DNA of 64,000 nt, taken from Methanocaldococcus sp. 16A. GTDB lineage: Archaea; AGJL01; Methanococci; Methanococcales; Methanocaldococcaceae. The stretch is taken from the NCBI GenBank assembly GCA_049860595.1, contig CP187551.1, one strand, 5' to 3'. Positions 1 through 64,000 of the stretch are shown here, in pieces (position 1 is the first letter of the stretch; every line of letters begins with the position of its first letter). Made by a program: the position numbers and the translations under genes. The notes beneath the pieces were generated by a model that was given only the letters and a program-made list of their open reading frames with translations, had not been told where the DNA came from and did no database searches.

Positions 1-37
1 ATAGCTACAATAACATATAATACTACCATATCCATAT

Positions 38-820
38 TTATCTCCTCCCAAACAACCCTTTAATAAATTTAGAGATGAATGACTCTTTCTTTTTCTTAAA
101 TTGTGCTTCATACTTAACACCAATTAACTTAGCAGCAATTTCCATGATTGCTTGAGCGGCTGGGGAGTCTGGATACATGATAACAAGAGGAGTACCAAAT
201 GCAGCTGCTTTTCTAACATGAGGGTCTTCTGGAACAACACCTATAACAGGAACTTCTAAAATAGTTTCTATAGCTTTAACTCCCAATTCTGTACTTTCAT
301 TTGAAACCCTATTAACAATAGCTCCAATAATATCAGTTCCTAATCTTTTTGTTATAGCTATAACTTTTAGTGCATCAGATATTGAAGAAATTTCTGGATT
401 TACAACGACAATTAAACCATCTGCTGATGATATTGCTATCAATGTCTCTTTTCCAATACCTGCTGGGCAGTCAATAATTAAAATCTCAACTAAATCATAT
501 ATTGCTTTTAAAACTTCTTCAAGTTTTTCGGGATTTGCCCTTCTAAATTTTTCCAATGAAACTCCAGCTGGAATAACTAAAACTCCTTCTGGCCCTTCAT
601 AAATTGCATCTTTTATATCTGCTTTGCCAGCTAACACATCATTCAAAGTTATTGGCTTTCCTTCTAACCCCATAATAAGTTCTAAGTTTGCCATTGCTAT
701 ATCCGCATCTAAAACAGCCACTTTTTTTCCAAATTTTGCCATTGCTACGGCAAGATTTGCGGCAATTGTTGTTTTTCCAGTCCCTCCTTTTCCAGAAGCT
801 ATTGCAATAGCTATTGCCAT
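38..820 (-). CDS. minD: MinD/ParA-family ATPase (archaeal MinD)
   Basis: Deviant Walker A SGKGGTGKTT, DADIAMANL and IIDCPAG motifs, C-terminal amphipathic FISKFIKGLF. ATG at 820 is preceded by a GGTGA SD. Confidence 0.9.
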   Translation of the reverse strand: MAIAIAIASGKGGTGKTTIAANLAVAMAKFGKKVAVLDADIAMANLELIMGLEGKPITLNDVLAGKADIKDAIYEGPEGVLVIPAGVSLEKFRRANPEKLEEVLKAIYDLVEILIIDCPAGIGKETLIAISSADGLIVVVNPEISSISDALKVIAITKRLGTDIIGAIVNRVSNESTELGVKAIETILEVPVIGVVPEDPHVRKAAAFGTPLVIMYPDSPAAQAIMEIAAKLIGVKYEAQFKKKKESFISKFIKGLFGRR

Positions 821-898
821 TAATGTCACCTTCAAAATATTTCCTTAAACGGATGATATAAATGGCAGGTAATATATAAAGATTTAGTTTTTATTTCG

Positions 899-1780
899 TT
901 ATTTATGGCAAATTATATATTTAGTTGTTACTCTCTCGTTTGTCCCTTTTATTTTCATATCTCCATTTTCAATAACCACTATATCTCCATCTTTAAAGTT
1001 GCCTTCTATCTCTACAACCTTAAATATCTTTGGATTTGGGTCAATTTTATCAATAGCTATATATTCGTCATATAGGTGAAGTTTTCCATTTTTAATAACT
1101 CCAATTTCTCCATTTTTTACAATTTTATTAACTATAGCCATAACTTTTCCAAAATTAATAAGCTGTTTTCTCAGTTCTTCCCTATATTTAAATAAACTCT
1201 CAATATCTTTTTTAACTACATCCTCAAAATTTTTCTCATATTTACTTACTCTAAGGATATCATATTCCTTACTTATAGTTGGATTCCATTTTAATTTTTC
1301 AAAAATATTTCTTATTGTATCTTCTATTTGTTCTAGTGGCATCATTGGGAATAATTTTGCAGTATTTTTTAATTCTTCTTCAGCTTTCTTTTTTAAAAAT
1401 CTATTTCCAAGAACTATAATTCCAAAACCTTCCTTTATTGTTTGATTAGTAACAGTGTCGTTTAGAATATCCACAATAGCACATTTTCCTTTTGTTGCAT
1501 AAACTCTCCTTCTCTTTGCATCAATACCTATGCTTCTAACTTCTCCAACTACTACCGAATCAGATATTTTTCTAACCTTTTCTCTATTATCCTCAATTAT
1601 AATCTTAATGTCTAGTTCTTTAGCTAATTTATAAAGCTCCTCTTCTGATTTAATTTCTCCATTATATAATTTTTCTTCTAAAATTTTTCTATTTTCTTCA
1701 TTACCTCTAAAAAATATCTGCCTTTTATCTCCCCCTATTACTGCCCCATTTTTACCATAATAGCAGATAATTAAGCTCAT
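899..1780 (-). CDS. Connectase / DUF2121 proteasome-beta-like protein ligase (MJ0548 family)
   Basis: N-terminal (M)[19 protein letters not shown] Ntn-hydrolase start with Ser1 nucleophile; position between minD and nikR as recalled for M. jannaschii. Confidence 0.8.
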
Positions 1781-1891
1781 TTTATTTCACCTATTTAACC
1801 AAATTATAATTAGTATTATTGATATAGTTAATCTTATATATTAGTTATTAAATAGTAATATTTATAAGCTCAAAAATAAACGGGGGAGACC

Positions 1892-2317
1892 ATGACAGAG
1901 ATGGATAGGATTAGCATTTCCTTACCTTCAAAACTCTTAAGAGAGTTTGATGAAATAATTGCTGAAAGGGGATATGCAAGTAGAAGTGAAGCAATAAGAG
2001 ATGCTATTAGGGATTATATAATAAAACACAGGTGGATACACAGCTTAGAAGGAGAAAGAGCAGGGAGTATAAGCGTAATCTACAACCACCACGCATCAGA
2101 CGTTATGGAAAAGATTACTGAGATTCAGCATAATTATACAGATATTATTGTTGCTACTTTGCATTTACACTTAGACCACGACCACTGCTTAGAAACTATA
2201 TTAGTTAAGGGGGATGCTAAGAAAATTAGAGAATTAACAGATAAATTAACAGCTTTAAAAGGCGTTAAACAAGTGAGATTAAGTGTTATGGTCCCAGGAG
2301 GGCATATTCCAGAATAA
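1892..2317 (+). CDS. nikR: Nickel-responsive transcriptional regulator NikR
   Basis: RHH N-terminus (RISISLP...SRSEAIRDAIR) and the His-rich HLHLDHDHCLE nickel site. Confidence 0.95.
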   Translation: MTEMDRISISLPSKLLREFDEIIAERGYASRSEAIRDAIRDYIIKHRWIHSLEGERAGSISVIYNHHASDVMEKITEIQHNYTDIIVATLHLHLDHDHCLETILVKGDAKKIRELTDKLTALKGVKQVRLSVMVPGGHIPE

Positions 2318-2362
2318 TCTTCTTATTTTATTTTACCATTTATTGTGATAAGAAACTCTGAT

Positions 2363-3463
2363 TTATAGCTGAGATAACAATTTTCTTTCATCTCCTAAAG
2401 GGACTATATTTTTACTTTCTACTTCAATATATGCCTCCCACAACTTTTTACATTCGCATTCAATATTTAACACATTTAAATCTTGTGTTAAAGTGAATTT
2501 TTCTAACTTTTCTTTAATTAACTTGTTGCACTTGCATCCATATAGATTGTGAGCTCCTCTTTCACTTCCTACTCCTGATGTATCACACATAATTAATGTA
2601 TTTGGATTATTTTCTTTAACCTTTTTTAATATTTCAATTACACTCCATAAGAATGGTGGTCTATATTGATTTTTATTAAAAAATAGTTCCATTACACTAC
2701 CTTTATGGATTGTTGCTGGACAGAATGAAATTCTTGAACATCCTAACTCTATACATTTGTTTGCTGAATATATGGCATCTTCAATTGCTTCCTTTTCAGT
2801 TATAAATAAAGGTTTTATTAATAGATAAGCTTTTATCCCAATGTTGTAGTTTTTAGCTAACTCTATAGCTCTAATTATTTGCTCATTTGTTATTCCTTTG
2901 TTAATGGCTTTTTCTCTAATTTCTTCATTAAAACTTTCTATCCCTACTCCAATTTCAACATTAACATCCAAATAGTTTCTAATTTCATTTAATTTATCTT
3001 CATTAATAAATTCAGGTCTTGATTCAATAGCCACTTCTTTTAAATTGCAAAATTCACTAAGTTTTTTGAAAATGTAATCTCTTGCCTCTTTAGGAACCTC
3101 TCTATCATCTAAAAAACTTCCTGAGGTGAAGATTTTAACACTAAAATCTTTTAAATCTTCTAACTTTTCTCTATACTTCTCAATAGCATAATTAAACTGA
3201 TTTATTATGTTTTCAGCAGTTATTTTCTCAGGAGAGGAATCCATTAAATAGGAACACATTAAACAGCCTCCTTCCTTTGCATAGTAACATCCATCTGTCC
3301 TTAAAATTATTGTTAGTGATTTTCCAATATTGAAATCCCTATATATATCATCTTGAATCCAAACAGCTATTGGTTTGTTTTTATCTTTTGGTTTTCTTCT
3401 CTTAAGATGTCTCTCTCTCAATTTCTTTAAAAACTCTTTATAATTATAATTAATTTGGTTCAT
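2363..3463 (-). CDS. Radical SAM protein, archaeosine synthesis RaSEA family (TIGR01210-like)
   Basis: Extended GCYYAKEGGCLMC cluster motif, KIFTSGSFLD, IESRPEF and YRPPFLWS family motifs. Confidence 0.8.
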   Translation of the reverse strand: MNQINYNYKEFLKKLRERHLKRRKPKDKNKPIAVWIQDDIYRDFNIGKSLTIILRTDGCYYAKEGGCLMCSYLMDSSPEKITAENIINQFNYAIEKYREKLEDLKDFSVKIFTSGSFLDDREVPKEARDYIFKKLSEFCNLKEVAIESRPEFINEDKLNEIRNYLDVNVEIGVGIESFNEEIREKAINKGITNEQIIRAIELAKNYNIGIKAYLLIKPLFITEKEAIEDAIYSANKCIELGCSRISFCPATIHKGSVMELFFNKNQYRPPFLWSVIEILKKVKENNPNTLIMCDTSGVGSERGAHNLYGCKCNKLIKEKLEKFTLTQDLNVLNIECECKKLWEAYIEVESKNIVPLGDERKLLSQL

Positions 3464-4275
3464 TCTATCAACTCATCTATATTCTTTTTTAATTTCTCAA
3501 TCCCATAATTTTCAACAAAATCAGCCATTCTACCTTTCCCAAACTTTGCATATAAACTTATCAATTCATCAATAACCAATAAAACATCATCTTCAGTTTT
3601 TAAATCTATTAGATGTTTTCCTTCTTTATATATTCTCCCACCCTTTCCTCCAACAAAAATACTAATAACCCTCTCAGCTTTAAAAGATTCACATAAACCG
3701 CAGCATTTTCCCTCTCCAGTACATGTATCTCTTATTATTTTATTTTCCCAATCTATAGCATTTAAATCACAAAAATCTTTACATTTTCCACAATTTGTAC
3801 AAATATCCTTATCAATGGTTATTTTATATCTATAACATATTCCTATATCGCAAAATCTATGAAATGTGCATGAATTTGGACAACCACTAACATTTATTTT
3901 CACTTTTCTTGGAACCCAAACGCCTTCAAACTCTTCGTGAATCATTCTCGCTAAAGAAACTGAATCACCAATTGCATTATAACACTCTAAGCCAATACAA
4001 GATACTACTTGCCTTACTCTGGTTCCAGTTGAACCTAAGCTTAAATTAACGCAATTCAAGATTTTTTCAACATCTTCTAAATATTCTGGGGATATTTTAA
4101 ATTCAATGCCTTGTCTTGTTGTTATATGGGCTTTGTTATCTCCAAAATGTTCAATGATATAAGCTATTGCCTTTAACTGCTCAGCATTTATGTATCCTGG
4201 TTTTAAAGAAACTCTTAATGAATATCCATCTTTTTTCATTATAACTCCATATTTTAGGTTTATATTGCAGTGCAT
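3460..4275 (-). CDS. Siroheme/4Fe-4S sulfite/nitrite reductase-like protein with ferredoxin insert
   Basis: HITTRQG, CIGLEC...SGCPNSC siroheme-cluster cysteines, CTNCGKC ferredoxin motif. Confidence 0.8.
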   Translation of the reverse strand: MHCNINLKYGVIMKKDGYSLRVSLKPGYINAEQLKAIAYIIEHFGDNKAHITTRQGIEFKISPEYLEDVEKILNCVNLSLGSTGTRVRQVVSCIGLECYNAIGDSVSLARMIHEEFEGVWVPRKVKINVSGCPNSCTFHRFCDIGICYRYKITIDKDICTNCGKCKDFCDLNAIDWENKIIRDTCTGEGKCCGLCESFKAERVISIFVGGKGGRIYKEGKHLIDLKTEDDVLLVIDELISLYAKFGKGRMADFVENYGIEKLKKNIDELIE

Positions 4276-4290
4276 CCTTTTCACCAAAAA

Positions 4291-5040
4291 TTATAAAATT
4301 AAATTTTTAATGTAATTAACTAACTCATCTACATCATCAAAATAAATTGGATAATTAAATTTAGGTCTTTCAACAACAATAACCTTAGCTCCAGCTTCTA
4401 AAGCTCCATAAACCTTTTCTTCAAATCCTCCACTTTCTCCACTATCCTTAGTTATTATGGCATCACATCCATAATCTTTTATCAAATATTTGTTAAGCTC
4501 CTTAGAAAAAGTTCCATACATAGCTACAATATTTTTTTGTGGTAAAATTTTTAAAGCCTCATTTACTGATATGGGCAAAATTCTTGCTACAACCTTATCT
4601 TCTCCAACGATATCAACAACTGTCTTTAAATTCTTAATCCCTGCCATGTGAAATACTTTGTTTGCTTTTTTAGCCAATCTTGCAGCTTCGACAAAATCTT
4701 TAACATATATAACATTTGGATGCTCTATTTTTTCTTTTTTTCTCTCAAATCTTATATATTTTATGTTAAGCTCTTTACAAACATCAATGGCATTTTTGCT
4801 TGCGTTTATTGCAAATGGATGAGTAGCATCAACCAAAATATCTATATTATATTTTTTTACAACATCTTTTAACTCATTTTTATCTAAAGGCTTCGTTATA
4901 ACATCATCAGCAAACTCTTCTCCTAACTTTCCGCCATAATTAGTTGTAGAAGTGTATAAAATAAAGATATCTCCTAAATTTTTCAACCTTTTACCAATTT
5001 CAACACTATCCTTAGTCCCTCCCATTAATAGCAATTTCAT
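4291..5040 (-). CDS. cbiJ: Cobalt-precorrin-6A reductase
   Basis: GGTKDS, VDATHPFA, RFER and ITKDSGESGG motifs. Confidence 0.92.
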   Translation of the reverse strand: MKLLLMGGTKDSVEIGKRLKNLGDIFILYTSTTNYGGKLGEEFADDVITKPLDKNELKDVVKKYNIDILVDATHPFAINASKNAIDVCKELNIKYIRFERKKEKIEHPNVIYVKDFVEAARLAKKANKVFHMAGIKNLKTVVDIVGEDKVVARILPISVNEALKILPQKNIVAMYGTFSKELNKYLIKDYGCDAIITKDSGESGGFEEKVYGALEAGAKVIVVERPKFNYPIYFDDVDELVNYIKNLIL

Positions 5041-5073
5041 AACTTCACCATAAACATTTTATTTCTCATCTAA

Positions 5074-6713
<1,640 letters not shown>

Positions 6714-6876
6714 ATTCTCTACCTTATTCTATAGAAATAATTATATTTAAGAATTTTGATTTATTAAGTTATTAAAAGAAAAAGTACCTACAATTAAAAA
6801 TTTTGATGTTATGATTTAAATAATTTATCCACATTAATTAACTTTATATTTTTGTTATTAATATTTATACACATAT

Positions 6877-7503
<627 letters not shown>

Positions 7504-8298
7504 TCACGTCTTGTTTTCTTTAGTTGCATCTAATACAGTATAGCTAATTTTTGCATTATCAAGCTTTTTAATAACTTTCTCTGCCATTTTTCCAGTTATT
7601 AAAGCTATTACATTACAACCCCTATTGCATGCATTTACAATAGCTTCGGGAACAGCAAATCTTATGTCTGGTTTATACCCTAATTTGTTTGCAACAACGT
7701 AAGCAACAGTACCCATTGTTGCTACAACATAGTTATCTAAATCACCAATGTTCTTTTTTATTAAATCAAAATCTACAACCCTCGAACCACCAACGACTTC
7801 TGGTGGGATTCTAAAAACAATAACCTTCCCTTTAGGAACATCAATAATTCCTTTAATCTCACATACTGCTATATCTTCTTCTTTCTTTCCACCATATAAT
7901 GCCTTTGCCTTTGCTTCTCCTTTAGGTTCTTTTGATGCATATAATAAACCATTTTTCATAAACAAATATACTGTTTCTCCATCTTCAATATCCTCATTAG
8001 CTATAGCCGGCCATATATCTTTATATCTATATACTGCCGAATTTATTTCATCTAAATACTCTCTAAACTCTGATATCCAATTTTTTAATTTTCTTAAACC
8101 TTTTTCAGTTACTACATACTCTCCCCTACCTCTTGATTTAACATAACCATCTTTAACTAAATTTCTTATATGCTCTGAAACTGCTTGAACAGTAATTCCC
8201 AAATTTTCGGCTATTTCTTTCTGCTTTATGTGAGGTTGTTTTCTTATAATTTCGGATAGGACTTGAAATTCAGTTATATTTCTTTTCTTCATTATCAT
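7504..8298 (-). CDS. Winged-HTH transcriptional regulator (MJ0558-like)
   Basis: QKEIAENLGITVQAVSEHIRNL helix-turn-helix followed by a wing. Confidence 0.8.
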   Translation of the reverse strand: MIMKKRNITEFQVLSEIIRKQPHIKQKEIAENLGITVQAVSEHIRNLVKDGYVKSRGRGEYVVTEKGLRKLKNWISEFREYLDEINSAVYRYKDIWPAIANEDIEDGETVYLFMKNGLLYASKEPKGEAKAKALYGGKKEEDIAVCEIKGIIDVPKGKVIVFRIPPEVVGGSRVVDFDLIKKNIGDLDNYVVATMGTVAYVVANKLGYKPDIRFAVPEAIVNACNRGCNVIALITGKMAEKVIKKLDNAKISYTVLDATKENKT

Positions 8299-8384
8299 CC
8301 CTCAAAAACCTTTTAATTACTTAACAATAAATATTATCTTTAAAGGTATTTAAATGTTAAAGATAACTTTAATAGGTGAGAATT

Positions 8385-9191
8385 ATGGAAATATTGATAG
8401 TTAATGATGATGGCATTTACTCCCCTTCATTAATAGCATTATACAACGCTTTAAAAGAGAGATTTAGTGATGCAAACATAACTATAGTAGCTCCAACAAA
8501 TCAGCAGAGTGGAATTGGAAGAGCAATAAGTTTATTTGAACCGCTGAGGATGACAAAGGTTAAGTTAGCAAAGGATATTATTGGTTATGCAGTTTCTGGA
8601 ACACCAACTGATTGTGTAATCTTAGGAATCTATCAAATATTAAAAAAAGTTCCAGATTTAGTAATTTCTGGGATAAATATTGGGGAAAATCTTGGAACTG
8701 AAATAATGACTTCTGGAACTTTGGGAGCTGCGTTTGAAGCAGCACATCATGGAGCTAAATCTATAGCCTCTTCCTTACAAATAACTTCAGACCACTTAAA
8801 ATTTAGAGAGTTGGAAATTCCAATAAACTTTGAAATTCCTGCAAAAATAACCGCAAAAATTGCTGAGAAATATTTAGATTATGATATGCCATGTGATGTT
8901 TTAAATATAAACATCCCAGAAAATGCAACCTTAGAAACCCCTATAGAAATAACAAGATTAGCAAAAAAGATGTACACAACCCACGTTGAGGAAAGAGTGG
9001 ACCCAAGAGGGAGAAGTTACTATTGGATTGACGGCTATCCAATATTTGAGGAGGAGGAAGATACGGATGTTTATGTTTTAAGGAAGAAAGGGCATATTTC
9101 AATAACTCCTCTAACTTTAGATACAACTATTAAGAATTTAGATGAGTTTAAGAACAAATATGGAAAAATTCTTTGTGAAAATATAAAATAA
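8385..9191 (+). CDS. surE: 5'/3'-nucleotidase SurE
   Basis: NDDG, GTPTDC, SGINIGEN and SGTLGAA motifs. Confidence 0.95.
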   Translation: MEILIVNDDGIYSPSLIALYNALKERFSDANITIVAPTNQQSGIGRAISLFEPLRMTKVKLAKDIIGYAVSGTPTDCVILGIYQILKKVPDLVISGINIGENLGTEIMTSGTLGAAFEAAHHGAKSIASSLQITSDHLKFRELEIPINFEIPAKITAKIAEKYLDYDMPCDVLNINIPENATLETPIEITRLAKKMYTTHVEERVDPRGRSYYWIDGYPIFEEEEDTDVYVLRKKGHISITPLTLDTTIKNLDEFKNKYGKILCENIK

Positions 9192-9302
9192 AGAAATAAT
9201 ATAACTTCAATTTATACATTTTTATTATTCAATGTTAATTAACTTTAAATATTACAATTACAAAAAAATATAAGGTTTTGAACAGTGAAAAAGGTGATTT
9301 TA

Positions 9303-10325
9303 TTGACCTGCACCATTATTGTAGGAGGACAATGGGGAGATGAAGGAAAAGGAAAGATAATAAGCTATATTTGTGATAAAGACAAGCCATCAATTATTGC
9401 AAGAGGAGGAGTAGGGCCAAATGCAGGACATACTGTAAATATTAGTGGAAAGAGTTATGGAATTAGAATGATACCTACTGGCTTTCCATACAAAGAGGCA
9501 AAGTTAGCTATAGGAGCTGGTGTTTTAGTAGACCCAGAAGTTTTGTTAAGAGAGGTTGAGATGCTTAAAGATTTTAATGTTAGAGAAAGATTAATCGTAG
9601 ATTATAGATGTGGAATTATTGAAGAAAAACACAAAATTATGGATAGAAAGGATGAACACTTAGCTAAAGAGATTGGAACTACTGGAAGTGGCTGTGGTCC
9701 TGCAAATGTTGATAGAGTGTTAAGGATTTTGAAACAGGCGAAAGATATTGAAGAGTTAAGAGAATTTTTAGGAGATGTTTCTGAAGAAGTTAATAATGCT
9801 TTGGATAGGGATGAAAATGTTTTAATTGAAGGAACACAAGGGACTTTGCTTTCATTATACTACGGAACTTATCCTTATGTAACTTCTAAAGATACAACCG
9901 CATCATCATTTGCCGCTGATGTTGGAATAGGCCCTACAAAAGTAGATGAAGTTATTGTTGTATTCAAAAGCTTTCCTACAAGAGTAGGAGCCGGGCCATT
10001 CCCAACTGAAATGTCATTAGAAGAGGCTGAAGATTTAGGAATTGTTGAGTATGGAACAGTTACTGGAAGAAGGAGAAGAGTAGGGTATTTTGACTTTGAA
10101 TTAGCAAGAAAAGCTTGCAGATTGAATGGAGCTACACAAATAGCCTTAACTGGATTAGATAAATATGATAAAGAGTGTTATGGAGTAACAGAATATAATA
10201 AGCTTAGTGAAAAAGCTAAAGAATTTATAAACAAGATTGAAGAAGCTACTGGAGTTCCAGTGACTATAATCTCTACAGGTCCAGAAATGCATCAAACAAT
10301 TGATTTAAGAAGTGAGAAATTATAA
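9303..10325 (+). CDS. purA: Adenylosuccinate synthetase (short archaeal type)
   Basis: [16 protein letters not shown] and GTVTGRRRR motifs. Probable TTG start at 9303 after an AGGTGA SD. Confidence 0.95.
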
Positions 10326-10347
10326 AAATTCTATTAACTAAAAATCA

Positions 10348-10416
10348 TTATTTATTTTTTAGACTTTCTTTGACCTCTTTTGCTATAGCCCTACTCAATA
10401 TCGGAGGAACACTCTC
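10348..10416 (-). pseudogene. Stranded second copy of the methyltransferase 3' end (ESVPPILSRAIAKEVKESLKNK*)
   Basis: Reverse-strand translation parallels the gene C-terminus ESVPPILSRVIAKEIKKKL* at 10486-10545, with synonymous changes at E, V, R and L. Confidence 0.85.
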
Positions 10417-10420
10417 TACC

Positions 10421-10484
10421 GAACCTTTTATTAAAAGCTTCACCAAAATATAACACCTCCTCGCTTCGCTCGGAGGTGTAAATT
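10421..10484. repeat. Two-hairpin palindromic module, copy A
   Basis: GAACCTTTT-att-AAAAGCTTC-accaaaa followed by ACACCTCC-tcgcttcgctc-GGAGGTGT-aaatt; same layout as 33403-33465. Confidence 0.85.
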
Positions 10485-10485
10485 C

Positions 10486-11427
10486 TTATAATTTCTTTTT
10501 AATCTCTTTTGCTATTACTCTACTCAATATCGGAGGGACACTTTCTCCAATTTGATTATATTGAGCATCTCTTCCTCCAAAGAATACAAAATCATCAGGA
10601 TAGCTCATTAGTCTTGCCTGTTCTCTTACAGTTAATAATCTATCTTCATAAGGATGAACAAATCTACTTCTTCCTTTAACAGTTGGAGCTAACTTATGAG
10701 GATGGAGACGATACCAATTAAACATTAGTTTCTTCTTCCCTCTATATCTATATAACGCCTCTTCCCATTTTAATTTTGATATCATTTCTATTTTTTCCTT
10801 AGAAAGTTTTTTAATCTCATGGTTTTTAGCATCTTTTGGAATATCTTTTAATGCCTCCTCCACAACAACAATTTTATAGTCTTTCTTTGGTTTTAATTTT
10901 ATATTTGAAATAAACATCCTTGCTCTTTTTGAAGGATTTCCGTAATCTTCAGCTTTCAATATATTAAAATAAACCTTATGCCCTATGTCCCCAAACAACT
11001 TTTTTAGTTCATCTTTAATTTCTTTAATTTGTGGAACATTTTCCATAACAAATATTAAATCCTCATTTTTTTGTGTAAAGTAATCAACATAATTAATATA
11101 GTATAAAACTAACCTGCCGATTTTGTCTTTATACAATCTATCTAATGGATTGTCTTTAATTAGTTTATTTGCCTTTGTAAATGGCTCACATGGAGGAGAG
11201 CCGATAATTACATCAACTTTCTCATTTTTTATAAATTCATCAAATGCTTTTGGAGGAATTCTTTTTATATCATCCATCCACACTGGAGCTTTGATATTGT
11301 ATAAATAAGTTTTTACAACAGGTTTAAAGTTTTCAATAGCTCCCAAAATTTTAAAGTTTTCATCTAAAAAACCTTTTGAAAATCCTCCACATCCACAAAA
11401 TAAATCAATGACATTTATAGTTTCCAT
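10486..11427 (-). CDS. Orphan C5-cytosine DNA methyltransferase
   Basis: Motif I DLFCGCGG, motif IV SPPC, motif VI ENV, motifs IX/X RLLTVRE...QIGESVPP. No adjacent restriction enzyme. Confidence 0.9.
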   Translation of the reverse strand: METINVIDLFCGCGGFSKGFLDENFKILGAIENFKPVVKTYLYNIKAPVWMDDIKRIPPKAFDEFIKNEKVDVIIGSPPCEPFTKANKLIKDNPLDRLYKDKIGRLVLYYINYVDYFTQKNEDLIFVMENVPQIKEIKDELKKLFGDIGHKVYFNILKAEDYGNPSKRARMFISNIKLKPKKDYKIVVVEEALKDIPKDAKNHEIKKLSKEKIEMISKLKWEEALYRYRGKKKLMFNWYRLHPHKLAPTVKGRSRFVHPYEDRLLTVREQARLMSYPDDFVFFGGRDAQYNQIGESVPPILSRVIAKEIKKKL

Positions 11428-11551
11428 AATTTCACCACTAAATAAATTATTAAAAATCTTAATTAAAAAATTATTAAAAAATTATATCAAAAAATTAAAT
11501 TAAAAACTAAATCTCTAAATCTTAAAATAATAAAAATAGATTTTTTATTTT

Positions 11552-14233
11552 TTATTGTTTATTTTTAACGAATTCAATGACTTTCTTCTTAATCTCCTCT
11601 ATATCTCCTTCATATTTTCCTTGAGCTAAATGTTCTCTTCCTCCTCCTTTAGCAATATATCTTATAAGCTCATTCATCTTTATATCAACATTTTCTCCTC
11701 TTTTGCATAGTATATTGCCCTTATCATTTAATAATACAACTATAGCTTTTTCAGTAGCTAAGTTATCAGCTATATTCAACATTTCCTTTGGATTTGCATC
11801 AACTTTTTCAACTAAAACTTTGTAATTTCCAATTGTCTCAAACTTATTCATTAATTCAAATTTCTTAAGTTCTCCTATCTTTTTCTCTAACTCCTCTATC
11901 TTCTTTCTTTGTTCTTTCCACTCTTCAAAGAATCTCTTTATAACTTTTGGTAATTCTTCAGCAGGACATCTTAAAATTTCAGCACTCTCCTCTAAAGTAT
12001 CTTCCATATCTTGAACTGCTTTTAAAGCACTTAAACCACTTGAATAAATCAGCCTTTCTACTCCATCTTGAACTCTTTCTGTCTTAATTATCTTTATAAA
12101 CCCAACTTCTCCAGTCTTTTGGCAATGTGTTCCTCCACATGCTTGAACATCCACAATATCTCCATTTTCATCCTCAATAATAAGTATTCTCAAAACATTT
12201 CCTGGAACAACTCCCCCTTGATATATTCTAAATCCAAACTTCTCTTCAGCTTCATTTCTATCCATAAACACACTTTTTACATTGTAGTTATTTAGAACAA
12301 TTTCATTAGCTATTCTCTCAATTTCTTTCAGTTCTTCTCTGCTTATTCTCTTATAGTGAGTTATGTCCAATCTTGCTTTATCTACATCAACATCTGAACC
12401 TGCCTGCCAAACATGCTTTCCTAAAACTTTTTGAGCTGCTGCATTTATAATGTGTGTTGCAGTGTGGTTTCTCATTAAACTCAACCTTCTATCCCAATCA
12501 ATAACTCCTCTAATAATATCTCCTTCTTTTAATTCATCATTTAAGTTTTCTATTTTATGATATGCAATGTCATTTTCTTTCTGCACATCAATAACTCTAA
12601 ACTTCTTATCTCCTTTTATTATATATCCTGTATCTGCCTTCTGCCCTCCTCCCTCTGGATAAAAGGCAGTTTTATCTAAGATTATATAATCATCAACAAC
12701 CTTTAATATTTTTGCCTCAAACTCTTTCATTTTTGGATATTTGTAAAACAATAGTTCAGTTTTTTCAACATCAACTTCTGGCAATTTAATTTTTTCTTTA
12801 ATTTCTTCTCTGTTTTCGTGTCTCTCAGCAACTATTGTATAAAAGTTATCTGGAATGCTAATATCTTTCCCTAAAGATTTAGCGACATCTTTAACTATTT
12901 CTGGAGGTAATCCATGGCTGTCATACAACTCAATTAAATTATCTAAATCTATGGTTTTTTTACTCTTTAACAATCTCTCCACAATACCTTTACCTCTTTC
13001 AATTGTCTGTCTATATTTATTTGTCTCAATTTCTAAGATTTCCATAATATAATCTTCCATATCCAATAGCTCTGGATATAAATCTTTCATATCTTTCAAT
13101 TGCATTGCAACAATCTCAGTTATTGGTATTGAGAGGTTTAATCTATCCATATGTCTTAATGTTTTCCTTATAAGCATTCTAACTAAATATCCATCTTTAA
13201 CGTTTGATGGTACTATTCCATCTCCTAACATGAAAGCTAAAGCTCTTGTGTGGTCTGCTATTGCATAGATATCTTCATAAGGAGCTATTAACTTGTCTAA
13301 TTCATCAACTGGAATATTTACTTTATTAGCAACCTCCTCCCTCAACTTTCTTAAATCTCCAACATCCTTAACATCCATCAAACCAGCAACTTCAGTTATC
13401 TTAGCTAATATCTCCTTATCTATATCCTTAACTCCAGCATTTTCCTTCAATTTATTAACAACATTTTTAAATATGGCATCATATATTGTTGGTTCTCCAG
13501 TTGAAGCCCAGACAAACCTTTCAATTCCATAACCAGTATCAACTATTTTTAATGGTATCTCTTTATAGCTATCTCCAACTTTCTCATACTGCATAAAAAC
13601 TAAAGTAGCTAATTCAACTCCATGTGTTATTACCTCATAGCACGGCCCAGCATTTCCTCCTCCTTCCCACCAACTCTCAATGAATGTTATAGATTTCTCA
13701 TCAATTCCTAATTTTTTAAAGAAATTAAAACAAAGCTCAACAGTTTCATCCTGCCAATATTTAAAATCATCTTCTCTATTAAAAGCATGATGTCCTCCCA
13801 TTGTGAAACATGTTAAATGCCTTCCAGTCCTTCCAACGTTATCTATATCGTTCAACCTAATACATGGCTGAGCTATAACTAAAGGATTAGCTTTTGGCTT
13901 CACTATACCTTTAGTAACCCATGGTTGAAATACTGCTATAGAAGCTATTGTTAATAAAATATCATCTCTCCATCTTCTTGCAGTTACAGGAGCTCTTTTT
14001 ATTGGTTCATGCCCATGCTCTTTAAAGAAGTTTATAAATTCATTAACCATCTCTTTATAATCATAAGGCTTTTTAGTTATTGGTTTTCCTATAAAGGAAT
14101 AGATATCACAAGGTGCATCCCCACATGTTTCTCTCTCCTCATCTAAAGTCCAAAAGTATTGCCCACATTTTTTACACTTCTTTCTTACAAATCCTAATTC
14201 ATCAAACAATTTTACTTTGTAATTGTGCTCCAT
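11552..14233 (-). CDS. alaS: Alanine--tRNA ligase
   Basis: [26 protein letters not shown] and CGGTH editing motif, GGGR C-terminus. Confidence 0.97.
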
Positions 14234-14299
14234 CCCATCACCTTAATGATTTTTATAAGCTAATCTATGATTTAGGTAAGTTATATTTAAATATTAATT

Positions 14300-14385
14300 A
14301 AGACTTTCGCAGGAATAAATAACATTATTATTGAATATAGAAACCTAAAGGTGTCAAAGTTTCAAACTTTAATGTATAAAGTGTA
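14300..14385 (+). mobile_element. Degenerate MITE-like palindromic repeat (GGACTTTCGCAG family)
   Basis: Left end AAGACTTTCGCAGGAATAAAT and core GAATATAG...CCTAAAGGTGTCAAAGTT match the 50447 copy; right end eroded. Confidence 0.7.
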
Positions 14386-14399
14386 GGGATATATTTTAA

Positions 14400-14776
14400 T
14401 ATTCAAATAATATTTATCACGCTAAAACTTTTTTATTTTTAATTTAAATCTTTTTAAAAACTTATTTTTTGATTTTAAGGATTTTTAGGAAACTTCAAAG
14501 GGCGGTTTATTTTCAATATTTTATTTATTTGGATGTATTAAATTAGTAAGATTTTTATGGAATTTTAACTAATTACTTTTAGATTAAAATTTCTCCAATA
14601 AATAGTTTGATTTTTTAGTTAAGATGTTTTATTATGCTTTTTATTATGGATGCATAAAGTATTTATATTAGTTGTGGATTTATAAATAAAATAAGTAATT
14701 GAGTGGTAGAAATATATACCTCATAAATTAAAACCCTAAAAATGCTTAATTTCAATAAATTCAAAAAATGCCACCT
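14400..14776 (+). promoter_or_regulatory. CRISPR leader
   Basis: AT-rich non-coding stretch abutting the first repeat; the degenerate repeats are at the opposite end of the array. Confidence 0.7.
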
Positions 14777-17700
14777 ATTAAAGTCAGACCGATTCGGTAT
14801 GGAAAGATATATCTAGATAGTCAATATAGCTAATTGATACTATTATAATTAAAGTCAGACCGATTCGGTATGGAAAGATATCATGAATGCTAGTAAATGA
14901 TTATAATTAAAGTCAGACCGATTCGGTATGGAAAGATAATATTAGACTAGATTCAGAATTATAGATTAAAGTCAGACCGATTCGGTATGGAAAGGGAAGA
15001 GTCAGAACATACTTGAAAAGAAGATATGGAATTAAAGTCAGACCGATTCGGTATGGAAAGTGTCTTTGAACATGTTCCCCCACCATAAGTTTAATTATTA
15101 AAGTCAGACCGATTCGGTATGGAAAGCAATCCTTGTTCATGGAAGTAATTACACAATTTTACATTAAAGTCAGACCGATTCGGTATGGAAAGGAATTTGG
15201 AGAGCAATATGCAAGATGGTTGGATAATTAAAGTCAGACCGATTCGGTATGGAAAGTTGAATCTCTAAGAAATACCATATTATTGTTCCAACGATAATTA
15301 AAGTCAGACCGATTCGGTATGGAAAGTTTTATAAAATCTATATTTTTCTGGAATATTGCCATTAAAGTCAGACCGATTCGGTATGGAAACGGGAAAGGAT
15401 ATTTATGAAACCATCTGGAATATAATATATTAAAGTCAGACCGATTCGGTATGGAAACATGGTTTATGGATTTGGACAAAAGTAAATATCTCTGCAAATT
15501 AAAGTCAGACCGATTCGGTATGGAAACACAATTACCGACGCAGTTCCACCTATAACTTCTGCAATTAAAGTCAGACCGATTCGGTATGGAAACTGAACAA
15601 GGATTGTGGGGGAAAGTAATAATTTACGATGAATTATTAAAGTCAGACCGATTCGGTATGGAAACTCTCCTTCATAAACACTAACAGTAATTGAGCTTGG
15701 ATACATTATTAAAGTCAGACCGATTCGGTATGGAAACATAATACAATCAACAATATTGAAGAAAGTGTAAAGAATTAAAGTCAGACCGATTCGGTATGGA
15801 AACTAAGTTTAATTTTGTTCTTTAAATCCTTCAAAGTTATTCTATTAAAGTCAGACCGATTCGGTATGGAAACATGTTTATTTATGCATTAGTTATGATT
15901 GCTGTAGATTAAAGTCAGACCGATTCGGTATGGAAACCAGTTCTAAAATTCTTGCCATTGCTGATAATTCAATTAAAGTCAGACCGATTCGGTATGGAAA
16001 CTTAAGAAATCAAGGTTTTGGGAATTGTTATGGAATTAAAGTCAGACCGATTCGGTATGGAAACCATCAGTATTGGAAAATAAACTAACATTAGCTTCAA
16101 ATCATTAAAGTCAGACCGATTCGGTATGGAAACTTAAGAAATCAAGGTTTTGGGAATTGTTATGGAATTAAAGTCAGACCGATTCGGTATGGAAACCATC
16201 AGTATTGGAAAATAAACTAACATTAGCTTCAAATCATTAAAGTCAGACCGATTCGGTATGGAAACTATATTGCTTTTTCAGGAGGTAAGGATTCTACAGC
16301 ATATTAAAGTCAGACCGATTCGGTATGGAAACAGCAGAGCTTCAAGCAGCACTTGCAGAAAGAAAAAGAAGAATTAAAGTCAGACCGATTCGGTATGGAA
16401 ACCTTAGAGATTGGAGCTGGAAGGATGTTTGGGCTTAATTAAAGTCAGACCGATTCGGTATGGAAACTATTCTCAATGCTGACCTGCTAATAAATCTCTT
16501 CACATCTAATTAAAGTCAGACCGATTCGGTATGGAAACTTTTATCTCTTTACAAAGAGGAACGCACTTGCTGTTAAATTAAAGTCAGACCGATTCGGTAT
16601 GGAAACCAGTATGGTTTAGTTCGTTATAGCTGAAGGCCTTAAATTAAAGTCAGACCGATTCGGTATGGAAACTTTATTACTGCATATATTGGTATGGTGG
16701 TGTTATTTATTAAAGTCAGACCGATTCGGTATGGAAACTTCTCTTGGTGTAACATTTTCACCAGCAAGAGCTCTAACTGATTAAAGTCAGACCGATTCGG
16801 TATGGAAACAGTGTTCCTGTTTTATAAATTTGTCCATTCACATATAATTAAAGTCAGACCGATTCGGTATGGAAACTGTTTGAATATACAATCTGTTTTT
16901 CTAAGTCGAATGTTATTAAAGTCAGACCGATTCGGTATGGAAACATTGCAAAAATAGCATATTATCATATAGTTTTGACAATTAAAGTCAGACCGATTCG
17001 GTATGGAAACTAGAAAGGTGTAGAAAAGAGCTAATATTATTTATGGTGAATTAAAGTCAGACCGATTCGGTATGGAAACTTGGGACTTCAGCTGAAGATG
17101 CTATATACGTCAGGAATTAAAGTCAGACCGATTCGGTATGGAAACCAAAAATTTTTTAGATTATGTAAGGAATAACTGTAACTATTAAAGTCAGACCGAT
17201 TCGGTATGGAAACTTGTTTTTGCCCTGATTTGGTTAGATAGATAAAAAAATTAAAATTAAAGTCAGACCGATTCGGTATGGAAACTACTTTACAAGAAAA
17301 GCAGATTATACTGGAAACTATTAAAGTCAGACCGATTCGGTATGGAAACGGAGTTGGGAAAACTGTGATGATGAGGAAAGTTGCTCAAATTATTAAAGTC
17401 AGACCGATTCGGTATGGAAACAGCTTCTTTTTCACTCCCATTTTCAATGAGTTCTTTAAATTAAAGTCAGACCGATTCGGTATGGAAACTACAGCTTGCT
17501 TTAGAGCTTGATAAAACATTCGACTTAGAATTAAAGTCAGACCGATTCGGTATGGAAACAAAGTTTTAGGCAATCCAATGACGTCAGCTAATTTATTAAA
17601 GTCAGACCGATTCGGTATGGAAACTCACAGCCAATAAAAAAAGCAAGATGAGATTAATAAAATAATTAAAGTCAGACCGATTCGGTATGGAAACGAGGAA

Positions 17701-19255
17701 GTTTTGGAACTGAAAACCAATGCAATGAGAAGATTAAAGTCAGACCGATTCGGTATGGAAACACGATTAATGTGACAACATTAGCAAATACTGTAATGAA
17801 TTAAAGTCAGACCGATTCGGTATGGAAACTTGCAAATTTAAAAAACAAATAAAATAAAGCTCTATTAAACATTAAAGTCAGACCGATTCGGTATGGAAAC
17901 AGCTCTTCAAGTAATTGTTTTTGCATCTTAAGATATTGAATTATTAAAGTCAGACCGATTCGGTATGGAAACTTCAACCCCCCCAATTTTTGTTGATAAT
18001 ATATGACAAATTAAAGTCAGACCGATTCGGTATGGAAACCAACAATTAGGATTTATGGATAAATTAGCTCTATCATTAAAGTCAGACCGATTCGGTATGG
18101 AAACTTAATGCATCTTCTGGTTTTAAATTTAGGATTTCGTCTAACATTAAAGTCAGACCGATTCGGTATGGAAACCCAACTGTTGAAGAAATACATCAAA
18201 AACAAATGCTATTAAAGTCAGACCGATTCGGTATGGAAACAGAAATTAGGTTACAAGAGCCGATAGAAGAAACATGATTAAAGTCAGACCGATTCGGTAT
18301 GGAAACTCATATCTACAACTTTGTCGATTATTTCCACAAGAAATTAAAGTCAGACCGATTCGGTATGGAAACATCTAATTGACTTTATTCTCTTCTCAAT
18401 ATCATCATCCTTCTCATTAAAGTCAGACCGATTCGGTATGGAAACATACATAAGCTGTTACTTTTGTGATATGAACACAGTTCTCATTAAAGTCAGACCG
18501 ATTCGGTATGGAAACTTTAAGAATTACAAAGTATTTAGATAATTCATTATTATTAAAGTCAGACCGATTCGGTATGGAAACATATTCTTTTTGTGATGCA
18601 AAGTATAAATTCCAGTATTAAAGTCAGACCGATTCGGTATGGAAACATATTCTTTTTGTGATGCAAAGTATAAATTCCAGTATTAAAGTCAGACCGATTC
18701 GGTATGGAAACTCAATCCAATGTCCATTTTCTTCATCTTCTCTACAACCACAATTAAAGTCAGACCGATTCGGTATGGAAACCTCTGTCTTTTCATCAAA
18801 ATAACAAATCCCGCATCTATTAAAGTCAGACCGATTCGGTATGGAAATATCCAAAAAGACGATGATGATATTGAGAGTATGATTATTAAAGTCAGACCGA
18901 TTCGGTATGGAAATATCCAAAAAGACGATGATGATATTGAGAGTATGATTATTAAAGTCAGACCGATTCGGTATGGAAATATCCAAAAAGACGATGATGA
19001 TATTGAGAGTATGATTATTAAAGTCAGACCGATTCGGTATGGAAATATCCAAAAAGACGATGATGATATTGAGAGTATGATTATTAAAGTCAGACCGATT
19101 CGGTATGGAAATAAGGGGCTTAATTGGACATAGAACATATACACATACTTTATAATTAAAATCAGATCGATACAGTATGGAAACGTTTTAGAAGTCCATA
19201 ACTCAAAGAAATCGGTGTTATAATTTTATTAAAATCAGACTGATAATGTAGGGGA
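14777..19255 (+). CRISPR. CRISPR array, repeat ATTAAAGTCAGACCGATTCGGTATGGAAAC (30 bp), about 65 intact plus 2 degenerate repeats; no cas genes in the window
   Basis: Regular 30-bp repeats with mostly 33-43-bp spacers from 14777 to 19112; degenerate copies at 19155 and 19228. Confidence 0.99.
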
Positions 19256-19572
19256 TATAGTTTTCTTTTTTCTTTAATAAAAATGGATTCTATTTTTTTA
19301 GCTACCCTAATTAAAACCATACTAATTCAAAACATTGACTTTTTTATAAACCTCATAGATTTTACATTAAATTCTCGCATAATCGTTTTGATTTCTAAAT
19401 TTAAAATAAACAATTACCTTATTTTCTTTAAAACTTCGATTTCCTTTATCAGAATATTCTCCTCGAAAAGGTAAAATATTTTTGAAATATATTACAATTA
19501 TTTTGATATAAAAAACTCAACTTTTTTATACAGTTTATTCAAACTATAACACAAAAAATATTTGGGGATAGA

Positions 19573-20214
19573 ATGCCAAAGTTGATGTTAGCCCTCGATG
19601 TTTTAAATAAAGAGGATGCCTTAAAGATAACTGAAGAGGTTAAAGATTACGTTGATGCTATAAAAGTTGGATACCCTTTAGTTTTATCTGCTGGAATAGA
19701 AATTATAGAAGAAATAAAAAAAATCTGCAATAAGGAGGTTATATGCGATTTTAAGGTTGCAGATATTCCATCAACAAATGAGAAGATAGCAAAGATAGCT
19801 TTAAAATATGCTGATGGGATAATAGTCCATGGTTTTGTTGGAGAAGACTCTGTTAAAGCAGTTCAAGATGTTGCTAAAAAATTAAATAAAAAAGTAATAA
19901 TGGTTACTGAAATGAGTCATCCTGGAGCTGTTCAATTTTTACAACCAATAGCTGATAAATTGGCAGAGATGGCTAAAAAGCTTAAAGTTGATGCTATTGT
20001 AGCCCCATCAACAAGACCAGAGAGGCTTAAAGAAATTAAAGAAATTGCAGAATTGCCAGTTATAACTCCAGGTGTTGGAGCTCAGGGAGGAAAAGTTGAA
20101 GATATAATAAATATCTTAGATGAAAATGATTACGTCATTGTTGGAAGGGCTATATATCAATCAAAAAATCCTAAAGAAGCAGCTAAAAAATTTAAAGAAA
20201 TGCTAACCAAGTGA
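19573..20214 (+). CDS. pyrF: Orotidine-5'-phosphate decarboxylase
   Basis: ALD, DFKVADIPSTN, TPGVGAQGG and IVGRAIY motifs. Confidence 0.96.
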   Translation: MPKLMLALDVLNKEDALKITEEVKDYVDAIKVGYPLVLSAGIEIIEEIKKICNKEVICDFKVADIPSTNEKIAKIALKYADGIIVHGFVGEDSVKAVQDVAKKLNKKVIMVTEMSHPGAVQFLQPIADKLAEMAKKLKVDAIVAPSTRPERLKEIKEIAELPVITPGVGAQGGKVEDIINILDENDYVIVGRAIYQSKNPKEAAKKFKEMLTK

Positions 20215-20218
20215 TAAA

Positions 20219-20686
20219 ATGAAAAAGAAAAAAGATATACTAATTGTTGGTTGTGGAAATCTCTTATTTGGAGATGACGGCTTTGGTTGTGAGGTTGTTA
20301 GCAGATTGGAAAAAATGGAACTCCCAGAGAACGTTGAAGTTATTGATGCTGGGGCTAGTGGAGCTTATTATTTAATGACCTTAGTTGATGAAGATATTAA
20401 AAAAATAATAGTTGTTGATGCTATTGATTTTAATTTAGAACCTGGAACAATAAAAAAGATAGATGTTGATGAACTACCAAATATTAGGAAATATTCCTTT
20501 GATGCTCACAACGTTCCATTAGCACCATTTCTCAAAGAGTTGCATGATAAAGGAATTGAAGTCGTAATTATTGGCTGCCAAGGTAAAGAATTTACAATGC
20601 CTGATATAAAACCAGGGCTCTCTGAAGAAGTAGCTAAAGCTGTAGATAAAGCAATAGAAATGATTTTAGAAGAGATAAAGAAATAA
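20219..20686 (+). CDS. Hydrogenase maturation endopeptidase (FrhD/HycI type)
   Basis: GCGNLLFGDDGFG, IVVDAID and DAHNVPL motifs. Confidence 0.9.
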   Translation: MKKKKDILIVGCGNLLFGDDGFGCEVVSRLEKMELPENVEVIDAGASGAYYLMTLVDEDIKKIIVVDAIDFNLEPGTIKKIDVDELPNIRKYSFDAHNVPLAPFLKELHDKGIEVVIIGCQGKEFTMPDIKPGLSEEVAKAVDKAIEMILEEIKK

Positions 20687-20696
20687 GGGATTTTAC

Positions 20697-21335
20697 ATGC
20701 TTAGAGAGATTTTGCAAGGAAACGCTGAAAAAGGGACAATAACTCAAATTTATGGACCACCAGGAGTAGGTAAGACAAATATATGCATTATAAACTCTAT
20801 AAATGCTGTTAATTTTGGGAAGGTAATTTATATTGATACTGAAGGAGGCTTATCAATAGAGAGGATTAAACAAATAGTCCCAGACAATTACCAAAAAGTT
20901 TTAGAAAGTATGATAATATACGATGTTTTTGATTTTTATGAGCAAGATAAAGTTATACAAAAAGAGCTTCCATTAATCGCCAATAATGCAAGTTTAATTG
21001 TGGTTGATAACATTACCTCTTTATATAGGTTAGAGTTGGGCGATGAAGCTAACAAAAACATCATGCTCAATAAAATGCTCGGTAATCAAGTAAAAACTTT
21101 ATTAAAATTGGCTAAAACAAAAAACTTAGCTGTTATAATAACAAATCAAGTAAGGGAAACTGTTAATGGCTTTGAAGCTTCTGGAGGGACTTTATTAGAA
21201 TATTGGAGTAAATGTATTGTTAGATTAGAAAAACTTAATGGAGATAGGTTAGCAATATTGGAAAAACATAGACATGCTGGAGAAGAAAATGTAAGGTTTA
21301 AGATAGTTGAAAGAGGTATAGAGATTCTTGATTGA
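20697..21335 (+). CDS. radB: DNA repair/recombination protein RadB
   Basis: Walker A GPPGVGKT, YIDTEGG, TNQV and the RadB-specific KHR. Confidence 0.93.
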   Translation: MLREILQGNAEKGTITQIYGPPGVGKTNICIINSINAVNFGKVIYIDTEGGLSIERIKQIVPDNYQKVLESMIIYDVFDFYEQDKVIQKELPLIANNASLIVVDNITSLYRLELGDEANKNIMLNKMLGNQVKTLLKLAKTKNLAVIITNQVRETVNGFEASGGTLLEYWSKCIVRLEKLNGDRLAILEKHRHAGEENVRFKIVERGIEILD

Positions 21336-21353
21336 ACTTTTTAATTTTTTAAT

Positions 21354-22109
21354 TTATACCTTCCCAAATGTGTCTCCTCTTAATCCTCTTCTTAATGTCT
21401 CTAAACTTATAACCTCATCAAAGGCAATATTTGCCAAATTAACTGAACTGCCAAACTTCAATATAAAAGCCACCTGCTGATTCTTCTGAGGGGCTTCAAA
21501 GATAACTTTCTTAATATCAACATTTTTAGCTAAGACATCTAATTCCTTTTCCTTTATCTTTCCCTCTTTATCAAACAGTCCAATACATTTACCGCTCTCT
21601 CTACCCTCAATAATAACGTAATCTGCTCCGGCATCTAAATCAAAGTTTATTAACTTAATTCTATCCTCTATAGTTAGTAGTCTATCTTTCTCTGGTAATT
21701 TTTTACCTACTTCAGTTAATACAATAAATTCATTATCTTTAGCTTTCTCTATAGCTTTTTTTCTTTCTTCTAAGCTTATATCTGAAGAACCATCAGAGAT
21801 TTCAATTGCCTCAAAGCCAAGTTTTTCACATTCATTTAAAAATTCATCAAATTTGTTTTTAATGTAGGCGTATTCAAATAATGTTCCTCCAGGATAAACC
21901 TTAATATCCCAATCTTTATAGTAGTTAATTTTTTCTTTAACAACATCTCTATTAATAACTGCAGAGGTTCCCCATCCAAACTTTACAAAATCTATATAAT
22001 CACCACAAACTTTTAAATAATCCTCAACAAATTTTGGAGGCAAACCTTTATCTAACACAACTGTCAAACCTCTATCAAAATCTTCATATAGGAATTCAAA
22101 AGCTTTCAT
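21354..22109 (-). CDS. comA: Phosphosulfolactate synthase (coenzyme M biosynthesis)
   Basis: VKFGWGT, PGGTLFE, EGRESG and LETLRRGLRGDT motifs. Confidence 0.95.
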   Translation of the reverse strand: MKAFEFLYEDFDRGLTVVLDKGLPPKFVEDYLKVCGDYIDFVKFGWGTSAVINRDVVKEKINYYKDWDIKVYPGGTLFEYAYIKNKFDEFLNECEKLGFEAIEISDGSSDISLEERKKAIEKAKDNEFIVLTEVGKKLPEKDRLLTIEDRIKLINFDLDAGADYVIIEGRESGKCIGLFDKEGKIKEKELDVLAKNVDIKKVIFEAPQKNQQVAFILKFGSSVNLANIAFDEVISLETLRRGLRGDTFGKV

Positions 22110-22300
22110 AATTTATCACCTTTTCTTTTAAGAAATTTTTATATATGATTTTTTTCTTATAATGTAAATATATTATAAAATTATAAAAAGTTTGATAGTA
22201 AATAGCAGAATTAAGTATATATTTTTTATGATTTATTTCCAAAATGGTTTAACTGGTTGAATGTAAAAGCATAATTTTATAGTAAAAGTAGAGGGATAAT

Positions 22301-22813
22301 ATGAGAGGTAGCTTAGCAATCTACAATGCCTTAAAAGAGGCGAATATAGATTTTATATGCTCTGTTCCATGTGCAAATCTAAAAAATTTGTTAAAATTAA
22401 TTGATGAAGATAAAAATATCATCCATATACCAGCAACAAGAGAGGAAGAAGCATTTGGAATATGTGCTGGAGCATATTTAGCAGGAAAGAAAACAGCAAT
22501 ATTACTACAGAATTCAGGAATTGGAAATTCAATAAATGCAATTGCTTCATTATACAAAACTTTCCAAATTCCTACATTATTAATAATCAGTCATAGAGGA
22601 GATTTGAAAGAGCAGATACCTGCTCAAATACCTATGGGAAGATGGATTGAAAAACTGTTAGATGTTTGTGAAATCCCTACTTACAAACCAAAAACTCCAG
22701 AAGAAGCTTATAAATTAATAAAATATGCTTCTTCCTATATGTATAAAATATCTTATCCTGTAGCTTTGTTATTTGATGCGTTATATTGGGAGTATGATTT
22801 AGAACAAAAGTAA
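22301..22813 (+). CDS. comD: Sulfopyruvate decarboxylase alpha subunit
   Basis: SVPC, TREEEAFGICAG and QNSGIGNSINA; adjacent to comA and comE. Confidence 0.93.
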   Translation: MRGSLAIYNALKEANIDFICSVPCANLKNLLKLIDEDKNIIHIPATREEEAFGICAGAYLAGKKTAILLQNSGIGNSINAIASLYKTFQIPTLLIISHRGDLKEQIPAQIPMGRWIEKLLDVCEIPTYKPKTPEEAYKLIKYASSYMYKISYPVALLFDALYWEYDLEQK

Positions 22814-22831
22814 AAAATAAGAGATGATACT

Positions 22832-23392
22832 ATGTATCCAAAGAGAATAGACATAATTAAAAAGATTGTTGAAAATGTTGGAGAAAAGGAAATAATAGTT
22901 AGCAATATTGGAATACCATCTAAAGAGGTGTATTATGTAAAAGATAGAGAAAGAAACTTTTATATGCTTGGTTCAATGGGATTAGCATCTTCTATTGGCT
23001 TAGGATTGGCTTTAAATTGTGAAGATAAGGTTATAGTTATAGATGGTGATGGCTCTATATTGATGAATTTAGGTTCCCTTTCTACAATAGGATATACAAA
23101 TCCAAAAAATTATATATTGGTTATAATAGATAATTCTGCTTATGGTTCTACAGGTAATCAAAAAACTCATACAAGCAAAAACACTAACTTAGAGAAGATA
23201 GCTAAGGGCTGTGGTTTAGATGCAATAACAACATATAGCTTAGAGGAATTTGAAAAAGAGTTTAAAAAAGCTTTAAATGAAAATAAATGCAAGGTTATTA
23301 TTGCTAAAGCAATCCCATACAATGAAAAATGTCCTAACATAGAGATTCCACCGGTTGTTTTAAAGTATAGATTTATGCAATCTTTAAAGTGA
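22832..23392 (+). CDS. comE: Sulfopyruvate decarboxylase beta subunit
   Basis: FYMLGSMGLASS and the ThDP motif GDGS...DN. Confidence 0.93.
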   Translation: MYPKRIDIIKKIVENVGEKEIIVSNIGIPSKEVYYVKDRERNFYMLGSMGLASSIGLGLALNCEDKVIVIDGDGSILMNLGSLSTIGYTNPKNYILVIIDNSAYGSTGNQKTHTSKNTNLEKIAKGCGLDAITTYSLEEFEKEFKKALNENKCKVIIAKAIPYNEKCPNIEIPPVVLKYRFMQSLK

Positions 23393-23396
23393 GAAT

Positions 23397-24338
23397 ATGA
23401 TTCCAGAAGAAATTTACAAAATTTTGAGGAAGCAGAGATATCAAATAGACAATCACACAGCAGTTAAGTTATGTGGATGGGTTAGAAAAAAGATGTTGGA
23501 AGATAAAAATTGCTATAAATCAAAATTTTATGGTATTGAGACACACAGATGTATTCAATGCACCCCATCAGTTATTTGGTGTCAGCAAAATTGTATATTC
23601 TGTTGGAGAGTTTTGCCAATGGATATTGGCATAAACATAAATGAAATTAAAGAACCAAAATGGGATGAGCCAAAGGAAGTGTATGAGAAAATTTTAGCCA
23701 TGCATAGAAGAATAATTTTAGGATATAAGGGAGTATTGGATAGAGTTGGAGAGAAAAAATTTAAAGAGGCTTTAGAGCCAAAGCATGTTGCTATATCTTT
23801 ATCAGGAGAACCTACTCTTTATCCATACTTAGATGAATTAATAAAAATATTCCATAAGAATGGATTTACAACATTTGTTGTCTCAAATGGAATCTTAACT
23901 GATGTTATTGAAAAAATAGAGCCAACTCAGCTATATATCTCATTGGATGCCTATGATTTGGATAGCTATAGAAGAATATGCGGAGGAAAGAAAGAGCATT
24001 GGGAAAATATCTTAAATACCTTAGACATTTTAAAAGAGAAAAAAAGAAGTTGTATAAGGACTACTTTAATTAGGGGCTGTAATGATGACATTTTAAAGTT
24101 TATGGAGTTATATGAAAGAGCTAATGTCCATTTCATTGAGTTAAAGTCATATATGCATGTAGGTTATTCACAAAAAAGATTGAAAAAAGAAGATATGCTA
24201 CAACATGATGAAATCCTAAAATTAGCTAAGATGTTAGAAGAAAACAGCTCATATAAATTAATTGATGATTGTGAAGATAGTAGAGTAGCGTTATTACAAA
24301 ATGAAAATAGAAAGATAAATCCAAAGATTTTTAATTAA
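23397..24338 (+). CDS. taw1: 4-demethylwyosine synthase (radical SAM, Tyw1)
   Basis: CYKSKFYGI, CQQNCIFCWR and AISLSGEPT motifs. Confidence 0.93.
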   Translation: MIPEEIYKILRKQRYQIDNHTAVKLCGWVRKKMLEDKNCYKSKFYGIETHRCIQCTPSVIWCQQNCIFCWRVLPMDIGININEIKEPKWDEPKEVYEKILAMHRRIILGYKGVLDRVGEKKFKEALEPKHVAISLSGEPTLYPYLDELIKIFHKNGFTTFVVSNGILTDVIEKIEPTQLYISLDAYDLDSYRRICGGKKEHWENILNTLDILKEKKRSCIRTTLIRGCNDDILKFMELYERANVHFIELKSYMHVGYSQKRLKKEDMLQHDEILKLAKMLEENSSYKLIDDCEDSRVALLQNENRKINPKIFN

Positions 24339-24342
24339 TTAA

Positions 24343-25554
24343 TTATTTTATTTTTTCTCTAAGAATAACTAAAGAGTTTTTATTTATATCATTTTCATTA
24401 AATCTCTCAATATATTCTCCATCTAAATAATTTAAAAGTTCTCTTCCAATCTCTCCAACAAATATGTATTGACAGTTAAAGTTTTTTAAAGCTTCAGATA
24501 GCTTTTTTACATCAATTTCTTCACAAACTACTCCAAAATCTCCGCCAATATAGATATCACCATCAAACACTTCTAAAAAATCTTTTATGGCATAATAGAT
24601 AGCTTTTACATCCAAACCAGGATTAATATTTTTTATTAAAATATTTTCATTAACTTTTTTAATTTCCATTCTATTTTTTATGGTGAAGGTTTTTAATCTT
24701 TCTTTTATCTCATCCACATCAACCAAATTTTTACAAATCTCTATTGCAAATAATGAATTTTCTACAAAATGTAATCCAAAGATGTTCTTGCTGAACTCAA
24801 ATATTTCATCAAAGTATTCAAATTTTAGAGGATATTTGTTTAAAATCTTTGCCTTATCTACATCAACAATATTTAGACATTTATGGTTTATTTTTAAGTT
24901 ATATCTGTTAATATCCCTCTTATTTATAAAAGATATTTCAGCATTTTTTAAAGAGCCAAATTTTGCAGTTAATGCGTCTCTTAATCCTTTTGCTATTTTA
25001 TAATTTTCTAATACATTTGTTATAGCTCCATATTTACATTTAATTAGTCCTAATGAAGTTTCAAATATAAAAAAGTCATATTTATCAACATCCAAACGAT
25101 TTAATACCTTTAGAATAGTTGGTGGAGCAATTGAGCCATAATTCGAGTTGTGTAAGTAAGTTGTATATTCTTCTTTTAAGATATGGTTTATTAATGATGT
25201 TGTTGTAGTCTTTCCCTTAACTCCAGTGATATTTATTATTTTTTTATGGATATTTCCAAATTTTTCCTTTAATATTTCAGATACTGCATCAGTAAATGGA
25301 ATAAAGTTAATATCTATTGGACAGTGTATAGGAGCTATAATTTTATCATACCTTTCAAAGTTTGGAGGTTCAAAAAATAGATTGAATTTATTTTTAAATC
25401 TTTCTTTTAATTTTAAATACCTTTCCTTAAAATCATCAGATTTTTTTATTTTTTGATAAATATCCCACACATCAACATCATAGCCCAAATTTAAATATTC
25501 TTCAGCTAAATTCAATGCTCCATGATTAACATCAACAATCAACATAAAAAACAC
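24343..25554 (-). CDS. cfbE: Coenzyme F430 synthase (Mur-ligase-like)
   Basis: VDVNHGA, APIHCP, ITGVKGKTTT, FETSLG and NINPGL motifs. Start codon uncertain. Confidence 0.8.
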   Translation of the reverse strand: MFFMLIVDVNHGALNLAEEYLNLGYDVDVWDIYQKIKKSDDFKERYLKLKERFKNKFNLFFEPPNFERYDKIIAPIHCPIDINFIPFTDAVSEILKEKFGNIHKKIINITGVKGKTTTTSLINHILKEEYTTYLHNSNYGSIAPPTILKVLNRLDVDKYDFFIFETSLGLIKCKYGAITNVLENYKIAKGLRDALTAKFGSLKNAEISFINKRDINRYNLKINHKCLNIVDVDKAKILNKYPLKFEYFDEIFEFSKNIFGLHFVENSLFAIEICKNLVDVDEIKERLKTFTIKNRMEIKKVNENILIKNINPGLDVKAIYYAIKDFLEVFDGDIYIGGDFGVVCEEIDVKKLSEALKNFNCQYIFVGEIGRELLNYLDGEYIERFNENDINKNSLVILREKIK

Positions 25555-25591
25555 CAAAAAAAATTTTAAATGGAAATTTTTGGAAAGGTCT

Positions 25592-26194
25592 TTAATTTGC
25601 ACTTCCTTTAAGCATTGCTATGACAAACCTCGTCTCTGCCTTATCCATCTCTTTTAATGAATTTCCTTCAATTATAAATGTATTGTTTATTCTTGTTATC
25701 GTTGCATTATGTTGTGTTCTTATAAACTTTATAACCATTGTTTTATTGTTGTGAATTAAATATTCACTCTCATTTATTTTAAGTTTATCTATTGATGTTT
25801 TTCCATTTGCAAAGATACTTTTTACAGTTACGGTTGTGTTTGTTCTGTTTAATTCAACAACTATATTGTGAGGATAAAGCTGATTAAACCACTCTAATTT
25901 TGTTATTAAATCAACTATTGAAACTCCTCCTTCATCTGGCTTTAAACTTAAATTTCCATAAATGTAAATCAATATTTTAGAGTGATAGTAATCATAAATC
26001 TCTTTATCAGTTGTATTTATCAACTTTACTTCTTTTGCTTCACCAATTGTAGCTCTTAAAGGAACTTTTATTGGAGTTCCATTAAACTCAATTACAATAT
26101 CTTTTTTTAAATCATTCATATTTTTAGAGGTAATGCACATAGACATTGAAGTTATTAATACAATTACTCCAAGAATTAATAGCAGTTTTTTCAT
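25592..26194 (-). CDS. Secreted/lipoprotein of unknown function
   Basis: N-terminal KK, hydrophobic stretch and SMC lipobox-like Cys; several N-x-T/S sequons. Confidence 0.7.
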   Translation of the reverse strand: MKKLLLILGVIVLITSMSMCITSKNMNDLKKDIVIEFNGTPIKVPLRATIGEAKEVKLINTTDKEIYDYYHSKILIYIYGNLSLKPDEGGVSIVDLITKLEWFNQLYPHNIVVELNRTNTTVTVKSIFANGKTSIDKLKINESEYLIHNNKTMVIKFIRTQHNATITRINNTFIIEGNSLKEMDKAETRFVIAMLKGSAN

Positions 26195-26853
26195 TTTTTC
26201 CCTCCTTTTATGTAATCATATCCATAATAAAGCAGGATAAACAAAATTACTAAATACCAATATTCTTTAACCCAGATTGATAAATAACCCAAATATGGAA
26301 TTACCAAAGGATGTCCATTTATAACTACAACTCTCTGCTTTATTTGGTTAACTGAAACGAGCTCTGGGTCGTGTATATTGTTATTGTCTCCTTTTATTAT
26401 AAAGTAAGTGTTATTATTAAATTTAACCTTATCAATGACTCTATGAATTACAGGTTTTGTAGGACTTTTAGAAATATTAACCTCTAATATTTTATAATTA
26501 CCTTTATCTGTTTTTAAATCACCTAAGACGTTTATTGAGATTTCTTTATTATCATAATTTTCTTTAAATATACATAGAGTTTTAGTTGGATTTAGATAAA
26601 GTTTATAATCTATTTCATATAACAAATATTGATAATAAGGCCAGTGAGCTTTATAAACAACAATATCTCCAACTTTAACATCATTTGGATTAAATTCAAA
26701 GCCAGCATTTTCTACTACAACCAAATCTCCTCTCTTCATTATTGGATACATACTATCAGAGACTACGACATTTACATGGCTCCAAATTAAAAACAAAACT
26801 ACTAAGAATATTATCCATTCAACAATATCTTTTTTACTGATTTTTAAGTTAAT
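26191..26853 (-). CDS. sec11: Signal peptidase I (Sec11 type)
   Basis: VVSDSMYP (catalytic Ser), VIHRV and KGDNN. The frame is open upstream to an ATT placed 4 nt after a GAGGTGA SD. Confidence 0.88.
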   Translation of the reverse strand: MNLKISKKDIVEWIIFLVVLFLIWSHVNVVVSDSMYPIMKRGDLVVVENAGFEFNPNDVKVGDIVVYKAHWPYYQYLLYEIDYKLYLNPTKTLCIFKENYDNKEISINVLGDLKTDKGNYKILEVNISKSPTKPVIHRVIDKVKFNNNTYFIIKGDNNNIHDPELVSVNQIKQRVVVINGHPLVIPYLGYLSIWVKEYWYLVILFILLYYGYDYIKGGKK

Positions 26854-26865
26854 GTTTTCACCTCT

Positions 26866-27519
26866 CTAATATAAATGAGCATTTTTCATCATCCTTGGAA
26901 TTAAAGCCATTATAACACTTTCTCTGCATAAATCTTTTCTTGTTATGTTATTATCAGTTAGATAACCAATTAAACCAATATTTTTTCCAATATCTTTAAT
27001 TCCCGAAATTTTTTCAGCTATTTTTCCACCTTCAATTCCATTTAACACATTCTCAGCTACAATCTTTGGATATTCAAAGCCCTGAGATAAACCAACAGTC
27101 TCTTTAATTCCATCAAAAACAACACATACATGGATATCTATATAGTGTTCTCCCACTTTTATTAAACCTGCTTCTATTCCTACTGCATAAGTACATTGAA
27201 CTTTTTCAAATGCATTTTTAGCTCTGTTTAATGCTCCTAAATACGTTTCTTCCAGTCCAATAGGATGAGCTGAGACATTACTATCCACATCAACTCCAAC
27301 AACTTCAACAGTCCCTAAAACCTTTTCAAAACCTTCTTTAACCGCCTCTATTTTAACAGGATTTGTTGAACCAACAGCAACAACTCTCAACTTATGCCTT
27401 GCCATGCTCAGCTTTTTAGCTTCCTCAATACATTTTTCATTTTTACATAAAAATCTTCCAAATAAAAAAATTTCTGCTTTTTCACCACAAATCTCACATT
27501 TTTTATTCTCAAATTCCAT
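26866..27519 (-). CDS. Inosine/xanthosine triphosphatase (YjjX family) with N-terminal Zn-finger-like extension
   Basis: GSTNPVKIEAV, GALNRA and GIEAG; CEIC...C...C at the N-terminus. Confidence 0.88.
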   Translation of the reverse strand: MEFENKKCEICGEKAEIFLFGRFLCKNEKCIEEAKKLSMARHKLRVVAVGSTNPVKIEAVKEGFEKVLGTVEVVGVDVDSNVSAHPIGLEETYLGALNRAKNAFEKVQCTYAVGIEAGLIKVGEHYIDIHVCVVFDGIKETVGLSQGFEYPKIVAENVLNGIEGGKIAEKISGIKDIGKNIGLIGYLTDNNITRKDLCRESVIMALIPRMMKNAHLY

Positions 27520-27774
27520 TACAATCCCTTATTTATTTTTGAATTAATGTATTCGTAACTTATATATAAGCTATATGTTATTATCTATACCACCAACAAA
27601 AATATTTATTTGTTTGTTATTTGATTATTAAGATTATTAAATAGAACTCTAGAATAAATACTAAACAGCATTTTAATGCCTATAACATCATTTTTTCATT
27701 AGAATTGTAATAATTTTCAAAAATCTAATTTAAGTTCTTTACAATATATTAGAAAAATACTATGGGGGATTATT

Positions 27775-30700
27775 ATGGCTAAAAAATCTAAAAAAAATAA
27801 TGAAAATAAAAGTAATCTAAGATGTCCAATAGTTTGTGTTTTGGGGCATGTTGACCATGGAAAGTGTTTAATGCCTAACGAGAAAGTATTAACTCCTTTG
27901 GGAGAAATAAAAATAGAAGATTTATTTAAACAAGGAAAAGAGATTATTGAAAAAGATAATAATAAAATGATAAAAAAATTGGATATAGATGTTTATACAT
28001 TAGATGAAAATGGAAAAATTAAGATAATAAAAGCTCCTTATGTATGGAGATTAAAGCATAACGGAAAAATGATAAAGGTAAAGTTAAGAAATTGGCATGC
28101 TATAACAACAACACCTGAACATCCATTTTTAACAAATAATGGATGGATTAAGGCTGAAAATATTAAAAAAGGAGACTTTATAGCCATACCAAAAAAATTA
28201 GATAATAATATAAGCTTTAAAAAATTTGTAGAATTTTGTAAAGATAAATTTGATAATGAAAATATTTCATTGCCTAAATCATTAGATGAGTGGAAAACCA
28301 TATTTTATTTTGCTGGAAAGATATTTGGAGGCTATAAAGAATTTAAAAATGATAAACTAAATGAATTGGAAAAATTAATTAAGATTCTATTTGACCTAAA
28401 CATATTAAAAAATATCACATCATTTCCAAAGATATTATATATTGCTCCAAAGGAATTAGTTGCAGAGTTTATTAAAGGATACTTTGAAATGGCTGGAAAA
28501 ATTAATGCAAAACAAAATAGAGTTGAGATTTTTGGAATTTCAGAAGAATTTATTAGAGGATTTTCTATAATATTGTTGAGATTTGGAGTAATTTCAAAAA
28601 TTTATATTAGAAATAACAATGGCACAAAATATTACCAATTAAATATTGTAGGTAAAAGAAATTTAATAAACTTCAAAAATATTGGATTTGAGATAGATAT
28701 TTTAGACAAAATTATCGAAAAGAGCAGAAAGAGTGAGAAATATCCAATATATAAAGATATGAGAAGATTAAGAATTCTATTTGGATTAACGAAGAGTGAA
28801 GTAAATATTCCATATTATGAAAAATATGGGAATGGAGAAGAAATTCCTTCTTATGAAATTATTGAAAAATTTTTAAACTCATTAAAGCCAAAGAACTTAG
28901 ATAAGAAGATAAGAGTGTTAGAAGGGATAGAAAAAGATTTCAATTATTTAAAATCCTTTGAAAGTGATGGGTTAATAAAAGATAATAACTTAACTGAATT
29001 AGGAAAAGAGGCATTAAATATTTGGAAAAATCATGAATTTGGTGAAGATGATATTAAATACATGAAAAATTTAATTGAAAATATTGCATTTGTTGAAGTT
29101 GAAGATGTTGAAGTTATTGATTATGAGGGCTATGTGTATGATTTAACAACAGAAACACACAATTTTATAGCAAATGGTATTGTTGTACATAACACAACCC
29201 TATTAGATAAGATTAGAAAAACAAGAGTTGCTCAAAGAGAAGCTGGAGGAATAACCCAACATATTGGAGCGAGTGAGATTCCAATTGATGTTATAAAAAG
29301 AGTGTGTGGAGATTTATTAAAGATGTTAAAAGCTGATTTAAAAATTCCTGGATTATTAGTTATTGACACTCCAGGACATGAAGCATTCACTTCATTAAGA
29401 AAAAGAGGAGGAGCTTTGGCTGATATAGCTATATTAGTTGTTGATATAAACGAGGGCTTTAAACCTCAAACTATAGAAGCAGTTAATATATTAAGGCAAT
29501 GTAAAACCCCATTTGTTGTAGCGGCAAATAAAATTGACTTAATCCCAGGATGGAACTCTAAAGAAATTCCATTTATATTAAACTTTAATGAAAAGGCTCA
29601 ACATCCTAATGCTTTAACTGAATTTGAAATAAGATTGTATGAGAATGTAATAAAACCATTAAATGAGCTTGGTTTTGATGCTGATTTATATTCAAGAGTT
29701 CAAGATGTTACTAGAACTGTATGTATAATCCCTGTCTCGGCAGTAACTGGTGAAGGAATTCCTGATTTATTGATGATGGTTGCTGGATTAGCTCAGAGGT
29801 TTTTGGAAGATAGATTAAAGCTCAACGTTGAGGGGTATGCAAAAGGGACAATATTAGAGGTTAAAGAGGAAAAAGGATTAGGAACTACAATAGATGCAAT
29901 AATTTACGATGGAATAGCTAATAGAGGAGATTATTTAGTTGTAGGATTACCAGACGGTGTTTTAGTGACAAGAGTTAAAGCCTTATTAAAACCAAAACCA
30001 TTGGATGAAATGAGAGACCCAAGAGATAAATTTAAGCCTGTAAATGAAGTTACTGCTGCTGCAGGGGTTAAGATAGCAGCTCCAGATTTGGATAAAGTTA
30101 TTGCTGGATGTCCAATAAGGATTGTTCCAAAGGATATGATAGAGGAAGCAAAAGAAGAGGTAATGAGAGAGGTTGAAGAAGCAAAGATTGAGGTTGATAA
30201 TGAAGGAATTTTAATTAAAGCAGATACTCTTGGTTCATTAGAAGCTTTAGCTAATGAATTAAGGAAAGCAGGAGTTAAAATTAAGAAGGCAGAAGTTGGA
30301 GATATAACTAAAAAAGATGTTATTGAGGTTGCATCATACAAGCAGAGTAATCCATTACATGGAGCAATAGTAGGATTTAATGTAAAAATCTTACCTGAAG
30401 CTCAGAAAGAAATTGAAAAATATGACATAAAAGTGTTTTTAGATAATATTATCTACAAGTTAGTTGAGGACTTCACAGAATGGGTTAAAAAAGAGGAAGA
30501 GAGAATTAAATATGGTGAATTTGAAAAGCTCATTAAACCAGCTATTGTTAGAATTCTACCAGATTGTATATTTAGACAAAAAGACCCTGCAATTTGTGGA
30601 GTTGAAGTTATCTCTGGAACATTAAAAGTTGGTTATCCTTTAATGAGAGAGGATGGAATGCAACTTGGTTATGTTAGAGAGATAAAAGATAGAGGAGAAA

Positions 30701-30933
30701 ATGTCAAAGAGGCAAAAGCAGGTAAAGCTGTTTCAATAGCTATAGAAGGAAGAATTACATTAAAAAGGCATGTTGATGAAGGAGATTATATGTATGTAGC
30801 AGTTCCAGAAAGCCATGTTAGAGAGCTATATCACAAATACATGGATAGATTGAGAAACGACGAAAAAGAGGCATTATTAAAATACATGGAATTAATGCAA
30901 AAACTGACAAATAATATATTCTGGGGAAGATAA
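27775..30933 (+). CDS. infB: Translation initiation factor aIF5B (IF-2) with an intein in the P-loop
   Basis: GHVDHGK|intein|TTLLD, GGITQHIGA, DTPGHEAF and NKID motifs. Confidence 0.97.
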   Translation: MAKKSKKNNENKSNLRCPIVCVLGHVDHGKCLMPNEKVLTPLGEIKIEDLFKQGKEIIEKDNNKMIKKLDIDVYTLDENGKIKIIKAPYVWRLKHNGKMIKVKLRNWHAITTTPEHPFLTNNGWIKAENIKKGDFIAIPKKLDNNISFKKFVEFCKDKFDNENISLPKSLDEWKTIFYFAGKIFGGYKEFKNDKLNELEKLIKILFDLNILKNITSFPKILYIAPKELVAEFIKGYFEMAGKINAKQNRVEIFGISEEFIRGFSIILLRFGVISKIYIRNNNGTKYYQLNIVGKRNLINFKNIGFEIDILDKIIEKSRKSEKYPIYKDMRRLRILFGLTKSEVNIPYYEKYGNGEEIPSYEIIEKFLNSLKPKNLDKKIRVLEGIEKDFNYLKSFESDGLIKDNNLTELGKEALNIWKNHEFGEDDIKYMKNLIENIAFVEVEDVEVIDYEGYVYDLTTETHNFIANGIVVHNTTLLDKIRKTRVAQREAGGITQHIGASEIPIDVIKRVCGDLLKMLKADLKIPGLLVIDTPGHEAFTSLRKRGGALADIAILVVDINEGFKPQTIEAVNILRQCKTPFVVAANKIDLIPGWNSKEIPFILNFNEKAQHPNALTEFEIRLYENVIKPLNELGFDADLYSRVQDVTRTVCIIPVSAVTGEGIPDLLMMVAGLAQRFLEDRLKLNVEGYAKGTILEVKEEKGLGTTIDAIIYDGIANRGDYLVVGLPDGVLVTRVKALLKPKPLDEMRDPRDKFKPVNEVTAAAGVKIAAPDLDKVIAGCPIRIVPKDMIEEAKEEVMREVEEAKIEVDNEGILIKADTLGSLEALANELRKAGVKIKKAEVGDITKKDVIEVASYKQSNPLHGAIVGFNVKILPEAQKEIEKYDIKVFLDNIIYKLVEDFTEWVKKEEERIKYGEFEKLIKPAIVRILPDCIFRQKDPAICGVEVISGTLKVGYPLMREDGMQLGYVREIKDRGENVKEAKAGKAVSIAIEGRITLKRHVDEGDYMYVAVPESHVRELYHKYMDRLRNDEKEALLKYMELMQKLTNNIFWGR
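27865..29193 (+). mobile_element. Intein (443 aa) with degenerate LAGLIDADG domain
   Basis: C1 (CLMPNE), block B TPEHPF, block F VYDLT, terminal HN followed by extein Thr. Confidence 0.93.
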
Positions 30934-30944
30934 TTCCTATTTTT

Positions 30945-31907
30945 TTAGATTTTATTATTATCTAATATTTTATTGTATATATCAATAGCCTCTTCAATTC
31001 TACCCAATTTTTCAAGTATTCTCGCTTTTTTTATCAGTGAATTAGTTAGTATAAAATTATTGTATTTTAATTCTGAAATAAGCTCATCATAAATTTTTAA
31101 TGCTTCATCAAGTTTTTTTAAATGTTCATATACAACAGCTTTATAAAATTTTGCTTCAATATCTTTAGGAAACTTCTCTAAATATTTATTAAGACTTTTT
31201 AGGGCATCTTCATAATTTCCAGCAATTAATTCAATATATCCAATATCTTTATATGCATGTATCCAATCTTCATTTAATTCAACTGCAATATATAAACATT
31301 TAAGCGCCTCTTTGTATTTTCCCAATTTTTTTAACATTTTCCCTTTTAAATACCACGCATACGCATCATTTTTATTAATCTCTATCACTTTATCCAAGCA
31401 TTTAATTGTCTCTTCAACTTTTCCAATATCGTTGAGTAATATTGCTTTTTGTCTCCAAACTGATGACAACCTATCATTCAAAGACAAAAGTTCATCAAAA
31501 TTTTTTAATGCTTCTTCATATCTCCCCAATTCAATAAATATTAACGCTTTATGGAATGGAGATAGATAGCATTTTGATGATACTTTTGAGAGTTTATCAC
31601 TATACTTTAATGTTTTTTCATAATCTCCTTTAACAAAATTTAAACATATCAAATTTGCCCAAGATAACGGAGATTTTTCTTTCCCATTAGCTATTTTTTC
31701 AAAATATTTCATGGATGTTTCCATATCCCCCATAACTTTTAAAATTATGGCTTTTATATATAGAACTAAAGAATTTTTTGGGTCTAATAATAAAGCTTCA
31801 TCCAAATATTTTATTGCTTTTTCAAAATCCCCTTTATCAGAAGATTCAATCGCTTTAATAACATTTTTTAAAACTTCAAGAGTTTTTATCATATCATTAC
31901 AGTCCAT
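30945..31907 (-). CDS. Tetratricopeptide repeat protein
   Basis: Repeated W/Y-x-KG/KA...LG-YEEA...D TPR units. Confidence 0.88.
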   Translation of the reverse strand: MDCNDMIKTLEVLKNVIKAIESSDKGDFEKAIKYLDEALLLDPKNSLVLYIKAIILKVMGDMETSMKYFEKIANGKEKSPLSWANLICLNFVKGDYEKTLKYSDKLSKVSSKCYLSPFHKALIFIELGRYEEALKNFDELLSLNDRLSSVWRQKAILLNDIGKVEETIKCLDKVIEINKNDAYAWYLKGKMLKKLGKYKEALKCLYIAVELNEDWIHAYKDIGYIELIAGNYEDALKSLNKYLEKFPKDIEAKFYKAVVYEHLKKLDEALKIYDELISELKYNNFILTNSLIKKARILEKLGRIEEAIDIYNKILDNNKI

Positions 31908-32100
31908 TTACATCACTTTTATAATTTAGATTCGTAGATAAATATTTATAAATATTAAAATGAAACCAAAATATTTTAAACACTGTATTATTGAGTATAG
32001 ATGAATATATATACCTTTTGGAAGATTTTCGAACATGAACCATTTGAATATAGCTAAAATAATATGAAATTATCAAAATATAGCTATAGTCTAATATAGT

Positions 32101-32174
32101 CTATAGAACTTTCACAAGATTGTTGATTCCCTTTAAGCATCTTATTCAATATATAACGTGCGAAAGTCCTATAG
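32101..32174. mobile_element. Short divergent MITE-like palindromic repeat
   Basis: Ends CTATAGAACTTTCACA...TGCGAAAGTCCTATAG; interior differs from the main family. Confidence 0.6.
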
Positions 32175-32244
32175 TCTATTCAACCACTAATAAAAAATAA
32201 AATAGTTGCATAAAACTAAAATTTTAACTAAAAAATTTATTTAG

Positions 32245-32340
32245 AATAGGATTTTCGCAGTTTATATATTAAATTTGGAACTTTAATACTTTTAGGTGTC
32301 TATATTCATAAAATATATTTATTCCTACGAAAGTCCTATT
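32245..32340 (-). mobile_element. MITE-like palindromic repeat (GGACTTTCGCAG family)
   Basis: Inverted ends AATAGGATTTTCGCAG / CTACGAAAGTCCTATT with the family core. Confidence 0.85.
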
Positions 32341-32350
32341 AGAAATTCCT

Positions 32351-32761
32351 TTAATTTCTACCATATATAGCATACAACCTGCTAAACTTATCAAGAGTGT
32401 TGCATAACTTATTATTTAATATTTCTTCAAGGGTTTCAATAGCCCCTGTAGGACATACTTCTTTACAAATTTCAACATCTCTCTTATAGCATCCATCACA
32501 TTTTATTGCTATTCCATCAATTCTTATAGCTCCAAACGGACATGCTAAGGCACATAAACCACATCCAATGCATTTATCTTTTATAACTACTACTTTATCG
32601 TCAATCCTCTCTATAGCATTTTCTGGACATGCATATAAGCAGGGATTTTTATCACAATGCATACATTTTATTGGGAATTCGTTAAAGGTGATTCCATTTA
32701 TTGGGCAACTTCTCTCGCATCTTCTACAACCAATGCAAGAGCCAATATTAACTACTACCAT
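32351..32761 (-). CDS. porF: Pyruvate oxidoreductase-associated polyferredoxin PorF
   Basis: Multiple CxxCxxCxxxCP motifs; last gene of the por operon. Confidence 0.8.
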
Positions 32762-32773
32762 AATTTCACCAAA

Positions 32774-33268
32774 TTATGGTTGAACTTTTGCATCTATGGT
32801 TATTTTTGAAATTAAGCTGTTATCTGTTTTTTGTGATGGTAGAGACATCTTTCCAAATAAATCTAAGGATTTGTCTCTCTTAGCAAATATTAGCTCATTT
32901 ACATCAACAAGCTCTAAGCATCTCTTTGAGCATGCTTTAACACATGCAGGCTCGTCTCCATCGCATAAAATACACTTGTATGCTTTGTCTTCCATTAATA
33001 TAGCACCAAATGGACATGCTAAGGCACATAAACCACATCCAATACAAACTTCCTCATTTAAATATACATAACCATCTTTATGCTCAATTGCTAAGACTGG
33101 GCAGACTTCTTTACATGGAGCTGAAGCACATTGCTGACAAAGAATTGGGATGTATTTACCATCTTTCTCCATTATACTTATTCTTCCTACTTTATTTTTT
33201 TGCATACATGCTTTAACACAATCTCCACAGTTATCACAGTTGTAGTTTGCCATTATTATTTTTTTCAT
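32774..33268 (-). CDS. porE: Pyruvate oxidoreductase-associated Fe-S protein PorE (CooF-like)
   Basis: CDNCGDC, CQQCASAPC and [10 protein letters not shown] at 33268 follows a GAGGTGA SD. Confidence 0.82.
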   Translation of the reverse strand: MKKIIMANYNCDNCGDCVKACMQKNKVGRISIMEKDGKYIPILCQQCASAPCKEVCPVLAIEHKDGYVYLNEEVCIGCGLCALACPFGAILMEDKAYKCILCDGDEPACVKACSKRCLELVDVNELIFAKRDKSLDLFGKMSLPSQKTDNSLISKITIDAKVQP

Positions 33269-33312
33269 CTCTATCACCTCTAAATTCAAAAATATAATAG
33301 AAGAAAATGAAA

Positions 33313-33340
33313 GAAACTTTAAAGAAAGTTTCACCAAAAA
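33313..33340. repeat. Solo copy of hairpin 1 of the two-hairpin module
   Basis: GAAACTTT-aaag-AAAGTTTC-accaaaaa. Confidence 0.7.
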
Positions 33341-33359
33341 TAAATTATTTATATCTCTT

Positions 33360-33398
33360 TTATAGCCCCAACAACTTACATTTTTCATCAATATATCT
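33360..33398 (-). pseudogene. Stranded second copy of the porB 3' end ([12 protein letters not shown])
   Basis: Encodes the same 12 aa plus stop as 33472-33510, with 6 synonymous and no non-synonymous differences. Confidence 0.9.
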
Positions 33399-33402
33399 CC
33401 AA

Positions 33403-33465
33403 ATGAAACTTTAAGAAAGTTTCATCAAAGCTAACACCTCCTCGCTATGCTCGGAGGTGTAAATT
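33403..33465. repeat. Two-hairpin palindromic module, copy B
   Basis: ATGAAACTTT-aag-AAAGTTTCAT-caaa followed by ACACCTCC-tcgctatgctc-GGAGGTGT-aaatt. Confidence 0.85.
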
Positions 33466-33471
33466 AAAATA

Positions 33472-34359
33472 TTATAAACCTAACAACTTACACTTTTCGT
33501 CTATATATCTTTGAATTCTTTCAATATCCTCGTCAGTTAAGTGTCTATATCTTTTCTGCATCTTCAAATACTCTCTAACTGGCTTTCTCTTAGCTGGTTT
33601 GTATGTAATTCTAAATTCCCCATTTTCAATCTCATAAAGTGGGAAAACTCCAGTTTCAACAGCCAATCTTCCAATTTCTATTGTTTTTTCTGGAGGATAT
33701 CCCCAACCTGTTGTACAAGGCTGTAATACTTGTATGAATTTAGGCCCTTCGATACTTAAAGCTTTTTTAACCTTTCTCATGAAATCTTCAGGATATGAGA
33801 TGCAAGCAGTAGCTACATAAGGAATGCCATGAGCTGCCATTATCATTGTCATGTCTTTTTTAGGTCTATCCTCTCCTCTAATTTTTGAACCTGCTGGAGA
33901 GGTTGTTGTAGCAGCCATAAATGGAGTTGAGGAACTTCTCTGTATTCCAGTGTTCATGTAAGCTTCGTTATCGTACATAATATACAATATATCGTGCCCT
34001 CTCTCCATAGCACCACTTAATGCCTGAAAACCAATATCTGCTGTTCCACCATCTCCTCCAATAGCTATAACATTTATTTTTTTATCAGCATATTTTCCTC
34101 TCTTTCTTTTTAATGCTTTTACAGCTGCCTCAATACCACTTGCTGTTGCTGCAGCGTTTTCAAATGCTGTATGTATCCACGGAACTCTCCATGATGTTTC
34201 TGGGTAGGGTGTTGTCATAACCTCTAAACATCCAGTAGCGGTTGATATAATTGTGTTTTTTCCAGCCACTTTTAGCAGTAACCTTGCTACAATTGCAGCT
34301 CCACAACCAGCACATCCTCTATGCCCAGGGGCAAAGTATTCCTCTCTTGGAAATTGCAT
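33472..34359 (-). CDS. porB: Pyruvate:ferredoxin oxidoreductase beta subunit
   Basis: GHRGCAGC, ThDP motif GGDGG...[16 protein letters not shown]. Confidence 0.95.
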
Positions 34360-34404
34360 TACAATCACCTTATAAAAATTATTAAATTAAATTATTAGTA
34401 GTAT

Positions 34405-35565
34405 TTACTCTTTTAATCCAATCCAAACAGTTTCATCATCTTCTGCCTTTTCAACATGGTTAATTATTGTTTTTATATCCTCTACCTTAATATCTCTTCC
34501 ACCCAATCCAACAATGTAGTTGCAAACCTTCTTATTCTTTAAAATTGATGCCATTTCAATTCCTAAAGCTCCCTTATTAAATCCAAATGAGATATTTTTA
34601 TCTAACACAGCTATATTTTCTGCATCTTTTAAAAGTTCCTTAACGTCTTCTTTTGGGAATGGTCTATAAGTTTTTATCCTCAACAATCCAACTTCTTTTC
34701 CTTCTTTTTTAAGCTCATCAATAACATGCTTTATAGTTCCACAAACAGAACCCATTGCTACTAAAATTGTATCTGCATTATCTAAGTTGTATGCCTCAAG
34801 TAATCCATTTCCATATTTTCTCTTAAATCTTTCAGCAAACTCCTCATTAACTTCTTTAATTACTTTCTTAGCTCTCTCCATAGCTTCCTCTATTTGCTTT
34901 CTTGTTTCCATGTAGCAATCTGGAACTCCTACAGGTCCTTGAGTTATTGGCCTATCAGGGTCTAAATATGCGTGTTTTGGCTCATAAACTCCTAAGAATT
35001 CTCTAACTCTCTCTGCTTTTGGAATTGTTACTGGCTCTACTGTATGCGTTAATATAAATCCATCTAAACAAACCATAACTGGCAATAAAACATCTTCATT
35101 CTCAGCTATTTTGTAAGCTTGAATAATGCTATCGAGTGTTTCTTGGTTATCTTCAACATATATCTGAATCCATCCACTATCTCTCTCTGCTATTGAATCT
35201 TGGTGGTCGTTCCATATATTTATAGGAGCTGATAAAGCTCTGTTAGCAACCATCATAACTATTGGTAATCTCATTCCAGAGGCTATAAATAACATTTCAT
35301 GCATCAAAGCTAAACCCTGTGAAGCTGTTGCTGTAAATGTCCTTGCTCCAGTTGCAGCAGCTCCAATACAGGCAGACATTGCTGAGTGCTCGCTCTCTAC
35401 TTTTATATATTCAGCATCCAACTCTCCATTAGCTACAAACTCAGCTAACTTCTCAACACATGTTGTCTGAGGAGTTATTGGATAAGCAGCTATAACATCA
35501 ACATCAGCTAATTTAGCCGCTTCAGCAGCTGCTGAAGTCCCTGTAATAACTTTAACTTCACACAT
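34405..35565 (-). CDS. porA: Pyruvate:ferredoxin oxidoreductase alpha subunit
   Basis: AYPITPQT, ESEHSAM and TASQGL motifs. Confidence 0.95.
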   Translation of the reverse strand: MCEVKVITGTSAAAEAAKLADVDVIAAYPITPQTTCVEKLAEFVANGELDAEYIKVESEHSAMSACIGAAATGARTFTATASQGLALMHEMLFIASGMRLPIVMMVANRALSAPINIWNDHQDSIAERDSGWIQIYVEDNQETLDSIIQAYKIAENEDVLLPVMVCLDGFILTHTVEPVTIPKAERVREFLGVYEPKHAYLDPDRPITQGPVGVPDCYMETRKQIEEAMERAKKVIKEVNEEFAERFKRKYGNGLLEAYNLDNADTILVAMGSVCGTIKHVIDELKKEGKEVGLLRIKTYRPFPKEDVKELLKDAENIAVLDKNISFGFNKGALGIEMASILKNKKVCNYIVGLGGRDIKVEDIKTIINHVEKAEDDETVWIGLKE

Positions 35566-35589
35566 CTTTTCCACCTTTAATTATTTAAT

Positions 35590-35850
35590 TTATTTCTCTT
35601 CTCTAACCTTTGTTATTGCATTTACAGGACATTCATTCATACAAATTAAACATCCTTTACAGTAATCATAGTCTATTTTAAAGTTTCCATTTTCATCTTC
35701 TTGAATAGCTCCTTCAGGGCAGAATATATAACAATTTTCACACTTTACACATTTTTCGTTGTCTAAAATTGGTCTAAAAGTTCTCCAGCCCCCAGTCTTG
35801 TTTTTAATTGAATTTCCAGCCTCATATATAATAGCTGCAATTGTAACCAT
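35590..35850 (-). CDS. porD: Pyruvate:ferredoxin oxidoreductase delta subunit
   Basis: KTGGWRTFRP and two ferredoxin motifs (YCKGC). Confidence 0.95.
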   Translation of the reverse strand: MVTIAAIIYEAGNSIKNKTGGWRTFRPILDNEKCVKCENCYIFCPEGAIQEDENGNFKIDYDYCKGCLICMNECPVNAITKVREEK

Positions 35851-35868
35851 TCAATCCACCTCAATAGT

Positions 35869-36405
35869 TTATCCATATTTTTTTAACATCTCATTGTAAG
35901 CTACTTCAGCAGCTTTGGCATTCTTCTCTCCCAATTTTCCTTTGAATGTGTCTAATATAGCTTTTTTAACTGATTCTAATGTAACTAATTTTGTAGCTCC
36001 AGCAAATGCTCCGACCATTGCAGTATTTACTATAGGAATTCCTAAAACATCTAAAGCTATTCCTGTAGCATCAATTGTATATGTTTTAAATCCTAAATCT
36101 AAATCATCTTTAACGGTGTTAATTACAACAGCACCATTTTCCTTTAACCCCTCAACAACATTAACACTTTCAAGCAGTGTAGCATCTTGAACTACAACAT
36201 AATCTGGGTTGTAGATTTGACTTCTCAATCTGATTTTTTTATCATCTATTCTTGTAAATGCCATAACTGGAGCTCCTCTTCTCTCAACACCAAAGAATGG
36301 AAATGCTTGGCAATATTTTCCATCATAAAAAGCAGCTTTAGCTAATATTTGAGCGGCAGTAACAGCACCTTGCCCTCCTCTTCCGTGAAATCTAATTTCT
36401 ATCAT
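35869..36405 (-). CDS. porG: Pyruvate:ferredoxin oxidoreductase gamma subunit
   Basis: [11 protein letters not shown] and FGVERRGAP motifs. Confidence 0.95.
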
Positions 36406-36454
36406 ACGCTCACCCTAAATTGTCATTATCAATCATTAACAATTGCAAAGGTAC

Positions 36455-36469
36455 TATATAAAGTTTTGG
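36455..36469 (-). promoter_or_regulatory. Probable BRE-TATA promoter of the por operon
   Basis: Minus strand reads CCAAAAC-TTTATATA about 50 bp upstream of the porG start. Confidence 0.55.
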
Positions 36470-36581
36470 AGATTAAGTTAATTGACGAAAATGATTTAGA
36501 CATAGATAAAAATTTTATATGGAAATTTTTATATACTGAAATGTTAAATAAACTTGACATAATATAAATGAGGTGAATGCT

Positions 36582-37139
36582 ATGAATAAAATTATTCTTG
36601 GATTTTTTGTAGGGTTTTTAGTAACGGCATCAACAATTTTACTTGTATTTTTGAATTTAGGGGAAGTAGCAAATTTATTAATATTTTTAATAATATTTGG
36701 AGTATTTATCTACACTGCTAAAAAGAATCATCCGTTATTTGGAGATAAAGGAGAGCAATTAATGATTCTTTTAGTGGGAGCATTATGTGGATTATTTTGG
36801 TTTTTTGAAGTTTATTTATCTTTTAAATTCAAAAATTTTATGTCATTTGGTGTATATATTATATTATTCTCAGCAATTGTTGAGATGATAGTTAAAAAAT
36901 CAAAAAAGATTAGAATAGATGAAGAGCTTATTGATGAATTAAAAATAACTATTTCAGAAAAAAGTGCATTTAAGGCAATGTTTTCATTTATAATTTCATA
37001 TGTAGTGCTTTGGTATCTATCAATCTCTTCTGGATTAAATTTAAAAATTTCTATTTCTAATGTGTCTTTTTTACCACTAATGCTTTTAATCTCACAGTTT
37101 ATAATTTTTAAGGTATATTATACTTTAAAATTTAGTTAG
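36582..37139 (+). CDS. Membrane protein, DUF2178-like
   Basis: Several TM helices and DEL...ISEKSA motif; sits upstream of an XRE regulator, a common pairing. Confidence 0.6.
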   Translation: MNKIILGFFVGFLVTASTILLVFLNLGEVANLLIFLIIFGVFIYTAKKNHPLFGDKGEQLMILLVGALCGLFWFFEVYLSFKFKNFMSFGVYIILFSAIVEMIVKKSKKIRIDEELIDELKITISEKSAFKAMFSFIISYVVLWYLSISSGLNLKISISNVSFLPLMLLISQFIIFKVYYTLKFS

Positions 37140-37273
37140 GTGGTTCTATAAATTTACTAAAATAAAACCTATTTTAGCTATCGATATTTTAGCAGTTAAT
37201 TATTTACTCTATTAAAAATCTGAGGATGGTATTATATTCTCTATTTATACTTAAAAGTTCTTATAGTGAAAAA

Positions 37274-37474
37274 ATGAAAAATAAACTAAAATATTTCAGA
37301 GCTTTACATAATCTAACTCAAGAAGATTTAGCAAAAAAATTGGGGGTTAGTAGGCAAACAATTATAGCTATAGAAAAAGGAAAGTACTGTCCATCGCTAA
37401 AATTGGCATTTAAAATAGCAAAATTTTTTGGAGTTAAGATTGAAGATATATTTATTTATGATGAAGATGAATGA
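37274..37474 (+). CDS. XRE/Cro-family HTH transcriptional regulator
   Basis: LTQEDLAKKLGVSRQTIIAIEKGKY.PSLKLA. Confidence 0.9.
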   Translation: MKNKLKYFRALHNLTQEDLAKKLGVSRQTIIAIEKGKYCPSLKLAFKIAKFFGVKIEDIFIYDEDE

Positions 37475-37557
37475 TTGATAGTATATTTAAGAAATTAATA
37501 AGCATTAGAATTTTATAAATCCAAATTACAATCTAATTTGTCTAAGAAAATATTTTA

Positions 37558-37866
37558 ATGGTGAGAAAAGTGATTAAAGAAGTAACTGAGGAAAAATTAG
37601 AAAATTACTTTAAAAGAACTGAGGAAGCTATAAAAATCATTAAAAAAGGTTTGCCACCAAAGAGGAGTTTATTGTATGATGTAGCTAAAGATTTTTTATT
37701 GATGATAGAGAGTTATTTTGAAGATGCTAAAGCATTTAAAGAGAGAGGAGACTATGTAACTGCATTTGCCTCATTAAATTATGCCTATGGCTGGATTGAT
37801 GCAGGTGTTAGATTAGGAATTTTTGATGTTGGAGATGATGATGTAAGATTTACACTTGCTAAATAA
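37558..37866 (+). CDS. DUF357 family protein
   Basis: Y.EDAKAF...[20 protein letters not shown]. Confidence 0.85.
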
Positions 37867-37924
37867 AATTTTTATATCTAATCAACTTACTATGAAATGG
37901 ATAAAATGTTGATTTGGTGAGAGT

Positions 37925-39181
37925 ATGGAAAGTTACATACAAAACTTATTTGCTGAGAGAATTGGTGGAAAAAAGTTTGGAAAAGAAGATGTAATTTACA
38001 AGTTTGAAAAGATAAAGAGAGCTAAGCAAGAAGCTATGAAAAGACATCCAGACATGGAATTAATAGACATGGGGGTTGGGGAGCCAGATGAAATGGCAGA
38101 CCCAGAAGTTATAAGAGTTTTGTGTGAAGAAGCTAAAAAATGGGAAAATAGAGGATATGCAGATAACGGAATTCAGGAGTTAAAAGATGCCGTACCTCCT
38201 TACATGGAAAAAGTTTATGGTGTTAAAGATATAGACCCAGTTAATGAGGTTATACACTCAATGGGTTCAAAGCCAGCATTGGCATATATAACCTCAGCAT
38301 TTATAAATCCTGGAGATGTTTGTTTAATGACAGTTCCTGGCTATCCAGTTACAGCAACACACACAAAATGGTATGGGGGGGAAGTTTATAATTTACCTTT
38401 ATTAGAGGAAAACAACTTTTTACCAGATTTAGAGAGCATTCCAGAGGATATTAAGAAGAGAGCAAAAATACTCTATCTCAATTATCCAAACAACCCAACA
38501 GGAGCTCAGGCAACAAAAAAGTTTTACAAAGAAGTTGTAGATTTTGCATTTGAAAATGAGGTTATTGTTGTTCAAGATGCTGCTTATGGAGCTTTGGTTT
38601 ATGATGGAAAGCCTCTCTCATTTTTATCAGTTAAAGATGCAAAAGAGGTTGGAGTTGAAATCCACAGCTTCTCAAAGGCATTTAACATGACTGGTTGGAG
38701 ATTAGCATTTTTAGTAGGAAATGAGCTTATAATTAAAGCGTTTGCAACTGTAAAGGATAACTTTGATAGCGGGCAATTTATTCCAATCCAAAAAGCTGGA
38801 ATATACTGTTTGCAACATCCAGAAATTACTGAAAGAATCAGACAGAAATATGAGAGAAGGTTAAGAAAGATGGTTAAGATATTAAATGAAGTTGGATTCA
38901 AAGCAAGAATGCCTGGAGGAACATTCTATTTATATGTTAAATCACCAAGAAGAGCTAATGGCATTGAATTTGAAACTGCAGAAGATTTCTCACAATATTT
39001 AATTAAAGAGAAGCTTATTTCAACAGTTCCATGGGATGATGCTGGACATTATTTAAGATTAGCTGCTTGCTTTGTAGCAAGAGATGAAAATGGAAATCCT
39101 ACAACAGAAGAAAAGTATGAAGATATAGTTTTAGAAGAATTTAAGAGAAGATTAGAAGATTTAGATTTGGAGTTTGAATAA
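37925..39181 (+). CDS. dapL: LL-diaminopimelate aminotransferase
   Basis: PLP class I motifs NYPNNPTG, DAAY and SFSKAFNMTGWR; family N-terminus YKFEKIKRAK. Confidence 0.85.
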   Translation: MESYIQNLFAERIGGKKFGKEDVIYKFEKIKRAKQEAMKRHPDMELIDMGVGEPDEMADPEVIRVLCEEAKKWENRGYADNGIQELKDAVPPYMEKVYGVKDIDPVNEVIHSMGSKPALAYITSAFINPGDVCLMTVPGYPVTATHTKWYGGEVYNLPLLEENNFLPDLESIPEDIKKRAKILYLNYPNNPTGAQATKKFYKEVVDFAFENEVIVVQDAAYGALVYDGKPLSFLSVKDAKEVGVEIHSFSKAFNMTGWRLAFLVGNELIIKAFATVKDNFDSGQFIPIQKAGIYCLQHPEITERIRQKYERRLRKMVKILNEVGFKARMPGGTFYLYVKSPRRANGIEFETAEDFSQYLIKEKLISTVPWDDAGHYLRLAACFVARDENGNPTTEEKYEDIVLEEFKRRLEDLDLEFE

Positions 39182-39270
39182 GTTTTTATATTTTTTCTTA
39201 GAGTTATTTTTTAATTTATTTTATTTAAGTAAGACTTTTTATAATTGAATATAATTTGTGAATATCCCAT

Positions 39271-40518
39271 TTAAGTTCCCTCTCTCCAATCTTCTAAATA
39301 TCTTTTCTGCTCTTCAGTTAATTCATCTATCTCAATTCCCATAGATTTTAGCTTTAGAGAGGCAATCATCAAATCTTGCTCATAAGGAATGTTATAAACT
39401 CTTGGCTCTAATTTATCATGGTTCTTTAAAATATATTCAGCCCCTAAAGCTTGGTTTGCAAAGCTCATATCCATAACTTCACATGGATGTCCATCTGCAC
39501 ATGCTAAATTAACCAATCTTCCTTCTCCTAATAGGTATATTTTCTTATCTCCTAAATCATATTCAGTTACACAATTTCTAACTTCTTTTATTGATTTAGC
39601 TAACTCCTCTAAGTGCTTTTTATTAATTTCATTGTCAAAGTGTCCAGCATTTGCTAAGATGGCTCCATTTTTCATCTTTAATATGTGTTCTTTTCTAATA
39701 ACATCTTTACATCCAGTTGTTGTTATAAATATATCTCCAATCTCTGCAGCTTTTTCCATTTTCATGACTCTAAATCCATCCATTCTTGCCTCTAAAGCTC
39801 TAATAGGGTTTATTTCAGTAACAACAACTTCAGCTCCTAATCCCTTGGCTCTCATTGCTACTCCTCTACCACACCATCCATAACCTGCAACTACAACTGT
39901 TTTTCCAGCAATTAATAAGTTTGTAGCTCTCAAAATCCCATCTAAGGCACTCTGTCCAGTACCATATCTGTTGTCAAATAGATGTTTTGTGTATGCATCA
40001 TTTACATCCATAACTGGGAATTTTAAAGCTCCTTCTTTCTCCATTGCTTTAAGCCTTATAATTCCAGTTGTTGTTTCCTCACAACCTCCCAAAATTTTAT
40101 CTAAAAGCTCTGTTCTCTTTGTATGCAACAAAAATATTAAATCGCAACCATCATCTATAATAATATCTGGCTTATGGTCTAAGACTTTGTTTAAATTAGC
40201 GTAGTATTCTTCAACAGTCTCTCCTCTCCATGCATAGACGTGCATACCTTTCTTAGCACATGCTGCAGCAACATCATCTTGAGTAGAAAGAGGATTACAA
40301 CCAGTTATAGCAATTTCTGCTCCTCCCTTCATTAAAGTTTCTGCTAAAACAGCTGTCTTTGCCTCTAAATGCAAAGCCATTCCTATTGTTATTCCTTCAA
40401 ATGGTTTTTCTTCTTTAAATCTCTCTCTAATTAAACCTAAAACAGGCATGTGTTGTTTTGCCCATTGGATTTTTCTCTCTCCTTCTTTCCAAAGGTTTAT
40501 ATCCCTAACTTCATACAT
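39271..40518 (-). CDS. ahcY: S-adenosyl/S-inosyl-homocysteine hydrolase
   Basis: [31 protein letters not shown] and GRLVNL motifs. Confidence 0.95.
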
Positions 40519-40879
40519 ACATTTCACCTAAAAATTATTTTTAAAAATTAGTAGAATAGCAATGATATATAAATTACTATTTGTATATTTTTTCATAATT
40601 TGTTAATTTTGAATATGTAAATTTATATTTCATTATCTTATTATATCATATTCTCTTGGTTTTAAACTTGAAATATAGTAAAACTTCCATAGAAATGAAT
40701 ATGTGTTATCCTTCAACATAATTATCAATACAACAAAATTAAGGTGTGTGGTAAAAGAAAATTTGTTCTAATTACTGCCATCATTTTCTAATAAAATCTG
40801 GATGTGGGAGATAAATATGGTTTTATAAACTTAAAGAAAAAACTATAAAAAATAAGAAACAAAAAAGGCAGGGATATAT

Positions 40880-42922
40880 ATGGAAAGTAAAAATGATTTC
40901 ATGATAAACATATTTAAGATTGACACTAAAAATATAAACTTGCCTAAAAAAGCATATTTATACAAAATAAACATTGAAGAAAATCTTGGTGAACAAAAAC
41001 TACAAGAAATCTACAAGACTTTAGCTAATACTTATGGGCATGTTGATGAGAATAATATACTCTATTCTTATAGAAGAGTAAAATACCTCCCACCAAACAT
41101 TAAAAATGTAACACTCATTACCCATGATACTTTAAACTTAGATGAATTACCTAACGAAATTTCAAGAGAAGTTTTAAGAGTATATTTCAAAAATGTTTTA
41201 AAAAAAGATGTTAGAACAATATTACGAAACCTTGAAGAGAAGTATTTACCAAAAAATACTGTAGGTAATTGGAATATATATTAAGAGAATATCCTATGGT
41301 TAAAAGAGGTATTTTATATGAAACTCTAAAAGATAAGGGAAAAATAGAAGAGTTTGATGATAACCAACCAGTAATTGCTGGAAAAAAGTCTAAAATCTAT
41401 ACTGATGTTCTATATTTCCTACCACAATATTGTTACCCGGCATACCACCCATACTTGGTAAAAAATTATGAATTGGCTGGAATTAACAATATAAAAAAAA
41501 ATAGTAAGTTATAACAAACCATTTATATTACAAGATGTGTGTAAAATGTTAGACTATTTAGAATTCTCAGAAGATTATCAAATAATCCCACTAAGAGAAC
41601 CGAAACTCAAGGCTATGTTCATACAAAACAATACTATAACAACAAAAACTGTCTCATCAACTGCAAAATTATTTGGAAACATTACACAATTAGCAAAAGG
41701 AATATATCCTAACTCTCTACCATGCCCACTCAAAATTCCAGATTATTTAAAAAACGCTGAAAAAATAATAGTATTCATATTAGTCCTCGATAACCTTACA
41801 CAACAAGAAAAAGAAAACTTTGTGAAAATTCTCAAAACTGCCTTTGGAATATATAATAACATGAGAGATGTGTGGATAGAATTTAAAATTCCCATGCCAT
41901 ATTTTGATTTTCGTAAAAAGATAATCTATTTTGAAAACTCAAAAAAAGGAATTTCAGAAGCTATAAAAAAGATAAACAACATTTGTAAAAATCACAATAT
42001 AGATTTCAATACTGTAAAATTTGCATTCATATTTGGAAAACGCAGTAATAATGATTTTGATTATTATCAGCCTTTAAAAAAAGCATTATTTGATAACCAT
42101 ATACTAAGTCAAAATATCTTAGTTGATGATACTAAATCTCTCTATGCATACTCAAATATTATTTACGACATGCTCACTAAATTAGGTTATAAGTTTCTTG
42201 CCCTCGAAAAAGAGTTACCTTATGATTACATTTTAGGAGTGGATGTAGGTTACAGTGAGGCATATACAGGAAGAGTTGCTTGTTGCACTGCTATATTTGA
42301 TAGTAATGGACTACTAAAAAATCTCATTCCTATAAGCATAGAGAATTTCCCAAACTCTGAAAGTGCGAGAATAGGAGAACTATTAAGAAGAATTGATGAT
42401 AGTCTAATATATAATGATATTAATTTTAGCAATTCAAGAATATTATTACTTAGAGATGGGTATTTACAAAGAAGAGAAATAAAAGAACTAGAAGAGTTTT
42501 CAAAAGAGAGGGATTGTGAAATTACATACATTGGAGTTAAGAAAAATATACCATTCCAATTATTTGTCAGCCAAGAGGAAAATAACAATAAGAGAAAATT
42601 CATTTATTACCCATTGTGTGTTCGTTTAGGAGATATATATTTACTCTGTGCTCATAAGACAACCTATGGTTATCCACGATTTATAAAAATTCATGAAAAA
42701 TATGAGATAAAAAATGGTATTGGAAAAAAAACACCAATAAGTGAAAAGGATATTAATATAATATATCAACTAACCGCATTAAACCACTCTTCAGTAGGTA
42801 ATCCAAGCAATCTAAGATTACCATGTCCAATATATTATTCAGATATGTTAGCTAAAGCCCTAAAAAAAGGTTGGAAATTGAGAGAAGAATTATTAAAAGA
42901 GGGTGTATTGTATTTTATTTAA
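40880..42922 (+). pseudogene. ago: Prokaryotic Argonaute split into three frames (40880-41284 N domain; 41269-41514 PAZ remnant; 41537-42922 L2-MID-PIWI)
   Basis: MID Y.PLK...SQNI and LTKLG; PIWI ILGVDVG, NSESA, LLRDG, RLPCPIYYSD (DEDD); C-terminal LYFI; PAZ-end DNQPVI...YFLPQYC. Confidence 0.88.
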
Positions 42923-43413
42923 AAAATCCTCTTTAATATATGATTAACATTAAACACCAATAACATTATAGTATATAAAAAAATAAGAAGGTAACTTTGG
43001 CAGTTATGGGATATAAATGTGGAATTGTGGGGATTTGTGGTGATAATGTGAAGTTCATAGTTAAATATATCCTTCTCTATTTTCCCCTTTAATATCTTTA
43101 TCATAAGTTCTATATTTTTCATATATTTACACATATTATTAATTATTATCTTAACATCCTCTGCAATAATTTAAATAATAAAAGCTTTTTTCCTAAAAAA
43201 ACCAAATTATTTATCGAGAAAATCTTAATTTAAAAATAATTATCTAAAATCTTATAAAAATTTTACTAATTTAATGTATCCAAATAAACAAAATATTAAA
43301 AATAAGCTACCCATAAAAATTATCTAAAAATCCTTAAATCTAAAAAATAACCATTTAAAAAGATTTAAATTAAAAATAAAAAATTTTCAGCGTGATAACA
43401 AAAATTTAAAAAA

Positions 43414-44148
43414 TTAATAAACATCAAATAACTCTCCTAATGTTATTTTTTTATCTGTCTTAACTAACTCTGGAATTTTTCCTTTAATACCAACTTTATC
43501 TCTAACAACAACAAAAACTCCATCTATCTTTTCTATTTCATCTGCCTTTTCTAATGCGTTGTTTATCATCTCTTCCTCATCTCTTCCTCTTGAAGCGTTA
43601 CATATTGATGTTGCTGCTGCATCTGCTATAGCAGAGCTTTTAGCAAAAACAGTAACTGCATCAGCCTCTCCAAAACTTATTGAATGCCCTACTGTTGCTG
43701 ATGAAGTACAAACACCATAAATATTTTTAATTTTCTCCTTCTTTAATTTAAATCCAACTTCTCCAGTAATTTTAGAGTTTCCAGCATATAAGCCAACAAC
43801 AACATCTTTTTTAGCCCTCAGGCATATATCTCCACCATTTTCAGCAATGATGTTTTTTGCCCCAATATTTTTAATTAGCATCTCCGCTATAGCTCCAGCA
43901 ACACTCGCCATAGGTCCTACATTAGCAATTTCTCCAGCCATAGCCATTAACTTTACAATTTCTGGAGAATCTGCATCTATAGAAATTGGATAGTAAGATG
44001 TTAAGAAATAAGGATTTTTTAATATATATCTCTCCAATTCTAATCTATTTTTTAAGATAATTTCTTCTGCTTTCTTGAAATACCTCTTATCATCTACCTT
44101 TAAAAGTATATTCGTTTCTTTTATTATGATTCTTTTTTTAAACCACAT
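43414..44148 (-). CDS. UPF0280 / ApbE-like protein
   Basis: GPMASVAGAIA, ENGGDI and CTSSATVGHSISFG motifs. Confidence 0.88.
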   Translation of the reverse strand: MWFKKRIIIKETNILLKVDDKRYFKKAEEIILKNRLELERYILKNPYFLTSYYPISIDADSPEIVKLMAMAGEIANVGPMASVAGAIAEMLIKNIGAKNIIAENGGDICLRAKKDVVVGLYAGNSKITGEVGFKLKKEKIKNIYGVCTSSATVGHSISFGEADAVTVFAKSSAIADAAATSICNASRGRDEEEMINNALEKADEIEKIDGVFVVVRDKVGIKGKIPELVKTDKKITLGELFDVY

Positions 44149-44149
44149 G

Positions 44150-45121
44150 TTATTCCACCAAATTATAAAAATCTACAATCATTTTTAAGTCATCTTCTAA
44201 AATTCTACCTTTTGTAGTTAAATAATTTCCAACCATTAATCCATCCAAAGCCATTAAAGCATAGGATTGTAAATCTCTCAAATTATATACTCTTCCACCA
44301 GCCAATCTAATTTCTGCATAAGGCATAATTATTTTATATAAAGCCAAAGACTTTAGAGCATCTGAAATACCTATTGGCTTAATTTCTCCATTTTTTATTT
44401 TTTCATAAGCTTTAGTTCCTTCAATTGGGTGTAAAATATTTATTGGGACACTATCAACTCTTAACTCTTTAAGTTCAAAAGCCATTTTTATTCTTTCTTC
44501 TAAGCTTTCTCCAAGTCCAAATATCCCACCACTACAAACTTCTAAGCCAAGCTTTTTAGCCTCTTTTATTATTTTAACTTTATCTTCATAAGAATGAGTT
44601 GAGCATATGTTTTTAAAGTGGTTTTTTGATGTTTCTAAGTTGTTGTGCAATCTCACATTTAATTTTTTTAATTCCTTTAATTTTTCTTTCTCTAATAAAC
44701 CCAAAGAACAACATACTTTTAAATTTGTTTCTTCTTTTATGAGCTCTAGAGCTTCAAGAATTTCTATAAATTCATCATCATTAATTTTTTTACCACTTGT
44801 AACTATGCTAAATCTTTCAACGATTCCATCAAAATTTTTAGCATATTCTAAAATCTCCCTTTTTGATTTTAATGGATATATTGGGATGTTGCAATTATTG
44901 TGAATTGACTGAGAGCAGAAAATACAATTCTCTGAACATTTTCCACTTTTAGCGTTTATTATAGCACATAATTTAATTTTATCATTATTTTTTACTTTAT
45001 TTTTTATCTTAAAAGATAAATATAGCAAATCTATGGCATTGAAGTTTTTGTAAAGATATATGGCGTCATCAAAACTTATCCTATTTTTTAAAGATTTTTC
45101 TAAAAAAGTTTCAACATCCAT
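44150..45121 (-). CDS. bioB: Biotin synthase (radical SAM)
   Basis: NAKSGKCSENCIFCSQS, HNNLETS, CSGGIFGLGE, SVPIN and GNYLTT motifs. Confidence 0.92.
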   Translation of the reverse strand: MDVETFLEKSLKNRISFDDAIYLYKNFNAIDLLYLSFKIKNKVKNNDKIKLCAIINAKSGKCSENCIFCSQSIHNNCNIPIYPLKSKREILEYAKNFDGIVERFSIVTSGKKINDDEFIEILEALELIKEETNLKVCCSLGLLEKEKLKELKKLNVRLHNNLETSKNHFKNICSTHSYEDKVKIIKEAKKLGLEVCSGGIFGLGESLEERIKMAFELKELRVDSVPINILHPIEGTKAYEKIKNGEIKPIGISDALKSLALYKIIMPYAEIRLAGGRVYNLRDLQSYALMALDGLMVGNYLTTKGRILEDDLKMIVDFYNLVE

Positions 45122-45171
45122 AAAAATCACCTTCCATCAGTAATAAAAATAAGATTTAAAGTTTATCTTAA

Positions 45172-45249
45172 AAATAGGACTTTCATAGGAATAAATATAT
45201 CTATCGACATCCAACTATCCTTATAATATAAATTGCGAAAGTTCTATTT
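45172..45249 (+). mobile_element. MITE-like palindromic repeat, shortened; supplies the stop codon of the adjacent gene
   Basis: AAATAGGACTTTCATAGGAATAAATAT...TTGCGAAAGTTCTATTT. Confidence 0.75.
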
Positions 45250-45573
45250 AAAAGTCTCTTTGTAGTATTTCTCTGTTATATCTCCAAATATTGGAAATTT
45301 ATATTTTTCTCCATTGTAAGCTTTAATCATTCCAACAATCCACAAGATAATCATAGCGATATCTATTAAAGTAGAAGCAATCCATCCTACTATTATAATC
45401 TTTGAAACGAATAAATCCACCAAATTTAAACTTAAAAATGTTATAAATGACTGCATTGCATGAAATCTAATAAAATCATCTTCTTTTTCTAACAATAAAA
45501 ATATCAATCCACTAACCCAAAACAGCAGATAACATAAAGCCCCCTCTACATTTTTATCTAATCCAAAAGCCAT
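45244..45573 (-). CDS. DUF4870 / Tic20-like small membrane protein
   Basis: ALCYLL...IRFHAMQS...KAYNGE.YKFP motifs. Confidence 0.8.
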   Translation of the reverse strand: MAFGLDKNVEGALCYLLFWVSGLIFLLLEKEDDFIRFHAMQSFITFLSLNLVDLFVSKIIIVGWIASTLIDIAMIILWIVGMIKAYNGEKYKFPIFGDITEKYYKETFK

Positions 45574-45622
45574 AATATCACCAAAAAAAAATATAAAATA
45601 TTATTATAATATAAAAATATAT

Positions 45623-46288
<666 letters not shown>

Positions 46289-46301
46289 TCACCGTGAGAG
46301 T

Positions 46302-46814
46302 ATGGTAATTCAGACTAAGATAGTTCAGATAAAAGATTATTTCATAGGGATAGTATTTAAAGATAATCAATTAGTTAAGAATACAATCCCTCTAAGAAGA
46401 GAAGAGATATCCAAATTTTTCAATGGAGAGATTAGTAGGGAGAGTAAATATTTAAGAGTGGCAGAAATTATATTAGAACTATATCTTGGAAAAATGGATG
46501 ATAAAGAAGCAAGAAGGATAATAAACTATAAATTAGAAGTTTCAGAATTTACAAAAAAGGTTTTAGATGTTGTTAAAGATATAGAATTTGGGGAGGTATT
46601 AACTTATGGAGATATAGCCAAAAAACTAAACACTTCACCAAGAGCTGTTGGAAGGGCATTAAAAGCTAATCCTTTACCTTTAATAATCCCTTGCCATAGA
46701 GTTGTTGCTAAAAATTCTTTAGGCGGATATTCTTATGGTGTGGATAAAAAAAGATTTATCTTAGAGATAGAAAAAATTAGAAAAAATAGAAAAATAATAA
46801 AAAATAAACAGTAA
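46302..46814 (+). CDS. ogt: Methylated-DNA--protein-cysteine methyltransferase
   Basis: SPRAVG HTH and PCHRV active site. Confidence 0.95.
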   Translation: MVIQTKIVQIKDYFIGIVFKDNQLVKNTIPLRREEISKFFNGEISRESKYLRVAEIILELYLGKMDDKEARRIINYKLEVSEFTKKVLDVVKDIEFGEVLTYGDIAKKLNTSPRAVGRALKANPLPLIIPCHRVVAKNSLGGYSYGVDKKRFILEIEKIRKNRKIIKNKQ

Positions 46815-46848
46815 AAAATAACAGGCAATTTAATTAATTAGTGGGAAC

Positions 46849-47319
46849 ATGATAATAAGAAAATTTACATCTAATGATTTAGATGCTGTTGAAGAAATTG
46901 AAAAAGAAGCATTTAAAACTCCTTATCCTACTGAGTTAATTTTAGGAATATGGGCTATGTATCCAAACTGTTTTTATGTGGCAGAGGTTGATAGAAAAGT
47001 TGTTGGCTATATTTTAGGAAGTATGGATTGGGGAAATGGACATATTGTATCATTAGCCGTCAAAAAGGAATATAGAGGGCTTGGAATAGGAACGGCTTTA
47101 TTAAAAACATTAGAAAACTATTATTTCAATGTAGCCAATTGTAATTATATAGTTTTGGAGGTTAGAGTTTCAAACATTGTTGCAAGAAAATTTTATTATA
47201 AGATGGGTTATAAAGATAGAAAGCTCCTTCCAGAATATTATGAAGATGGAGAAGATGCCATACTAATGATAAAAAAGAAACCTAATGCTATAGGACCATT
47301 AATAATAACCTTATGGTGA
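46849..47319 (+). CDS. rimI: N-terminal acetyltransferase (RimI/Ard1)
   Basis: GNAT motifs RGLGIG, LEVRVSN and YYEDGEDA. Confidence 0.9.
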   Translation: MIIRKFTSNDLDAVEEIEKEAFKTPYPTELILGIWAMYPNCFYVAEVDRKVVGYILGSMDWGNGHIVSLAVKKEYRGLGIGTALLKTLENYYFNVANCNYIVLEVRVSNIVARKFYYKMGYKDRKLLPEYYEDGEDAILMIKKKPNAIGPLIITLW

Positions 47320-47324
47320 TTTAA

Positions 47325-48038
47325 ATGATAATAATTCCTGCAGTTGATTTAAAAGATAAAAAGTGTGTTCAATTAATTCAAGGAGACCCTAATAAAAAGC
47401 ATTTGGAGATAGATAATCCAGTTGAAGTTGCTAAAAAATTTGTAAATGAAGGGGCTGAGTATTTGCACATAGTTGATTTAGATGCCGCATTGGGAAGTGG
47501 GAATAATAGAGATATTATTAAAAACATTATAAAAGAAGTTAATGTTCCAGTTGAAGTTGGAGGAGGAATTAGAAGTTTAGAGATAGCAAAAGAATTAGTT
47601 GATATAGGTGTTGATAGAATTGTAGTAGGAACTAAGGCAATTTTAGAGCCAAAATTTATAGATGAGTTAAATAAAGAGATTGGAAAGGATAAGATTGTTT
47701 TAGCCGTAGAATGTAAAAATGGAAAAGTAGCAGTTAAAGGATGGAAAGAAACTATTGATAAAACTCCAATTCAAGTTATTAAAGAATTTGAAGATAAAAT
47801 TGGCTATATATTATTTACAAATGTAGATGTTGAAGGTTTATTAAAGGGAGTAAAGGTTGATGTAATTAAAGAAATAATAGACAAAACAGATATTCCTATT
47901 ATTTATTCTGGTGGAATTACTACCTTAGAAGATATAAAAGCATTAAAAGAACTTGGCATTCATGGAGTAGTTATTGGTTCAGCGCTATATAAAGGGTTGA
48001 TTGATTTAAAGGAAGCTATAAAAATAGCTAAAAGTTAA
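47325..48038 (+). CDS. hisA: ProFAR isomerase
   Basis: PAVDL, LHIVDLDAA, VGGGIR and SGGI motifs. Confidence 0.95.
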   Translation: MIIIPAVDLKDKKCVQLIQGDPNKKHLEIDNPVEVAKKFVNEGAEYLHIVDLDAALGSGNNRDIIKNIIKEVNVPVEVGGGIRSLEIAKELVDIGVDRIVVGTKAILEPKFIDELNKEIGKDKIVLAVECKNGKVAVKGWKETIDKTPIQVIKEFEDKIGYILFTNVDVEGLLKGVKVDVIKEIIDKTDIPIIYSGGITTLEDIKALKELGIHGVVIGSALYKGLIDLKEAIKIAKS

Positions 48039-48073
48039 AAACCACAAAACGAAGTTTCTAATTAAATACTTTT

Positions 48074-48171
48074 AATAAGACTTTCGTAGTTAATGTATTA
48101 TTTTTGGAACTTTGACACCTTTAGGAGTCTATATTCATAGCAAATATATTTATTCCTGCGAAAGTTCTATT
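48074..48171 (-). mobile_element. MITE-like palindromic repeat, near-identical inverted partner of 50444-50539
   Basis: Reverse complement differs from the 50447 copy at about 4 internal positions. Confidence 0.88.
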
Positions 48172-48186
48172 TTAAATTACTAAGAG

Positions 48187-48248
48187 GCATTACTTCCAAA
48201 GGAAGCAATGCATCCTGGGGTATACCAATAGGGGCGTAGCTCCAATGG
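48187..48248. repeat. Third palindromic element (two GC-rich hairpins)
   Basis: GCATTACTTCC-aaa-GGAAGCAATGC and CCAATAGGGGC-GTA-GCTCCAATGG. Confidence 0.7.
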
Positions 48249-48260
48249 AAAGTTAATTTT

Positions 48261-50174
48261 TTACTGAATATCCACATATATATCCCTTCCCTCATCCATT
48301 GCATCTAAAAGTTCTTTTCCTACCTTTGTTTTTTTGTTTATCCTTACTGTCCCATCATTTCTAACAGTTACAGTTGTTAATAACTTTCCATCTATGTATA
48401 TCCTTATATTCTCTCCTGCAAAGTCTTCCCCAACATCCACAATTACATATTTATCAGTTTCATAAATTTTTGTTGATTCAAGCTCATTTACAAATTCATA
48501 CTTTCTATATATTCTATCTAAATCTTTTTCTTCTTCTTTTTCCTTTTCTTTGACTGAAATCTTTAATCCAAGCATATCCTCTAATTTTGATATCTCCCTA
48601 CCACCTTTACCTATAATAGCTCCAACATATTTCTCTGGAACAATTAAATCAATTGAATTATCTCCAGTAACTTTTACCATTGGCTTTGCCTTCCTTGGAA
48701 GAAGTTTTCTCAATATCTCCTCCAATTTCTCTTCAGCATATCCGTATATTGGAGCTTTTTTATTATCCTCTTCTTTAATTGGCATAACAACTACTTGCTC
48801 TCCATAGGTATAGATTTCATACTCAACTTTTCCAGTTTCAAAGTCTTTAACTTCAATAACTGGCCTTGCCAAATCTTCTTCAACCATTCCATAAGGCACT
48901 TTAACTGTAAAGTCTATTTCATAAACCTTCTGTATTTTTCCATCCTTTATGAATATCACTGTATCAACAACTTGCGGAATAACTCCAAGCTCAACTCTCC
49001 CAATTAATCTTTGTATAGCATCTATTGGTTTTGAGGCATGAACTACCCCAACCATTCCAACGCCAGCCATCCTCATGTCTGCAAATATCTCAAAGTCTCT
49101 TGTCTTTCTAACTTCATCATAAATTGTGTAATCAGGTCTAACCAATAATAATATGTCGCATGTTTTCTCCATATCTCCTTCCAATGGGGCATATTGAGTT
49201 ATCTCCTTACTAACCTGTAAATCTCTTGGACTTTCCATTGTCTTAACTATCTTTCCTTGACTTCTATAAAACTCCGCTAAAGCAGCAACAAATGTAGATT
49301 TTCCGCTTCCTGGAGGTCCAGAAACAAAAATTCCCTCTGCTCTTTCTTTTAATCTCTGCATTAATTTCTCTGACAATTCGTAATCCTCCAATGAAGCTTT
49401 AACTACTGGTCTAACTGCTGTAACTTCCAAAGCCTCAGAAAATGGTGGCCTTGCGATTGAAATCCTGATATTACCTAACTGAATAACTGTAGCCCCTTTT
49501 CTCTGAATTTCAAAGAATCCATTGTTTTGTTCAGCATACTTTATAATGTTGTCAATAATATCTTCCATTTCTTCTTTAGTTAGCTCTTTCTCTCCAATAG
49601 GTACAAGCTTTACAGCTCCTGGCTTACCTTTTTTAGCATAAGGAAGACAGCCCTCTTTTAAATGCACAGACATTGTTTCTTCATCAAAGTATTTATCTAA
49701 TACAAGCTCAACTTCTTCTTCCATAGCTTCTAAGAAGTAAGCTTCAATACCCTGTGCTTTAGCTAAGTTGTATTGAATCCAATCACTTGTTAATAATATA
49801 GAGTTTGTCTCTTTAGCTACTTTTCTAATCATTGCATCTATCTCTCCACTTTTTGCTAAAAATATCTCTTCTCTTGTAGGTCTTTCTCCACAGTATTCAA
49901 CTTTAATGTTATGTTCGTTAGCTTTCTCTGTTAATTTTCTAAGCTCTTCTATTCCTTTATATCCAATTTCTCTTCCCATATTCGCTTGATATTCTAATTC
50001 AGAGACTACAGCCTCTGGAATAATTATTGTAGCATCTTTCAGTTTACCTCTCTCAATTAATTCAGTTATTCTGCCATCTATAACTACACATGTATCAACA
50101 CAAACCTTTTTTCCGATTAAATCTAATTCATCTATAGACTTTGTTTCCATTTTCTTTCTTTCTTCAAGATTCAT
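48261..50174 (-). CDS. PINA-type PIN domain + VirB11-like ATPase + KH protein
   Basis: VDTCVVIDG PIN domain, GPPGSGKST, YDEVR, KH motif IIGKGG. Confidence 0.9.
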   Translation of the reverse strand: MNLEERKKMETKSIDELDLIGKKVCVDTCVVIDGRITELIERGKLKDATIIIPEAVVSELEYQANMGREIGYKGIEELRKLTEKANEHNIKVEYCGERPTREEIFLAKSGEIDAMIRKVAKETNSILLTSDWIQYNLAKAQGIEAYFLEAMEEEVELVLDKYFDEETMSVHLKEGCLPYAKKGKPGAVKLVPIGEKELTKEEMEDIIDNIIKYAEQNNGFFEIQRKGATVIQLGNIRISIARPPFSEALEVTAVRPVVKASLEDYELSEKLMQRLKERAEGIFVSGPPGSGKSTFVAALAEFYRSQGKIVKTMESPRDLQVSKEITQYAPLEGDMEKTCDILLLVRPDYTIYDEVRKTRDFEIFADMRMAGVGMVGVVHASKPIDAIQRLIGRVELGVIPQVVDTVIFIKDGKIQKVYEIDFTVKVPYGMVEEDLARPVIEVKDFETGKVEYEIYTYGEQVVVMPIKEEDNKKAPIYGYAEEKLEEILRKLLPRKAKPMVKVTGDNSIDLIVPEKYVGAIIGKGGREISKLEDMLGLKISVKEKEKEEEKDLDRIYRKYEFVNELESTKIYETDKYVIVDVGEDFAGENIRIYIDGKLLTTVTVRNDGTVRINKKTKVGKELLDAMDEGRDIYVDIQ

Positions 50175-50443
50175 ACCTGTCACCTTCAAATTAAGCTTAT
50201 AATGTAATTTAGAATTAAGATGATGATTTGAACAATTACAAATTTGTGATAAACTTCCTAAATATTATTTATATTATTTAAATGGTTTTGACATTTAAAC
50301 ATTTTTTTAGAATTAAATATTTTTTTAGATAAATTAATAACCCCTATCAGAAATTTTTACCTCTATAAATATTTTTCGATTTGTGGTAAATAGAAAACTT
50401 AATTACTACCATAAAATGATAATATAATAATTGTGGTTAATAC

Positions 50444-50539
50444 ACAGGACTTTCGCAGGAATAAATATATTTGTATGAATATAGACTCCTAAAGGTGTCA
50501 AAGTTCCAAAAATAATACATTAACTGCGAAAGTCCTGTG
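50444..50539 (+). mobile_element. MITE-like palindromic repeat (GGACTTTCGCAG family), immediately upstream of mer
   Basis: Perfect inverted ends CACAGGACTTTCGCAG / CTGCGAAAGTCCTGTG. Confidence 0.9.
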
Positions 50540-50540
50540 A

Positions 50541-51557
<1,017 letters not shown>

Positions 51558-51646
51558 ATTAAGAGAATAAAAATTTTCTCCTAAATTTTTCTTTTTTATT
51601 TATCTTTAAATAGAATTAAAAAAATTATTTTAAGATTTTTAGAGAT

Positions 51647-52552
51647 TTACAATTTTTGCAGATATTTAATAACATTTGCCATAGCTACACATCCATCTCC
51701 TACAGCTTTTGCTACTTGCATAACCCCTCCCCTAACATCCCCTACAGCATAAATTCCATCTATATTTGTTTTACAGTTTTCATCTGTTTTAATAAATCCT
51801 CTTTTATCTAATTCTATTCCACTATCTCTTAAAAATTCAGTATTTGGAACATGTCCCAAGCTTATAAATATCCCATCTGCTTTTATTATTTCTTCCTTTC
51901 CATTAACTAATATTTTTACTCCTTCTGCTCTCTCATTCCCAATGATTTCTAACGGTTTTGCATTGTATATTATTTCAACGTTATTAGCTTCTTTAAGCTT
52001 ATCTAACATTATCGGCTCAGCAGCTTTTAACTCTGATTTATCAGTAATTACAATAACTTTTTTAGCAATGTCTTTTAAATTTATAGCACTCATTATTGCT
52101 GGAGTGTCTCTTCCAACAACAATAACCTCCTTATTTAAATAGAAGAAAGCATCACACATTGTGCAGTAACTAACTCCTCTACCTATAAATTTATCTTCAT
52201 TTAAACCAAGTTTTTTAGACCTTGTTCCAGTTGCTATAACTATAGTTTTAGTTTCATAGGATGAATTTTTTGTTATAACTTTAAACGGCCTATCTTTAGT
52301 ATCTATTTTAACAACCTCATCATACACTATAGGAAGTTTAAACTTTTCAGCATGAGTTTTGAATTTTTCAGCTAATTCATATCCCCTAATCTCTTCAAAT
52401 CCTGGATAGTTTTCAACAATTCCAGCTTCAGCAATCCTTCCCCCAGCATTTTCCTTTTCTATGCATAAAGCTTTTAGCTTACCTCTCATGGCATAAATTC
52501 CAGCGGTTAATCCCCCAGGTCCAGCACCAATAATTATTGTGTCATAAATCAT
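51647..52552 (-). CDS. trxB: Thioredoxin reductase (CxxC flavoprotein)
   Basis: GAGPGG, ENYPGF, CTMCD and YAVGD. The NAD(P)H-binding motif is altered (GRDTPA), consistent with the methanogen variant. Confidence 0.88.
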
Positions 52553-53562
52553 TTTTTCACCCCATAATTTTTAATATTTTTAATTTTATTTATAAAGATT
52601 TCTAAACACTCTTTACAATTTTTATTGCAACATATTGGGGAATTTAGGAATAAAAGGTTGTGGAATAATGAGCAACCCCACTTTGTTCTCGTTCCATAGG
52701 TTAGTTTTTTTATTTCTTCATCTATGTTGTTGTTTAAGTAAAATATCTCATTCTCATTTCCTTCATTCATAATTGGTTTTAAATTTAAAGTTGGTGGGCT
52801 TCTAACAACAATTCCACTAACTTCTGAAATTTTATTAGCTAACAACATTCCCTCAATACTTGAAACTGGCTCAACTATCGTAGAGTTATCTTTATTTATC
52901 GCTTCTGGAAGGAATGAAACTTTAATTCTCAACCAAGTAGATTCTTCAGGGTTGTTTTTTATTATTTCTTTCCCTTTCTTTGAAATGTTTGCATTCTCTA
53001 AGTAATATTTGTAATGCTCATTACAAAGTTCCCTCAACCTTCTGTCAAATGATTTTTTGTGCGTTAAATAATATTTTGCCTTGACTTTCTTTTTGTAATA
53101 TTTTTTAAAATTCTTTGCACTGAGTCTTGTTAATTTCAATGCCTCTTCAAAAGGTATGTTTGTTTTATATTCAACAAGTTTTGCATATTCGTAAGTTTCA
53201 ATTATTATGTGGTTTTTATATCCCTTATTTGTCTCAACAGCCACTGATACATAATCTTCAAATGTTGGATGTCTTAAAAACATCTTCTTAACGTCTTCAA
53301 AATCCATATTAGGATTGAGCTTTCTAATTTCTTTTGGGGTTAAAAGACAAGGTCCTGTTGTGATATTCTTTGAAATAAAATCTCCAACCATTCCCACAAA
53401 CCTATAATAAGGTAAAGATGTGAAGTCATAAGAGATTATTCTATTGAGCTTATACTTCTCAATAACCCTATTCCAAAATTGAGGGTAAGTGTGATTATAA
53501 TACTCCTCTCCAATGTTGCAGTTGCAGTTATAACAATATGATTTTAAATTCATTGATATCAT
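52549..53562 (-). CDS. Conserved hypothetical protein with Cys clusters at both termini
   Basis: Long ORF overlapping the trxB start by 4 nt; CYNCNC and CCNKNCKEC. Confidence 0.7.
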
Positions 53563-53642
53563 AATACCACCTTGATTGTGCCACATCTATACACTATTAT
53601 TAACATTATCTACTATATATACTTTACCCCATATAAAAATAG

Positions 53643-54401
<759 letters not shown>

Positions 54402-54474
54402 AGAAATAGATACCTTTAAATATAACCAATATTAAATAATTAATTACAACTAATAAAAATCGTGGGGGATTATT

Positions 54475-54792
54475 ATGTCAGAAGGAAAAGAAGTTAAAGA
54501 AATAAAAATTGAAGTTCCTAAAGAAATTGCAGAAAAGATAGAAAAAATAACTAACTTCTTAAATAGTCTAAAAGAAAAGAAAGATGTAGTCTCAAAAGAA
54601 AAAGTCGAAGAGATGTTAAAGCTTATTGATGAAGTTAAAGATAAATTACCTAAAGTTAATGTAGATATTGAAAAAATAGCTAAAGTTTTAGAGGGAAGTG
54701 GTAGTGAGGTTAAAATTGTATTTAACAAATTAACCATTGATGGAGAGGTTGGTTTAAAAATTGTTCCTTTAAAGAAAGAGAAAAAAGAATAA
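54475..54792 (+). CDS. Hypothetical protein
   Basis: GGGGG SD, typical K/E-rich codon usage. Confidence 0.7.
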   Translation: MSEGKEVKEIKIEVPKEIAEKIEKITNFLNSLKEKKDVVSKEKVEEMLKLIDEVKDKLPKVNVDIEKIAKVLEGSGSEVKIVFNKLTIDGEVGLKIVPLKKEKKE

Positions 54793-54804
54793 ATAAGTGA
54801 GATT

Positions 54805-55215
54805 TTGCTTGATAAACTTAATTATCTATTTTTATTTCAGAGATTGATAAAAAAAGGTAGCTTAGAGATAGCATTAGTCAATATTTTTTCTTTAGTGATT
54901 AATAGAGATTATATTATTGTAGATGTTGAGAATACAAAATCACTAAAGGAAATTATAGAAGCAGTTTCTCCAAAATCAGATAATGAAAAATTAATAAGCT
55001 TTTTTGATAAAATCGAAGATTTAAAATCTTTTTTATCAAAAATTTCAAAAATAGCTGAGATTTTAGTTAAAGAGAAAAAAACTTTTATTTTAAAATATAA
55101 TGGAAAAGAGGTTTTAATTGTTGGTTATGATGCAAAAGGCGGAATAATTTTAAAAAATATAAAAATTGTTAATAAACTGCTTTTGATAAAGATGTTGGAT
55201 GAATTTAGAGGTTAA
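54805..55215 (+). CDS. Hypothetical protein
   Basis: TTG-start ORF co-oriented with the previous gene, filling the gap to dadD. Confidence 0.6.
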   Translation: MLDKLNYLFLFQRLIKKGSLEIALVNIFSLVINRDYIIVDVENTKSLKEIIEAVSPKSDNEKLISFFDKIEDLKSFLSKISKIAEILVKEKKTFILKYNGKEVLIVGYDAKGGIILKNIKIVNKLLLIKMLDEFRG

Positions 55216-55220
55216 ATTGA

Positions 55221-56483
55221 TTAGTTTCTCAAAATCTCATACATCTCTTCAGCTTTTTCATATACCTTTTCTTCATCAACAGTTAAAATCTTTCCATCTC
55301 TCATAACAATATTTCCATCTATGATAACATCATCCACAAAGCCATTGAATGCATAAACCAAATGGGATATTATATTCTCTTTTGGATACAAGTAAGGCTT
55401 ATCTAAGTTTATTAGAACAATATCTGCTAAATATCCTTCTTTTATTTCTCCAGCTTTTATATTCAATGCTTTAGCTGCATTTTTAGTGGCAAAGTTAAAT
55501 GCTTCCTCTGCTTTAACAACAGTTGGATTTAAATTAATTCCCTTATGTAAAATAGCTGATACCTTTATCTCTTCAAATAAGTTTAGATTGTTGTTACTTC
55601 CACATCCATCAGTTCCTAAGGTAATGTTTATTCCTTCATTTAAAAGCTTTAGAATTGGAGCTATTCCAGAAGCTAATTTTAAATTACTAATTGGATTATG
55701 AGAAACATTTATGTTTTTTTCTTTCATTATCTTAATTTCTTCATCTGTTAAATGTACGCAGTGAGCAGCTATTACATTAACATCATCAAAGAAACCAAAT
55801 GAATTTAAATAAACAAAGGGCTCCATGCCAGTCTTCTCTTTAACCATTTTAATCTCATCCAAGGTTTCATTCATATGTATATGGATAGGGACATTATATT
55901 TTTTAGCTAAACTATTAACTTCCATTAAAAGCTCTTTAGAGCAAGTATAAGGAGCGTGAGGGCCTAAAGCAGGGAGTATTCTACTGTTATTTAATTTGTT
56001 TATATAGTTTATATACTTCTCAGCATTTTTAATTTCTTTCTCTCTTTTCTCTTCATCAAATAAATCTATCATTCCGTAAGCTAAAACAGCTCTCATTCCA
56101 CTTTCATCTACAGCCTTAGCAATTCCTTCTAAAAAGAAGTACATATCGTTGAATGTTGTTGTACCACTTCTAATCATCTCCACACAACCCAACAAAGTTC
56201 CCCAATAGACAATTTCTTCATTAAGCTTTGCTTCCATAGGCCAAATATAGTTGTTTAACCACTCCATTAGAGGTAAGTCATCAGCAACTCCTCTAAATAG
56301 AGTCATTGGTATATGAGTGTGAGTATTTATCAACCCAGGAATTGCTATTTTGTTCTTCCCATCTATGATTTCAGCATCCTCTATTTCCTCTTTTTTAATC
56401 TCACCAATCTTTTTTATTTTATTACCTTCAATTAAAATATCCTGCCTTTTTCCATTTACATATACCTCTTTTATCAATAACAC
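55221..56483 (-). CDS. dadD: 5'-deoxyadenosine/SAH deaminase (amidohydrolase)
   Basis: PGLINTHTH, PHAPYT, HIHMNET, AAHCVHL and LGTDG motifs. Confidence 0.85.
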   Translation of the reverse strand: MLLIKEVYVNGKRQDILIEGNKIKKIGEIKKEEIEDAEIIDGKNKIAIPGLINTHTHIPMTLFRGVADDLPLMEWLNNYIWPMEAKLNEEIVYWGTLLGCVEMIRSGTTTFNDMYFFLEGIAKAVDESGMRAVLAYGMIDLFDEEKREKEIKNAEKYINYINKLNNSRILPALGPHAPYTCSKELLMEVNSLAKKYNVPIHIHMNETLDEIKMVKEKTGMEPFVYLNSFGFFDDVNVIAAHCVHLTDEEIKIMKEKNINVSHNPISNLKLASGIAPILKLLNEGINITLGTDGCGSNNNLNLFEEIKVSAILHKGINLNPTVVKAEEAFNFATKNAAKALNIKAGEIKEGYLADIVLINLDKPYLYPKENIISHLVYAFNGFVDDVIIDGNIVMRDGKILTVDEEKVYEKAEEMYEILRN

Positions 56484-56511
56484 ATTTTCACCTTTCAAAA
56501 ATTTTTTAAAA

Positions 56512-56606
56512 TATAGGATTTTCGCAGTTTATATATTAAATAAGGAACTTTGACACCTTTAAGTGTCTATATTCAATAAAAAATTTATTACTGCGAAAGT
56601 CCTATA
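56512..56606 (-). mobile_element. MITE-like palindromic repeat (GGACTTTCGCAG family)
   Basis: Ends TATAGGATTTTCGCAG / CTGCGAAAGTCCTATA; internal GACAC...GTGTC hairpin. Confidence 0.88.
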
Positions 56607-56719
56607 ATTACCTTCCTATACCATAAATCTTTAGTTATGAATAGACCGAAAATCTTATATTATTTAGTAGTTAATAGATGTAGCGATATTTAAATAAAAA
56701 ATATCTTGTGGTGATAAAA

Positions 56720-57712
56720 ATGGTTAAAATATTCTATGACAATGATGTAACCTTTGATGCAGTTAAAGATAAAACAATAGCAGTTATTGGTTATGGTAGT
56801 CAAGGAAGAGCTCAAGCATTGAACATGAAGGATAGTGGATTAAATGTTATAGTAGGTTTGAGACCTAATGGGGCTTCATGGAACAAGGCAATTAAAGATG
56901 GACACACAGTTATGACAATTGAAGAAGCAGCTGAAAAAGCAGATATCATCCATATATTAATACCAGATGAAGCTCAGCCAGCAGTTTATAAAAAGCAGAT
57001 TGAGCCTTATTTAACAGAAGGAAAAACCATAAGCTTCTCTCATGGATACAACATCCACTATGGGTTAATAAGACCACCAGAGAATGTTAATATAACAATG
57101 GTTGCACCAAAAAGCCCAGGAGCAATGGTTAGAAAAACTTATGAAGAAGGATTTGGAGTTCCTGGATTGGTTGCTGTTGAGAGAGATTACACAGGAGACG
57201 CTTTACAAATTGCCTTAGGAATGGCTAAAGGTATTGGATTAACAAGAGTTGGAGTAATACAAACAACATTTAGAGAAGAGACAGAGACAGATTTATTTGG
57301 AGAACAGGTTGTTTTATGTGGGGGAGTTACTGAGTTAATTAAAGCTGCATTTGAAACATTAGTTGAAGCTGGTTACGCTCCAGAGATGGCATACTTTGAA
57401 ACATGCCATGAGTTAAAGCTAATAGTTGATTTAATCTACCAAAAAGGATTACAAGGAATGTGGGAGAACGTTTCAAACACTGCTGAGTATGGAGGATTAA
57501 CAAGAAGAGCAAGAGTCATAAATGAAGAGTCAAGAAAGGCAATGAAAGAGATATTAAAAGAAATTCAAGATGGTAGATTTGCAAAAGAGTGGGGCTTAGA
57601 AAATATTGCTGGAGCTCCACAGTTGAATGCATTAAGAAGATTAGAGAAAGAGCATTTAATTGAGAAAGTAGGAAAAGAATTAAGAAAGATGTGCGGGTTG
57701 GAGAAAGAATAA
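56720..57712 (+). CDS. ilvC: Ketol-acid reductoisomerase
   Basis: [22 protein letters not shown] and SNTAEYG motifs. Confidence 0.97.
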
Positions 57713-57953
57713 GTTTTAATTTTTTATTATTTTAGTTTATAACTTTTTATTTCTTTATTTTTAATTTTTACTGTTTTATTTAAATGAAAGAAATCATTAT
57801 AATTTTTCGTTTTCTCATTAAACTTATATATTTACATATTTGTACATTAGCATATATATTTTCAAATATATATTCCGACAATAAACATAATACATTTCTA
57901 CAAAATCAAAAACTTTATATAATCATTAATATCTATTTTTATTTGTGATTAAT

Positions 57954-58649
57954 ATGGAGAAAGTGGCTATGTACATTATAGGAGATATTGTTTTAGCTGA
58001 AAATACTGGAAAGGCATTAAAAAAATGGAGGAATTTATTTAACATTCAACAGATTGAATTGGCTAAATACTTAAACGTTTCACCATCAGTTATAAGTGAT
58101 TATGAGGTAGGTAGGAGAAAAAATCCTGGAGTGAATATTATAAAAAAGTATGTTTTAGCATTGATAGAGATTGACAAAGAAAAAGGAGGACAAACAATAA
58201 AAGCATTAAAGAGAATTTTAGAAAAAAGTCCTTCAATGAAAGCAATTTTATCAATAAAAGAGTATGAAAATCCTATAACACTCGAAAAATTTGTAGAATT
58301 TATCAATGGTGAGATTGTCGTTGGAGAAAATTTAGAGACCCCAATATATGGGCACACAGTTGTTGATAGTATAAAGGCAATATTAGAAATGACTGGAGAG
58401 GATTTTTATCATTTATATGGATGGACTACTGAAAGAGCTTTGATATTCACAAATGTCTCAACTGGAAGAAGTCCAATGGTTGCTGTTAGGGTTAGTGTAA
58501 TGAAGCCGAGAGTTGTAGTTTTGCAAGGAATAGATAAAAATAAAATAGACAACTTGGCATTAAAATTGGCTGAGATTGATAATATTCCTCTAATAACTAC
58601 TCACTTAGATATAAAAGAGCTCATAAAAAGATTAAATGAGATAAAATAA
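57954..58649 (+). CDS. XRE-HTH transcriptional regulator (MJ1545-like)
   Basis: [27 protein letters not shown]; [11 protein letters not shown]. Confidence 0.85.
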
Positions 58650-58659
58650 GGGGGAAATT

Positions 58660-60889
<2,230 letters not shown>

Positions 60890-60901
60890 TTCGGCGATAT
60901 T

Positions 60902-61138
60902 ATGGATAAAATTCTTAAAAAAATTATTATATTAGTAGTTGGGAGTATTTTATTCATTATATCTGACTTTATTATTGAGTATTATTTGTTTGATGGACTA
61001 AGTGTATTTCTATGGATTTCTGCAATAATATTTGTCTGTTTGTTTATAGTTGGATTTATAATATATGATAAAATTAAATTAAACATTCCTTATCTTCCAT
61101 TTAATAAAAATAATAAAAATAAAAACGTGAGAGATTGA
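60902..61138 (+). CDS. Small two-TM membrane protein
   Basis: Two hydrophobic segments; in operon context. Confidence 0.55.
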
Positions 61139-61323
61139 CAGAGAAATTCTGCCCGTTTATTAAAGGGATTTGTAAGAAAGATAGATGTATAATGTGGATT
61201 GGAGGAGAATGTAAGTTGGTTATGCTTATAGATTTATATATCTCATCAAAAATCTACGAGCTTTATGGTTATGAAGATGGAACTATAGAGGTTGATGTTG
61301 AAGAAGAACAAGATGCGAGTTGA
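61135..61323 (+). CDS. Small Cys-rich hypothetical protein
   Basis: [16 protein letters not shown]...C; 4-nt overlap coupling with both neighbours. Confidence 0.55.
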
Positions 61324-61502
61324 TGGTTATGTGCAGCTGTAATTTATATTTTAATGGAGAATTGGTTATGGAAGATGTCTTGGTTGTAGAAAAAGTAGGA
61401 GACAAAATTATAGCCATTGATTTATTTGGAGAGAAAAAAGAATTTGCAGGAGAAATTAAAAAAATTGACTTAAATGAGAATAAGATTTTTATTGAGGGAT
61501 AA
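61320..61502 (+). CDS. CooT-family small protein
   Basis: MC...ELVMEDV...DLFGE...IKKIDL pattern. Confidence 0.7.
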
Positions 61503-61504
61503 AT

Positions 61505-61900
61505 ATGGTTGTTAGAAGTTGGAGGCATATAAGAGAGAGATATAATTTAATCGGAGTTAGATGTAAGAATTGTGGAACTGTCTATTTTCCAACAAGGGAA
61601 ATATGTCCAAAATGTAGAAGAAAGACAGAGTTTGAAGAAATAAAATTGAGTGGAAAAGGGAAAATTTATACATACTCAGTTGTTCATGTTCCACCAAAGG
61701 ATTTTGAAAAACAAGCTCCTTATGTAATAGCAATAGTTGAATTAGAAGAAGGTCCAAAAATTACTGGGCAGATAGTAGATTGCAAGCCAGAAGATGTTTA
61801 TATAGGCATGCCTGTTGAAGCTGTATTTAGAAGAATCAAAGAAGATGGGGATGATGGGGTTATAACTTATGGTTATAAATTTAAACCTATTGAGAGTTAA
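61505..61900 (+). CDS. DUF35 Zn-ribbon/OB-fold scaffold of the thiolase-HMGS complex
   Basis: CKNCG..YFP.R..CPKC, PYVIAIVELEEG and YGYKF motifs. Confidence 0.92.
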   Translation: MVVRSWRHIRERYNLIGVRCKNCGTVYFPTREICPKCRRKTEFEEIKLSGKGKIYTYSVVHVPPKDFEKQAPYVIAIVELEEGPKITGQIVDCKPEDVYIGMPVEAVFRRIKEDGDDGVITYGYKFKPIES

Positions 61901-61993
61901 TTTTTAAAATTTTTTATTTTAGATTATAATTTATATATTTAAATATATGGATAATATAAAATCTTAGAGAAACTATAAAAATCATTATACTAT

Positions 61994-62015
61994 TATAGGA
62001 CTTTCGCAGGAATAA
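61994..62015 (+). mobile_element. Solo end of the MITE-like repeat upstream of aspS
   Basis: TATAGGACTTTCGCAGGAATAA with no matching right end. Confidence 0.7.
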
Positions 62016-62055
62016 TAGTATTTATTAAAAAACACATAATACAATGGTGAATAAA

Positions 62056-63360
62056 ATGAAGTGGAGAAGAAGCCATTACTCAGCAGAAATTACACCAGAA
62101 ATGGATGGACAAGAAGTTATTGTAATGGGTTGGGTTCATTCAATTAGAGCCTTAGGAAAGATTATATTCGTTATATTGAGAGATAGAGAAGGAATGGTTC
62201 AAATTGTAGCTCCAAAACAAAAAGTTGGAGAGGAATTATTTAGCCAAATAAAGAAGCTTGGAGCTGAAGATGTTATAGCTGTCAGAGGAAAAGTTATAGC
62301 TAACGAGAAAGCACCAAATGGATTTGAGATATTACCATTAGAGTTAGAAGTTTTAAACACTGCCCAAAGACCTCTACCTTTAGACCCTACTGAAAAAGTT
62401 CCAGCTGAGTTAGATACAAGATTAGAAAACAGATTTTTAGATTTGAGAAGACCAAAAATTCAAGCAATATTTAAGATTAGAAGTGAAATGCTAAAATCTG
62501 TAAGAAAAACATTATATGAAGAAGGATTTGTTGAAGTAAATACTCCAAAATTAGTCGCAAGTTGTACTGAAGGAGGGACAGAGCTCTTCCCAATATCATA
62601 CTTTGAGAGAGAGGCATTTTTAGGGCAGAGTCCTCAACTTTACAAGCAGATGTTAATGGCTACTGGATTAGATAGAGTATTTGAGATAGCCCCAATATTT
62701 AGAGCTGAAGAGCACAACACAAGAAGACATTTAAATGAGGCTACATCAATAGACATTGAGATGGCATTTGCTGATGATAAAGATGCTATGGATATATTAG
62801 AAAAGGTTGTTTATAACGCATTTATGGATGTTTATGAAAACAGAAAGAAAGAGATTGAAACTTTGGGAATAGAGTTTAATCTTCCAGATAAAAAGTTTGA
62901 TAGAATCACTTATGATGAAGCTATCGATATTGCAAATGCAAAGGGTGTTGAAATAGAATGGGGACAAGATTTGAGTAGAGAGGCAGAGAAAGCAATTGGA
63001 GAGGAGATGGGAGGTCTTTACTTTATAACCGACTGGCCAACAGAGACAAGGCCATTTTACACAATGCCAGATGAGAAAAATCCAAATATATGTAAGGCAT
63101 TTGACTTAATGTATAAAGATTTGGAAATCTCTTCAGGAGCTCAAAGAATTCATCTCTATGATTTATTAGTTGAAAATATTAAGAAAAAAGGATTAAACCC
63201 AGATGGATTTACTTACTACTTAGAAGCATTTAAGTATGGTATGCCACCACACGCTGGATGGGGTTTAGGAGCTGATAGATTCACTATGGTTTTAACTCAG
63301 CAAGAAAACATTAGAGAGTGTGTCCTATTCCCAAGAGATAGACAGAGATTGACTCCATAA
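62056..63360 (+). CDS. aspS: Aspartate--tRNA(Asp/Asn) ligase, archaeal
   Basis: [23 protein letters not shown] and [11 protein letters not shown] motifs. Confidence 0.97.
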
Positions 63361-63410
63361 TTTTTGAATACAATTTTTCTATTTTTGTAACTTTTAGGAT
63401 AATTTTATTA

Positions 63411-63508
63411 AATAGGACTTTCGCAGGAATAAATTTTTTATTGAACATGGAGACACCTTTAAGGTGTTTAAATTCCAAATTAATATATAAAGCTGCGAAA
63501 GTCCTATT
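63411..63508 (+). mobile_element. MITE-like palindromic repeat (GGACTTTCGCAG family)
   Basis: Perfect ends AATAGGACTTTCGCAG / CTGCGAAAGTCCTATT; internal ACACCT-tta-AGGTGT. Confidence 0.9.
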
Positions 63509-63536
63509 AAAACTACTATTTTTTATTGTGATATTT

Positions 63537-64000
63537 ATGAAATATCAAAAGATTGGAGATGTAGTTATAGTTAAAAAAGAATTAAATGAAGAAGAGATTA
63601 AGGAGATTATAAAAAGAACAAAATGTAAAACAATTGTTTTATACACAACACAAATAACTGGGGAGTTTAGAACTCCACATGTAAAAATCTTGTTTGGAAA
63701 AGAGACAGAAACAATACATAAAGAGTATGGATGCTTATTTAAGTTAGATATATCTAAAATTATGTGGAGTCAGGGAAATATTGAGGAAAGAAAAAGAATG
63801 GCATTTATTAGCAATGAAAATGAAGTAGTTGTCGATATGTTTGCTGGAATTGGTTATTTTACAATCCCATTAGCTAAATACTCAAAACCAAAGTTAATTT
63901 ATGCTATAGAAAAGAATCCTACAGCTTATCACTATTTATGTGAAAATATTAAGCTAAATAAACTAAACAATGTAATTCCAATTTTAGCTGATAATAGAGA
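63537..64000 (+). CDS. taw2: tRNA wyosine aminocarboxypropyltransferase Taw2 (Trm5/Met10+ family), truncated by the window end
   Basis: Translated by hand: MKYQKIGDV...ETIHKEYGC...WSQGNIEERKRM...VDMFAGIGYF...AIEKNP. Confidence 0.85.
   Translation, partial: MKYQKIGDVVIVKKELNEEEIKEIIKRTKCKTIVLYTTQITGEFRTPHVKILFGKETETIHKEYGCLFKLDISKIMWSQGNIEERKRMAFISNENEVVVDMFAGIGYFTIPLAKYSKPKLIYAIEKNPTAYHYLCENIKLNKLNNVIPILADNR

Follow-up and report, generated by a model that had tools for sequence, protein, structure and literature searches.

Duplicated gene ends that flank palindromic elements in Methanocaldococcus exchange sequence and are copied between genes by homologous recombination

Two genes in the 64,000-nucleotide stretch of the Methanocaldococcus sp. 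16A genome analysed here (the window) are each followed by a two-hairpin module and a second copy of their own 3' end. Comparison of 17 genomes of the genus (G000 to G016, G000 being that of the window) indicates that such modules are best explained as a genus-restricted family of non-autonomous, modular palindromic elements. After insertion, the two flanking copies keep exchanging sequence and modules swap between elements. The whole repeat-element-repeat cassette, or the in-gene end together with the element, is copied by homologous recombination into orthologues in other lineages and into paralogues. As for how the repeats arise, we see about an even chance that they are made at insertion as a long target duplication of variable length, with exchange between the copies and spread of the cassette to orthologues and paralogues following by homologous recombination.

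Two duplicated gene ends in the window

Both duplicated-end genes of the window lie on the minus strand, as do all features described in this section. The gene of locus 1 (ORF 10486..11427) encodes a C5 cytosine DNA methylase (PF00145, E 4.9e-48), and that of locus 2 (ORF 33472..34368) a TPP-binding beta-subunit-like protein of the 2-oxoacid:ferredoxin oxidoreductase type (PF02775), called porB-like below. An earlier note on this DNA had claimed a common order at the two loci, and we found it at both: gene stop, (G/T)AATTT, a ACACCTCC hairpin (hairpin 2), a TGRTGAA hairpin (hairpin 1) and a second gene end. The motif ACACCTCC-N11-GGAGGTGT occurs twice in the window, at 10453-10479 and 33434-33460, and had no match in 100 shuffles. 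Folding of the two modules gave z values of -5.4 and -7.5 for the two-hairpin structure, and none of 200 shuffles equalled either. An Rfam scan of window positions 9000-35000 (E<=1) returned no RNA family match on the modules.

At locus 1, the in-gene (left) repeat copy (10483..10546), which includes the stop codon at 10486-10488, is identical to the stranded (right) copy at 52 of 64 positions with gaps allowed; a repeat search reported 49 nt at 86%. The GAATTT junction (10480..10485) stands on the left side of hairpin 2 (ACACCTCC-GAGCGAAGCGA-GGAGGTGT, 10453..10479). Hairpin 1 (TGGTGAAGCTTTT-AAT-AAAAGGTTC, 10421..10445) follows, and then the stranded methylase 3' end (10348..10417), which has a stop codon of its own. 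The hairpins of both loci were placed by motif match and folding. The tail of the locus 1 stranded copy resembles the gene end of G001, where the site is empty and only one copy exists.

At locus 2, the in-gene copy (33472..33510; 39 nt, 33/39 or 85% identical) lies inside a 141-nt run identical to G011 that is described below. A spacer, TATTTTAATTT (33461..33471), leads from the stop codon to hairpin 2 (ACACCTCC-GAGCATAGCGA-GGAGGTGT, 33434..33460), and the relatives' empty porB-like sites show TAA-ttaaAATTT where locus 2 has this spacer. Beyond hairpin 1 (TGATGAAACTTT-CTT-AAAGTTTC, 33405..33427) comes the stranded copy of the porB-like 3' end (33360..33398). An extra solo hairpin 1, detected by repeat search (family D2) and motif match, is located downstream of this copy, at 33313..33336.

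The copies had been said to differ mainly at synonymous positions. This is true of locus 2, where all six differences are synonymous and none is non-synonymous, and not of locus 1 (4 synonymous and 7 non-synonymous differences and 6 gap columns), owing to its different tails (...KKKL-stop versus ...ESLKNK-stop). Similarly, the proposed start of the stranded copies at AGA after GG was seen at both window loci and is not followed at other loci. Several genomes that were assembled independently show this arrangement at these loci, and an assembly artefact, which the note had named as a possible refutation, is therefore excluded.

A repeat-flanked family across the genus

All four modules of G000 have flanking repeats in the order described, one of them duplicating a gene 5' end. 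In 11 of the 17 genomes, 34 of 69 modules are accompanied by strong flanking repeats (z>=7), compared with 2 of 299 random AATTT control sites. The claimed tie between module and duplicated gene end is thus borne out, far above chance. A score of at least 30 was reached by 33 of the 49 modules with a module-free left flank, versus 4% of about 600 control sites. Other module types of G000 are likewise repeat-flanked (C1:11532, 219703, 290749, 390320, 824419 and 877788). The repeats are 12-86 nt long and such duplications flank most simple copies; at least one copy, L013, has no long repeat.

Between the repeats lie 55-160 nt of hairpins and no other content, and different loci have unrelated repeats. 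In most of the 69 copies, hairpin 2 is preceded by AATTT or AAGTT, and some empty sites have a similar motif. The right copy begins 0-6 nt past the last hairpin; microhomology linking the element's right end to the bases ahead of the left repeat, inspected by eye, was inconsistent and was discarded as an explanation. The module repertoire consists of hairpin 2, hairpin 1, a CCATAGGG..CCCTATTGG hairpin and a GAGGCATTGC..GCAATGCATC hairpin, variously combined. Composite copies, examined for terminal inverted repeats of the MITE kind, start with CCATAGGG..CCCTATTGG and finish with CCAATAGGG..CCCTATGG, ends that the simple copies of the window do not have. G001, G005 and G012 carry 14, 14 and 12 modules, respectively, and one module type can occupy 14 unrelated places within a single genome.

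The specificity for gene 3' ends proposed earlier was not upheld. About 20 loci are at 3' ends, at nine others a 5' end or an operon junction is duplicated, and tRNA ends (L038, L045 and L046) are targets as well.

Empty sites, exchange between copies and origin of the repeats

Unoccupied orthologous sites occur. The methylase locus is empty, with a single copy of the gene end, in G001, G002 and G011, and so is the porB-like locus in G005, G007, G002, G013 and others; locus 290749 is empty in G007 and G006. Conversely, G000 is empty at at least 20 loci that are filled in other genomes. (Automatic overlap measurements against the empty sites of G000 were noisy near zero and were left out of the counts.) The native single copy aligns colinearly with the left and the right copy alike at 290749, L068, L003 and, in G012, the porB-like locus. 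Flanking repeats are nearly identical at several loci (35/35, 32/33, 37/39 and 39/41), and lineage-specific substitutions are common to both copies inside one genome. Near identity of the repeats, or colinearity of both copies with the native copy of the empty site, fits local target duplication better than import.

Some features are not accounted for in this simple form. Many simple elements have a locus-specific spacer of 1-38 nt, with AATTT at its end, between the left copy and hairpin 2, which has no obvious counterpart past the right copy (L067, L047, L014); a plain target duplication does not predict such a spacer. When the 40 nt on the left side of AATTT were compared all against all, orthologous loci and shared hairpin modules were the only matches, and the idea that the spacers are transduced flanks of other copies was dropped. 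Dozens of copies have exactly the same hairpin-2 sequence although their flanking repeats differ by 5-20%, which calls for homogenisation or selection of the element. No fresh insertion, i.e., a flank-identical pair of genomes differing only by the element and its duplication, was found.

Exchange between the copies is seen at a purB-like locus, where sites 7, 41, 43 and 55 have switched between positions in G000 relative to G014, two genomes that are about 96% identical. The lineage-specific substitutions common to both copies also point to exchange. At 824419, modules have been swapped while the right junction stays fixed. Differences between copies at 10 independent loci fall on codon positions 1, 2 and 3 in the ratio 10:10:43. 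Exchange would explain such allele-like differences (43/63 at third positions), and a third-position excess is also expected from the import of foreign alleles.

Spread between lineages is evident at the porB-like locus, where G000 and G011 share an identical run of 141 nt (window 33531..33391), the next longest run being 39 nt, in a gene whose body is 84.5% identical between them (660/781). The run extends from 21 nt upstream of the in-gene copy, through that copy, the spacer and the two hairpins, and takes in 8 nt of the stranded copy. At a paralogous methylase gene, where G000 is empty, filled alleles have a foreign in-gene tail resembling the tail of the first methylase gene, with the native tail kept in the stranded position. 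The earlier note had proposed that the element arrives with a foreign gene end; these two cases support such arrivals, which are less likely as the origin of the repeats.

Applied to that origin, the proposal is that an element first sits, by simple insertion, downstream of a gene in one lineage. It would then enter a second lineage together with that gene end, by homology on the gene side, and a trans-acting enzyme would join its hairpin-1 end upstream of the resident gene end, thereby stranding the latter. We regard it as unlikely. Both cases of arrival agree with it, the right edge of the 141-nt patch falling 8 nt past hairpin 1, and so does the third-position excess. At L067, the in-gene spacers resemble the G002 allele, and the stranded copy and downstream sequence those of G007 and G014. 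The same start, GGN-RGAGAG, was noted by eye in 9 of 9 stranded methylase copies of both paralogues. However, the proposal requires simple-insertion donors at each locus, and repeat-free copies are rare. Gene 5' ends, operon junctions and non-coding targets are also repeat-flanked, and near-identical repeats and substitutions common to both copies speak against it. The same mosaics would result from ordinary gene conversion by a two-repeat cassette, with no need for an end-joining enzyme, and a Y1/HUH transposase is present in only 3 of the 17 genomes, G000, G001, G005 and G012 not among them.

Somewhat less probable still is a recombination-driven cycle, in which crossover between the repeats frees a small circle (repeat, spacer and element) that enters any homologous gene end, on a sister chromosome, in a relative or in a paralogue, by a single crossover, the repeats being a Campbell-type footprint. 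The reciprocal swap of segments between in-gene and stranded copies of G000 and G014 and the spread to the methylase paralogue are in line with such a cycle, as are mosaics at L005, L018 and L015, where the left copy changes from native to foreign sequence going from left to right and the right copy changes from foreign to native. Unrelated new loci would nevertheless be out of its reach, yet a module can be found at 14 unrelated places in single genomes, and the switch points differ between copies, which a single crossover does not yield. No public run contained more than a quarter of the sampled words, and the four examined showed no circle or empty-site joint, but all four were metagenome contigs of relatives and are uninformative on excision. 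Very improbable, finally, is that the repeats are attL and attR of a tyrosine integrase and the module a remnant or miniature of a plasmid or virus that integrates and restores the end of the target gene: targets include tRNA 3' ends and protein gene ends, repeat lengths of 12-86 nt fall in the range of archaeal att sites and contig C2 of G000 has tyrosine-recombinase matches, but the same 55-160 nt of hairpin modules sit at dozens of unrelated targets with no cargo and with repeats that differ by locus, contigs C2 and C3 are devoid of modules, and G000 showed no kb-sized element with hairpin 2 at one end and hairpin 1 at the other.

Possible mechanism and comparison with known systems

If the repeats are target duplications, insertion of the element would duplicate 12 to 86 bp of target on the hairpin-2 side, either through widely staggered breaks or by copying and switching back during replication or repair, and the right end of the element would then exactly adjoin the second copy. 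The insertions that survive would be those leaving both neighbours whole, at gene 3' ends, at 5' ends with their ribosome-binding site, at operon junctions and at tRNA ends. Segments moving between the expressed and the stranded position may expose both copies to selection, which would explain why their differences are those of two alleles and not those of a gene and its decaying fragment. More tentatively, the cassettes could be mobile DNA without a transposase of their own: host replication or repair would copy a hairpin into a break or stalled fork, duplicating tens of target bases, and the cassette would then home by recombination into orthologous and paralogous genes, the gene hit keeping two alternative ends that swap between expressed and silent states. 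We find this possible, with less confidence than target duplication as such.

Searches for Y1/HUH, reverse transcriptase, DDE (PF01609), tyrosine recombinase and TnpB (PF07282) genes revealed no partner enzyme. The Y1/HUH-type enzyme suggested by the earlier note did not hold up, since PF01797 is restricted to G007, G014, and G016 with in-frame stops, and neither G000 nor the module-rich genomes G001, G005 and G012 have it; these insertion sequence copies have no hairpin motif and share no ends with the modules, and without co-distribution the enzyme was rejected as mobiliser. Reverse transcriptase PF00078 was found in 0 of 17 genomes (the search control matched 3 of 14 named genomes), which argues against a retroelement using target-primed reverse transcription. 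A diversity-generating retroelement was rejected on the same absence and because the differences are not adenine-specific. DDE insertion sequences (PF01609) occur in 7 of 17 genomes, excluding G000 and G007, and the ends of the two types examined are unrelated; TnpB-carrying elements were set aside because the flanks of the three PF07282 genes of G000 lack the module motif and give matches of only 9-13 nt. No parent insertion sequence with matching ends was thus found among the PF01609, PF01797 and PF07282 loci examined. Translational bypass was discarded as well, since the second copy repeats the gene end instead of continuing it.

If our reading is true, the role of small palindromic repeats in an archaeal hyperthermophile goes beyond marking intergenic DNA: gene ends become duplicated through them, gene tails travel with them from one paralogue or species to another, and, next to many core genes, they maintain a second, silent allele of the final 10-25 codons. 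They would also offer a testable case for the spread of transposase-free hairpin repeats and for the origin of variable-length target duplications, unexplained since IS1549 and IS1634. For annotation, some gene ends run into elements, and short ORFs downstream of genes can be copies of gene ends.

Suyama, Lathe and Bork reportedly described in 2005 the palindromic repetitive elements MJRE1-3 of M. jannaschii, extragenic with some fused into coding regions; the hairpin modules are presumably the same as these or related to them. A search of the full-text literature, with the 2005 MJRE paper outside its scope, gave no report of duplications flanking such repeats. MJRE repeats of M. jannaschii are cited in PMC2229807. 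Like integrative elements at tRNA and gene ends, the cassettes leave the gene whole, with a displaced partial end beyond the insert and copies that may differ, but integrative elements are kb-sized, encode an integrase and use one target each, whereas here a tiny module has many unrelated targets. As in intron or intein homing, a cassette enters homologous empty sites with neighbouring donor sequence, although without an endonuclease gene and with a duplicated target instead of a clean insertion. Repeats of 12-86 nt also differ from the short, fixed-length target duplications of classical MITEs. REP/BIME, REPIN-RAYT and IS200/IS605-derived palindromes are likewise short extragenic modules forming mosaics at gene ends, here too with a pentanucleotide, AATTT, on one side of the hairpin. 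REP/BIME, REPIN and IS200/IS605-derived elements are not known to duplicate their target on insertion and rely on a Y1 HUH enzyme, whereas our family typically has long duplications and only 3 of the 17 genomes, not including G000, encode PF01797. The long direct repeats of target sequence, variable in length, are like those of IS1634 and IS1549, for which PMC2266710 gives lengths of 8-514 bp depending on the copy and no mechanistic model. Those elements are autonomous, 1.5-2 kb long and encode a DDE transposase, in contrast to gene-free hairpins of 55-160 nt, and the relatives' PF01609 elements that we examined have ends unrelated to the hairpin elements, G000 having no PF01609 at all. The hairpin elements contain no DDE gene, and IS1634-like describes their manner of working, not membership.

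Duplicated gene ends at two loci of the window

The pattern ACACCTCC-N9-13-GGAGGTGT, which marks hairpin 2 of the module, had two matches in the window (10453-10479 and 33434-33460) and none in 100 shuffles. The first match lies at the end of a C5 DNA methylase gene (10486..11427, minus strand; PF00145). Along this gene, the stop codon is followed by GAATTT, hairpin 2 (10453-10479), hairpin 1 (10421-10445) and, starting 3 nt after hairpin 1, a stranded repeat of roughly the final 20 codons that carries a stop of its own (10348-10417), all on the minus strand. The second locus is that of a gene resembling the TPP-binding beta-subunit gene of 2-oxoacid oxidoreductase (porB-like; 33472..34368, minus strand; PF02775). 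The order on the same strand is stop codon, TATTTTAATTT, hairpin 2 (33434-33460), hairpin 1 (33405-33427), a stranded copy of the final 12 codons together with the stop (33360-33398) and a further solo hairpin 1 (33313-33336). Both window modules fold into two hairpins, far above shuffles. The succession of stop, hairpins and second gene end described in the earlier note was confirmed at both loci. Its statement that the copies differ mainly at synonymous positions held for the porB-like gene, with 33/39 positions identical and all six differences synonymous, but not for the methylase gene, where the tails of the two copies differ.

A putative open reading frame of 32 codons (10348-10446) begins at a TTG within hairpin 1 and continues in frame across the stranded end of the methylase. 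Segments 10315-10330 and 10481-10496 are alike at 15/16 nt on opposite strands (AGAAATTATAA.AATT); the first holds the last codons and stop of a convergent gene resembling adenylosuccinate synthetase, the second those of the methylase gene, and the likeness may be due to chance in AT-rich DNA. The window also holds a large CRISPR array (14777-19112), with 65 matches to repeat family RF01326 and two sub-blocks scoring slightly lower. A ~100-nt repeat at ~32231-32345 (positions 298-412 of the extracted stretch L027) belongs to a family unrelated to the hairpin modules, with at least 15 further copies in G000, the genome of the window, and many in four other genomes of the genus (G014, G005, G001 and G007). 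In G014, the AAT/ATTT to the left of hairpin 2 at the porB-like gene seems to be interrupted by a copy of a similar repeat.

Distribution and anatomy of the modules

The tie between module and duplicated gene end extends beyond the window. The whole G000 genome holds four modules, and diverged direct repeats flank all four. At C1:688713 on contig C1, the duplicated stretch is ~75 nt from the 3′ end of a putative adenylosuccinate lyase gene (purB-like), so assigned from position and tail alone. At C1:13508, the repeat holds a ribosome-binding site and start codon along with the first 12 codons of a gene for a membrane subunit (PF00146), which shows that duplication also affects 5′ ends. In the corresponding intergenic region of G002 (L013), a module sits at the same place and the long repeat is missing; this may be either an independent simple insertion or a locus that has lost its right copy.

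Across the genus, the strict hairpin-2 pattern yielded 69 copies, spread over 11 of the 17 genomes, and the reversed control pattern none; no copy of the strict pattern was found in 23 genomes of the sister family. When the 200 nt left of hairpin 2 were aligned against the 330 nt right of it, 34/69 module copies gave a repeat with z≥7, versus 2/299 random AATTT sites of G000. Among copies with a module-free left flank, 33/49 scored ≥30, versus 4% of ~600 control sites, and several lower-scoring copies proved by eye, against empty sites, to carry short real repeats. A motif-independent search of G000 showed that other module types, too, form structured inserts (50-170 nt) enclosed by direct repeats (C1:11532, 219703, 290749, 390320, 824419 and 877788). 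Variant hairpins at C1:433484 and 1191679, ACACCTCTGC..GCAGAGGTGT followed by AAATTT, lie next to CATAGAGGG..CCCTCTATTG hairpins and are probably a sister module type.

At repeat-bearing loci, the intact gene is on the hairpin-2 side. A 3′ end reads into the element at ~20 loci and a 5′ end reads away from it at nine, where the right copy often preserves an intact 3′ end for the preceding gene of the operon; tRNA 3′ ends are duplicated as well (L038, L045 and L046). The effect is therefore wider than the gene 3′ ends to which the earlier note had confined it. The right copy starts 0-6 nt past the last hairpin, which ends in ..AAAG[GT]TTC(AT) or ..CCCTATGG. In composite copies (L043, L040 and L016), the left copy directly abuts the first hairpin; in simple copies, a locus-specific spacer of 1-38 nt, ending in AATTT, separates it from hairpin 2. 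Some empty sites (the porB-like locus, L068, L050 and L065) already have an AATTT-like motif at the junction position and others (L008, L014, L015 and L057) do not; AATTT may belong to either the target or the element. At C1:824419, five genomes have a common right junction and different left modules. In that region (L176), the gene frame enters the hairpin element and ends at a TAG within a hairpin; relatives with other modules there have different gene tails.

Empty sites, exchange and travelling gene ends

G000 is empty at ≥20 loci that are filled elsewhere, and the right copy and downstream sequence of those loci are colinear with it. At C1:290749, the element follows the stop codon without a gap, and the two flanking copies, of 52 nt each, are both colinear with the one copy that G007 and G006 have. 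The native state of C1:877788 is two overlapping genes (TTATGA); in the filled state, the left copy ends in a new tail of 9 nt and a stop, and is followed by the element and by a right copy serving the downstream gene. The porB-like locus is empty in G005, G007, G002, G013, G003, G004 and G015 and filled in G000, G014, G011, G006, G012 and G001, and G010 holds a remnant without stranded copy. Methylase empty sites (G001, G002 and G011) have a single gene-end copy beside the same neighbour gene. The stranded tails of G000 and G007 (..ESLKNK* and ..ENLKK*) resemble this sole copy (..EKLKNR*), and the in-gene tail (..KKKL*) resembles alleles from other contexts. The methylase gene itself looks mobile, since it occurs in at least five genomic contexts among the 17 genomes (L070-L098) and the hairpin cassette is kept in several.

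Part of the earlier idea that a foreign gene end arrives with the element is backed by two cases. At the porB-like locus, G000 and G011 share an identical run of 141 nt (33531..33391), which extends from 21 nt before the in-gene copy across that copy, the spacer and the two hairpins and ends 8 nt into the stranded copy; the gene bodies are identical at 660/781 positions, and the longest such run elsewhere is 39 nt. In G006, the stranded copy and downstream sequence match G011, the in-gene copy is different and hairpin 2 has decayed. The second case is a paralogous methylase, empty in G000 (tail AKVVKENLK*) and filled in G010 and G014, where the in-gene tail AREIKNNL* is followed by AAGTT and hairpin 2. 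This in-gene end resembles that of the first methylase in G006 and G014, and the native tail is kept in the stranded copy (1 mismatch in 30, by eye). Thus, the element and adjoining tail have been copied between homologous genes.

Sequence also passes between the two copies of a locus. Within one genome, they share genome-specific substitutions (ATTAAGT in G007 versus ATTGAGT in G000; GTTGCT versus GTTGTT), and 30 nt are identical between the copies of G005 at 290749. G000 and G014 are ~96% identical in these regions; at their purB-like loci, sites 7, 41, 43 and 55 are swapped between in-gene and stranded positions, and sites 25 and 29 go with position. At 10 independent 3′-end loci, copy differences fell on codon positions 1:2:3 as 10:10:43 (40 synonymous, 23 non-synonymous). 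This third-position bias is more than expected from free decay of one copy, for which our own rough estimate is ~45%.

Mobilising enzyme and origin of the repeats

The Y1/HUH-type enzyme suggested earlier as a possibility was not borne out: Y1 transposases (PF01797) occur in 3/17 genomes, G000, G001, G005 and G012 not among them, and their IS copies contain no module motif. One Y1 match (L172, G016:C1:48334-48675) has three in-frame TAG codons and is probably a broken copy. No partner enzyme was found among the families searched (PF01797, PF00078, PF01609, tyrosine recombinase and TnpB-like). PF00078 is present in 0/17 genomes and PF01609 in 7/17, absent from G000 and G007; the ends of the two PF01609 insertion sequence types examined are unrelated to the modules, as are the flanks of the three TnpB-like genes of G000. 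Tyrosine-recombinase matches in G000 are limited to the 27-kb contig C2 (14908-15609 and 24463-24873), with none on the chromosome at E≤0.001. An Rfam scan of window 9000-35000 (E≤1) gave no family for the modules.

In our view, the repeats probably arise when the element inserts, by duplication of a long piece of target whose length varies from case to case. They accompany nearly every simple copy across several module types, their targets are unrelated and include both coding and non-coding sequence, some pairs are identical or nearly so, and at some loci both copies are colinear with native sequence. The copies then exchange sequence with each other and recombine with those of other genomes and of paralogues, as is seen directly, and the allele-like divergence, foreign tails and identical patches would follow from this. 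The precise right junction, the variable left one (matching AATTT or extra bases) and the variable duplication length together look like the outcome of a copying step that would begin at one end and be loosely resolved at the other. Against duplication at insertion stand the locus-specific spacers left of hairpin 2, a near-invariant hairpin 2 beside repeats differing by 5-20%, and the lack of a freshly caught insertion event among the genomes compared.

Palindromic repeats of M. jannaschii were reportedly described in a 2005 study. That description is cited in PMC2229807. Full-text literature searches gave no report of gene-end duplications flanking archaeal palindromic repeats; the 2005 description is outside their coverage, so the claim of novelty is limited. 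The closest precedent is IS1549 and IS1634, whose direct repeats are likewise long and variable and have no model to explain them (PMC2266710).

Follow-up and report, generated by a model that had tools for sequence, protein, structure and literature searches.

In att-site integrative elements, an element-borne tail replaces the native 3' end of a gene and the native tail is left at the far end of the element; both copies have been under selection and have different histories. In diversity-generating retroelements, the differences are confined to the adenines of one repeat, and a reverse transcriptase lies nearby. A third kind of event, C-terminal displacement, leaves orphaned 3' regions at loci for Rhs, CDI, and T6SS effectors; homology-facilitated illegitimate recombination is given as its cause in the accessible part of the report describing it (PMC5361080). 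Cases of insertion with long target duplication have been found mostly around restriction-modification genes in competent bacteria, and according to the available portion of that survey no archaeal case passed its screen (PMC2853133). REP-type palindromes are found within 15 bases of an upstream stop codon, a position shown in E. coli to stall ribosomes, and the accessible sections of the same REP survey count palindromes in two Methanocaldococcus genomes (PMC12306157). We analyzed a 64-kb stretch of Methanocaldococcus DNA (hereafter the window) in which the end of porB, a gene of a core energy-metabolism operon, is found a second time downstream of the gene. The locus looks like a recombination scar rather than a working gene feature.

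The por operon lies on the minus strand in the order porG, porD, porA, porB, porE, porF, with the expected Pfam domains in each gene (Table 1), and porB was 98% identical to a cluster source-named M. jannaschii pyruvate synthase beta. The final 13 codons of porB (12 residues and the stop) were present twice, once as the end of the gene (copy A) and once as a stranded piece (copy B), with 73 bases separating them. PorB homologues share a terminal ...KLLGL, and copy A therefore completes the normal protein. A degenerate pattern of the 39-mer matched two sites in the window, namely copies A and B, and none in 100 shuffles. The copies were identical at 33/39 positions (85%), with an identical core of 11 bases, and their six differences (A/T, C/T, G/A, A/G, T/G, and T/C, in the codon pairs ATA/ATT, GAC/GAT, AAG/AAA, TTA/TTG, GGT/GGG, and TTA/CTA) were all silent. 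Codon comparison thus upheld what an earlier note on this DNA had read from the letters, namely that the tail is encoded at both positions with six silent codon pairs, at the porB-porE junction of a core operon and with a hairpin module between the copies. The spacers 3' of the two stops could not be aligned to each other; the one behind the stranded 39-mer begins AAGAGATATAAA.

Table 1. Positions of the porB and methyltransferase features in the window, and synonymous divergence (dS) of genes from Methanocaldococcus sp. 28A.
Feature	Position	Strand	dS vs 28A	Details
porG	35869-36405	(-)	0.19	expected Pfam domains
porD	35590-35850	(-)	0.19	expected Pfam domains
porA	34405-35574	(-)	0.13	expected Pfam domains
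porB (pyruvate:ferredoxin oxidoreductase beta subunit), complete	33472..34368	(-)	0.105	Pfam TPP_enzyme_C, E = 7e-25
In-gene tail, copy A	33472..33510	(-)		12 residues and stop; 39/39 identical to Methanocaldococcus sp. 28A (L001)
Composite hairpin module, full form	33403..33466	(-)		TAATTTA, hairpin 1, TTA, hairpin 2; covariance model R1, 91 bits, E = 2e-16
Hairpin 1	33434..33460	(-)		ACACCTCC, 11 bases, GGAGGTGT; 8-bp stem, GC-rich; starts 11 bases after porB stop
Hairpin 2	33405..33423	(-)		GAAACTTT CTT AAAGTTTC; AT-rich
Junction bases ATTTGGAG, module to stranded copy	33397..33404	(-)		overlaps first two bases of stranded copy
Stranded tail, copy B	33360..33398	(-)		same 12 residues and stop, without upstream porB body; absent from 28A and L002-L008
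Segment of 92 bases absent from 28A	33313..33404	(-)		bounded by 10-base direct repeat TTAAAGTTTC (33405-33414, 33313-33322)
Second module copy, hairpin 1 precisely absent	33311..33351	(-)		R1 32 bits, E = 2e-4; model positions 8-32 replaced by 1 base
porE	32774-33274	(-)	0.31	expected Pfam domains
porF	32351-32761	(-)	0.30	expected Pfam domains
porE + porF tract	32351..33274	(-)		doubled synonymous divergence from 28A; flanking genes dS 0.105-0.19
TPR gene			0.15
aIF2			0.15
C5 DNA cytosine methyltransferase gene	10486..11427	(-)		in-gene tail ...ESVPPILSRVIAKEIKKKL*; NCBIfam dcm; PF00145 homologues
Composite hairpin module, second full copy	10419..10485	(-)		R1 76 bits, E = 3e-13
Stranded methyltransferase tail	10348..10416	(-)		ESVPPILSRAIAKEVKESLKNK*; repeat family D19; found by scan of tails against downstream DNA

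The silent-only pattern was set against what random change would give. Depending on transition bias, a share of 0.18-0.36 of the single substitutions in the 39-mer is silent, and six random substitutions would all be silent with a probability of 2e-5 (no transition bias) to 7e-4 (kappa 8); if just three of the six changes fell in an unconstrained copy, the probability is 0.013-0.035. Silent differences occupy 6/12 codons, compared with 18/299 between the window and 28A in porB (P = 3e-5), 43/304 between the same genomes in porE/porF (P = 3e-3), and 110/299 in porB between the window and L002, another Methanocaldococcus (P = 0.25). The value fits the L002 rate and not the 28A rates, and the two tails are therefore about as far apart as two species. 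These figures support protein-level selection on both tails until recently and argue that the stranded one has not long been free of it, and they make chance or the decay of a duplicate in place unlikely as the origin of the pair. Had the in-gene copy gained its silent changes in place, the unconstrained copy would be expected to be scrambled. Divergence under purifying selection in two lineages, as the earlier note had proposed, agrees with both the silent-only probabilities and the species-level codon divergence. The stranded variant did not occur as the in-gene end of porB in any of the genomes examined, so the second lineage is one that we infer. Polarizing the six differences with L002-L008 placed derived states in both copies, with distances to L002/L006 of 8 versus 7 silent codons, and this outgroup comparison did not discriminate between the copies.

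An in-place duplication, produced by a long target-site duplication upon module insertion or by slippage, with the copies then drifting apart, would account for the direct repeats that flank the insert, as in the cases described in the accessible part of PMC2853133, and for AGA and AAG codons that are common to both copies and absent from the outgroup loci. The first of these is codon 1 of both tails, AGA (Arg), a position at which 20 PorB relatives carry Lys (17), Asn (1), or Glu (2) and in no case Arg. A common AGA would suggest close kinship of copies A and B; alternatively, the junction 8-mer ATTTGGAG accounts for the first two bases of the codon. However, an unconstrained duplicate should gain mostly non-silent changes, which is at odds with the probabilities given above for six (at most 7e-4) and for three changes, the spacers after the two stops should be alignable and are not, and the duplications given in the available part of that survey are near-identical (44/46 and 47/47, versus 33/39 here). 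We regard this origin as very improbable. Insertion with long target duplication as a class was likewise rejected: the repeats exceed 30 bp, but they are not near-identical, and no empty site is seen, as 28A keeps the module.

Comparison with relatives drew on at least three Methanocaldococcus loci and at least five other Methanococcales loci among the matches listed, out of 80 loci. Methanocaldococcus sp. 28A (L001) was the closest among these matches, with 96.3% identity over the por genes and 95.0% further downstream, followed by L002 (86%) and M. indicus L006 (76%). Its in-gene tail was the same as copy A, the nine bases after the stop were also identical, and the module was present (88 bits); there, the module runs directly into the porE leader, and the stranded copy is absent. 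The difference comprises a segment of 92 bases bounded by a direct repeat in the window, so defined that a single repeat-mediated deletion, or the reverse insertion, would interconvert the two states. In 28A the module thus occurs without the duplication, which shows that the two can be separated, and no element-free close relative of the kind named in the earlier note was among the matches listed. Between the stop and the module, 28A carries an insertion of about 205 bases that contains a MITE and a further GC hairpin. L002-L008, which include M. indicus and the Methanothermococcus loci, have a single porB tail and no module. The union of the two copies is therefore not an old fixed feature, in agreement with the earlier note. 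Its expectation that the in-gene copy would match a different lineage failed among the genomes examined, where this copy is that of 28A and identity continues for 167 bases upstream of it. This identity was considered as a signal of recent transfer and rejected, as the operon has other mismatch-free stretches between the window and 28A, one of 200 bases (34625-34426) and another of 100 bases (35122-35023).

The module between the copies is a composite of about 64 bases, in which a GC-rich hairpin 1 is followed by an AT-rich hairpin 2. One arm of hairpin 1 is Shine-Dalgarno-like and the other is its complement (anti-Shine-Dalgarno). The inner 11 bases of hairpin 1 are inverted in 28A: they match the reverse complement of the window sequence with one mismatch and its direct reading with eight, and this flip removes tandem G-A pairs on the mRNA strand. 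In the porE leader of 28A, the Shine-Dalgarno part has the same sequence as the junction 8-mer; the junction itself can be parsed in two ways, as TTTCATTT or as ATTTGGAG. Directly behind the stranded tail lies the module copy that lacks hairpin 1, with its hairpin 2 at 33313-33332; the stranded unit therefore itself reads as 'tail, stop, spacer, module', an allelic version of the unit that precedes it. Model R1 found three module copies in the window (91, 76, and 32 bits) and one in 28A. The window also contains an array of 67 CRISPR repeats, which was assembled through. Outside this array, only two GC-rich hairpins with a stem of at least 7 bp and at least 5 G/C occurred in the window, both of them hairpin 1. 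An alignment of the porB, methyltransferase, and 28A copies revealed internal hairpins and no terminal inverted repeats; with flanking repeats that are long and diverged, a transposon or MITE with target-site duplication was rejected.

Searches for the module elsewhere returned little. In 119.6 kb of L002-L008, R1 gave seven weak matches (best 17.7 bits, E = 0.37), and strict hairpin patterns had no match in the L002, M. indicus L006, and Methanothermococcus loci. A comparison of positions 33150-33650 with Rfam yielded six weak matches, all below the cutoffs (best 26 bits, versus a gathering cutoff of 70), and a known Rfam RNA family was accordingly rejected. A plasmid collection gave two chance matches of 24-26 bases (E = 7), none of them archaeal. 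The 59 ORFs of the window that were scanned include no integrase, transposase, or reverse transcriptase.

Folding prediction for the porB hairpin pair as RNA gave -25.2 kcal/mol at 37 C (z = -5.8 against shuffles); at 85 C, hairpin 1 alone was predicted (-2.5 kcal/mol), and hairpin 2 was not. One rival reading is that the stranded tails are used: a ribosome terminating 6-11 bases upstream would open the Shine-Dalgarno sequence hidden in hairpin 1 and allow coupling or the synthesis of a micro-protein. In both full modules GGAGGTG stands 8-9 bases before an ATG or GTG, an open 31-codon frame runs from the GTG of the methyltransferase module (10443) through the stranded methyltransferase tail, and in 3/3 module copies of the window the start codon shares its frame with the coding stretch that follows, although this last count is post hoc, with a chance of about 0.04. 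At porB, however, the ATG at 33425-33423 opens a mini-frame (MKLS*) that a TAA in the hairpin-2 loop closes after four codons. With 28A lacking the stranded tail and carrying hairpin 1 flipped, and with hairpin 2 not expected to form at 85 C, a role in translation appears highly improbable.

The second full module copy lies behind a C5 DNA cytosine methyltransferase gene situated between alaS and purA. Its hairpin 1 (10453-10479) has two mismatches to the porB copy and is located six bases behind the stop, a hairpin-2-like stem follows at 10421-10441, and then comes a stranded version of the methyltransferase tail. At both loci the module starts 6-11 bases after the stop and the stranded tail follows the module within 0-8 bases. 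The repeat is 39 bases long at porB and about 57 at the methyltransferase, and the displaced pieces measure 39 and 69 bases; the identical core of the methyltransferase tails is 17 bases. Over 19 aligned codons, these tails differ by four silent changes and four replacements. The replacements fall where natural homologues vary, and the stranded tail retains the family-consensus alanine within the conserved residues ESVPP.LS.AIA. It resembles the tails of other Methanocaldococcus methyltransferases, and the in-gene tail matches the closest relatives (96% and 92% identical). The two tails thus match different groups of relatives, in parallel with the porB pair.

In a scan of the last 20 residues of every long frame against the downstream 400 bases, CRISPR artefacts aside, two such duplications appeared in the window, porB and the methyltransferase, and hairpin 1 accompanied both; conversely, each of the two hairpin-1 copies of the window is flanked by an in-gene tail before it and a stranded tail behind it. 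In 80 other loci (1.18 Mb, 4336 frames), seven matches reached a score of at least 45. In the top-scoring one, an acidic tail recurs about 100 codons downstream; we take it to be the tail that ribosomal stalk proteins are known to share. The remaining six (scores 46-66) were in haloarchaeal or actinobacterial loci.

The two porB units are allelic versions of one locus, as an assembly artefact joining two strain variants in tandem would also produce. Such a join, however, needs real reads that bear the junction, and the exact words common to the units are at most 12 bases long. With a matching architecture 23 kb away and a CRISPR array assembled through in the same window, misassembly of the tandem tails is unlikely, and an artefactual origin of the locus strikes us as hardly credible.

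Synonymous divergence from 28A also changed at the junction (Table 1). Codons with silent differences numbered 43/304 in porE and porF and 178/2327 in the flanks (Fisher P = 4e-4). The tract of high dS extends from the module junction to a MITE/indel at about 32350, beyond which dS is 0.15. Distances to L002 were alike on both sides of the junction (0.13-0.14), and a faster clock in porE and porF is therefore unlikely. Genealogical depth thus changes at the porB-porE junction. In a three-way count, porE and porF carried 30 derived changes in the window and 26 in 28A, an even split that cannot tell which genome is the recombinant. Taken together with the tails, the dS pattern makes the locus a mosaic of at least three ancestries: one for porGDAB and the first unit, one for the stranded tail and the spacer behind it, and one for the leader, porE, and porF.

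The reading that we favor, with about an even chance of being right, is that the porB locus is a C-terminal displacement scar, in which alleles separated by a species-level distance were joined by one-sided recombination at the palindromic module. An intact gene is followed by a start-less fragment homologous to its 3' end alone, at porB as well as at the methyltransferase; presence and absence of the unit are polymorphic among close relatives, 28A lacking the 92 bases; and the silent-only differences and codon divergence point to tails from different alleles or lineages, the second of which is the one deduced above. In the proposed course of events, DNA of a diverged Methanocaldococcus lineage would recombine with the resident chromosome, the exchange being homologous on the side of the conserved gene and starting in the coding region. 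The module and the unalignable spacer give no homology, so the exchange would end in an illegitimate join, and this would place the tail, stop, and module of one allele before the tail of the other. The second tail would then be dead DNA, its 39 bases functionless and porB intact. The module may thus act as a heterology or fragile site at which exchange stops: a palindrome that makes replication stall or break would agree with the position of the join, which at either locus comes 0-8 bases past hairpin 2, and with the flip of hairpin 1 between close strains. With four known module copies (three in the window and one in 28A), the association of module and displacement is based on two loci.

As to polarity, we lean weakly toward the in-gene tail and module as the incomer, arriving before the lineages of the window genome and 28A split. 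This lean derives from three comparisons. Silent divergence of porB is about 1.5 times that of porA against L002 and L006 (L002: 110/299 versus 96/389 codons), although the two are equal against Methanothermococcus L003; the junction 8-mer corresponds to a 28A-type porE leader; and the porE leader beside the stranded copy, with hairpin 2, differs by about 8% from that of 28A. Under this polarity, 28A would later have lost the stranded piece by deletion between the hairpin-2 repeats, and the need for this second event counts against it.

The opposite polarity does without a second event. Here the in-gene tail and module would be resident and the stranded copy a foreign piece acquired in the window lineage only, through the repair of a break immediately 3' of hairpin 2 that drew on short foreign DNA starting inside a donor porB tail. 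Presence in the window and absence from 28A would follow from one step, the in-gene tail and the 167 bases upstream of it are identical in both genomes, and porE and porF, beside the stranded copy, have the doubled dS expected for foreign entry at that point. However, the tails differ at 6/12 codons, far above the 43/304 of porE and porF (P = 3e-3), and hairpin 2 with the adjoining porE leader is just about 8% off 28A. The foreign patch would have to be just 65-90 bases or so, or the donor itself a mosaic. We consider this polarity, together with the repair event that it calls for, doubtful.

The module could instead be a tiny non-autonomous mobile cassette that carries a working host-gene tail as a homology arm and whose arrival displaces the native tail. 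It would be selfish and spread between Methanocaldococcus lineages and genes, and the exchange would end where breaks or stalling occur at the Shine-Dalgarno/anti-Shine-Dalgarno palindrome. Identical module boundaries at two unrelated genes would suit such an element, as would its constant spacing from the stop (6-11 bases) and from the stranded tail (0-8 bases) at both loci, and its three copies in the window and one in 28A compared with no convincing match in the 119.6 kb of L002-L008. Still, two loci are known, no mobilizing enzyme occurred among the 59 ORFs scanned, 28A has a module without a stranded tail, and a copy without hairpin 1 exists, while ordinary recombination at heterology explains the same picture. 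A mobile cassette, including its selfish spread, therefore seems improbable to us.

Events of the displacement kind are known in bacteria; the module and the setting in an archaeal core operon appear undescribed, and the literature searched (subscription journals lying outside its scope) contained no description of the module or of displaced tails in Methanocaldococcus. If the displacement reading is true, the locus is direct sequence evidence that, in hyperthermophilic methanogens, DNA is exchanged and recombined between partners as distant as species within an operon of core energy metabolism; a small palindromic module would mark the ends of such exchanges, and displaced gene tails would be a cheap genomic marker of past recombination between lineages in archaea. 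If the cassette reading were true, it would be a new harmless way for a tiny element to insert beside essential genes, which insertion would never inactivate, each arrival stranding the native tail behind the module.

Among the described systems, REPs (accessible part of PMC12306157) resemble hairpin 1 in being short, GC-rich, imperfect palindromes that are repeated and lie near stop codons. They differ in that hairpin 1 has two copies in 64 kb, and the available sections of that survey do not report REPs flanked by duplicated gene tails; no RAYT-like or Y1 transposase-like gene was found in the window. Unlike att-site elements, the locus has no integrase, and the 'element' amounts to 73 bases. 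The identical cores at porB and at the methyltransferase differ, so there is no common recombination site, and a site-specific integrative element was rejected on both grounds (no integrase among the 59 ORFs scanned, different cores). A diversity-generating retroelement was rejected for its mismatch pattern and for want of a reverse transcriptase among the ORFs scanned.

As in the insertions with long target duplication of PMC2853133, as far as its accessible part describes them, an insert that has neither transposase nor integrase stands between direct repeats of over 30 bp, and one of the two loci is a DNA methyltransferase. The cases described there have near-identical target repeats and an empty site with one copy and no insert, unlike the present repeats, which are 85% identical with silent-only differences around an insert of 73 bases, and unlike 28A, which keeps the insert and lacks one repeat. 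The closest likeness is to the Rhs, CDI, and T6SS loci as presented in the available part of PMC5361080, where a new 3' end enters the frame of an otherwise constant gene body and the former one is left downstream without a start; the proposed course combines a homologous anchor with a non-homologous join at the opposite side. The tails in that report, however, are different toxins with immunity genes, whose diversity is selected, whereas the two porB tails encode the same peptide in an archaeal core metabolic operon; the displaced pieces here are short (39-69 bases), and at porB as well as at the methyltransferase a specific palindromic module stands at the join.

The architecture seen behind porB occurs a second time in the window at 10348-10546, where a methyltransferase tail is followed by the hairpin module (a composite of about 64 bases, with GC-rich hairpin 1 and AT-rich hairpin 2) and then by a diverged stranded tail, that is, a start-less second copy of the gene's 3' end. 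Counting from the module's GTG, the stranded tail here belongs to an open frame of 31 codons. At the por locus, an open frame (33263-33334) likewise starts from the GTG at the module copy lacking hairpin 1 and reaches the porE start codon in frame (VKLSLKFLSFSSIIFLNLEVIE-MK...). Because this frame joins porE, the ORF list gives an over-long ORF of 205 codons at 32774-33391.

In Methanocaldococcus sp. 28A, the nearest genome retrieved, an insert of about 205 bases (10903-11110 of its por locus, L001) separates the porB stop from the module. The insert consists of a MITE of the family AGGACTTT(C/T)GCAGGAATAAAT and a further perfect GC hairpin (GAATGCCTTCC...GGAAGGCATTC), a hairpin that the window lacks. 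Small elements seem to use the porB-porE spacer as a landing spot. The window itself carries a MITE-like family in both orientations, and one copy bounds the porE-porF tract of raised divergence.

Window positions of the MITE-like repeats, whose ends read AGGACTTTCGCAGGAATAAAT
Feature	Position
MITE-like repeat	14290-14380
MITE-like repeat	32230-32350
MITE-like repeat	45167-45220
MITE-like repeat	48059-48181
MITE-like repeat	50437-50547
MITE-like repeat	56497-56616
MITE-like repeat	61992-62036
MITE-like repeat	63405-63507

Synteny with 28A stops just upstream of porG (window 36511/36512, L001 7848), and the 7.8 kb upstream of this limit in 28A have no counterpart in the window except MITE pieces. 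The non-syntenic part of the window includes an ORF of 461 residues (41537-42922) with Piwi as its sole domain (E = 2e-21) and no NCBIfam match, which may encode a short Argonaute-like protein. A CRISPR array occupies 14776-19150 and has about 67 repeats (ATTAAAGTCAGACCGATTCGGTATGGAAAC); within it, repeat-spacer units are duplicated exactly (15972-16103 and 16104-16235), and a run of three identical units, each 132 bases long, begins at 18818. Its upstream flank (14395-14616) has an inverted match of 222 bases at 80% with 43196-43417. The aIF2 (IF-2) gene (27775-30933) contains an intein with N- and C-terminal splicing regions.

When hairpin 1 was compared between the strains (window 33434-33460, L001 11118-11144), its inner 11 bases were found inverted, with one mismatch to the reverse complement against eight to the direct form, while the 8-bp arms and the flanks were unchanged. 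A flip of this kind is typical of palindrome template switching or re-insertion.
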